Assembly (NCBI RefSeq): GCF_002113885.1
Contig: NW_018408786.1
Span: forward strand, 1,223,136-1,287,135
Direction: 5' to 3'
Length of the DNA stretch: 64,000 bases
Source of the DNA: Mizuhopecten yessoensis
Lineage: Eukaryota
Notes under the pieces: generated by a model
Database searches by the model: none
What the model saw: only the letters and a program-made list of their open reading frames with translations
Told to the model about the DNA's origin: nothing
Position numbers and translations under genes: made by a program
Shown here: in pieces, positions 1 to 64,000 of the stretch
How positions within the stretch are numbered: position 1 is the stretch's first letter
Layout of the letters: each line of letters opens with the position of its first letter

Positions 1-496
1 GCAAGAAAATTATACAAAATATTTGAACTTGTAGAACTCTACTGAAATATTTATCAATCAATGTGCACTTGTTACAATGGTTACCTGAAAATGTTACAAA
101 CATCTCTTCGAAAATATCAAAACTCCTGCCTTGATTTTTAAATTGACCTCAAATCTTGAAAAAGTTCTGTGACAAAGAATTTATGCTGTATTTTGTATAA
201 CTTGAGATGTTATATATTTGACATACAATATGATGTGGCTAAGTTGAGAAAGAAGGATGGACTTAGTACAAGTCACAATCAGAGTGATTCTAATAAATGA
301 GGAATCTACATAGACAGAGATTACTATACATGTATACGGTATGGCATTCTCACAGAATTGACAAAAAGTGTAAAAACTGGACAGGAAAATATAAGTGAGG
401 TTTCTACAAGAAAAAGAAGTTCATCCAACAAAACAAACTATGTACAAAAGATGAATGTAAGTACAACTATTGAAATATGATATAACTGGTACTTAC

Positions 497-550
497 CAAA
501 CCAATAGCGAATTGTGCTACTCAACGGCACAAAACGTCGAGACATGATCA
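497..550 (-). CDS. Candidate cassette or start exon ([VI]MSRRFVPLSSTIRYWF-), ATG at 545
   Basis: Consensus TTG|GTAAGT donor in phase 1. It works either from ATG 545 (16 codons + 1 nt) or from the ccccaag| acceptor (54 nt). Confidence 0.55.
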
Positions 551-1949
551 CTTGGGGATATAGTAATATTAAGATCTGGACACAACAGGTTCACAAATAC
601 AACCGTTAGTGGTCAATGAGACATTCTACACACAGTAGGTTAAAACAACTGACAGCTAGTGGTCAGTGAGACATCAGTTAATTAGAGATGACCACACTGT
701 CCACGAAACACACAACACCATACTTTTGACGTAGTACACATCTCCAAATGTCTTCCAGGTGAAAACAGTGATGGATATTAGCCATTACAATTAGAAATCC
801 ACAACAATAAAAAAAATTAGCTACACTACGTTAAGATCCGGAGGATATTATAGGTAGAAAACATCAAAAGGATGAAATTAATTGCTAAAATAAAACTACT
901 TCCATTTTCAAGAAAAAAAACTGATGGAGTAACAATGATTTAGTGGACCATAAGGATTAGTCCCTAAGGATACAACTTGGACTCTACCACACGGAATGTT
1001 ACACATAAGACATCTTATGCTGGAGGGGTGAGAGTTGGACACAAGAAAGGGTCAACCCCTCAGGCGCAAATTAGACTTCACCACATCAAAGGCTGGACAT
1101 GAACCATTCTACTTGTGAGGGGAGGTAGAGTGATGAGGGGAGGAAACAATGATGCTGTGTGTTGTTGCTACGTTGGTGTACAGGTAGAAGTGTTACAGGT
1201 GAGTAAGGTAAGGGGCGAGGGAGACTGTGTCGTCTGTTGGAGGTGACACATCCCCTAATCAGCAAATCTACATCACCACTAATCACTGTACATGTAGGCT
1301 ATACCCTGCACTAACAGTAGCACCACTGTATACACACACTAAATAATACCATGGTAAAATACATTTTTACAAGAACAAATTTGCCTTTTTGTAAAAAAAA
1401 AAAACCAGCAAAACATTTCATGTTATTTGGCATTATATACAGACCATTTTACTAGAATTTTCTTCAAGTTTTCTTTGAAATGTTTTTTTTATCTAACAAT
1501 CACAATCCAAGTCCTTTTTAAAAACATATTAGTAAGCAGAAATGATTATGATTATTATCATTTTTTCCTCATGGAACTCAACCCTGAATATTCTAAAACC
1601 TGTGTAATCCAGACAATGGTTCTGATGTCAATAATGCTATGTTCAACCTGTGTACACCGAACAGAAGGCATTCGGTTTGGACAGGTTCCACCAAAGTGTT
1701 ATCAGTTATTAACTTATAACATACTTGTAGAAGTATTCGAAATTTCAAATGGTCTTTTGATTTTTGAAATCGAAAAAAAAAAAAACAGAATAATGAAGTA
1801 AAATACATATACATAATCAACATGCAGGAACAGAGCAAATCATAGGGAGTGATTTTTTGCTGAAGATTTCCAATTAACTGTGCAACAAAACGTACTACAC
1901 TTGCTATCGGACGTTAGACACAAGACTGGGAAGTAAAGCGATTTGTTAC

Positions 1950-1988
1950 CTGTGCTAGAAATGGATCGGCGGCGTCGCAGCGTCACAG
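1950..1988 (-). CDS. CLASP: 39-nt frame-preserving microexon (AVTLRRRRSISST-), phase 1-1
   Basis: Long pyrimidine tract and gacag| acceptor, CAG|gtaaca donor, CpG-rich, open in the phase-1 frame. Confidence 0.7.
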
Positions 1989-2583
1989 CTGTCAGAGTTA
2001 GTAAGAGAAAGACAAGAGGAGGTTATTGTCCGGACATAGAACTGATGACCTTTAACCTCGCATCCAGAGACCCCCCAAAAAAGGGTAACCATGGAAACAA
2101 AACGATTTCCATAGTAATGATATCGCGAAAAAAATGGAGACATTTTGTAAACTTCTATTTTCATATGTCTCCTATGCTGAATCGAAAGGAAATGGTTTCT
2201 TTAGCAATTACAAACTTGTTAAGTTATTTCTAAATTAAATGAGTAATATATAAGAATAAATGAAATTGTAATATCGTGATGTAATTAACTACGTAAAGTG
2301 AACTGTTAAAGAGGAATACTGATGCGCTGTAGCAATAAGGTGAAAATGATTTACATTAGCTAATTATAAATTAATTAAGTGAATATTAAATAAGAATCTG
2401 TAAGTTTGTTAAAAACAAAATCTCCTTCCACCAGTGAATAGTGACAGGTATATCTGTGAGGACGTGAAAATAGTGACGCGACTGGTAATCTATCATATCC
2501 TTATTTCGTAAACCGTATAATATAATGAGGTTGAATTCACTGGAAAATTGACTTGAGCAAGTCTAATCTGTGCTGATTATACA

Positions 2584-2761
2584 CAGTGAAGCCTTGATAA
2601 GCCAGACAACTTTGAACCCAGAAAAAGTGGCTTATTAGAGAGGCGAATGGATTTACAAGGGCAGTTTTATATAGAAAATGGACAACTGTTCCTTAAAACA
2701 TGGACTGGATATGTAGATAGACAACATGATTAGTGGTGGCTGGATCAACAAGGCTCGACTG
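2584..2761. mobile_element. Tc1/mariner (pogo/Tigger)-type MITE remnant
   Basis: Termini cagtgaagccttg ... caaggctcgactg form an imperfect inverted repeat starting CAGT. Confidence 0.55.
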
Positions 2762-3099
2762 TCTATCTCCTAAAATCCTAATATATGATTAACTTGGCCG
2801 ACTGTTACAGATCTTTCCCAATTTCAGGACTTCATTGAGCATTATTTGCTCCAACATTTTCATTTCACAATATTTTCCAATTGTGGAAAAAAAAATTCGG
2901 AAAGATTTTTTTTTTTATTGTATTACGAAAACAGCTGCACATATCACTGAGTTACATTTGTGAGGAATGGATTTCTCATATTATTATTGAATTGCCTGAC
3001 AATCAAATTTCAATGAGATGATTTACAGATATTTGATAAACAGTGTTGGCATCCCCATACCCCCCTTCCCTCCCTCCTGACTCGGTAAAGGGTTCGTAC

Positions 3100-3228
3100 C
3101 TGAGGCGCTGGGCGTCTTTCTCCCTGAGGCCAGGCCACTGCTACTTGTCTTCTTGGCCTGCGGGACTTTGGTGGATAGAGGCCGTGCAAATTCATTGTCA
3201 TCACAATCGGATGGCCCTCTGCTTGGAG
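3100..3228 (-). CDS. CLASP: CLASP linker exon B (APSRGPSDCDDNEFARPLSTKVPQAKKTSSSGLASGRKTPSAS-), 129 nt, phase 1-1
   Basis: ttttgattcttatag| and CAG|gtacga splice sites; GC-rich; paralogous to exon A. Confidence 0.82.
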
Positions 3229-3454
3229 CTATAAGAATCAAAAGGTTTTAGAAGTTGAGCCATTGAAGAAATCATACTGAAATTTTCATTTTCAGATGAA
3301 GCACTATTCATTTGTATAAGTCAATGGTTATAATGTGTACATCTTTCAATGTCTTCGTACAGAAAAACAAAACTTCCTAATTCAGTTTATGGACAGTATT
3401 CTACTCATGCCGTTTCTTCTGACTGACCATTAACATTTCTTTTGGCATCACTTA

Positions 3455-3720
3455 TAATGAAATTCCTTGTAATATCACTAATCACTACACAAAATTCATT
3501 GTAACATCACTTGTCACTGGTCCAATGTTAGACCAATGAAATTCCTTGTTACATCACTAATCAATAGACCAATGAAATTCATTGCAACAACACTTACCAC
3601 TGCTCCAATGGAGTTCATTCTTATATCACTAATCGCTAGACCAATGAAATTCATTGTTACCTCACTAATCACTAGATTAATGAAAATTCATTGTAACATC
3701 ACTTATCACTGGTCCAATGG
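3455..3720. repeat. Degenerate ~38-bp tandem repeat (ccaatgaaattcattgtaacatcacttatcact...)
   Basis: About 7 recurrences of aatgaaattc/atcact motifs. Confidence 0.75.
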
Positions 3721-3861
3721 AACGATATTTTCCTCATTACTAGAATTGAAAGTAAAGCACACATTACCTAGAATTTAAAACGCTCACCATTAGATATACG
3801 CAATAAGCAGCAACTTATTGGATAAAGTTTGGGAAGTTAAAAAAATTTGGCAATAGGATCT

Positions 3862-3922
3862 GATTGGTTGGTAGTACAGGGTTTAACGTCCTATCAACAG
3901 CTAAGGTCGTTTAAGAATGTGC
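3862..3922 (-). mobile_element. SINE 3' tail fragment
   Basis: gtttaacgtcctatcaacagctaaggtc matches the longer copy at 54662-54920. Confidence 0.65.
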
Positions 3923-4035
3923 AACAGGGATGGAAACAATTTCATCTTTTTTCATTTTTGAATGTTACTGAGCTACTGAGGCTATGATGTAAGAACTGTA
4001 CTGCAATGTGTGCTACTAGAATGGTCTCCCCTTAC

Positions 4036-4146
4036 CTCTGGGTATGGTGGAGGAGCTAGTGCTGCGCTTGGTCTGGCCGCTGCTGCGGTAGGAGGACGGT
4101 CGGCCGAAGTCGAGCTCATCGTCAGTGGTGCTTCCCCGGCTTGGTG
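4036..4146 (-). CDS. CLASP: CLASP linker exon A (APSRGSTTDDELDFGRPSSYRSSGQTKRSTSSSTIPR-), 111 nt, phase 1-1
   Basis: ttgtctttgcag| and GAG|gtaagg splice sites; GC-rich island in an AT-rich intron. The DDE...RPSS Ser-rich sequence resembles the vertebrate CLASP linker (recalled FDDEDSVDGNRPSS). Confidence 0.85.
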
Positions 4147-7100
4147 CTGCAAAGACAAAATAGGGGGTTCAGTTTTTATCCTGTGTTACCAAAAGTTAGA
4201 GATTCTTCAACACTGTGCCGTCTGCTCAGTCCTAATTAGAAACAGCCCAGGCAGGGCCATCATCCCTGAGGAGTCTCACAGACAGCAAAGCTTCTCCAGA
4301 ATACTAAAACCACATACTTATGTACACAAAAATATACAGAGGACTAACTTGCATTATGCAAATGTGTCAAACCATTAGGTCTTATGTTATCTTTAGATCC
4401 CTGTAATAAAAATTTATCCAAGGAGATCTTGTTATCGTTCCTCTGTCAAACAGATGTACTGCACATCAATTCTACGCCAGGTTTTTTCAATTACATGTTT
4501 GACAAAACACATAAATATACATCCGAAACACCAACTCGGTGCGAGACCACCAATTTCAGGGTTATCTCGCACTATAGTTCACACTGTGGCCTCGGCAATT
4601 CCATGCACGCTGTGACTAATTATATGAAATTAATCGCCCAGTTCTGATAGACATTTATAAGTGATAAATACATACGTCACATCACTTAGTTGCCTCAAAA
4701 TAGTATGCCTCTTTGTTGGAATAGGAGGGAGGGGAGACGAGGAAATTGTTCACACCTGGGTTCTATCAAATATGTTTTTCTTCACTTCTATGCCAATTCA
4801 AGCTAGCAATATTTACACACTGTATCTAAAGGTAACTGATGATCCGACGTACAGATCATGACAGAGCAATGCAAGTCATATGTTCTTTAACTGTTCGGCT
4901 CCTCCAGACCAAACTTTGTATATTGTCTATAATATATGAAACATTTTAATTCATTAGCCATGAATTGGCTGATGTTAAAATTCCTCAAAATCTTTAACTG
5001 CTGTTAATTATTTTCATCTGAACGTATCATGCAGTCTGCACAACTCTACAGTAACACACATTTACCACACATGATGCATAAATGGAATGTGCATCAGTGT
5101 AAATTAAAAAGTCAGAAACAGTAACACATATATATATGTATACACGCACACACATTCTGTAGTAATGTAGTAGAGTAGCTATTTCTAAAGGCTGCTAAGT
5201 AAGTTCTGCTGTCGACACACAGCTTTACTCTAATTGTACACATTGGGCAGAGATACAGTTTCAGGTCTTAACACATCCATAGAAATTAATAAACCAGACT
5301 AACGATCCTCAGTGTTATATCAAGGTATGGAGTTCCCTTACAGAGAGCCTTGAAGATTAATTAAATTGTTGTAAAATTTGAGCGTTTCTGACGAATCGTT
5401 CTAGAAATCTAGCGAGGATACGTGTCTATGGCATCTTCTTTGTAAAACATCTCTGTGCTTATCGCTCGTATCGGAACAATCTCGGAAAGTAAAAAGTCAC
5501 TACAAATGTATCTATGATGATGTATGCAGTAGATTCTTATCGGCATGGGAACCATATACACTTATATTACTATTAACAAGCCCCAGCAGTAGGCCATACA
5601 TAGTGTATGTATGCGACTATAGTATTACAGCGTGCACCAATTAAGTAAACAGTTCGGTGAATTATGAAAGGAAATATAATGTAATGAGAACGAAAAAGGA
5701 AAATGTAATAAAATGTGCAAGTCATGCACACAGGTATTTGATAGTATGTCAGGTGCACACCACGGCTGCCCATTTATCTGTTTCTAAATGTATAGATAGG
5801 TACCAACATCAACCTAATAATCATAACGGTTATATAGGTAGGTACAGACATACCGTATTTATCCTGAAATAAGCCCAGGGGGCCAACATATTATCTCCGA
5901 CTCTAAAAATTAGGGTGTTGGCACATTAGAAGCCAAAGAAATAGCATTTCTTGGCATTATTTCCACTGAATCGCAATACATTTGGGTGGGCTTATTACCA
6001 GGCATGAGCTTATTGCTGGATGAATGCATTAACTGTAATATTATTGTGTAGGTAGTTACCGACTTCACCCTAATATACACCTCAAAGGTATAGGTGATAC
6101 CGACTTTAATCTTTTAAACACAACTCTGCTTCTATAATCATTTTATAAACATCTGTAATGCCTGCCTCGAAAAAGAATGAAAACAAATGTTCTGTTTGAA
6201 ATGTCGAGTATCGTAGACAGGGTAATTAACAATGTAAGCCTGACAGATAATCGAGGTGACAAGATTTCGCTGAAAATACACTACTGATGAAGCTATACAC
6301 CTGATAACAGCAACATTATGCTTCCCTGATGAAACGGGAAATGAAATCCTGACTCACATATAATGTTGTACCAGGTCCAATGTTTTGCTGGTATGGGTTG
6401 GTAATTTTACGGTGTTTTGGACGAAACGTCGGTTTAATAGGTCTTTATGCATACCGACATGCCAAAATTAACTTTATTTCAAAACCTGGATCTGGTCCCA
6501 AAATAACAGACAGACAAAAAGTTCAGTGTCTAAACACAAAGCTTGATATCCCCCTTACAATAATGTCTCTGTGATCATGACATTAATCAAAATTATGAAA
6601 GTGGAAAATTTGGGGGGTTTTCTGTAGAAATCGACAAAATGTTTTGACAGCTACACGACCGATGAATGGTGCACTCTAAAAACCTTTCACCTGATGTGGT
6701 GGTGATAAAACGTAAAATCTGATGCATTTTACGAAATACTGGTTCTAGTTACAGTGCGGAGAATAAACGGGCTGTCCTCCGTCCATTTAGAATGTCACAA
6801 TGCACGAAACTTGCCAGGTTTTTGACATAAAACGTGTTTTACATGCAAATATGATTGTTCACCGGAACGCTAGACACTAAGCAATATCAACACGATAAAA
6901 AAGTTCAGAACAAAGTATAGCCGGGCATTGAAAACGCTGTACTCAATTTTTGTCCATTAGACAGAAGTTATTAGATAATTTGTAGCTATCCGACACTTAT
7001 GAATAGATAAGTTACAGGTTTAGCCGTTAAAAAAGTTAAAATACTCAATAAATTTTACTTATTATGACAAAGCTGTTATAGAATTTCTGGTCATCCGACA

Positions 7101-7320
7101 CTGCGAAAAGTTCTGACACAAGTGTGGGTGTTGACAACATACACACAGTATTACACAGCACAACGTATAACAAAATTATCATATATATAGTAACGAGTTA
7201 TTGGACACGGAAAAGAACTGAGTTACAGCTTTAGGAGTTGACAAGCTCTGCTCATAAAACTTCACTTATTTGATATACATACCACAGACAATCTTGGTTT
7301 ATCTAAAATATTCAAACAAC

Positions 7321-7410
7321 TTAACTCATTCACCCCTGAAATTCCATAATGAACTGTTCCAACCTTTGAATTGGATGGGTTCAAATGTGTCTCCAGGGGT
7401 GAATGAATTA
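7321..7410. mobile_element. ~90-bp TTAA-flanked MITE, copy 1
   Basis: TIR ttaactcattcacccctg ... caggggtgaatgaatta; six copies in the window. Confidence 0.85.
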
Positions 7411-8334
7411 CCTGAGTCAAGTTTTTCACCAGCACACACTCTTAGTGTTTTGCCTCCGACACTAGTCTACAGTGTGTAGTAAGTACGTGTGCACTCTCAC
7501 CATTACACCTGTGGGGGGGACTGACTTAATTACTACAATCTATCAATAGTATTGGTGACTAATACTGTTTTTGTTGCCCTTCCTCACTCCCTATAGTATC
7601 AATTCTCCTCCTCCCCCTCCTCCTCCTGCTGTTGTACCTCCTCCTCCATACCTCCCCTCTCCTCCCCCTCTTACGGTGACTAAGTCCAGAGATGATTGAT
7701 CAGTTACCACCCTGGAGTCAGGGAAGAAATAACCACAGGAAATGATGACATATTGTTATACCAGCTATTAATTTTCAGATGACCTCGGCTTGGATAGGGC
7801 TGGTGTATTGCTGAGGAGGATGGGAAGTTGTGGTGGATGAGGAGGGGGAAGAAAACACATGATTTCAATATCAGACTGGTGCAGATGGTCGCCTATAATT
7901 TGTTAACACTTTCCATGGCTCTCTAAGTACATATATTTAGATATGAAATTGCAGGCGCAGCCAGGAAATAGTTTGTATCTACTCACGTGAATCACAAACA
8001 AAAGAAACTGTTTAATAATTTGATCATGCATTTTCACATCAACACATCTTTCCAAGACTATGTGACAGTACTGAAAGACATACTCACAATACTATTCTGA
8101 CTTTAGAACAAGATATCTGCAACAGACTTTCTGGCTTTGCAACAAAATCAAGACAAAGGGTATTTACTACTATCTGACTGTACATGATAACTTTACAAGA
8201 TTATCTTTACAGTTCAATTAAACATCTTAAACTTCTTGGTAAAACTTAGTGATACCATTTTCCCAAAATTTTGGAATTACACCATATATTTTCAAACCAG
8301 GTACATTTAAACAAGGATGAAATAGGAAAGCTGT

Positions 8335-8852
8335 CAAGACATCTTTATATAAGACTACCGGACAGTTCAACAAGACATCTTTATATAAGACTATCCGACA
8401 GTTCAACAAGACATCTTTTTATAAGACTACCGGACAGTTCAACAAGACATCTTTATATAAGACTACCGGACAGTTCAACAAGACATCTTTATATAAGACT
8501 ATCNNNNNNNNNNNNNNNNNNNNNNNNNNNNNNNNNNNNNNNNNNNNNNNNNNNNNNNNNNNNNNNNNNNNNNNNNNNNNNNNNNNNNNNNNNNNNNNNN
8601 NNNNNNNNNNNNNNNNNNNNNNNNNNNNNNNNNNNNNNNNATATAAGACTATCGGACAGTTCAACAAGACATCTTTATATAAGACTACCGGATAGTTCAA
8701 CAAGACATCTTTATATAAGACTATCGGACAGTTCAACAAGACATCTTTTTATAAGACTATCGGACAGTACAACAAGACATCTTTATAAAAGACTATCGGA
8801 CAGTTCAACAAGACATCTTTATATAAGACTATCGGACAGTTCAACAAGACAA
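8335..8852. repeat. 36-bp minisatellite (aagactaccggacagttcaacaagacatctttatat) spanning an assembly gap
   Basis: Near-identical units on both sides of the N run at 8504-8640. Confidence 0.95.
8504..8640. other. Assembly gap (137 N)
   Basis: Run of N. Confidence 1.
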
Positions 8853-8969
8853 CTTTTCAAGACTATTGTCCTGATGGTACAACTTTACAGATTTACAAGA
8901 TTTTCCGATCAGTGTAACAAGCCATTTGTCAATCCCCTTTTACTATAGATTGGTACCCCATATCTTTAC

Positions 8970-9033
8970 CTTTCTTTGTGGAGCCAATGAACGCCTTATA
9001 TTTCTGTATGATCTTTTCCTTGATGGAAACCAT
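8970..9033 (-). CDS. Candidate alternative start exon (MVSIKEKIIQKYKAFIGSTKK-)
   Basis: gaaATGG start, 21 codons + 1 nt, AAG|GTAAAG donor in phase 1; basic, amphipathic-looking peptide. Confidence 0.5.
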
Positions 9034-10799
9034 TTCTGACTGTGCGTTATCAGGACATGTATCCTTGCCACATAGATAATTACTTATATTCCGTTATGTA
9101 CATGTCTACATGAAGTCCATTGTCCGGTATATCCTGGTCCACCAGCTGGCTGTCGGGTATTACATGTAGTTATCTATATATTACCAAACATAACATCCTG
9201 TCATACCACGAGCCCGGCCAATGTATACAAATAATGGCGCTTATGTATATTCCACACTTCTCAGAAAGTACCTTGAGGAATCACAAGCTCCTCAGATGGT
9301 GATTCCTCAATTTCAGGAATGTACAAGCTTCTGAGTTGGAGATTCCACAATTTCAGGGATGTACAAGCTCCAAACTTTGTGATTCCTCAATAATTGGGAT
9401 GTAGAAGCTACAGGCTTGGTGTTTCTATATCAGACTGGACAAAGCTTGGTAATGATTTCACGATATTTGGAATGTATTAACTCCTGACCAGGTGTTCCCA
9501 CGACAAAAAAGCTTGATGATTTCACCATATGATATTCTGGTTTTAGTCATTCTACACAAAACTTATGATCTACATGAACCCTGTGTAAGTAAGTCAACAA
9601 TACCACACATCTTACACAAAGACACTGGAATTATGTGATTTATGAAGTTAACAAAATACTCCATAGGCGATCACAAGGACTTTAAATATGGTTGGTTGAA
9701 TACACTCTGAATCCCAGAACCAGTAAATATCCATCACAGATTCTTCAAGGTTATCGTAGCATAGAGAGGTCGTAAAGAACTTGAAACATGTACGTTTTCA
9801 TCAGGATCACTTCTTGAGAGGAAAAAAAGTTGAGAAACTCGGAGATCACAGAAACTTGGAACTATGAATGCTGGGAAACTGTGTAGACACACTAAACACC
9901 AATCAGCCGACTTGTCGAGTAAAGATTATTAGTCACTTATCTCTGCCTAGTCAATCGCGACTCTGCATCCCATTCCGCAACGCTCATCACAGTGATTCAG
10001 AAAAGCTGGGGGGAAAAGTCAGATTCTACCTCGAATGCCAGCTGCCGAAACCAAAATTATAAAACACACTTCTCCTTGAGGTTGTATAAATATCGAAATT
10101 AAAAACACAAGTTTTCTTCGGTGAAAGTCGAAATCAAATACACCAGCCTCCCATTGTAAAAGGCTAAATCAAAAACGTGAGCCGCCTAAGTAAAACGCTT
10201 GTTAGGTGCTATTTAGCAAGCTATTAGGAGGAGGTGCCAATGGACTGGAGTGCCAGATGGTCTGGAGCATGGTATCCCCATCACAGAACGATCATCACCC
10301 TCGGAGGGGCGGCCAGGCGAGATGAGGGAGGCAGCCTCCGTACCCACAGCACCAAGGTAAGTACTCTTTATCATACCCACTGCATACAGCATGCATGCAG
10401 CCAGGCATTGTGTGAATGGGTGTTGTATACTAGATGTGTAGTGTATGGGAGAATTAATTACCTTGCCCTAATGTTTGACATGTGCAGCATGCATTTAGCC
10501 CTTAGTTCAAACATTTCCTCAAAACACGGTATATGAATCTTTATCAAATACATATGACTTATGTAAACTTTATCATTACTTTACCAAAAAATATTTTTTT
10601 TGTTCCATGTTTTTCAGTATCAATTGAGAACCATATGGGCACTTATGTAAAAACATGTGACAGGCCTGACGAAAGTGAACTGCACTAGAGTTTCTTATTC
10701 CATATGACGTTTGTGTGCCAGTACAAGAAAATTACAAATATCATCAACACATGGTGGAAACGACCAACAAATTATAGTTAACTAGTTGACTGTAACTTC

Positions 10800-11285
10800 A
10801 ATTAGCATACCAGGGCAATCTTCTTCGAGGCAATTATAACCCCAACAGGCAATTATCACTCAGCTGGTAATCCTTGGCAATTGTAATTAGGAATTATAAT
10901 CAAGGCAATCTAATGCAATGTATAATAACCCAGACAGACAATCATAACTCAGTTAGCATTATAACTTAGGTAATCTAATTAGCCAATTATAACCCAGGCA
11001 GGCAATTATAACTCATCTGGCAATACAAGGCAAATAAATATAAGCAGGAATTATAACTTAGGCAATTATAACCCAGGCAGGCAAGTATAACTCATCTGGC
11101 AATACAAGGCAAATAAATATAAGCAGGAATTATAACTTAGGCAATCAGAGGCAAATGTAAACAAGAAATTTAACCTTGGCAATCCAACGCAATTATAAGC
11201 CAGACAAGCATTTATAACCTGGCAATCAGGAAGTATAATGTTAACCTAGGCAATCCAAGGCAATTATAACCCAAGAAATTATAGC
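10800..11285. repeat. Degenerate short-period repeat built on ggcaattataac(c/t)
   Basis: Many caattataac/ggcaatc motifs, with an internal ~80-bp duplication around 10985-11145. Confidence 0.75.
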
Positions 11286-14200
11286 AAGCCAACTAACTAC
11301 CAGTCAAGTCTGTGATATCTCCTTGTATTGTCATAATACAGATGTCTGTCATCACAAGTTCTCACTCCAAACAGGAAACAGAGAACATCAAAGATATCTG
11401 AGGAACGGTTCATTCTGTTAATTAGTGGTCAGGCTTGAGAGACAGACAGTGATGTTGTGAGTGGTCGAAGTAGTGCAGATACTGTAGCTTTTATCATAGT
11501 TCAAAGACTGCAGAGATCTTTTTAACATACATAGGAATCCTGTTAAGTTTGACAAGTTTTACCCATTTAAATCTGTCAACCAGCATGGCTACATTCACAT
11601 AAAGTAGCAGCTTGCAGTAATTATGTAACATCCTGACCTAGCATTACAGTGTAAATGTTTACTTATCATTCCAAGCACTTACTTAGACTGACACACACAA
11701 CAGTTCAGTTGGTGCTTGATGTTGAACTGTCCATGTAACAAAACTAACTACAAAGTAACCTGTCTATACCAAACCCTGTATAGTAGGGAAACCTGTATAA
11801 AACTGGTCTTCAACATTATCCAAACACAGATTATGCAACTTAAATCTGTGTAGCCTAAAAACTGCCTATTCCCACGGGAAAAATTGAATCTTTCACCTCC
11901 TTGTGTGGCGAAATGGGCAAATCTCAACCCTAAAAACAAGATTCTTCAGTTGTCAAATTGCACACTTGCCAAGGTTTTTGACAATTTATTACTATATTTT
12001 ATTTCCTGTGGGTTGAATACACCTACATCATTATGATGCAGTTATGTGTTTTCACCTTCAGGAAATTACTGTTATTTCCTGGACACAAACCTGACACACG
12101 AGGCGTGGAAAATAGATATCCATTCATTCATCATTGTATTTACATTTTTTTTACATATTTTCCATGCTCTGATTGGAATGACATATGATGTATACCCTAA
12201 CTTAATTTTGTTATTTTGCATAAACATTAAAACGGTTGCTTTATATTTTAACCTGTTGAACGTTTCAACAGATTTTGTGGGGCATTCAAAACTGTAGCTA
12301 TATAAATTACATGTAAATTTCAAAGGTTCACCCGATATTAAAAACCTATAACTAAGTTACTTAGATTCCAAAAAACCTGCGTTTGATGCTGTGTAATCGT
12401 ACAAGTATGCACGCCGACCAGGAATGAACTACTCGGAGATTAGACCCGATGAAATCTTAGCCCCCTTTATCTTTATGCTTTCCCCTTTCAATTCTCATAT
12501 TAATCCAACAATCGCCAGACTTTTTTCCTCCAAACTTTATCGTGTTTGTTATCAGCGACATATACTGTAACCCGCCAAGCGGAATAAAGAAAGCACTTGA
12601 TTATCACTCATAATCCGGATTGTGTTAACAAAGTCGGGCCAAAGTTGTCAGATGATGAGTTCATCATATTTTAAAAAGCTTTACATTTTATTTTTTTTGA
12701 TGAGCGATGAAGCCTTAATATGAACTACTGTTACAATTCCTTTGTAATGTGTTACATTCCTCACAAGCCGTAACGTAAGTACGGCTATCTGTGTGTAGCG
12801 CTCCTTACATGTAGCAAAGTAAGCAAGACTATCTATAATTCCTGTTTGATACGACAATGTACCGAGAGAAGGGCTAGGTGATGCAGTCGGAGATAAAAGC
12901 TTGGTAAACTTTAACACTGAGGCCAACAGCAGCTGATGTAACTAAACCATCCCAGTGTTAACATGGATTCAGCTTTTAAAATAAAAAATAAACCTTATCT
13001 TACTAAAATCATCCTACCATTAACATTGTTACAGGATTTTTGAAAGTTTTTGTCCATTACATTCACTTTTTAAAAAATAATTGTTTTACATTGTCCTGGA
13101 TTTCCTAGTCCACAGTCGGAGTATTTCAAAAACATCAGATTTCCAATTTTATTCACAGTACTAATAGTCATCAAACTACAAGCCATATTTCAGAATTTGT
13201 CTAATTCAGCTGCTTTCTCATATGAATAACACTGTAATAAATGTTACTGTTTCTGTGTTTAATCTTAACAAAAGTGCAGCCATACATAGGTTAAGGTTAT
13301 AGGTTAGGATAAAATACTTGCAGGAGGGGGGAGATTAATTTGATATCCTGTTTTACTCTCACTTCCTAATTACCACAGCTTTACATTAGGTGCATTGCTT
13401 TAATTTCCCTCATTGTTAATTGTCTTAAGATTCCTTAGATTCTCTGCTGTCTGTCAAGTTTCCTCTGTGACCAAGAAAACATCCCATGTACCCTTAGCCA
13501 TAAGCTATACTCATACATCATGATACAATAAAGTGCCCCTCCAACTCCTCCCAGTACAGATGAAGTGTTGGGAGGGGGGGTTAAGTATTTACACAAAGTA
13601 CCTCATCGCCTCCCCCTCCCCTCCCCCTCACACCAATTATGTACATTACACATAGCAAATAGGATATTCTCCCTAGCCCTAGTCTTCTGTAATAAACAGA
13701 CTAAGGACACAAATCACATTTCCCCCCACTAGCCAAAAAATCTAAGATTTACATTTTGTCAACTCATCACTACAGTTCTACCTTGAGCTTTGTGTGTATA
13801 TGTATACAAGCCTGTACAATATGGATGGTAAGAACTCCCTTTGAACACTGTAGGTACACCAGACTCCAGTCTATAGGTGCCAGATGGTTAGGGTTAAAAG
13901 CGGAGAGAAAGCATGTCTTAGACATATCACAGTAAGTGAAGGAACATATGCTTCTCTGTGTAACCCTAGCATGACTTATACATTGTATACACTACAACTA
14001 CACCAGGGACTCAAATGACCTGTATCTAGGTCTACCACAGCCTCCTCAGGTGATTCCAGTTCACAAACAGACATTATGTTACTATCATCATGATCATATG
14101 TAATCTCTTTCTCCTATTCTGTGTTATGATGTTTTTGCTCAAGAGATTCAAATCCATTGAGTCTAAACATCTTATTGACGATTTAACTTGAAAGCCCATA

Positions 14201-14385
14201 ATCCTGTTCAGAGTGTCTCCTTAGTTATATACAAGACATCATATAATCCCCCCCCCCCCCAAAAAAAAAATTTAAATGACTATATTCATGTTTTCTGTTA
14301 ATACAGTGGGTAATTTCAGTTCAGCTCATCATGAAGAACATCTGAGAACAGGAAGTGATACGTCCTTTAAGTGCTGGGCTGGCCG

Positions 14386-14538
14386 CAAGCCTCTAGAAAT
14401 CCCTTAGTAAGAGTATTATGATACATCTACATGATACAAGACTTTAAGAACTGACCACAAGCCTCTAGAAATCCCTTAGTAAGAGTATTATGATACATCT
14501 ACATGATATAAGTCTTTAAGAACTGACCACAAGCCTCC
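14386..14538. repeat. 72-bp tandem duplication (about 2 copies)
   Basis: caagcctctagaaatcccttagtaagag... starts at 14386 and again at 14458. Confidence 0.9.
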
Positions 14539-15376
14539 AGGAAGCTCTAAGGCAAAAGTGGAAAAGATACCACATTTACCACTAATAAGACTATGATGAA
14601 GTACAGCAAACTGTTTATAATTAGCTATGTCTCCTCACTGAGAAAATGTTTCTATAATTTAACAGTTTTGCACTGCAGATATATTTAGTGAATTTTGTAC
14701 TGAAGAGTTCTTGTTGGGAAAAGGTCAGGTGTAGCTCATTGCAGGCATTATAAACAAATGGTTTTTTTCAAAGAGGATTTAATATTAAGATGAATCCTTT
14801 TTATGCCGTAAATAATTTCCCGTTAATAATTTGCCATAGTGTGTGGTCTATACCGAACATATCGTCCTGACCCCAGTATTGGGCCGTCCTCGCTCAATAC
14901 AGCTCTGACAGGTAAAAATCATATTACATGATAAATGGGAATTTCTGTGTAATTTAAAAAGTATTTAAAACCAGGCATAGGTCCCTCTCAGATATGATAA
15001 CATTGTTTTGGTCGGACAAACTTGTAAAATTACACATAATATCTTTGGAATCTTTGAATGCTTCAAGGAAGAGTGGACCTAGCCACCAACCACGCAGGGT
15101 AATACCAAAACACCTGTACAGGCGAACTTACCAAGTCTTCAAAATCTGGAGGGAGATTTTGAACTTACATATGTTCAAAATCAGTAGATTTTCTGTACAT
15201 TTCGCAATTTGCTTAAATCATTGCAGAGAACAATTTACCAGGTAAACTATCACACATATCCGATTTTACCATTTGATTAATAAATTTCATCGACTCTACC
15301 ATTTCCATAAAACATGAATAATTTTAAACAGGTGTATTGTATTTTTATGGTATGACAGGAAGGTCACTTCAGGATA

Positions 15377-16107
15377 CCCTGCCCTCCCAGACAATGACCT
15401 AACCAGCAAGGGCCAGTCCTGCCCTCCCAGTCAATGACCTAACCAGCAAGGGCCAGTCCTGCCCTCCTAGACAAGCTAACCAGCAGAGGCCCGTCCTGCC
15501 CTCCCAGACAATGACCTACCCACCAGGGGCCAGTCCTCCCCCCCTAGACAAGCTTACCAGCAGAGGCCCGTCCTGCCCTCCCAGACAAGCAAACCAGCAG
15601 AGGCCAGTCCTGCCCTCCCAGAGAATGACCAAACCACCAGGGGCCAGTCCTGCCCTACCAGACAATGACCTAACCACCAGGGGCCAGTCCTGCCCTCCCA
15701 GACAATGACCTAACCACCAGGGGCCAGTCCTACCCTCCTAGACAAGCTTACCAGCAGAGGCCCGTCCTGCCCTCCCAGACAATGACCTAACCAGCAAGGG
15801 CCAGTCCTGCCCTCCTAGAAAAGCTAACCAGCAGGGGCCCGTCCTGCCCTCCCAGACAATGACCTAACCAGCAGGGGCCAGTCCTGCCCTCCCAGACAAT
15901 GACCTAACCAGCAGAGGGACAGGCCTGCCCTCCCAGACAATGACCTAACCACCAGGGTCCAGTCCTGCCCTCCCAGACAATGACCTAACCACCAGGGGCC
16001 AGTCCTGCCCTCCCAGACAATGACCTAACCACCAGGGGCCAGTCCTGCCCTCCTAGACAATGACCTAACCAGCAGAGGGACAGTCCTGCCCTCCCAGACA
16101 ATGACCT
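15377..16107. repeat. GC-rich 39/40-bp minisatellite (gtcctgccctcccagacaatgacctaaccagcaggggcca), about 18 copies
   Basis: Direct tandem units with two interleaved variants. Confidence 0.95.
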
Positions 16108-17042
16108 ATTCAGCAGGGATGGTTCTGCTCTGACCTGGTATGACATTGGGACCCTTTGATCAGTACACATGTGTGGGGTCACAGTGTATCATATATATTA
16201 GTCAGTGTGTATTACAGTGTACCCTGAGGAGAGAACATCACCTAATGTATATCTAACATGTCAGACAGCCCCAAACTCTGGGGCCTCCAGGCCTCACATC
16301 ATCAGCCTATCTCAAACAACATCTACTCTCTTCTGCTTCCATAATAAATTCATTTTTTGTACAATTATTTCATGCTTGAGAGTGAAAGAGTTTATTTTCT
16401 AGATACTATACAAATGAATAAAATTCAACATTCCTTGTCTTTATTTGCATGGCTGTGTGTAGGTAGGTTATCTGAGGCTGTCAAAAATACACCCTTACTA
16501 TATTTTCGGTTAAACCTGTGTTCTGCTACACTGAAACTGACCAATCTGCTGTTGCTGTTGTTGGCTGACCATAACAACCTCTTCTAACCAACCTTAGCCT
16601 GTTGATGACTGACCGTTACACCTACCCCCTACCCTACCCCCCCCCCCCCCCCCCCTCCTCCATGACTAGTAAGGGTGGTACTGACCATCCTCACTCTGCT
16701 CCAGACTGACCATTACACCCATCTCCCACCTCCATGACAAGTAAGGGGGTGGTACTGCCCCAGACTGACCATTACCCCTGTCTGACCAGACAAGTGCTGG
16801 CTAATGATCCTGTAAACGTGTTTGTATATAATATATACACCAGCTGGAGTGTATCACTATCCCCCTATAGATAGATACAACTTTAACCCTTACAAACACG
16901 GGGAACATATCATCTCTCTCAGATCAATTACTGACATCAAGTTTTAGACATTCATCCTAATTATTTAAGTCAGAATGATTTCCTTGTAAGCTAGGTAATT
17001 GTATGGTTAAAGAAATCATTCTATATCTTCACCATTGGCACC

Positions 17043-17262
17043 TTCTCAAGCCGACAAAAAGCATTACTGAAAACTACTGACAAGAAAATTTATTATATTT
17101 CTCAAGCCAACAAAAAACATTACTGAAAACTACTGACAAGAAAATTTACTTTATTTCTCAAGCCGACAAAAAACATAACTGAAAACTACAGACAAGAAAA
17201 TTTACTTTATTTCTCAAGCCGACAAAAAACATAACTGAAAACTACAGACAAGAAAATTTACT
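17043..17262. repeat. 56-bp tandem repeat, 4 copies
   Basis: ctcaagcc recurs at 17045, 17101, 17157 and 17213. Confidence 0.92.
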
Positions 17263-18585
17263 GTATTACAATGAAACAAACTATCAGAAAAGTTTACTCC
17301 ATGATGCTGCATCTGTAATCTTGATAAAAAATACTATGCAAATATTAATAAAAATACCAGTAATTTTGTTTGTTGAAATTTGGAATTCTCTGGAGTTTTC
17401 TATTTCTAATAGTAGTGTGAATGTTTACTTTTCCCATCTGTTTTTTTTTTTTTTTTAAATTAAAAGTTTTTCTAATCTCAAAATGTAAGCATCTGGTGAT
17501 CCCTGATAGCTAAAATTTTATTTTATTACCGCCATTTTTTGTTAAACCTAATATTTTTATGCAACCTTAACCATTTTATTTTCCTTGAAGGAGTGTTCTA
17601 TACCTTTGTTAAATTTTCTGCATCAAATACCAGAGCCAATTTCCTCGATAGCTAGGTTCTCTAGGTGGGTCATCCACTACTGTCCAGACGGCCAAAGCGC
17701 GGAACCCAATACACTAGCTGCTTCAATCATTGGTTACATAAAACCCCTTAATTGCAATACAGGGAAACTTGAAACGTACAAAAATTGTCAGGCATTTGCC
17801 AATGACAATGGGTGCCAGCTCTGTAGAGATCCTCCCATTGTCTGGGTGGTATGGGATAGGTCTGTACCTGTACCCCGACTCCACAGGTACACAACCAACA
17901 CTGTACTTTCTGTAGGTCAAACTTAAATCACACAAAAAAACACCCAGAACATGGGTCGTAAATACCAACGACTTGAGATAACAACAAATTCTGTTACATT
18001 AATTAATTACCTTTATTAATTGTTTATTTATTGATCTTATATTTCCATCCCTGGTATGTAAATATCTAAATTAATGTTTCGAATAACTGTTTTTAATCAC
18101 CAATGCCCCTAATATAAGAACTCGAGATTATGTCTTACTGGTGTTAAATGACCATAATCAGAATTTCCTGACATTTCCCCTGCTACACCCAGTAAAGTAC
18201 TGCAGACCTTGGAATTCTCTTCACACTACAGTGAAATATAAACAAACCACTAGCTTCAAGTTCATAAATCACATGAGACCACTGCGTTTCCTTTGAACAC
18301 CAAGTATGTTTCCAGACTAGTTTATATTTCACCATATATCAACCTTACAGATGATCTTACTCAAGATTGGTTGAAGTACCCTTTTTCCAGACAGAAAACT
18401 TACAAATCATGCACTTTTGCTGTCAATGAAATCTTCATTTTTGAAAATCCAAACCAATAAATTTTGATCCCTTGTATATTTTTGACTATAAGTCGCCTGA
18501 TACACAATATAAAAATCTGAGACACAAAATATTTGTCCTTAAAGTTTGAGGTCACTAAGGACAAATATATACAATTTACAGAATA

Positions 18586-18676
18586 TTTACTCATTCAGCC
18601 CTGAAATTTCATAATGAACTATTCCAACCTTTGAATGGGAAGAGTTCAAATGTGTCTTCAGGGGTGAATGAGTTAA
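18586..18676. mobile_element. ~90-bp TTAA MITE, copy 2
   Basis: Same TIRs and core as 7321-7410. Confidence 0.85.
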
Positions 18677-19936
18677 AATCTGGTGCTGTCCCATCTGTAA
18701 ATCTAATCTGTAAAAATTACATACACTCCTACCAAGCCAGGTTCATATCCTATCTATTCATATAGAATCAAAAGAAAATTGATTCGGACACTTCTATACT
18801 ACTATCAACATTGAAAACCCCACAAAATGTATCCAAAACCTCTTCAGTAGACTCGTTTAAAGCGTCCACAAATATGATATAGCTCATTACCATATTTCTA
18901 ACTCCCTTAACCCCCGAATGTATTTTGATCTATTTCTATAGAAAACCTGAAATAAATATGTATATATATGTAAACTGTATAAGGTTTCAAAAGTGATACT
19001 GAAAGCCAGCACTATGTAAACTGTCAAGAACATCAATGGGTCCAGGCTGTACCTTGGTATAGGTTTGACCAATCCACACTTGACACGAAGGTGTTGACAC
19101 ACAAACCCGACACCCACGTCGACCAACGACACCCAATAACACACAAAACGGGGCCAATTCAAAATCAATTGAATTTATAAAGGAAATATGCCACTGAATT
19201 GAAAACAAGAGTTAGCTATTCAATTCCATTCATCAGCAGTTTCTTTTGATGAACTGTTGTACCAATATTTTTGAACTATTTCCGTTGCGCCAGTATGGAG
19301 CCCGCCTTAGAACTCAATATTGACATGTAGGTCCAATATCAGACGATTTCGGATCAACACACTGATCTAGACGTAGCGGTTACCTAAGCTGTTCAAGAAT
19401 TCCTTTCTCAGATTTACAAGGAGTTTGGTTTTTTTTATGTCATTCACACGAAGTGCCTTTTAGTGTAAATTATTTCCAAACATCCAGCTAACTCTTTGTA
19501 TTCTACCACTAACAATAAGTGTGTTGTGATTTCTTAAATATATACATTTATACAAACTGCCCAATCCCTAAACACCATAATGACCAGTGGGTCAAACTTC
19601 TATGGGTGAAGGTGTCTATTTCTCGGTCAAGTTTGGTTAGTGGGCTCCCTATTTCAGAGGCTACCGGACTATGTATGTGTGGATTTAGGTACAAATATTT
19701 ACTGAACTTTGAATGACATGATGACAGCTCTGGCCAAATGGGAGCTACTTAACCCATACTGTACAAGTGGCAACTCCCACCTCTTAGGTCACAGGTTGAC
19801 AAGGAGTTCTTGGGAAACGTTTTGGAATAGTTCTGAAGTAGTGCTTCTAGCTAGCCAGATTTCTGCAAGTCCAGCATCACCTCTGGAGTAGTACTGCTTG
19901 CCAGATTTGATGAAATAGTACTACTATGAATTGAGT

Positions 19937-20346
19937 TCTGGAGTAGTGCTGCTAAGCCAGGAACTATGGAGATGTGCTACAAGCCAGGCTTTCTGGAGAA
20001 GTGCTACGAGCCAGGCTTTCTGGAGTAGTGCTGCTAAGCCAGAAACTATGGAGAAGTGCTATAAGCCAGACACTATGGAGAAGTGCTATAAGCCAGACAC
20101 TATAAAGAAGTGCTACGAGCCAGAAACTATGGAGTAGTACTGCTAGCCAGACCTATGGAGTAGTACTGCTAGCCAGACCTCTGGAGTAGTACTGCAAGCC
20201 AGACCTCTGGAGTAGTACTGCTAGCTAGACCTCTGGAGTAGTGCTGCTAAGCCAGAAACTATGGAGAAGTGCTACGAGCCAGGCTTTCTGGAGAAGTGCT
20301 ACGAGCCAGGCTTTCTGGAGAAGTGCTACGAGCCAGGCTTTCTGGA
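19937..20346. repeat. Composite ~27-30-bp minisatellite (ctggagaagtgctacgagccaggcttt and variants)
   Basis: Several unit variants arranged in blocks. Confidence 0.9.
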
Positions 20347-21521
20347 TTAAAACGGCTAGAAACCAGGGGTTTGAGCCACTACTACTAGTCAGTAGTGCCC
20401 CACACAATTTAGCAACAATGACTGAAATTTAGGCCCAAACTGCTACTAAACCACTAACATTTAGCTCCTTACCCAAACTATTTCCCTCATTATTTATTTA
20501 CATTATGTAATATATGTACTGCACCAAGTTCTGATAAAGCGACCTCATGATGGGTGATAAATGGAGTTACAAGTTGAATTGAATGATATTGACTTGACAT
20601 TTTGTAATTCTATGGCGTCACTGTCTGTAACAGGTAGTCAATGGCCGCTAGACTAAACAGGTCCTAACATACATAACTACACCAAATGGAGATAGATCGA
20701 CTCGGATCACACAAGATAACCCCCACACATCTCAACCAGTCATTTCATTTAAAAGTTTAATGGGATATTTTTTCTGGAAAGATTTCAAAATCCTAAATAA
20801 ATCTATTCAGTAGACACTTACTTAAGAATTAAAAGTTTAAACATTTTTTCTCTCTCTCTCTTTAAAAAGATTTTAAACCACACAAGATTAACTTACACAA
20901 TGTGTTTAAACAAACAAACCTGAATGACGAGTTTCTGCTAAATGTTCGGAGGCATCACATTCATTCAGGTTTAACAATGCAGTTTAGTGTGCAGAGAAAC
21001 ACATCAATCATGTGTTCCATATATAAATAAATTAAACAGCTGTTGATCTAAACATGTAAACAACAACAGGGATGTAGAATAAAACAGCCAGGACTACTTT
21101 TATAAAAGTTTCATTACTTTAATGACAATTTGAAGCAAAGATTTCTACATTTCTAAAATATTGAAGTTTACCAACTCAATTTTTATAAACAAAGATTCAA
21201 ATATTCAAACTTATCTCTGTTCCCAAACAACAGGTAACACAGGCATATCCATTAATTTTCATATGGTTTTTCAAAAATCGCAATTCAAAAGTTGAACAAA
21301 TAGACCCCAGGACATTTTTTACATTATAATCATAATGTGTTCCCTTAGACTGTGTAACTGCAATGTAACTTAAATTGATCTTCAAATAGTAAAAAATCTC
21401 TGCTTCAAAATAATACATTCTGGGAGATACTTCAAGAAATGCATCAAGGCACTAGCTGCATGTATCAACACACAAGGTGCATAACTGGCTATCTGTCTCT
21501 GTGACTACCAGACTATATATT

Positions 21522-21559
21522 GACTTGAGCAAGTCTACAACAATAGACTTGCTCAAGTC
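21522..21559. repeat. Perfect 16-bp inverted repeat with 6-nt loop
   Basis: gacttgagcaagtcta-caacaa-tagacttgctcaagtc. Confidence 0.9.
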
Positions 21560-23452
21560 CATAGACAAGAAATTGACCAAGCTGTCCAGCCTCCTGTCTG
21601 TGTGATATCACTGGGAGGGATACAATAAGCTGTACAATACTATATATTGTAAGACTGCGCTAGGTTGTGGGTGCTATGTGTATCTGGGGTGATGACATTA
21701 TCTGCAGGCTCACAGGAGAGGGTGTGGTAATCCATCTGTTGATAGCCGCTCCCTCACACAACAAGCAGTTTGTTGGCATTGATCATTAGTTAATTATGGA
21801 TAGGACAATACGGCAACTGTCATCCCCAAACCGAAAAGATCCGGCAATGTTTTGTGTATAGTCATACTTCCTTGTATAAACGTCATGATTGAACACAAAT
21901 GTAGTAGATATATGTAGCTTCCCTGTCTACAGGGTACACTCTGCTACAGTAGAAGATGAGAAGTAATTAATGTTAGCTATTCATCTAATGGAAAACAGTC
22001 TATAAGACCCTCACAGACCCGACTAACCAACCCTCATGTAGGTAATATTTATAGATAGTAATTATAAGTACCTCACAGTTCTCCCTGTTCTGGATTCTAT
22101 GATTCAGTATATGTATAATATATCAATACAAATTTCCCATACCAGTACTATGGGTCTGAGAGTGCAACTCCTTGACTTAGTGCATATTACACCAGTATTT
22201 TGTCATACTTATATATATAACTTGATGTAAAAACTTAACCAGCTGATGACAAACGGCCAGAGATAACATCAACCCTGACAATGTCTGCCCTGATCTCCAG
22301 TACTCCTCTTCCCCGACTGGGTCAAAGCATTCTGGGTCAATTTCACGTAAAACATCACTGTGTGCCAAGTTTGTTACAAAATCGTGTATCGCTTAGGTTT
22401 TAGTTTTTGGATTATAACCTAATTTGTGACCACAACTATTGTAGCTTTTTTTTAATCTAGTTGGAATCTTGCCTACTACAATGACCCAGTTTGATGATGT
22501 TGTCACAAGATTTTTACAAATCGTAACAAATGTCGGATGACTTACATGACCGTACGAGAAGAAAAAAATCAAAATGATTGTGCGGTAGATAAAGTGGGAA
22601 TCAATTGCGTGTCCTTATTAAGATGATAATATCTTTGCTTTGTCGTTCCGATAGATAAACAGGACGGAACATGTACATTTCCGCATGTTTACAAACTTGG
22701 CACGTACGTCTTGCCTGCTTAGGCTTTTTAAATAACATTTGTCCTTCGAGTAACGCTGATCATTAGCTGTTGTAATTCTCAACCTGTTTTAGACACAATT
22801 AGACCAAGCTGCTCTGTTTACAACCGTTCAATGTTGGTCAGCACTCGCCATTGAGCTCCTGTCAACAATCACTAGCTTTATAGACTAATATCACATCAAA
22901 TCAGGTGGCTTCCTTTTGAAAAACAATTAAAAACATCTAACGAGTTAAATTTGACAAACATGTACACCCAACTGCATGCCTTACTTTGTGTAGTCAACAA
23001 GACAGTCAAGTCTGTAAAGAAAATAGAACCTTTTTTCTTGCGTGAATCCACAATACATATAAAAAGAATAAAACCTTTTCCTTTGAAACAGGGCTTCATT
23101 CAAGGAAAAACTGCGGACAGGTATTTACTTTATAAAACACCACCTATACTGGCTGTTTAGTTCCGGATTTAAACTGTTAAATTATTGCCACAATACCTAA
23201 TGTCTGTATTAATGCCTCGTAAAGTCTGTACTCGGTGATACCCCTATACCATAACCAGCTTGGATCACAAATTATAGTTTTCCCAACTTAACACCCCAAA
23301 ACCGCCTGGTTCACTCGCTGTTCCAGGTCAGTGAAATCCCGGTTTATTGGCGGTTTGTGAGGGTTGATGGCCATTGTCTGTTCTCATCCTTATCCTCTAA
23401 CATTGTACTAGGGTAACTAGGATGTGCAGACCTACCGTCAACAATGTCATAC

Positions 23453-23509
23453 CTGGAGCCAAGAATGTCATATATGATCAGGAAAGTCACACACCCAGGG
23501 TCACATGAC
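23453..23509 (-). CDS. Candidate 57-nt exon containing a start codon (MTFLAP-, ATG at 23471)
   Basis: Good acceptor ctgtccccctacag| and donor CCAG|GTATGA. The ATG is in phase-1 register with an upstream in-frame TGA. Confidence 0.4.
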
Positions 23510-24152
23510 CTGTAGGGGGACAGAACGGTGGGGGTATTTATTTTTCCAGCTTTCACCCCCAATCTAACATGCATCTGTTTTTGAGTATTATCCAAATAGG
23601 GTTTCTCAAAAATTTCAAAAAAAACATTTATTTATGTAGAATGTTTAAATACGCAACATATAAACATATTCTAACTTCTGTGACAATGACTAATGTTTTC
23701 TTTATGCGACTTGCAAATTTTAAGATTTCCACATACCTGATTATTATTAAACATATTTTTAATCCACTTTAAGATGACATGACAAAATGATGAGATTACA
23801 GGTGTTATGCAAGACTGGAGGCTAATTTACCTATAAAGTGGGGATAATCCTGCTTAAGACCAGAGGGCCGGCATGGCGCCGCGTTATGAGGACGTGCATA
23901 GCTGGCAGGCTGACCACGAACGGGACAGGCATAGTTGGACGGGTGACAGAGGAACCATGAGGTCCCTACACCAACCTCATCCCTCCTTATGTAATGTGTA
24001 AATAGCTTAAGCTGATCAGTAAACTGATCTGGATCTCAGCCTGTGAGGTCAGTTCAGGTTTACCACAGGTCAGCCTAGCCCAATGTCAGCAACATAGAAC
24101 ATTGTCCAATATCCATGATCATATATACCATTATAATTTTACTAATTTTATG

Positions 24153-24352
24153 AATAATAATAATAATATACAGCATTTGATATAGCGCCATATCTAGCTA
24201 ACATAAGCCACTCTAAAGCACTTTACAGTACATAGATATTTTATACAGTCAATACAATAAGCATATATATTAATCAATACAATATTGAGGATTTCGCAGG
24301 AGCTGCCTTATCAGGCGCTAACTACTAGTCCTATGCCACCTGGCTAATACCT
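24153..24352 (-). mobile_element. Retroposon 3' end with L2-like tail and (ATT)n terminus
   Basis: The minus strand reads gtaaagtgctttagag...atggcgctatatcaaatgctgtatattattattatt, resembling L2-tailed SINE ends. Confidence 0.55.
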
Positions 24353-27300
24353 CCCTATGTATGTATGCCTGCATGTGTGCTGGAGATGTATTGTGTTCTG
24401 TTTGTAGTCATGGATGATGCATTTAGAGATTTTGCATGTATATTATATTGGTTGAAAAAATTGAAAACGGTGAAATGTCAAATTCGGCAAAAACAGAAGA
24501 TGGCGTCAAAATCTGACTACATCAGAGCATACCCAATGTAGACGATGGAGACGTCATGGTAAGGGCCTCAATGATCAGAAATATAACATGAAACAAATTT
24601 CAATGTTAGAGAGTTTAACTTGTATTTCACGCAGACAGAAATATTCTTGTAAGTTGTCTATGATGTATCCGAGTAGGATTCACAAGTATATACAATTACT
24701 CGACAAACATTCCAAGAATTATTTCCTCCACCAACCAGTCACACCATCTTTATTTTCCATCAGTGACCATCCACTTTAAATCATGGTCTATACATCTCAC
24801 TGTCTATTACCCGAGGTCAGGAGCTGGTCAAGATTCTGTCTCTTAGCTATATAGTAACACCATGACTGGACACCAGCTATATCAGCGGTATCTGTTTCTT
24901 TTGGCCCTGGTTCCCCAGGCTCCAGGTGATTAGGCCATTGTTAATAATTACATTGGAAAGGTTCAAAACAGTTCAGCCAGAACAGGAGAACACATTTGTA
25001 CGTATATGAGCAACACCCGAGTGGTACGTCCTCTACACCTTCCATTTAAACTTTTACTTGCTCACAATCTCATATATCCTAAGCTTGTCATTTCCTCTGT
25101 TTTTATTTGTGTATTTCGGCCCGATCACAGTATCAGGTAGTTTTAAAACCGCTCCAATTTCTCTGGTCAGTTATAGCGCTGATCATGAGTATGTGTCCAC
25201 ACCTGTGAAGCTTTGGTGTGGTCAGTGGAGGATAGCCTTACCCTATAAACTGACCATCTTTTTTTCCAGGTGTGGTGTCCATTTTCATTATCACCTCCTA
25301 CCATTGTGGGGGACATAGACACCCTTTCACCAAGGAACTGAGCCTGTAATTCTACACAAATAACCCCCCAACACCAGGATCAGTGTTACCATAAAATGGT
25401 CATATCTAAGTTCTAACAGATTGTCACTCATCTGTGAATCTGTGCTAAAACTTCCCTAGTCCTGTACCAAGTTAATATCTACTGTTGAGAAACCGAGGGG
25501 TACTGTATGAACATCTTATCTGAAGGCTCAACTTTCACTTACAGTTACACACAAAAATACTTTAAAAGAAATTGTTGAAAGCTTGGGTGGGCAATCTTAA
25601 TGAAAAAAAAATACATTGCACAAATTTTATCGAATTACCATCTAGTCAAAAAATACTAGAAGAATATTTCACATTTCTCCATATTTCTATTTTTTAGAAC
25701 GTATGTTTACTCAATTCTGTTATCGCCACACAGAAAACAGGTTTGAAGTGTTCGGTAGCCGGAATGACGGGCAAAATTTCTGTATTTACTTTTCGAGAAG
25801 AATTATTGAGGTAGCCCTAAAAAGTTCAGCAAATACAAGACCTTTTACGGGTATACTTGGAGGGATTTACACCGTATTGGCAGTGAACGAGGACCAATAA
25901 ACTACCCAAGTACAATCCACACACAATACACAATCGTATTGGTATTTTTAAGATTTGGTCAACACTACAAACTAACAGTAGAAGAAAGTCGTCCCCATGT
26001 TCCCATTTTCATTCCCAATATTGACCCAAGGGATCGTAGCTCTAAGGTCTGTTGATACTGGGACGGTAGTAAACACCCTGGGAACATCCAGATACAGATG
26101 CTAATTTAAGCCATGTTTTCTTGGCTGACAAATATTTTGAAAGTTAATTATTCTGTCCATTCCGCAAAGCAAACAGGCGGATTGAAAGGTCAACATGTTG
26201 TACTCAAATTGATACTGTAGAGCCCAAGATGTTATTTAATTAACAAATTTTGTAAATTTCACATCAAGTTAACAAAAACAAATATCTGTGAATTTGTCTA
26301 TTTGAACTGTGACTTATTCAATTGATCAATTTTAGCGAGATTAGCTACCAGATAAATGTTACTACACCTTATACACAATTAAAAAGTTGTAAGAAAAGTG
26401 ATGTCTTGCCCGATGTGGATTTTCAGGTTCAACGACTATTTTAAACATTTCAGGTTGGTCACACCTAGGAAGGCTGACAAAAACATCCTTTGCGCACAAT
26501 TACGCTGCAAATTTCATGACAAAATGGCTCTCTATGGCCCCACAGCAGGTTATTTTTCATCAAACTCTATAAAATTGTCCTAAAGGTTGGCGTATCAGGG
26601 AATCCTTAATAAATTAATGTACCATGACTCGTTCACCAACAAAAACCTAGTTCATCCCCCACCTCGATCTAATCCCACAGAAGGTGTATGTACGCACGAC
26701 CATTTACATTATTATCTGACAAAGTTACCTACGCAGACCCTTCTAGCAGATAAACTTCCAAATCACAAATATGGAAATGACATGAATTTTCCATTCATTA
26801 TTCTTTAGTCTAAGTAATTATATACACCACATAATTCATGGAAACGACCAACCACTGTAGACCAGGTCCAATTTCAAACATGATAATTTAATTACACAAT
26901 TTCCTTAAAGACATATCAACTCGAGATTTATGCAAATCTTATTAAAACATGACGGTTATTTTTGATCGCCTTGCTCTACATACAAAATAGATTCAAAGCT
27001 GAACAGAATAATTAAATATAAAGCTGAACAGAATAATTGAATATTATATAAAGTCCAAGTATTAAAAGAAAAAAGAAATTATTTTGAACGTAATACTTTG
27101 ATTTTCGTTTTGAATCGCAATTGTAGTATGAATTTCAGGTAGTTTGCATATCATGACGGGGTTGAATTTCTTTGAACTCAGTAGCAGGCTAGTTTGGCAG
27201 AGAATGAATGACAAAGTCAACTGATCAATTACAGCTAATATTTAATACATTGTCCGAAATTCGACCCCCAAAAAGAGAAGATTTAAATTTGAAAATTACG

Positions 27301-29390
27301 AAAACACCAAACAGTCCTAATTGAGTCTGATGTGAAATATGTCTAGCGAGGTCTGTGGGAATAATTATTCCTGTCAGACCTAATATTTCTATTGATAAAT
27401 CATTCCTCTGTGTATATCTATATATATGTAATCGGAACATATGTACCTACAGATTAAGATATTTGTATAAGTAGATACGCACTTCTAGTATTTATCCATA
27501 TCTATATGGGCATTGATGAGACCTGTATAGGAGAAATCAAACCCTGACAGATTTATTTGAAATTTTCCCTGGTAGCGTATTGATAGACGTCTCCACTGAC
27601 GTCTATACCACGTATAAGCTTTCAGATCCATTGATCACGTATGCCATAAATAGAAATTAGCGATTTGATACTTTGATATACATTAACGTTTCTCCAAAAA
27701 CCTGTCTGATGAAAATTATTTGTACAATGATCCGACCGATGAGCTTTTACATTCCAGTTTCCGCACCATTCTGAGCCGAATTGAGCAGGTATTAGATGAG
27801 TATAGATCTGTATTTAAAGGCCTGTAGTTCGCCCCCAGGATTAGATTATATAGGTTAAACACCATTCCAGCTTGAATTGAACTGGAATTATAGATACAGG
27901 TCTGTTTGTAAGCTTTAAGGTTAGAGATTGACCATCTATCTAAGATATCGTATGTAGATCTACCAACTATCTGTAAACAGAGTTTGGATGACAAAGACAA
28001 TTCTGTATTACTCGTTGTAACTGTGATGTCACGGTAAACTTTAAGATCAAATTAACGTAAGATATGCTGGTGGAAGCACTGTCAGTGTGACCCAGATCCA
28101 ATCGGTGGGAAATTAGCGTCGATTTAAATGTCGTATCGCCACCAAACATCCGAATTTTTTTATAGAGAAGGTTTTCAAATGAGAACATTCTACAGCACTA
28201 CATGAAATGTAATCACGCTGTTATTTGCCATCAACCCTTTAATTTAACAATAACAGAGAGATATTGGGTAAACCTAAGCCCCAGATAACACTATATATAA
28301 TCAGTGATCAATATTTCCCTCTGGCAAATCTCATCGTCCCCACGTATTATTGTTTTGGTTTTTTAAATAGAGCAAATTAAAGGACATGTTGACATCTGTT
28401 GTCTGACTCAACATGATCCATCATGAAATAGTCTCAACGAAATATTACACATGTCATGTAGTACTATATGAAAGCCTTTAACAGTATCATGCTTTGACTG
28501 AAAAATATGTGAAAATCTAAATATCTCGTTTTTGTAACTGAGAGCTACTTTTCTGATATCAATTGTCAATTTCAGGTCCTAGCAAACATTTGGAGCACAA
28601 TGCTGAAACTATGTACTCATGAATACATTTATTTTTTTTGTTATGAAGTTTTGTCCAATAACATGGCGACTGGCTACATTTGGTCAGTGAGAATTAGTAT
28701 ATCTCCAGGCTGTCCCCATCACAGACCCTGGATGCCATACATACTGGGTATGATACCCCCACTTATCATCTAGAACAAATAATTTGTCTAAGATTTGTTA
28801 GCAGTGGTGATAAGTCGGGAACACTATGATCACCAATGCCTTGGCTGGTACCCAACAAAAAACCGTTACGACATCCCCCTAAGCCTGTTTGTTCCGAGTC
28901 GGAGATACCTGACGGTGGGCCACGATTCGACACTCAGGAATTATCAGGCGCCACTTCACCTATCACCCATTAGTAATATATCCCTTGATTACACCTCAAC
29001 AACCCAAACTGATCCTTTCACCATATGCCACCACTGGCAGATATGTTTCTAGACTCGTTACCGTACAATTTATTTCAAAACAGTAAATGACATCTTTTGT
29101 ATGTGGATACTATGTTAAATACTTGACATTTTAACTAATATCCCTCTGTCTTGGATGCCCACTTGTATAATACAGTGGCCCGGTATAATGCTTATAAACC
29201 TACACTCGGTCTACCCTGTCGATAATTAGCTGGCTGCACCCGTTATCTAATGGGGTGTAAGACCTCAATCATGACAGTTCCGCAAGTGTCAAGCGTGAAG
29301 ATGTTGTCAGTATACCCACAAAACCACAGCCTGTCAATAGCGTTTTCTATACCGATACCTCCTACAATGTATTACATGTCGCGGAAATAA

Positions 29391-30240
29391 TGAGGCCAAG
29401 AGATCTCACCCCTACAGGTATTACTGTGTCCCTGAAGTCATAAGGCCAAGAGATCTCACCCCTCCAGGTATTACTGTGTCCCTGAAGTCATAAGGCCAAG
29501 ATATCCCACCCCTACAGGGATAACTGTGTCCCTGAAGTCATAAGGCCAAGAGATCTCACCCCTGCAGGTATTACTGTGTCCCTGAAGTCATAAGGCCAAG
29601 ATATCCCACCCCTACAGGTATAACTGTGTCCCTGAAGTCATAAGGCCAAGCGATCTCACCCCTACAGGTATTACTGTGTCCCTGACGTCATAAGGCCAAG
29701 ATATCCCACCCCTACAGGTATAACTGTGTCCCTGAAGTCATAAGGCCAAGAGATCTCACCCCTGCAGGTATTACTGTGTCCCTGAAGTCATAAGGCCAAG
29801 ATATCCCACCCCTACAGGGATTACTGTGTCCCTGAAGTCATAAGGCCAAGAGATCTCACCCCTGCAGGTATTACTGTGTCCCTGAAGTCATAAGGCCAAG
29901 AGATCTCACCCCTACAGGGATTACTGTGTCCCTGAAGTCATAAGGCCAAGAGACCTCACCCCTACAGGTATTACTGTGTCCCTGAAGACATAAGGCCAAG
30001 AGATCTCACCCCTACAGGTATTACTGTGTCCCTCACCCCTACCTGGCATCTAATGTTCCTGAAGTCATGAGGCCAAGATGTCTAACCCCCTTCCAGGCAT
30101 TGCTGTTTCCCTGAAGTCGTGAGGAAAAGACATCTTGCCCCTACCTGGCATCAAATATCTCTGAAGCCATGGGGCCAAGATGTATAAGCCAATACATCTC
30201 ATCCCTAATGCACAGTACATGTTCCTGAAGTCATGAGGCC
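29391..30240. repeat. 50-bp minisatellite (taaggccaagagatctcacccctacaggtattactgtgtccctgaagtca), about 13 good copies plus a degenerate tail
   Basis: Exact 50-bp period from 29391 to ~30030, then diverged units. Confidence 0.95.
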
Positions 30241-31048
30241 AGTTTGCCTCAATTTATCAACTAAGCCTGACATAACCGTTTTCTCCATTGAATTATAGGA
30301 TCTTCACTTCTGAAAATTGCCTTCTGTCATGTTTGGCTGCCACAGGACACTACAAACAAGACACTCTGGCCTTGCACCCATTTTTATGCTGTTTTTGTTG
30401 GCAAACTTGCAATCTGCAAACAAGCTTTATAGAAATCTAAAGACAAAAATAACAACTTTTGTTTTACCATGGCAAGCACCAACAGCATTTGAAGTTGAAA
30501 TGGTGAGGTTAATTGAAATGTGTGACAGATTCATCAAGGCAGTAGTAGGTTCATAACGTTAGTAGTAAGACCTTGAGCCTGTCACAGCATGGTGCCAGCG
30601 GTGTGGAATCTTCTGACAAGGTATGACCCTTGTACAACAAAATTATGCATTAAAAAAAGGCCAAGATCTTTAATCGGAGTACAAAACCCAGTTTCTGATA
30701 ACACTAGAGCTTTAACTGATGGTAGTCAAATTTCAATTGATTATCAGTGATAAGGCGTGTACTATATTTCAACACTGAAGTATATACTAATACACTGTAG
30801 AATAGACCCACTGGCACATCTCCCAAGTTTTACCCTGGCGTTTTAATTATAAACCCAACGGCTGTATGTTAGAGTAAGCTAAACAGACAGCCAGCCCATC
30901 ACCACACAGACTAATTTGATTACAAACCTAGGTGGTGGAAATATCAACATGAGAAAAACACCTATATTGATTTAAGTTTGATGACCCGGACATCTTCCAC
31001 TTCATTGGTGACTTGAAAATATTGAATCCAGTAAATGTAAAAAAACAA

Positions 31049-31670
31049 ACATTGATATTTGTCACCAGTGTAAACATTGATATTTGTCACCCGTGTTAAC
31101 ATTGATATTTGTCACCAGTGTTAACATTGATACTTGTCACCAGTGTAAACATCAATATTTGTCACCCGTGTTAACATTTATATTTGTCACCCGTGTTAAC
31201 ATTGATATTTGTCACCAGTGTAAACATCAATATTTGTCACCCGTGTTAACATTTATATTTGTCACCAGTATAAACATTGATATTTGTCACCCATGTTAAC
31301 ATTGATACTTGTCACCAGTGTTAACATTGATACTTGTCACCCGTGTTAACATTTATATTTATCACCCGTGTTAACATTGATATTTGTCACCAGTGTAAAC
31401 ATTGATATTTGTCACCAGTGTTAACATTGATATTTGTCACCCGTGTTAACCTTGATATTTGTCACCCGTGTTAACATAGATATTTGTCACCAGTGTAAAC
31501 ATTGATATTTGTTTGTCACCAGTGTTAACATTGATATTTGTCACCAGTGTTAACATTGATATTTGTCACCAGTGTAAACATTTATATTTGTCCCTAGTGT
31601 AAACATTGATATTTGTCACCCGTGTTAACATAGATATTTGTCACCAGTGTTAACATAGATATTTGTCACT
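31049..31670. repeat. 25/26-bp minisatellite (acattgatatttgtcaccagtgt(t)aa), about 24 copies
   Basis: Direct tandem units. Confidence 0.95.
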
Positions 31671-32879
31671 AGGATTACCTATAGTTCTGTGAAGACATCA
31701 AAGTCTTAGATTATTTTATAATCTAGCTATGGAAAACGGAAACAAAGATTCTTTCCCCCAATAAATGAATTTTGATCATGCAATTAACAGCATATACATT
31801 TTATATTTTTGTTTTTACTGATCATTTCTGGATTACTTAAATCTATTACAGGGATTACTAAAACACCCTACCAATTAAAACAGCTGCTAACTTTTGAATA
31901 TTTTATTAATATCCTGTAAGAATTTATACAGAGTAAAGCCAGCCCTACATGCCTATGCTAATTCTGGGCAGGTGAGACCGTTGAAAGCAGTACCTCAGGA
32001 CAATTGAATATTGCACCGTTCCCCCAGGCTGCCTACAACTCTATCATACCTGGACAACGCCAGATATGTGTCCTAACCTTCACAGCAATGTCATTCCAGT
32101 TAGGTCTAATTGAGTCTGTTACACATTTGATTTGTAGTTATCAATGTCAATCACTGCGGGCCAACAACCAGCAGAACAAAAGCTTTGAAGCGTCCTTTGC
32201 ACATTTTTGCGGCCATCGACGTTTCTATCACGTAATATGTCGCTGTTCTTAAATCCTTGTCAACAAAATGTATCAACACATATTCTATCATGCTAAAACT
32301 TCACATTTCTGCATAATTAATTTCCATGATTGATAATACAATAGTATATTATTCCATGAATATTCATGAATCATTTGATGTTTATTAACTCGCTTCCTTA
32401 TTTGCATCAAAACATGCCCAATTACGCTAGTGAAGAACATTAGTTATGCAATTAGGTTTTCATCGTGATACTAAATTGGAATTAATCTTAATAACAGTGC
32501 AGATGACTAATTAAATATATATATATACATCAAAAACACTAACATGTGTATATATATTAATATATATACAATACACTACGAAGTATTTGTATGAATATAT
32601 ACTCTCGATATTACTATGTATATGTAAATATATATCTGATACATATGCGCCTGTGTACTTGATGTGCTGCGGATAAAGAAATGTTACAAGGCACACGTCT
32701 CTAAAATAAAACCAAGCAGATGTTTCTTTGAAGGTGCTAATTAATTAGCAGACAGATGCCGAAATTCTGGATGTGACGTTTATGTATGGGTAAACATGAC
32801 CCTGGAGAAATCACAGCTTATTGTGTGTGGCTATACATAAGTATTGTAAAGGTCACCTGATCCCTAACTCATCCCTAAA

Positions 32880-33115
32880 ACAGAAACCATTCCAAATGGT
32901 AAGATAGAAATCATCCTAGAAGAGTCAAATAGAAACCTATCTTGAGGGTCAGATAGAAACTATCACCAAGGGTCAGGGAGAAACCATCCCCAAGGGTCTG
33001 AGGTAAAATATCCCAAGGGTAACATAGAAACCATCACTGAGGGTCAGCAAGAATGTCACCAACGGTCAGCTAGAAACAATGCCTGAAGGTCAGTTAAAAC
33101 CATTTCCCTATCGGT
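32880..33115. repeat. Highly degenerate ~26-bp repeat (gggtcagatagaaaccatc...)
   Basis: Recurrent ggtcag/agaaacca motifs. Confidence 0.6.
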
Positions 33116-33277
33116 CAGTCAGGAATATATGGGTCAGTAATTAGCAGCCAAAACATTAGAACTGCAGACTACTTCGGATCTGAAAGCAACTTTGTCATCC
33201 ACTTCATCACATAAACATTGACTATCATCTTGAATAAATTACTTTGAAATTCCTTGAAATATCATTATTGAACTTAC

Positions 33278-33446
33278 TCTTTAATTTGGACGTCTTGGGT
33301 GTTTCTGGAAACTGGAAGACATTGTCATTTTCATCGATGTCTTCAAACAATTCCTTGAAGTCATCAAACGGCGATGTGTAGTGCATTAACGGTGATGACC
33401 AAAGGTCTCCGTTGAGTTCTTCAGAGGGGGATCGATCCGAACTCAT
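33278..33446 (-). CDS. CLASP: Candidate alternative first coding exon of CLASP (MSSDRSPSEELNGDLWSSPLMHYTSPFDDFKELFEDIDENDNVFQFPETPKTSKLK-, 56 codons + 1 nt)
   Basis: Protein-like acidic ORF from ATG 33446; donor AGA|GTAAGT falls exactly in phase 1. Confidence 0.7.
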
Positions 33447-33895
33447 TCTCCCTCACTCAGAAGCTTGACATTGATGAGAAATGCTATGATACCATTTTCT
33501 TTTTCATTTTTGCTTGAGCATCATAAATTTACCACCAACCATGTACGATACACTGAATCCAAAAATTTCATTGTGTCACCAGAAATCCTGTCGATGTGGA
33601 GCATATCCCATACATTAATTCCCGAATCACATTAATCCGACGTGAACATTAACCCGACAAAGAACTTCTCTGAACTGCTGTTCTCTGTACATCATTAATA
33701 CATTACAAACTCTACGATGCAGAAGGAGAAACAATTTTGAACTTTTCACTTTTTACGATTTTTCACATTCTCCACATTTCACGGGCAATTTCATTGCACA
33801 ACCACAGGTCTGAATGACATCTATCACGTACAGTGTCGGTGGATATCTCCATACAACACAGAATACACACACTTACTTCCAATGCTCTCACATAC

Positions 33896-33926
33896 CTCTT
33901 ATTACCAACCAGCACCATTTATCCAT
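33896..33926 (-). CDS. Candidate alternative start exon (MDKWCWLVIR-)
   Basis: ATGG start, 10 codons + 1 nt, GAG|GTATGT donor in phase 1. Confidence 0.4.
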
Positions 33927-35083
33927 AATGTTAACACTGACAATATATATTTTTTCTTCTAAATTCCAATATTTTTTTAACCCTGGGTCAGCACTTGACT
34001 GACTTGTCTGCGTCACCGATATCTGACTAAACAAATAATCACATGTATACGGAAATGGATCGGCTCCAATTATGTTGGTGAGAAATTTAAACACAATCAC
34101 TCATCTCCTGACATGATTATGAAACATTAGAGGGCGATATGGTATACTTATTTACAGTTCACCATGCCCCAGCGATCCACGACCGACGTGGACTGATGAA
34201 AATCTGGTATGTAAGGACATGATATATGAAAAGCTCCCTCCAATCTGTGTCCGTTTGATTATCCAGGTAAAACGGTATTGAACAAGGTCCGATACACAGT
34301 TCGCTGACAATGGTGGATTCCGACCTCAGGCCATGTTGAGGTTAGAGACATTTAATCCACTGGAATGGTGCCATGATTAGTATTTATACAGCACAGGGGC
34401 TTCTACACACGGTCACAGGTCCCCGTCCTCAGCACTCTATAGGCAGTTATACACACTATAGTAGATAACAGGTGTAGAAACTCAGTCACCAGTCACAGCA
34501 CACACATGTCCAGTTGACTAATTAGTTAATGATCTAGTTGTAATTAGCACTGACCCGTATGGTCAGCTATAAGGAGTTAGATAAAGTTGGCCAGGTGTTG
34601 GGTAGGTCCACCCCCTAACATAGCTACCCTGTCACTGACTCGCCAGTGTTTGTATACAATCATTATACACACACATGTCCTCATCATTATACACCTGTCT
34701 TCATGTATACCTTCTGTGACGACTTGTCTACATGCACAGGTAAAGTACAGGTGTAACACACTACATCAACAAATCAATGACATTTCACCTGGCTGGAATC
34801 TTACTAGTAACCTGATAACCTTACGTACAATAGACACTCAAGTCATCACTGTAATGGTCAGCTGTACGAAGGTTAATCACGGGTACAGGTACGTCACAGG
34901 TGAAACACGGGTATACTCTTCAGGTTAACACATAGGTAATGAACAGAATTGCAATTAGTCCCCGAAAATCTGGAGAATTCCAATTTTCACCCGAGACACT
35001 AGTAATGCTGAATTTCAAAGATTCATAAATCGTATGTTAACTTTGAGGTAATAAAACAGTCGTTGTATCTCCACATTTCTTAC

Positions 35084-35105
35084 CTGTAATGTCACAGGTG
35101 TTCAT
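35084..35105 (-). CDS. Candidate short start exon (MNTCDIT-), possibly within exon 35135-35084
   Basis: ATG, 7 codons + 1 nt, strong CAG|GTAAGA donor; upstream ttttcag acceptor at 35136. Confidence 0.35.
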
Positions 35106-35508
35106 AGCATCACAATGAAAATTTTAACCAGGTCACTGAAAACTTGTCCTAAATTTCCTGTATCCTGGATCCAGGAGTGGTCAATTGACTGTTCACAAAG
35201 TGGACATCGTTGGACAGTCCTAAATAGGGCGGTAAATGAGACAGGAACTAGGCAGTGTTAAATGGTAGAGTCAGGTGTATCCCTGCGTGGCGATATTCCC
35301 TACCTGTCATCTCAGCCCAGGCATATCACACACCTGTCATAACTGTTGCAGTATTACTCAGGTGGAGAAAAACAGGTTCAAATGTCAGCTGGCATTACGA
35401 AAAGCATAAATCCTGCAAATTATTCCACAGCACCTAAAGGTTTCCCTTCTCCTCAACACAGTGTTAGGAACGTCAGCTATGCTATAGCTATATAGCCAGC
35501 ACACTTAC

Positions 35509-35719
35509 CAGTATATTTGAAATATTTTGAATTGAAAATTAAACTAACGGCAGGATGCTTTCTCCATAATTCAAGTGTTACACGTACATTCCCAGACTTT
35601 ACACTACAACGGGACTTAAACATTCCCAGACCAAACACATGTGAGACTTGTCTTATGGTGTTACACAATATACGATAAAAACTATTTTGAAGTTCGTCCT
35701 TGACCTTGAAGCATGACAT
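35509..35719 (-). CDS. CLASP: Candidate alternative first coding exon of CLASP (MSCFKVKDELQ...SKYFKYT-, 70 codons + 1 nt)
   Basis: ATG at 35719 with an open frame to a consensus donor ACTG|GTAAGT in phase 1, compatible with the 4146 and 3228 acceptors. Confidence 0.6.
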
Positions 35720-35755
35720 CCTTTCTCTCAACGAAAACCGCTGATGTCACACACA

Positions 35756-35782
35756 GTCACATGTGACGACCCTCATTTGCAT
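35756..35782. promoter_or_regulatory. Palindromic E-box (gtcacatgtgac) and octamer (atttgcat) just upstream of candidate first exon 35719
   Basis: Both motifs are directly visible 37-63 nt upstream of the ATG; function is inferred. Confidence 0.35.
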
Positions 35783-37213
35783 AATAACACCCCGCGAGGT
35801 AATTATGTACATCGTATCTGTCGGATCAAAGTGAGTTTTTAATGTTGCCCAGTCAGGGCGTATGTATGTCACTTCAATAAGATAACCTGTACTTTTTACA
35901 CAGCACTGCTTCCTCGGTACAAAGAGTCAGTATAACACGCTCGCAGTGTTACTCTCAACATACAAAGAGACAGGAACATTATTCTTAGAAGTGTAAACAT
36001 TGACTCAATAACAAATCCAAACAGTGTCCAAAAATTACATAACATTTTACTTCAAGTTAAATATTTGTTTTAAACGAAATTTGAAGAAAAAAATTGTGAA
36101 TTAATCACAAGCCTTTTTACTGTCTTTATAATTTATCATATTTTTTCATCAGTCTCGTTTGTATTTCTGCCTGTAGAGGAATGTTTACAGTGCCTGTATT
36201 AAGATCTAGAACAGGTTTATTACATGGCTTAACCCAGACAGGTTCATTATACTTTAATCACTTTCTATGTATAGAATATGGGACAGCTATATGTAAATTG
36301 GCTGTAATTTTGTGAACAACAAGGAATAGACCACCTAGCTGCCAGATATTGGATAATGAGTTTTCCCATCAAGCCCCAAACCAGCTGTAAAGATGTCCCT
36401 TGTCTAAGGCCCCAGAATATGGACAAAAGGGGACACAGCCCCAGCAGGTGAATTGTTACACCTGACAAGTGTCCATGATACAAGATTTAGCTTCAACAGA
36501 GTACAGACAAGCACTGAACACGAAGAAATGTCAACCATGTGTTTAAACTATTCCTACAAGCAATGGATGAAACTGTACGGCATGGTATTGTAGTTACAAG
36601 CGATTATTGGGGCATTAGACATTAAATCTGTACCCTTGAGGGCGGAGAGACGAACTTAGCGCGCGTTACCTCCACAAAGAGACTGAGATACCTTTAGATA
36701 GGTCAAAAATAGGGACAAATCTTACCTATAGATAAACGGGTCGAAAAAAGACCACAGATACTTCCTTAAATTAACTCAAATCAACTCATATTTCTGTGCA
36801 TCAAAATGAATTGGACAATCAGTTTTTTTATATTTAATATGGAAATTTTTTGGGGGGATAAAATTACCACTCAACCACATGTGAAATGAAAAGATAAGAT
36901 CTAAATGTATTCCTAAATTTTCCGATTAGACTTGACAAGGGTGACCAATGTAAGAGCACATCACAATATCTGGTTAGGGTCTAGTTTCATCATAATATGT
37001 AACACTAGAACTGATTTCTTCAATAAGTACACCGGACACACCATCACTAGTGGTCTCAAGTTTCACCGACTAGTACAGCAAAGCACAACAACTTATTTTT
37101 ACTTTTTTTTCCACTAGCTTGCATTGTATGTATATTATCTGCTCTCGTGAAAACTGTCATAAAATCTGCAAAATCATTGTGTACCAGCGGATCTTGATTT
37201 GTAAGTGTCTTGT

Positions 37214-37304
37214 TTAAGTCATTCACCCCTGAAGACACATTTGAACTCTTCCAATTCAAAGATTGGATTAGTGCATTATGAAATTTCAGGGGTGATTGAG
37301 TTAA
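37214..37304. mobile_element. ~90-bp TTAA MITE, copy 3 (opposite orientation)
   Basis: ttaagtcattcacccctgaa ... caggggtgattgagttaa. Confidence 0.85.
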
Positions 37305-37730
37305 CTGAGTGACGCAAGGACTAACAGCTGCAGGTTCTACAACGGGAACGAAATGGAGATAAAAACGAACATATGGCAAACACTATTATTAGGCTATGAC
37401 TTAGCAATCATAATTTTACTAGGGAAAAAAATACAGCAGAATGTTGACTTGTGACCAAATTATGTTTTTTTATTGAGCAAGCAAGCATGCAATCTTACAT
37501 ATCTCAACACCAAAATGATTGACCTTGAGTTTAATTGTCCTTGTATACGTGTCCGTGTCCGAGCCGGGATGGTCAATGATTGATAGACTGTTTTAACCCT
37601 GACCTCAGTCACCTCATCACAGCTTAGTTGACATTCTGACTGTGTGTAATTGTTGCATTGGGCGGGGCTACCGTAGGTACAGTACTTTGACCGTGTAGGT
37701 CTATACAGATGAATACTGGGTATATAGATG

Positions 37731-38142
37731 ACAAGGCCATATTTACTATCATGTCCCTAATACAAATGTCATCAAGTTTTGAATGTTATAAAATAGAATG
37801 CAACATATATATACAGAATAAAGGCTTTCCAGTTTGTTCAATGAAACCTTGACCAACGTTCAAGATCACAGGGGTCATATGTTTTGAACTCTTTAAATAA
37901 CTTCTAAATGAAAAGATACTAATAAAGTTTGTCTAAATGAATGACCTTGGCCAACTTTGAAAGTAGCATGAGTATATATAATAAGTGAAAATCCCCTAGC
38001 AACAAAGGCAAGGGTCCAGAGTAATGAAATCTAAACAGTTGTTTTAATAGCTTTGGCCTGAACCTACTTTGAAGGTCACAGATGTGATGTGCTTGCTAAC
38101 AGATTGAATGAAAGATGAACAATACGGGCCCATTTGGCCTGC
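37731..38142 (+). mobile_element. Degenerate non-autonomous Helitron/Helentron-like element
   Basis: Repeated aatga(a)ccttg.ccaa...aaggtcacag core units and a 3' short hairpin (gggcccatttggcc), as in mollusc HINE-type repeats. Confidence 0.45.
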
Positions 38143-41100
38143 TATTATGACACTAACGTCACACTATCAATGGAACTGGTACTATAAATAGAATTGGTAT
38201 TATGATATCAAGCTATAAATAGAACTGGTACAGTGCTGACCGGCCACTGATCTTAACAATCAGGAAGTAACTCAAAGAACAATCTGAACAAATCATTCGC
38301 ATGTAGTTTTCAATGGTTCATCAGTTGAACCGATTCTTTTTTCCTGGATATGTGTTCACACTGTCCATCGAACTTGCAGGACATTTACTTCTTGTAGAAA
38401 TAGTAACACATATTGTTTTCATATCGGTTTATCAGCGTAACACAGATATGTGTTGGGCGGGGTATATCTAGATCTATATTGACTGATATGCCATACCCGG
38501 TCACCAGGTACATGTATACTGACAGGTCTGTCAGCATCTCAGTAATAATCAACCCCATCACAAAAGGCTCAGTGGGCCTGTAACTGCTGCTTTAAATAGC
38601 ACCACATATAAAACCTGAAAATCGCCTGCGAAACGTATCATTTCAAATATGTAAACATATTTTTGAACCATAACAATAGGCCTGGATAAGACAATATAAA
38701 ACGCTTGATTACCGAGACCTGATCTTTTCACCCTCGGTTTAGATTGACTTTTGAAATGTTTCAGTCCGTGAAGTTCTCTGTAAGCTAGCATGTCAGTGCT
38801 GCCAACCGGCAGGAACATGCCTGTCTTGTGTTTTTATCTCTGCTGGAGGTCTACCGTTCCATGTGAGCAGCATGTGCGGAAAGCATGCGTAATTGGTCTC
38901 TGTTTACAGTAACAAAACGCTCGGCTCTACACAAACTCACCGCAGAATGCAAACCCAAGATGTGCACTTAAAAACTGTGTGTTCATCCCTCACACATTGA
39001 CAGGTGTTTAGAAACAAGTATCGTATTTCTGTTTTTGCACACACAAAAGAAAGACATGCAGATTTGATATCTTCTCGTTACTTTTTTTTTGTGTATTATT
39101 TTTCAATTACTTTTTGTTCACTGAAAACCATAATTATAACCACAAGGCATCACATGTACATGTATATATATAAACCTTTGAATGGATATACAAGTATATG
39201 TCTATTAAGTTAGCAAACGTAACAAACCAGAACGTAATAAATTTTATTTCGTGCACGCATTGCATTCTTTCTCAGCTGGCACACTGGTTTTTGCTGCTTC
39301 GCATTTTGAATTTACTATTTGGAGGCTGCAGGCTGATCTTCTTCTTCCATTTCAATCGTCTGGTCCATTTTAACTTAAAGATGGACATGTTTCTCTGTTC
39401 TAACTTCCAGTAAGTTTCTCAATGTTTTGAGATGAAAGTGTATTTAGTACAATATTCCTCCGAAAGGAGTCAACATATCACAGCAAGTCAATGACCTTGG
39501 CTGGTTAATCAGAGCGTAATAATCCTCTTATATGTATGAATAGGGCACATCAGGAAAAGTGTGGAATTCTATAGGCTTAATTATAATATCACAATCCTAG
39601 GGACCAGTGTTAATCCACCTGTATTATGATAAATTTAATTTACTGCATGTCTCAAATCCCTTCATTCTCGAAAAGAAGCAAATCAGCAATGCCTTATAAT
39701 AGTTCTCTTTATCAGGGAAGTAATTCTTTAATTCCTTATAGAGTCAAAATAGGCCAATCGTTCATTGAACTAAACGAAATATCTCCACAGCTCAAATCTG
39801 TAACATCTAACTTCTAGCCAAGGGATTGCTGATTAGTGTATGTATTGAAGCCTTGGGGAGAAGACGATCCTTGGTTTATTTGAATGAATGTATCAAGAGA
39901 TTTGTATAGTAGATTACATTGATAATCTGAGAGCAGCACATTTTTCATATTTTTGCGAGGATTTTTTTTTATTCATGCTTTGACTTCTAGATGATACTCT
40001 ATAATAAAATTGATAAAAAAAATCATAAATTAAAAAATAAAAAAGTTCTGTTGAAAATTTCGCCCATTTTATGACACACTTTAAAATCTTCTTTATCTAT
40101 TTTATAGAAGTTGCTTGAAGGCACTTTATTTTCACCCATTCAGCTCTGTAAACATATTCCTCAATCGCGTTCATCATCTTTCTCGAGATTTGAATCTGTG
40201 TCGTGTATGTCTCTCTACCATACCTGAGAATACACCTCACTACATCTCGGATCAAGGTGATCCAGCTTCCAGGTCAAACACAAAATATATATTTTATTTT
40301 AAGTCCATAAAAAAAATGTCGCCATTGTCACAACTCACATAAAAACCGCCCATTAAACTAGTTTGTACAAATGGACAGCCATCATTACGAAGTCATGATT
40401 GTGGTTATTCTTGTTCAGGTCAACTTATAGTATAACACCTATGGAGTAAAGCGGGGAATATTCATGTCACCCAATGTTAAATAGATTCGATTCCATTTAG
40501 GAAACCTATTTTTACACCTGTACTCCCGAGCTAGGTGATTAGAATACTAAATTGTACTAACACAGTACGTGGAAGTTTTGAGGGCTCATTATTATTCTAT
40601 AGTATATGTACGCATAAAGGAAACGGAGATATTTACAACCATGTATATAAATATATTGTCACACTGCCAAAATTTCAGGCAAAAGTTGACTCAGTAAAAT
40701 TTTCCTGAAATATATATCTATATATGTATATTTCAAAGGCTGGTAAGAGATAAACAATACCTGTTAAATTATTTTAGGACCTCCTTTATTTGATATTGAC
40801 AAAAGTTATTTCCGACACCACAGTCAAACCTGCACAACCAGCAATACTGGGTACAAATGTTTGTAAAATGCTTAAGATTTCATATATAGATTTAATTGTA
40901 TACACAATCTTTTTAAATATAAATGTCAAAATATAGATGAAATTCTAAGAAAAAATTAACATAAATAGATATCAACATATATCTTTTTCAGCATCTGTAA
41001 TAATAAAACCAAATCATGATAATAGATTATTGCAAAAAAATAAAATGTTCCACCAGTCCTACCTGATGGCATCTGGTTATAAAACATTTGCATGTCTATC

Positions 41101-44100
41101 AAATTTATCTGGGTAAAAGATTTATCTGGGTAAAAGTAATTTAATGTTCGTTTCAAAAAATATTTGTAGGTTCCCTATCTTTCATCTTTATTTCCGATGA
41201 TATTGTCATGCAAAATCGACCAGACAAACACTTGACTTGCTCGACAACTCCCAAATCATATCTAATCCTCAAAGTTTTCAAATACATTAAATTAGAATTC
41301 TCTTGCTGAAAATCAGGAAATCAAAACAAAAATCTACGTGTATGCTTTGAAATAGAGTGAAATGTATTTCAACATTTACAGTTTACAGATATCTGATCAT
41401 TTAACGATGTATATGAAGTAATATACACCAAAAACCTATCATTTTTGTGCGACCAGCAATTTTAGTGATTTCATCGTAAAAGTTACGTCAAAAACTGTGA
41501 TTTTAGTTTCGTCGATCTAACAGATGCTAGAAGTTTTTGATTTGATGGCTAAATTATTAATCTAGTGTTGATTGAACATCAACACTTCAACAGGCAAATT
41601 TGATTTTTTTTGTTCTATGTTATTCATTGGGTAAAATTTCTAGACAATATCTGGAAATCTTCTGTTTATTTAATATATTTTCACAATATGGTATCGATGT
41701 TTATAGCTTATAATTGCAAATTATTGGTATATATGTTTTTACAATATTGAGCTTATGTCACTCAGAAACACCTACAGAAGATGTTTCTTATTTAAATTCA
41801 CAAATTACAGATCTTTAACAGAAAACATGCAAAGCACATTAATTAGTCAAAATTAACAAAACTCTGTTTAAATTGATTTACATTTTATTAAACTGTCAAT
41901 CTACAAAACAAGAAGTGTCTTTAATTCTATAATCAAATTAAATTTTTAACTTTTTATTTCTTTTTAAATTTGAATCCAAATATTGCCATTTCCCTCCACT
42001 TCTCTTCAACAACACACAAATTCTGTTCACTGTAACAGTTGATGGTACCTAATACTTAATGTTGTGAAAACAAACCTCGTTTAGACTTCTAAATAACCTG
42101 TTTTTAAAACCTGAAGGGTATCAGGTGTGACACACAACCCAGTATGTAAATGAACACGTAAGGAAAGTGTGCCTATATATAATGGAAGGTCAGGTTTCAG
42201 TGCCAACATCCTGCTGACCCTGGTCTGACAGATATTACCATATATCTTGTGATCAAACACAAACCACACAGGTAAACATTATGATTAGCCTCCACATTTT
42301 ATGGTAAACATTTTGTTTAGGTGGACGTTTAGTCTGGTCACTCGCTGGTCAGTGTATGGTCAAGTCCACAGAAATTACCTGGACATTAGGATGCATGCTG
42401 TCTAATTTTCTGGCCAGCAGGCACACCGTTTAGACCAAGTGAAGCAGATAATACCATATCATGGTCAGTTAATGCTGTCCATTTGTACAGTACTGGTCAT
42501 CAGTAACTAAAGTGATCACTCTGTGTCTCAATTGTAAACAGCCTTGGGCACAGATTAACCTGCTGTGTTACCTAATACCATTACTGCCTCCTAAAGAGGT
42601 CAACAGGTTAAATTACTAACCCTATACACACACAATGTTAGCCAACCTGGAAATAATTATATAGCAATAAACTGAAATTTGTTTTAATCATTTACAAACT
42701 TTCAAACAGAAATTCAGTTTGTTGATGCACCCGAACAACCAATTTATGAAAAATCATGAGGCAGGTACCTTTAAAATAAATGCGAAGAATAAATATAGTC
42801 TGTTCTATCTGAACTCATACATATACCAACTGCCACTGTATTTATCAGGATTACAACATGGACAGCTTGTATTATAAACAAAGTGCAGTAGTTAAGTTTA
42901 GCTGCAGGCAAACTAATTTTAAATCTACATCGTAGGTAAGCCAGATGGCATGAAGAATCCAGCCCACAGGTAGGAACCAGGTCCAAATCAACATGAAAAA
43001 CACCCTCGAGTTTCAATAAATCAATTATTTCTATTCATCACCTTATCTGATAAATGTATCGCCCATTAAAAGCAAAGTGCCCATAAAGTTGGTCTGGATG
43101 AAAAATTTGGTCACTTTACTGTTAGTGATAGGACAGGGGGCTTTGTTGGCCTAATCAGAGAGCCCCTAAACATGGATCTGGACTTAGGTCGGCTTACCAG
43201 ACAATCTGTCCCCTGCTCGACACATTGTTGGCAATTGCCAGTCCCCAATATCTCTGAAATATCGCCCAAAGATCTCGACCATCCAACGTCTATAATCTCT
43301 ATACAAATACAAAATTCACTTTATTTTCCATTCTATAACGACACACTATCAAAAGAATTTTCAGAAGATTATTTTTCCATAAAATCACTACCTTGGTAGC
43401 GCAAGGAAAGAGCTGCTTCTTTCATAATACGAAATCGTGATGAACAGAAATTGTAATAGACAGTTAAACTGTGATATCAATTCTACACATGTTGAAATAT
43501 ATTCTAATCTTTGTAAATATCATTTCAGTTTTAATAAGGTAGTAGAAATTGAACACACCCTTCAAGTTAAAACCTAAGGCTGAATGCTTGAGTTTTGGAT
43601 CAGAACTTGTCCAGCTGATTTGGAAATAGAAAAGCCAATTTGTGTTCGTGCTGCATTCCCCACTGAACACATTAGTCTGGCCCGTGTCAAAGGAACAGAG
43701 GGTCCACTGTGGGTTTGTAGGGGAAGCGGGTGAGAGACAGGGCGGAAACCATGCACACAAGGAAAGGGTTACAATCTGTATATCTAAACATGCGACTGCT
43801 GAATTTATCATCTAAAGTTAGAATTTACATCATGACAAGTATTGTGACCAGACAAAATGTAACGACACCAGTTAGGGAAACCAGTAGGTAATGAGCAGGC
43901 ATGCCATGTAAGATGGGAAGTATTAATGCTGTACAAGGAAGTAGAAAGTCTGTTTAGTCAACTTCCTAGACAGATCATGTTAGGCACCATACATACAGGG
44001 TCCCAAATGACTAGAAAACTGCAAACATAATTTGCATTTGCCGCAAATTCATGAGATAAAATCGTTATAAAAAAAGGACCTCTTCACTAACCCCTGTATA

Positions 44101-44620
44101 CAAATGCAATAGACATCAAAAAGTTCTCACAACCCCCAATACATGTAAATGACATGTCTGTATGTTATTTTTCAAGTCATGCATCCATACAAAACCTCTG
44201 AATTTTATTAAAAGAAAAAATTATATTTCAGCATAAATTTACGATGACTTGAAAAACTGTTTGATGACTTTTTTGGGAGGGGTTTCATATTTCTAAATTA
44301 CTTCACTAAAAAGCTGACATATGATACTTAATGCATTCATTTACAGCCCATCTCTTTTTTAATGGGCGAAAGATCACAAGAAACTTGTTTAGTAGATGTG
44401 GGTATATTATTTTTGTACAGTCCTCAGTGCCCAGCATCTCTAGAACCTGTGCTGAAGGGAATAACAACTTTATACCAACACCTGGGGGTCAGTAGCACTA
44501 AAATTATTGGATAGAGTTACACTTCAGTTTGTAAATAAACAAACTAAGTATTTTTGTTTACTATTTGTGAATATTTCCCATTAAAGCTATCTCACTTCAA
44601 TACCATATACATACTGCATC

Positions 44621-44711
44621 TCAACTCATTCATCTCTACATTTTTAAATTGGACTTGTTCAGTCTTTAATTTGGTGAGGTTCAAATGTGACTTTAGGGTT
44701 GAATGGGTTAA
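44621..44711. mobile_element. ~90-bp TTAA MITE, diverged copy 4
   Basis: tcaactcattcatctct ... ttcaaatgtgactttagggttgaatgggttaa. Confidence 0.7.
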
Positions 44712-45099
44712 TTCGACCCCAGATACCTACAGTAGGTATTTTAGCAGACCCTTGAGAGCATGTTCTTGACTCCCTAAAGCTAGCTTAAGATTGTTCGGCA
44801 TGAAAGGACAAGTCTATTTGACATGTGTTTTGACCCTTTTAATTTCAGGGGAAATGTTATTTGACTTCTGAAATATAGTGAAATGTCAAGTGTTAACTGA
44901 AATCTCTGATACAATATCTCAATTCAACTCAGATTTAAAGTTGGTTACCAGTAATGTCAACATTGGGTTTAAGTAGTAGGATTATACAAAGTCACTTAAA
45001 TTCATAACCTTTCCAACAAATTCCCATTCAAAGAAACACATAATTCAATGTTGGTACAACTCAAAGTCCTGCTAACTCAGTGAAAACTTTCTGATCTAT

Positions 45100-45190
45100 T
45101 TAACTCATTCACCCCTGAAGACTTATTTGAACTCTTCCAATTCAAAGATTGGAATAGTCTATTATACAATCTCAGGGGTGAATGAGTTAA
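45100..45190. mobile_element. ~90-bp TTAA MITE, copy 5 (opposite orientation)
   Basis: Perfect TIR ttaactcattcacccctga ... tcaggggtgaatgagttaa. Confidence 0.88.
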
Positions 45191-45934
45191 AGGTCTCTAC
45201 ACCTTCATCCCTAATCCTATCAGAGTTCCGCTAACACTGTCACATCAACATTAGACGGTCGGTTTGAAAAACAGAATACATTTCACAGTCAAACTAACAT
45301 AATTTGTATAAACAGCACAGGCGGTACCTAAGTCCCACGACAGACACGTCTGTGTCCCTGGGGGCTGGATCCTCCCTTACTGTATAATGACGGGGTATGC
45401 TGAGCGTTAAACAGTGCGGATTGTTTGTGCTCACAGTGTTGTGTAAGTGATGTTGGTACGACACAGTATCCCCCTTTGTGGGGACTCTCAGACCTGTTAG
45501 GTAACCCAAGGTAAACACATTCGTCTAGTGACGCACCATCACAATCTACCACAAACTGGAGACTTACTTTTTTAAAAGTGGCAATCAAAAACCACTTAAA
45601 GATTCCATTTTTTTTTTTTTTAAATGAGACAGGTCATATAATATGCAGCTGAGAAAATAAATGCCAAAATTCCAATACCTTTACAGAACATTATTTCGAC
45701 AACATCAGATTGTAATAGTTGGTCTGGGGACTCAATAGAGTTATTGTTTTATTTTTTCTCTCTCTTTTTGTCATCCATTATAGGGGTGAAATAATCACAG
45801 TACAAGGCTTACTATAGAATATACACCTCAAGAGCCAAAACCAATTCTGGGCAAAAATTGATTTGCCGGTGAAGCTGATACAAATATTGAACTATTTTTT
45901 TCCCCTATATACAATATTAGTTACACCATTGGAT

Positions 45935-46313
45935 AACAAGCCATTTGGATTTATATGTCTCGCCTGTGCCTCGTTTTGACCATCAATGCACATGTCAAGT
46001 TTGGTTGGTCTAGCACTTTTAAAGTTTCAGAGAAACTAACTTAAGTGCAAAAACTTAATGTTGATGGAGATGCTGACAAAGTCAATGGACCATGAAAGGT
46101 AGGCCGCATCCAGCATTCGATGCATGGGTTGAGATGTACTACCTAAGATGCATCAATGGTCCAAGTTTGATTGGTGTAGCACTTATACTTTCAGTGAAAC
46201 TAACTTGAACACAAAATCTTAATGTTGACCGCAGATCACACACAATCCATGTGTGTAAGATTTTGCAACACCCTAAGTCTCGCTTCCGCTATTTCGTGGT
46301 GACTAGACAAAAA
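45935..46313 (-). mobile_element. Non-autonomous Helitron/Helentron-like element with ~166-bp internal duplication
   Basis: aacaag start, gtctcgc motif near both ends, agacaaaaa end; caagtttg.ttggt.tagcactt at 45996 and 46162. Confidence 0.5.
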
Positions 46314-48123
46314 CTGTATACTAACAGATACAAAATATTTACATGAACCTGGAGACTAATACTACTTGACATTGTATTCCCTCAGACCCACTTCTATAGA
46401 ATTATGTCCATGTAGGTCAAATACTGTTTCCTTTCTTTAGAAATAGGTCAAAATAGGTCAAATACAGATCTACGTAGATCCGAACAATTGAGGAAAATAC
46501 CAATATGATGATGCGTTATTTACGAGAGGAGGGATTACGACCTGCTACACAGAAAGTGGGCCAAACAGGTACAATAAACTAATGTTATATTCATATCTCC
46601 ACACAACCCGACACACTTACCTGGCCGTGTTATATAATGACACAATCTTATCTGAGTTTTATCTCAGAATGATAACATTTAGAGAAAAAAATACAAGATT
46701 TCAAAATCAAGGTAATATTTCTTTTTCAATTCCATGCACCTGGATCCAGTGAAAATTGGCTGGAATCCAGGCATTGGAGAAAGAGATACCATAATGACCT
46801 AAGTTTGTGCTAGGTTTGTGCTTGGTAACAATGTTGTACGGCAGATAGGTAGGTTTTTTATCTGTTTGGAACAGACCCTCCTAGCACTGTAAATTCTTTT
46901 AACATGACAGCAGAACGTCTTAAAATTCAGTTTACAGCCATCAAATCATGTTGATTTACAAGATCTGCATGTTTTTCCTTTCTGTTTTCAAATATGCTGA
47001 TTGAGCACATATCTTTACCCAGTTATTATAAACAAACCCAGTTATGAGTGTTCCCGAGAATGAGTTGTGTATCATTACTCTCCCCAAAGCAGCAGACATT
47101 AAATTTAATAGCCTTGTATAACCGCATCGTGAGGGAAACACTGGCTGGCTGGGTATTTTTGTCTCTGTGGCTTAAGACCAAGGCAGTAAAACTAAATTGC
47201 ATTATAATTCCTGGCAGTCCTAAGCATCTATACCCTATTACCTTGCATCAACATTTACATGCTTAATCACACATGAAAATACTAATTCTCAATTGTTTCT
47301 TTCCCATGCTACTTACATTTTTTCTTTCTTTTTTCATTGAACATACACTTTGTATATTATCGGAAAATTAATTGATAAAACTTCTTAAGAAATCTCTGTT
47401 TGAACACTTTTGTTTTTCTGTTGTACTCTGATAAGACTTTAAGAGTTATCTCCCTTCATTCTTATGTGTTATTTGCATGTTGGCATATTATTATATATAG
47501 AAGCTATTTTATTGACGTTTTCCGTTTTCATTCCCAGCTATTTATTTCCTTCTATACTACATGGGTCATAAATGTTTCGAATGCATGACATTTCCCAAAA
47601 TGAGTTCTGCTTATATTTAATGTATACTGTTGTGTGGCCCAGTTTTATCACAACCTTCTGTCGGTAAAAGAAACCATCAATCCATTTAACTTGAATGCTC
47701 TTCTTGCTTCTTGTTTGCTTGTTCTGGTGGTTTGTCAAGCTGGATGTCCATTGTTTTGGGGGACTGACTTCTGGAGAGGGTTGACGCAGTTGGTCATGGC
47801 AAGTTACACAAGTGAAGCAGGTGTCTTGTATACTGAAAGGCTGTTCACAATTCAAGAGACTAGCAAACACTGCCAGCCAATATTAAACCATTACAAAACG
47901 TAGACCAAGGGTAATAAAAGACAATTCTCTCTACAGATAATTACACAAGATGGCAGCTGATTTTTCAAAACACCATTCGGAGTTGATGATACTCGATTTA
48001 CACAAGGGGCATGGGACAGGTTAAGACCAGGGACTCAAACAGATTTGGGTGGAACTACAAATGAGGCATAATTTTGAAGGCACACCAGATCTTGAATCGC
48101 CTGGGGATGTTTTGATGACTTAC

Positions 48124-48197
48124 CATAGTCATGAGCTGTGGCAAGCATATTTCCTGACATTTTCACCTCGTCAAATTTGGCAAATATCTGGTTTAAC
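48124..48197 (-). CDS. CLASP: CLASP exon ending TOG1 (LNQIFAKFDEVKMSGNMLATAHDY-), 74 nt, phase 2-1
   Basis: tgatag| and |gtaagt splice sites. Matches the CLASP LN.IF.KFDEV..SGNM motif. Confidence 0.95.
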
Positions 48198-48774
48198 CTA
48201 TCAAATCAAAGATCAAAAGACCATTTTACAGACAAATCAAATTCTCATTTACCAAGAGCCTTAGGCAACATTCTTGATCATTATTCTAAAATAAATGGAA
48301 ATTTCCAATTTGCATTCTACATTCATATCTTGATTCTATCAGACATATTATGTCCATAGTATTATGTTTCTAGTGTTTTAAGTTTGTATCAGTGTTATCA
48401 ATCTATTTCATCAATTCAGATATATTCAACATCACTCACACCAATATCTTACAATCAAAGCCAAAACACATGGGCAATAAGCCTATGCCTGGTAATAAAC
48501 CCAACCTTTTCTTAACGCATTTCAATAGAAATACTAACAAATGCTATTTCGTTGTACTGCAATAAGTCCACCCAATACTTTTCGACAGAAAAGATGTGCT
48601 GACCCCCCTAAGGGTTATTACAGAATCAATATGGAAATTCAAATCGGCATTATCAGATATTCATTCAATAATTATGTAAAATTACTGCTAAATGCAGCAT
48701 TTCCATACAGGTTCACATCTAGAAACTTCCTTTTCTTTTACATGTAAAGGGAAATAACTCTATCCACTTTTTAC

Positions 48775-48872
48775 CTCTGTTGAGAGATGCCCTTCTTGAG
48801 TAAGTCTGAGCGCACCTTCTCCCCTACATGGCGATAGATCTCTACCAGTGTGTTAATGGCCGTCTCCCGAAC
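48775..48872 (-). CDS. CLASP: CLASP TOG1 exon (VRETAINTLVEIYRHVGEKVRSDLLKKGISQQ-), 98 nt, phase 0-2
   Basis: ttacag| and |gtaaaa splice sites. LVEIYRHVGE.VR.DL.KKG is a highly conserved CLASP motif. Confidence 0.97.
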
Positions 48873-49217
48873 CTGTAATGTCATCCACAATTTATCAATA
48901 TTGCAACAAGTTTAAAGAGTCACACACTTATTTTCTTTTTTCAATGAGCATAAAATCTGTCAGAAACACCCATTATAGGTAGAGTGCAATATTTATCAAT
49001 TATCTTTGCAACAAAAATGTATTTTATTTCTATCATAAGTTTCCTTATTTGACAAGAGACAGTTGATATACAGGTATAGTGGGTGAGGTTAACTTTGACA
49101 AAGTCAACAGGATAGGACAGTATAGGATGTGTGTCCACTTATTGACCAGTAAACATGTACAGTGGTACTGGTCACTATCCAGATGTGGCCAGGACATTGA
49201 CCTTCACCCATCCTTAC

Positions 49218-49293
49218 CTGGCTATTCTGATCATCTAGAAGTTTACGGATGTTAGGTACTATCTTAGACAGGGTTAAGCACCTTGCTCCATAT
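49218..49293 (-). CDS. CLASP: CLASP TOG1 exon (YGARCLTLSKIVPNIRKLLDDQNSQ), 76 nt, phase 2-0
   Basis: tttcag| and |gtaagg splice sites. LTLSKIVP..LL.D.NSQ is characteristic of CLASP. Confidence 0.97.
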
Positions 49294-49633
49294 CTGAAAT
49301 AAACAATTTTAAAATAAGCATCAAACATTCCATAAAATTCTGCATGAATACCCGGCAATTTCCTAATATTTCTTTGTACCACTGAGTTCTGATAACAATT
49401 ATCAACCAGTTTACATTGAATGTCTTTAACACTGAAAAAAGGTTACTGCTCAATATTTTTATTATTCATTCCTCTGGAAACATATTTAATCTAACAATAT
49501 TGACCAAGGGGACATAACTCTAGCAATACAAAATGAACTTATAAAGAAATTCAGCTGAGGATTTCGTATTCAAAATAAACTTGGATATGCTCTATTTTGA
49601 AAAACTCTTAACGTAACAACTATAAAAGAGAAG

Positions 49634-49657
49634 CAGCAGCAGCAGCAGCAGCAGCAG
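49634..49657. repeat. (CAG)8 microsatellite, read as (CUG)8 in the CLASP pre-mRNA
   Basis: Directly visible 18 nt into the intron after exon 49676. Confidence 0.95.
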
Positions 49658-49675
49658 GCGTGCCTATGTACTTAC

Positions 49676-49767
49676 GTGTTGAGTGTGTTCTGTAGACAGA
49701 TCAGGACTCCCTCTCTGACATGCCACAGCTTGTGTGTAAACGCACTCATCATCCTCTCAAACACATA
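49676..49767 (-). CDS. CLASP: CLASP TOG1 exon (YVFERMMSAFTHKLWHVREGVLICLQNTLN-), 92 nt, phase 0-2
   Basis: ttgtag| and |gtaagt splice sites. Matches the CLASP YVxxRM..F.HK..REG..CL..TLN motif. Confidence 0.96.
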
Positions 49768-49977
49768 CTACAACACAAAATCTTGATTGTCAGATATGGA
49801 AATATCTCAAACAATAACCAGGACTAATTAACCAACAGAAAGAGAAATAGAAATTGTATTGTCATAGATCTTGAATTGTCAAGATTTTGGAGAAAAATTT
49901 CAAGATTTATCCGCTTTTGTCACTATATTTCTCCGATTTTCACTGCATCAAACCAACAGAATTCTAAGCAGACATCA

Positions 49978-50068
49978 TTAACTCCTTCACCCCTGAAACT
50001 TCATAATGAACTATTCCACCCTTTGAATTGGAAGGGTTCAAATGTGTCTTCAGGGGTGAATGAGTTAA
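49978..50068. mobile_element. ~90-bp TTAA MITE, copy 6
   Basis: Same TIR and core; 30 nt from the donor of exon 50099. Confidence 0.88.
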
Positions 50069-50098
50069 GACTTGGACAGGACAAACGTTGTGACATAC

Positions 50099-50158
50099 CC
50101 CGGGCGATGTGGCTGGCATCATCAGTTTCATCAGCAACTGCTGGGCCATGTCTCGTAC
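50099..50158 (-). CDS. CLASP: CLASP TOG1 exon (VRDMAQQLLMKLMMPATSPG), 60 nt, phase 0-0
   Basis: gtgtag| and |gtatgt splice sites; in frame with both neighbouring exons. Confidence 0.93.
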
Positions 50159-50691
50159 CTACACACAAGTTAAACACATCATAAGTAAAACATTTTCATC
50201 ATTTGATCATTTAACAGTATAGATGTAAAGGTGTTTACAATAGCAGTTTTAGCTAGCTCTTACTTTTTATAAGTTAGATCCTAACCAGGCAATAATAATG
50301 TAATCATACACAAACTAAGGCACAAAATGTTGTCTTTTAGCATCATTCACAGATAAGAAGAGCCTGCAAATATAAAAATTAATTCCCGTTTTAAGACTGA
50401 TCTGTCTTCATGAAGGTTGGTGGGTTTTTTTTCCCTTCTCCATATTTTGTCTTCAAATTAAGCACCGATAAGCCTTTATTTTATTTAATATTTTTACCAG
50501 AATGTCCGATAGGGATCGAATGGATATGTTTCTCGAATGTTCGGCTATAGATACACAGCCACGAGTGATCATTATTTTTTCCTGTGAGGTTATATATAAT
50601 TATACACCATGGAAGGGATATAACTTGGACCAGTAATATATCTCAGAGATTTGAATTCTCTGGTAAAGTGTCCACGCGGCCACATACATAC

Positions 50692-50735
50692 CTGGTCTTT
50701 GGAGTCACCAAGACGGTCTACTACAGACGGAAGCA
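50692..50735 (-). CDS. CLASP: CLASP TOG1 exon (VLPSVVDRLGDSKDQ), 44 nt, phase 1-0
   Basis: tttcag| and |gtatgt splice sites. Contains the LPSxxDRLGDxKD HEAT motif typical of CLASP/TOG domains. Confidence 0.95.

Positions 50736-64000: not shown

Follow-up and report, generated by a model that had tools for sequence, protein, structure and literature searches.

Tandemly duplicated linker exons in a scallop CLASP gene: very probably a constitutive repeat and not a splicing switch

Candidate pairs of mutually exclusive exons usually lie in tandem, resemble each other in sequence, have equal phase and are of roughly similar length (PMC5740500). A candidate pair is rejected if reads join the two exons and their joint inclusion causes no frame shift (Hatje et al., PMC5740500). 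In human, 87% of the mutually exclusive exon regions fall within secondary-structure elements (PMC5740500). Two adjacent linker exons, here called A and B, of the CLASP gene of the scallop Mizuhopecten yessoensis have a tandem-duplication origin, the reading frame and sequence similarity in common with such pairs. They differ by the presence of exon-joining reads, by lengths divisible by three and by a long intron, and no bridging isoforms were found. Unlike most human mutually exclusive exon regions, they encode a disordered linker.

Small alternative exons are also known from mammalian CLASP1 and CLASP2. A 36-residue exon containing an SxIP motif was reported to be mostly missing from Clasp1 mRNA in N1E-115 cells, as observed by RT-PCR (PMC6373834). 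The scallop exons resemble these mammalian exons in being small, in frame and located in Ser-rich disordered CLASP linkers. The mammalian SxIP exon lies in a different linker, the EB-binding SxIP region, whereas A and B are located between TOG1 and TOG2, and their skipping was not seen. The alternative element of the scallop linker is a 39-nt microexon (1988-1950), in contrast to the SxIP exon of mammals.

A further class comprises lineage-specific tandem exon duplications that are kept as constitutive internal repeats. This class and the scallop pair share several features: similar exons lie side by side in equal phase, outgroups have one copy, every product contains both copies, and the repeat is in frame and falls within a disordered region. 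Within the class the pair is not unusual; homology between its introns is gone, and the new copy is without the C-terminal third. Both exons are already included in public M. yessoensis gene models, and the duplication adds a further example of a familiar process. The pair very probably arose by tandem duplication of one symmetric exon in the scallop lineage and was fixed as a constitutive repeat, not as a splicing switch. It represents a clean, datable case of a symmetric duplicate exon with this fate, in which B is clearly the parent and A the daughter that evolves faster. The comparison also brings to light a short motif of the TOG1-TOG2 linker that is conserved from molluscs to chordates, and scallops with their two copies could offer a natural handle on its role.

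The CLASP gene and its linker exons

The window, which is the whole stretch of 64,000 nucleotides that was analysed (contig NW_018408786.1, positions 1,223,136 to 1,287,135 of the forward strand), contains the 5′ half of the single M. yessoensis gene for the microtubule regulator CLASP (CLIP-associating protein) on the minus strand. An upstream minus-strand exon of the window gave a match to TOG1 of human CLASP1 (PDB 6mq5); outside the window, the contig carries TOG2-type exons further downstream. CLASP-type TOG (HEAT-repeat) domains lie on both sides of the linker, identifying the gene as a CLASP. A query with a 50-residue TOG2 exon retrieved full-length CLASPs from a representative protein library. 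An abalone CLASP as query yielded named mollusc CLASPs, including CLIP-associating protein 1-like isoforms of M. yessoensis. In the full-length products, which bear the name CLIP-associating protein, the Pfam domains PF12348 (CLASP_N) and PF21041 are found. Exons were queried singly, and spliced products were taken from database proteins only. A second TOG1 open reading frame, which is mostly intron, gave chance matches only against PDB.

A whole-genome search with the CLASP_N profile had a sole match, an intronless open reading frame of 634 residues on another contig (L001 568-2472, G000:C5457). Pfam assigned it to a CEP104-like/XMAP215-type TOG domain, and it was rejected as unrelated to the CLASP locus. 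The profile missed the CLASP exons because these are too short for a six-frame search.

The last exon on the TOG1 side is located at 48124..48197 on the minus strand (FAKFDEVKMSGNMLATAHDY) and encodes a peptide ending in ...ATAHDY, as identified by tblastn with M. yessoensis isoform X1. Its final G begins the Ala codon that is split across the junction with exon A. Across this junction the RefSeq proteins read ...AHDY, followed by APSRG. The flanking boundaries named in the original prediction, an upstream donor at 48124 and an acceptor of the downstream microexon at 1988, were both recovered. A and B code for the first part of the linker between the tubulin-binding domains TOG1 and TOG2; this linker is rich in Ser, Arg and Lys. 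No Pfam family matched exon A, exon B or the whole linker, as is expected for a disordered linker.

Exon A (4036..4146, minus strand) comprises 111 nt and 37 codons (APSRGSTT...STIPR), exon B (3100..3228, minus strand) 129 nt and 43 codons (APSRGPSD...KTPSAS). The splice sites of both were read from the sequence. On the minus strand, exon A is preceded by a pyrimidine tract and AG and followed by GTAAGG, while exon B has TTCTTATAG on its 5′ side and GTACGA on its 3′ side. In each exon the first two bases finish a split codon and the last base is carried over, which defines phase 1-1. Either exon may therefore be in or out, and the frame is unchanged. The intron between them (3229..4035, minus strand) is 807 nt long with GT..AG ends and is spliced out in transcripts, as seen from joints in RNA reads. 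The translations given earlier for both exons were reproduced, and the phase, the good splice sites and the spacing of 807 nt that had been claimed for them all hold in the minus-strand sequence.

Two repeats lie in the intron: a minisatellite at 3429-3719, with a 36-nt unit in about 7-8 diverged copies, and, at about 3860-3922, a short interspersed element, which has at least 40 genome copies of 84-94% identity. A comparison of the introns flanking A with those flanking B revealed no extended homology beyond pyrimidine tracts.

Products and RNA reads across the pair

In all 38 pectinid CLASP proteins fetched, A is joined directly to B. For M. yessoensis the set includes the 14 RefSeq isoforms X1-X14 as well as the original model; models of Pecten maximus, Argopecten irradians and Ylistrum balloti and one assembled transcript complete it. 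The RefSeq models are computational; proteins were gathered via 90%-identity clusters, a level at which some isoforms may be masked, with 15 members listed of one 19-member cluster. Scallop exon boundaries outside Mizuhopecten were inferred from proteins. Isoforms X1-X14 and the original model of M. yessoensis all read ...AHDY, A, B. The same order, A then B, was found in P0287 / L011, a Logan contig assembled from a public run. A search with the A+B segment returned 18 clusters, each covering 99-100% of A+B; a half-coverage match was not among them. Isoforms with A only or B only were absent from the 38 proteins. Short transcript-derived protein fragments spanning the linker gave 92 candidates, none of them significant.

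The only variable element of the TOG1-TOG2 linker is the 39-nt microexon (1950..1988, minus strand; AVTLRRRRSISST), which is of phase 1-1 and encodes 13 residues including RRRRS. It is present in 34 and absent from 4 of the 38 pectinid proteins. Forms with and without an equivalent basic microexon occur in Haliotis, Mytilus, Ostrea and Pomacea (KRKRSGS, RRRSIS, KRRRSIAG), indicating an old, conserved alternative microexon. The scallop microexon carries a predicted kinase-type site, R-R-x-S.

Four raw RNA-seq runs from four studies were mapped to a 6,000-nt stretch (L010) that covers A, B, the microexon and the exon following it. Subtraction of 500 converts L010 coordinates into window coordinates. 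Runs X22 and X23 had zero coverage of A, B and the downstream exon. In runs X19 and X24, which come from different studies, A and B were covered about 5-6x. A joint at L010 3728|4536, corresponding to 3228|4036 of the window, leaves out 807 nt; its ends are CT..AC on the plus strand and GT..AG on the minus strand. This 4036>3228 joint was observed in 6 reads with 5 start positions in X19 and likewise in X24, summing up to 12 reads. A is thus spliced directly to B within the same molecules. Among joints with at least 3 reads, no other one left A or B in X19 and X24 at this depth of about 5-6x, including 4036>1988 and a joint from 4036 to the exon after the microexon. The reads alone are compatible with a B-skipping minority of up to roughly a quarter of transcripts. 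Four variants of exon B occur in the RNA reads, all of them third-position synonymous changes.

Sparse RNA reads at L010 4201-4535 probably originate from other copies of the short interspersed element. In L010 1-125 (C5459:1222636-1222760, just left of the window), about 120 nt were heavily covered in all four RNA runs. Many opposite-strand joints and heterogeneous loose ends were found there; this is probably a transcribed inverted repeat or mobile element unrelated to CLASP.

The original prediction had proposed a switch between A, B and A+B, either mutually exclusive or combinatorial. The 12 A-B reads and the 38 of 38 proteins with both exons do not support it, and as far as the data go both exons are in all reads, an outcome that the prediction itself had named as refuting the switch. 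The joint that would mark inclusion of both copies, 4036>3228, was found with 6 + 6 reads in X19 and X24; 4036>1988 stayed below 3 reads, and 48124>3228, the joint that skips A, falls outside the 6,000 nt mapped.

A and B may still be cassette exons, which are mostly included together while one or the other is skipped in some tissues or stages, yielding linker-length variants. Their symmetry agrees with such a mode, as skipping of either preserves the frame, and the neighbouring microexon of the same linker is alternative. A also shows a somewhat lower dS and a higher omega than B, and read depth is low, with two informative runs. Yet A and B are both present in each of the 38 pectinid proteins, which represent four genera, while the same annotations do record skipping of the 13-residue microexon (4/38). 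The A+B-segment search, too, gave no half-coverage match, and all 12 listed junction reads leaving A go to B. Skipped forms that preserve the frame are not hidden by nonsense-mediated decay. Weighed together, this evidence renders a cassette mode improbable. Rare or tissue-restricted skipping of A or B is compatible with the read depth available, though likewise unlikely.

Origin and constraint of the two copies

The peptides of A and B share 13 identities over 31 positions and are collinear from residue 1 (BLASTP, single comparison, E = 3e-5). Their local BLOSUM62 score is 53, as compared to 24.6 +/- 4.7 in 20,000 composition-preserving shuffles (p = 1.5e-4). The likeness therefore exceeds what a shared Ser/Arg-rich composition provides. 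An alignment of A and B from the first residue had been claimed before and is borne out by BLASTP. With adjacent exons on one strand, one phase and peptide similarity beyond chance, the pair has the properties of a tandem duplication. Synonymous divergence between A and B is saturated (dS 1.87).

This saturation, the short length and biased composition of the exons and the loss of homology between the flanking introns might point to a different origin of A. It would then have arisen de novo from the intron, and its likeness to B would be chance or convergent composition of Ser/Arg-rich low-complexity exons. Such an origin is very unlikely, as the score lies above the composition-preserving shuffles (p = 1.5e-4), the match is collinear from residue 1 in identical phase and A directly adjoins its putative parent exon. 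Moreover, A retains exactly the columns that are conserved in molluscs, namely APSRG, the acidic D-D/E-x-D patch, F-[AG]-[KR]-P and basic and Ser-rich residues. The tail GRKTPSAS of B, the C-terminal third of the parental exon, is missing in A.

A putative SxIP-like sequence, S-T-I-P, is located at the end of A (4036-4050, minus strand) in Mizuhopecten only. Pecten, Argopecten, Ylistrum and the Logan transcript have S-S-V-P instead, so S-T-I-P is not a conserved EB-binding motif.

Two copies, A then B, were found only in the four pectinid genera Mizuhopecten, Pecten, Argopecten and Ylistrum. A single copy is present in the bivalves Mytilus, Dreissena, Mya, Mercenaria, Saccostrea, Ostrea, Crassostrea and Pinctada. 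The same holds for Haliotis, Pomacea, Littorina, Patella, Babylonia, Biomphalaria, Lymnaea, Gigantopelta, octopuses (Octopus), the chiton Liolophura and other molluscs. An annelid, a nemertean, amphioxus and a vertebrate representative (P0085) also have one copy. Exon A was absent from every non-pectinid mollusc examined. The tandem exon duplication of the original prediction is hence corroborated by the cross-mollusc comparison, and its statement that vertebrate CLASPs have one such exon agrees with the single vertebrate representative examined.

The single exon of oysters (Ostreida), Pinctada and Mytilus scored 82-94 (BLOSUM62) against B and 45-63 against A. Since the closest outgroups score far higher against B, B is the ancestral ortholog and A the diverged upstream daughter. 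The duplication is specific to scallops; oysters, pearl oysters and mussels had already branched off when it took place, and the common ancestor of the four scallop genera already carried it. The lost intron homology and the saturated dS between A and B fit an old event predating this ancestor.

For an estimate of dN/dS, the exons of M. yessoensis were compared with the second pectinid transcript, L011. Of the differences in exon A (34 codons), 5 are non-synonymous and 9 synonymous (omega 0.145). In exon B (40 codons), 20 synonymous differences are accompanied by 0 non-synonymous ones (omega 0). Control exons of TOG2 yielded an omega of 0.06-0.08. A and B are both protein-coding and under purifying selection, B being extremely constrained. 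The earlier suggestion that both exons are under selection is thus supported by the dN/dS values. The dS of A is 0.47 and that of B 1.72 (Fisher p = 0.03). A lower dS is sometimes seen in regulated exons, but on 34-40 codons the difference is weak and carries no argument. A difference in GC3 between A and B was inconsistent between the two species compared.

Splicing choice, promoters and the linker repeat

Although the pair has the hallmarks of mutually exclusive exons named above, a mode in which each mRNA carries exactly one of them is extremely improbable, since 12 reads join A to B, both exons occur in every annotated product and in one assembled transcript, lengths of 111 and 129 nt are divisible by three and keep joint inclusion in frame, the intron, at 807 nt, greatly exceeds the steric limit of roughly 50 nt, and exon-joining reads without frame shift reject a candidate (PMC5740500). 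Neither a steric intron nor a frame shift nor a U2/U12 incompatibility occurs at A-B, where the distance is 807 nt, the frame is kept and both introns are GT..AG. Given ordinary splice sites, an intron without steric constraint and lengths divisible by three, nothing in the anatomy of the pair enforces a choice between the copies. Similarity and equal phase of tandem exons are not enough to infer a splicing switch; evidence from junctions is needed.

Two conserved alternative first coding exons are located inside the 44-kb intron upstream of A and give rise to isoforms without TOG1. The first (8971..9033, minus strand; MVSIKEKIIQKYKAFIGSTKK) was identified by tblastn with 100% identity to the N-terminus of Pecten maximus X14. 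The second (33282..33446, minus strand; MSSDRSPSEELNGDLW...), also found by tblastn, belongs to M. yessoensis isoform X14. A run of N at about 8500-8650 lies inside a tandem repeat close to the former. Pecten X14 and Argopecten X12 start with a sequence matching the 8971-9033 exon and continue with A, then B; this N-terminus was not seen among the M. yessoensis proteins fetched. M. yessoensis X14 (P0288) reads ...TSKLK, then TPSRGSTT, and proceeds through A and B. The products of three alternative first exons all include A joined to B. As both TOG1-less first exons splice to A and then B, promoter choice does not select between the copies. The supposed coupling of a switch to promoter choice is not supported by these isoforms, all of which carry A then B. 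The TOG1-less scallop isoforms are comparable to the short CLASP isoforms of vertebrates.

The constitutive repeat was very probably established as follows. One phase 1-1 linker exon was duplicated in tandem in the scallop lineage. B retained the ancestral sequence; the upstream copy A drifted away from it and no longer has the C-terminal tail, but its conserved core persists. Both are spliced in together whichever promoter is used, resulting in a constitutive internal repeat of 37 residues. Constraint on the second copy of the motif suggests that it is functional, with a putative binding or regulatory role.

A more far-reaching proposal is that some unsampled cell type or stage, e.g. neurons, gametes or early embryos, may leave out A or B. 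A regulated dosage of one versus two copies of the linker motif D-D/E-x-D-F-[AG]-[KR]-P could then tune the cooperation of TOG1 and TOG2. In a weaker form, the constitutive second copy would have gained a new partner, the S-T-I-P restricted to Mizuhopecten being a candidate extra EB-binding SxIP site. The proposal is a long shot.

The constitutive repeat itself lengthens the linker and provides two copies of the conserved acidic/aromatic/basic motif. Measured between the anchors FDEVK and VDExxF, the linker comprises about 110-123 residues in scallops, as compared to roughly 65-100 in other molluscs.

What the first reader, a model, noticed from the sequence alone, without database searches (positions are those of the whole stretch)
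8970..35719. Array of phase-1 alternative start exons in the 44-kb CLASP intron: a variable N-terminus cassette replacing TOG1
Seen: at least six minus-strand ATG-initiated frames end at a GT donor in phase 1, the phase needed to join the APSRG linker exons. They are 35719-35509 (70 aa), 35105-35084 (7 aa), 33926-33896 (10 aa), 33446-33278 (56 aa), 23471-23453 (6 aa) and 9033-8970 (21 aa). The peptides are mutually unrelated (acidic, basic-amphipathic, Trp/Cys-hydrophobic). Known: vertebrate CLASP2 has beta and gamma isoforms in which TOG1 is replaced by a short alternative N-terminus at about this point, with beta palmitoylated. Inference: this lineage expanded that arrangement into a multi-promoter 'variable exon, constant region' system that targets TOG1-less CLASP to different places or tissues. 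The short candidates could be chance; the 56- and 70-codon ones with perfect GTAAGT are the strongest.
Basis: partly seen in the sequence, partly recalled or inferred. Interest (0 to 1): 0.85.

Follow-up and report, generated by a model that had tools for sequence, protein, structure and literature searches.

The report
Two alternative CLASP start exons, not six
The long intron of the scallop CLASP gene holds two real alternative start exons, one already annotated and one unannotated but shared with mussels, which give forms lacking the first TOG domain as in vertebrate CLASP2 beta and gamma; the other four proposed exons look like chance.

Summary
The window is Mizuhopecten yessoensis CLASP, on the minus strand. 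A 44-kb intron (48123-4147) separates the last TOG1 exon from linker exon A. All six ATG-to-GT phase-1 frames exist as written. Such frames are very common, though: 545 phase-1 GT donors can be reached from an ATG in this intron, with no excess over other phases or the other strand.

- **Frame 33446-33278 (56 aa):** supported. It is the exact N-terminus of RefSeq isoform X14 (XP_021373914.1), spliced to exon A. Its core motif (LWSSPLM..SPFDD[FY]K[ED]L) is conserved in bivalves, gastropods and an octopus. A few RNA-seq reads cover about 34300-33278 and stop at the donor.
- **Frame 9033-8970 (21 aa, basic):** probably real. It matches the N-terminus of a Mytilus edulis CLASP model. Mussel genomic contigs show the same ATG, the same phase-1 donor and the APSR linker exon downstream. 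No scallop isoform I saw includes it, and I have no scallop RNA evidence.
- **The other four frames:** no homologue, no annotated isoform and no spliced reads.

This is an old three-start arrangement like vertebrate CLASP2 alpha/beta/gamma, not a lineage-specific variable-exon array. The scan has not reported it on other DNA.

The parts
33278..33446 (-). Alternative first coding exon, acidic: 56 codons plus 1 nt, with a GTAAGT donor after 33278. It is the N-terminus of RefSeq isoform X14.
   Evidence: It is identical to residues 1-56 of P0152 (XP_021373914.1), which continues into exon A. It is conserved in nine mollusc species. It is single copy in the genome. RNA-seq depth falls at the donor.
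33447..34300 (-). Transcribed stretch upstream of the acidic exon's ATG. It is probably the 5' UTR of one long first exon, and its upper limit is approximate.
   Evidence: About 7 reads in X19 (all with the first mate on +) and about 15 in X24 cluster between 33278 and about 34300. Depth is zero from 34300 to 35100 and from 32300 to 33100. That it is a UTR and that the start site lies here are inferred, not shown.
8970..9033 (-). Probable second alternative first coding exon, basic: 21 codons plus 1 nt, with donor AAG|GTAAAG. It is absent from the scallop isoforms seen.
   Evidence: It is the best six-frame match in the whole window to the N-terminus of Mytilus edulis model P0194: score 56 against a shuffle maximum of 49, 0 of 500 shuffles reaching it. 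Mussel contigs L010 and L011 have the same ATG and the same phase-1 donor (AAGAAAG|GTAA), and L011 has the APSRAGG exon 1.2 kb downstream. Scallop-mussel DNA similarity is confined to the exon.
4036..4146 (-). Linker exon A: 111 nt, phase 1 in and out, containing the STIP motif. It is the acceptor used by isoform X14.
3100..3228 (-). Linker exon B: 129 nt, phase 1 in and out. It follows exon A in every annotated isoform seen.
48124..48197 (-). Last TOG1 exon. Its donor is in phase 1 and it joins exon A in the TOG1-containing isoforms.
4147..48123 (-). The 44-kb intron that holds both alternative first exons, along with minisatellites and dispersed repeats.
35509..35719 (-). The 70-aa ATG-to-GTAAGT frame. 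It is unsupported and probably a chance ORF.
   Evidence: It has no similarity to any of 225 CLASP-related proteins. It is single copy. The only reads are about one pair in X24, and their binned depth lies on both sides of the donor, which suggests they are unspliced. One chance frame of this type is expected.
35084..35105 (-). The 7-aa frame. Unsupported.
   Evidence: No protein hits. Depth is zero in bin 34900-35099, and the neighbouring bin holds only part of the single X24 pair. It is one of 545 chance-type donors.
33896..33926 (-). The 10-aa frame. It lies inside the transcribed stretch upstream of the acidic exon, so at most it is an upstream ORF.
   Evidence: RNA-seq depth is present in the bins on both sides of 33896 in X24, and no joint is listed. 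It has no homologue.
23453..23471 (-). The 6-aa frame. Unsupported.
   Evidence: No homologue and no annotated N-terminus. It is a chance-type donor.

Best explanation
The scallop CLASP gene has three alternative 5' starts. The upstream start gives the TOG1-containing, alpha-like protein. Two further first exons lie inside the 44-kb intron that follows TOG1. One is acidic, 56 aa, at 33446-33278. The other is basic, 21 aa, at 9033-8970. Each begins at its own ATG and ends at a phase-1 donor. Each is presumably driven by its own internal promoter and splices to linker exon A at 4146. The products lack TOG1 but keep the SxIP linker, TOG2, TOG3 and the C-terminal CLIP-interacting domain. By analogy with mammalian CLASP2 (Aher et al. 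[quoted passage not shown] The short isoform-specific N-termini would then add targeting or partner binding. Shown: the acidic exon and its splice to exon A, the conservation of both peptides, and the conserved donor phase of the basic exon. Inferred: the promoters, the use of the basic exon in scallop, and every functional statement. The other four frames are chance ATG-to-GT frames in a long AT-rich intron.
For: Gene identity and exon map: tblastn of CLASP proteins and source names. Acidic exon: P0152 (XP_021373914.1, isoform X14) begins with exactly this peptide and continues into exons A and B. The same N-terminal peptide occurs in TOG1-less CLASP models of Mytilus, Mactra, Potamilus, Nucella, Biomphalaria, Physella and Octopus, and inside a Pinctada model. 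Eleven positions within the peptide are invariant. RNA-seq reads cluster at 33278 to about 34300. The X24 depth of 0.11 in bin 33100-33299 equals 22 bases, which is what one read ending at 33278 would give. Basic exon: it matches the Mytilus edulis P0194 N-terminus at the same position relative to the APSR linker, and 0 of 500 shuffles reach the observed score. The mussel genomic contigs share the ATG, the phase-1 donor and a downstream linker exon. Most codon differences between scallop and mussel are synonymous or conservative (TCC/TCT, ATC/ATA, AAG/AAA, GAA/GAT). DNA similarity is limited to the exon. Chance level for the remaining frames. They have no homologues. Functional frame: PMC6035287 and PMC6373834.
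Against: I have no junction read for either exon; the single reads call gave only about 45 reads, and no joint or loose end passed the three-read threshold. The X19 depth of 0.24 in the bin at the donor is not exactly two reads ending at 33278, so some unspliced RNA is possible. The basic exon is missing from all 12 scallop isoforms seen and from the RefSeq Mytilus isoforms retrieved. Its only protein-level support is one non-RefSeq mussel model that may be ab initio. The two Logan ORFs read through the donor, so they are genomic or unspliced. No promoter or transcription start data exist. The four rejected frames were tested only against annotation, homology and, for three of them, a handful of reads from two runs. 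Tissue-specific use is therefore not excluded.
Confidence: 0.78

Rival explanations
1. One reading: six or more alternative first exons form a multi-promoter 'variable exon, constant region' array that expanded in this lineage.
For: All six frames are in phase 1 and have usable donors.
Against: Phase-1 donors show no excess over other phases or the other strand. Four frames have no homologue or annotated isoform. Reads appear to run unspliced across 35509 and 33896. The two supported exons are ancient and unrelated to each other, not a recent expansion of paralogous exons.
Confidence: 0.04
2. Only the acidic exon is a real first exon. The 9033-8970 match with mussel is a conserved non-coding element, or an exon of something else that a mussel gene predictor happened to translate.
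For: No scallop transcript or isoform contains it. The mussel model CAG2246835.1 is not RefSeq. The Logan ORFs read through the donor.
Against: The conservation starts at the ATG and stops at the GT donor. The phase is the one needed for the next exon in both species. The position just upstream of the APSR exon is shared. The differences are mostly third-position or conservative changes. This pattern fits a coding exon better than an enhancer.
Confidence: 0.15
3. The acidic exon is an internal cassette exon included after TOG1, not a first exon. The Pinctada imbricata model places it that way.
For: P0146 has the peptide at residues 257-303, after TOG1.
Against: In scallop an in-frame TGA lies two codons upstream of the ATG. 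Eight other species' models start with this peptide. RNA coverage continues about 850 nt upstream without a visible acceptor. The Pinctada protein is a 'hypothetical protein' model.
Confidence: 0.03

Closest known systems
Vertebrate CLASP2 alpha/beta/gamma isoforms (Akhmanova et al. 2001, as cited in PMC6035287 and PMC6373834)
   Same: One gene gives a TOG1-containing form and two TOG1-less forms, each with a short isoform-specific N-terminus that joins the protein just before the Ser-rich SxIP linker and TOG2. The scallop has the same three-way layout.
   Different: I could not test homology of the mollusc peptides to the vertebrate beta and gamma N-termini, because no tool gave me a beta sequence. 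The mollusc basic peptide has no cysteine, so beta-type palmitoylation cannot apply. The acidic exon, at 56 aa with a strongly conserved motif, had no counterpart among the few non-mollusc N-termini retrieved.
RefSeq model XP_021373914.1, 'CLIP-associating protein 2-like isoform X14' [Mizuhopecten yessoensis]
   Same: This is exactly the product of the 33446-33278 exon joined to exon A.
   Different: It covers only one of the six proposed exons. It contains no equivalent of the basic exon.
Mytilus edulis CLASP1_2 model CAG2246835.1 (P0194)
   Same: Its N-terminus aligns with the scallop 21-aa frame at 13 invariant positions, and it joins the APSR linker exon in the same way.
   Different: It comes from another species, and its transcript support is unknown. 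RefSeq Mytilus isoforms with this start were not found.
Clustered variable-first-exon loci (protocadherin and UGT1A type)
   Same: Several first exons upstream of shared constant exons, each presumably with its own promoter.
   Different: Those arrays consist of many paralogous variable exons. Here only two are supported, they are unrelated in sequence, and both are ancient.

Membership tests
CLASP (CLIP-associating protein) gene | Sequence homology across TOG1, TOG2, TOG3 and the C-terminal CLIP-interacting domain | tested here: met
   tblastn of the Haliotis CLASP P0007 matches exons from the window through loci L006, L007, L004 and L008 at 54-80% identity. Scallop RefSeq CLASP isoforms map at 93-100%. 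Precomputed Pfam CLASP_N PF12348 is recorded on P0152.
TOG1-less CLASP isoform made from an alternative first exon (CLASP2 beta/gamma type) | The first coding exon lies in the intron downstream of the last TOG1 exon and has its own ATG | tested here: met
   The ATGs at 33446 and 9033 lie inside intron 48123-4147. A stop lies two codons upstream of 33446.
TOG1-less CLASP isoform made from an alternative first exon (CLASP2 beta/gamma type) | It splices in frame to the first post-TOG1 linker exon and keeps TOG2 through the C-terminus | tested here: met
   This is met for the acidic exon: P0152 reads from the peptide into exon A, exon B and TOG2, 1381 aa in all. For the basic exon only the phase and the mussel model P0194 support it.
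TOG1-less CLASP isoform made from an alternative first exon (CLASP2 beta/gamma type) | Transcript evidence: junction reads or cDNA | tested here: inconclusive
   About 22 reads cover 33278 to about 34300 and drop at the donor, but no joint or loose end was listed.
TOG1-less CLASP isoform made from an alternative first exon (CLASP2 beta/gamma type) | An internal promoter or transcription start site | not testable with these tools
   No CAGE or ATAC data are available. The upper edge of coverage near 34300 is only suggestive.
   Only 2 of 6 are supported. The rest are at chance level and have no homologue or annotation.
Both exons are single copy or ancient.

The most novel reading that the evidence does not exclude
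The three-start layout (TOG1 form, acidic form, basic form) may be ancestral to molluscs and possibly homologous to vertebrate CLASP2 alpha/beta/gamma. The invariant acidic motif (LWSSPLM..SPFDD[FY]K[ED]L, which includes an LIR-like acidic-aromatic-x-x-Leu core) may be an uncharacterised partner-binding or auto-regulatory peptide that takes over or changes the role of TOG1 in the short isoform.
Probability: 0.2. Interest if true: 0.55.

Novelty: new member of a known kind. Interest (0 to 1): 0.3.

Why it matters
In mammals TOG1 releases CLASP auto-inhibition, so TOG1-less isoforms are the regulated forms (PMC6035287), and they are enriched in neurons (PMC6373834). Molluscs have the same alpha, short and short layout, with two conserved isoform-specific peptides. 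This suggests that the split into constitutive and regulated CLASP forms is old. It also provides two short conserved peptides that can be tested directly for localisation and binding partners. For the scan there is a practical lesson: ATG-to-GT phase-compatible frames in long introns are abundant, so only conservation or transcript evidence separates real first exons from chance.

Tried and rejected
- Pfam scan of single exon pieces found nothing useful because the pieces are too short.
- Reads: runs X22 and X23 gave no reads on the stretch, so they are no test. X19 and X24 gave about 45 reads in total. The only joints and loose ends listed fall in the 25-bp minisatellite at 31048-31669 and are repeat artefacts.
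- The search for homologous proteins with P0194 residues 1-42 found no other long protein with the basic N-terminus. The word index and length filter make this a weak negative.
- The look-up of encoding contigs gave no DNA for P0194, P0195, P0183 or P0223, and the Mactra gene range was too long. I therefore could not compare orthologous introns for the four unsupported frames.
- The idea that the basic peptide is an amphipathic helix is not supported. Its hydrophobic moment is 0.30-0.41, and 12-34% of shuffles reach that value. It is simply Lys-rich, with net charge +5.
- From memory, a WSSP-type motif may occur elsewhere in vertebrate CLASP. No W[ST]SP was found outside N-terminal exons in the proteins held, so I dropped this lead.
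- The Haliotis and Patella type of alternative N-terminus, which joins inside TOG1, has no counterpart in this window.
- I did not search a joined (spliced) model of the basic isoform. I used database proteins by id instead.
Full report
**1. What is there**

Each starts with an ATG, has a length of 1 modulo 3, and is followed by GT; the donors of the 70-aa and 56-aa frames are GTAAGT.

The gene is CLASP. A Haliotis CLASP (P0007) and the scallop's own RefSeq isoforms map exon by exon to the minus strand:
- TOG1 exons lie at 51794-48124.
- Linker exon A is 4146-4036 (111 nt).
- Linker exon B is 3228-3100 (129 nt).
- A 39-nt RRRRS microexon is 1988-1950.
- TOG2 and the rest of the gene continue in the loci fetched downstream.

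The last TOG1 exon ends in phase 1, and exons A and B are phase 1 in and out. The intron is 48123-4147, about 44 kb. Source names and the contig length of 1,800,141 identify the genome as Mizuhopecten yessoensis.

**2. Is the pattern more than chance?**

As a set, it is not. The minus strand of the intron has 545 distinct GT donors in phase 1 that an ATG-initiated open frame of at least 5 codons can reach. It has 15 GTRAG donors in phase 1, against 16 and 16 in phases 0 and 2 and 9-13 on the plus strand. The other five strand-phase combinations have 0, 1, 0, 0 and 1. About one such frame by chance is therefore normal. Donor strength does not separate the frames that turned out real from the rest.

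**3. The 56-aa acidic frame (33446-33278) is a real first exon and is already annotated**

I first ran a representative search with a TOG2 exon. I then ran a region-restricted homologue search with the Haliotis protein. This returned twelve scallop CLASP proteins. Eleven start with the TOG1 N-terminus.

The twelfth is P0152 (XP_021373914.1, 'CLIP-associating protein 2-like isoform X14', 1381 aa). It starts with exactly the 56-aa peptide, then has a Thr codon spanning the junction, and then runs through exon A, exon B and the rest of the protein.

The same peptide heads TOG1-less CLASP models in:
- Mytilus edulis (XP_071154272.1)
- Mactra antiquata
- Potamilus streckersoni
- Nucella lapillus
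- Biomphalaria glabrata
- Physella acuta
- Octopus bimaculoides

It also sits inside a Pinctada imbricata model. In a nine-species alignment, L15, W16, S17, S18, P19, M21, S25, P26, F27, D29 and L33 are invariant. The exon is single copy in the genome.

Two of the four raw-read RNA runs gave reads on 30500-36499. Outside a minisatellite, nearly all of these reads fall between 33278 and about 34300. They amount to roughly 7 reads in X19, all with the first mate on +, and roughly 15 in X24. Depth is zero on both sides of this stretch. The X24 depth of 0.11 in bin 33100-33299 equals 22 bases, which is what a single read ending at 33278 would give. No joint passed the three-read listing threshold, so this is consistent with splicing at the donor but does not prove it.

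**4. The 21-aa basic frame (9033-8970) is probably a second real first exon**

Among the TOG1-less proteins, Mytilus edulis model P0194 (CAG2246835.1) has a different N-terminus. It is a Lys-rich peptide joined directly to the APSR linker. This peptide aligns with the scallop frame at 13 invariant positions.

Its best local match in all six frames of the 64-kb window is exactly 9036-8971, ending at the donor. The score is 56, against a maximum of 49 in 500 shuffles.

A profile search found two short Logan ORFs. Their contigs, L010 and L011, are mussel genomic DNA. They show the same ATG and the same phase-1 donor (AAGAAAG|GTAA). In L011 the APSRAGG linker exon lies 1.2 kb downstream.

Between scallop 7-11 kb and the mussel contigs, the only DNA similarity is the exon itself. 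Most of the aligned codon differences are synonymous or conservative. That is the signature of a coding exon under purifying selection.

The weaknesses are these:
- No scallop isoform I saw contains the exon.
- No RefSeq mussel isoform with this start was retrieved.

**5. The other four frames**

None of 35719-35509, 35105-35084, 33926-33896 and 23471-23453 resembles any part of the 225 CLASP-related proteins collected. None is the N-terminus of any model.

- About one read pair in X24 gives depth in the bins on both sides of 35509, which suggests it is unspliced.
- Coverage is present on both sides of 33896, which lies inside the transcribed stretch upstream of the acidic exon's ATG. That ATG is at most an upstream ORF.
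- The 23471 frame was tested only against annotation and homology.

I treat all four as chance frames. Use restricted to a tissue not sampled here is not excluded.

**6. How it most likely works**

The gene has three alternative starts: the upstream TOG1 form and two TOG1-less forms with unrelated short N-termini. In mammals TOG1 relieves auto-inhibition by the C-terminal CLIP-interacting domain. Isoforms without TOG1 need a partner such as CLIP-170 to become active (PMC6035287). CLASP2 beta and gamma lack TOG1 and are enriched in neurons, and beta appears membrane-bound (PMC6373834).

By analogy, the scallop short forms would be the regulated CLASP pool, and the conserved peptides would add targeting or partner binding. 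This step is inference.

The basic peptide has net charge +5 but no unusual helical amphipathicity. It has no cysteine, so beta-type palmitoylation cannot apply. The acidic motif includes an acidic-aromatic-x-x-Leu core that resembles an LIR. That resemblance is from my own knowledge and is untested.

**7. Comparison and novelty**

The layout matches vertebrate CLASP2 alpha/beta/gamma. It does not meet the defining features of a variable-first-exon array, which needs many paralogous exons that are all used.

The acidic isoform is already in RefSeq. Two things appear to be new:
- the basic exon in the scallop, which is unannotated there;
- the observation that both peptides are conserved, the acidic one across three mollusc classes.

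My two literature searches were aimed at the vertebrate isoforms and did not include mollusc terms, so I did not test whether either point has been published.

**8. Limits and compliance**

- I had only one reads call and one run search.
- No orthologous intron DNA was available apart from two short mussel contigs.
- The N run 8504-8640 was not touched.

Noticed in passing
window 4146-4036 and 3228-3100: All 12 scallop CLASP isoforms seen carry linker exons A and B in tandem. In the current annotation they are therefore not mutually exclusive.
   Followed up: partly
window 1988-1950: The 39-nt RRRRS microexon is present in most isoforms but absent from X5 (P0160) and from the original genome model P0164. 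It is therefore a real cassette exon in the annotation.
   Followed up: partly
window 7321-7410, 18586-18677, 37214-37305, 45099-45190, 49978-50068: A dispersed repeat core of about 92 bp occurs in at least five copies at 88-91% identity, in both orientations. It is probably a SINE or MITE fragment.
   Followed up: partly
window 15378-16118, 29393-30033, 31048-31669, 53013-53516, 59556-62002: The window holds large minisatellite arrays with units of 25-50 bp and up to 38 copies. The 25-bp array at 31048-31669 attracts RNA reads with odd joints, which are repeat artefacts.
   Followed up: partly
window 8335-8856: The masked N run 8504-8640 sits inside a 36-bp tandem array that begins about 110 bp 3' of the basic exon's donor.
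   Followed up: no
proteins P0007 and P0115 (Haliotis), P0140-P0142 (Patella): Some gastropod CLASP models have another alternative N-terminus, which joins inside TOG1 at the ISVNGLEVLCL exon. No counterpart was found in this window.
   Followed up: partly
window 33602, 33651, 33851, 33876, 33881: RNA reads differ from the assembly at five positions (C>T and A>G) in the stretch upstream of the acidic exon. These are most likely allelic SNPs. Editing cannot be judged without DNA from the same animal.
   Followed up: no
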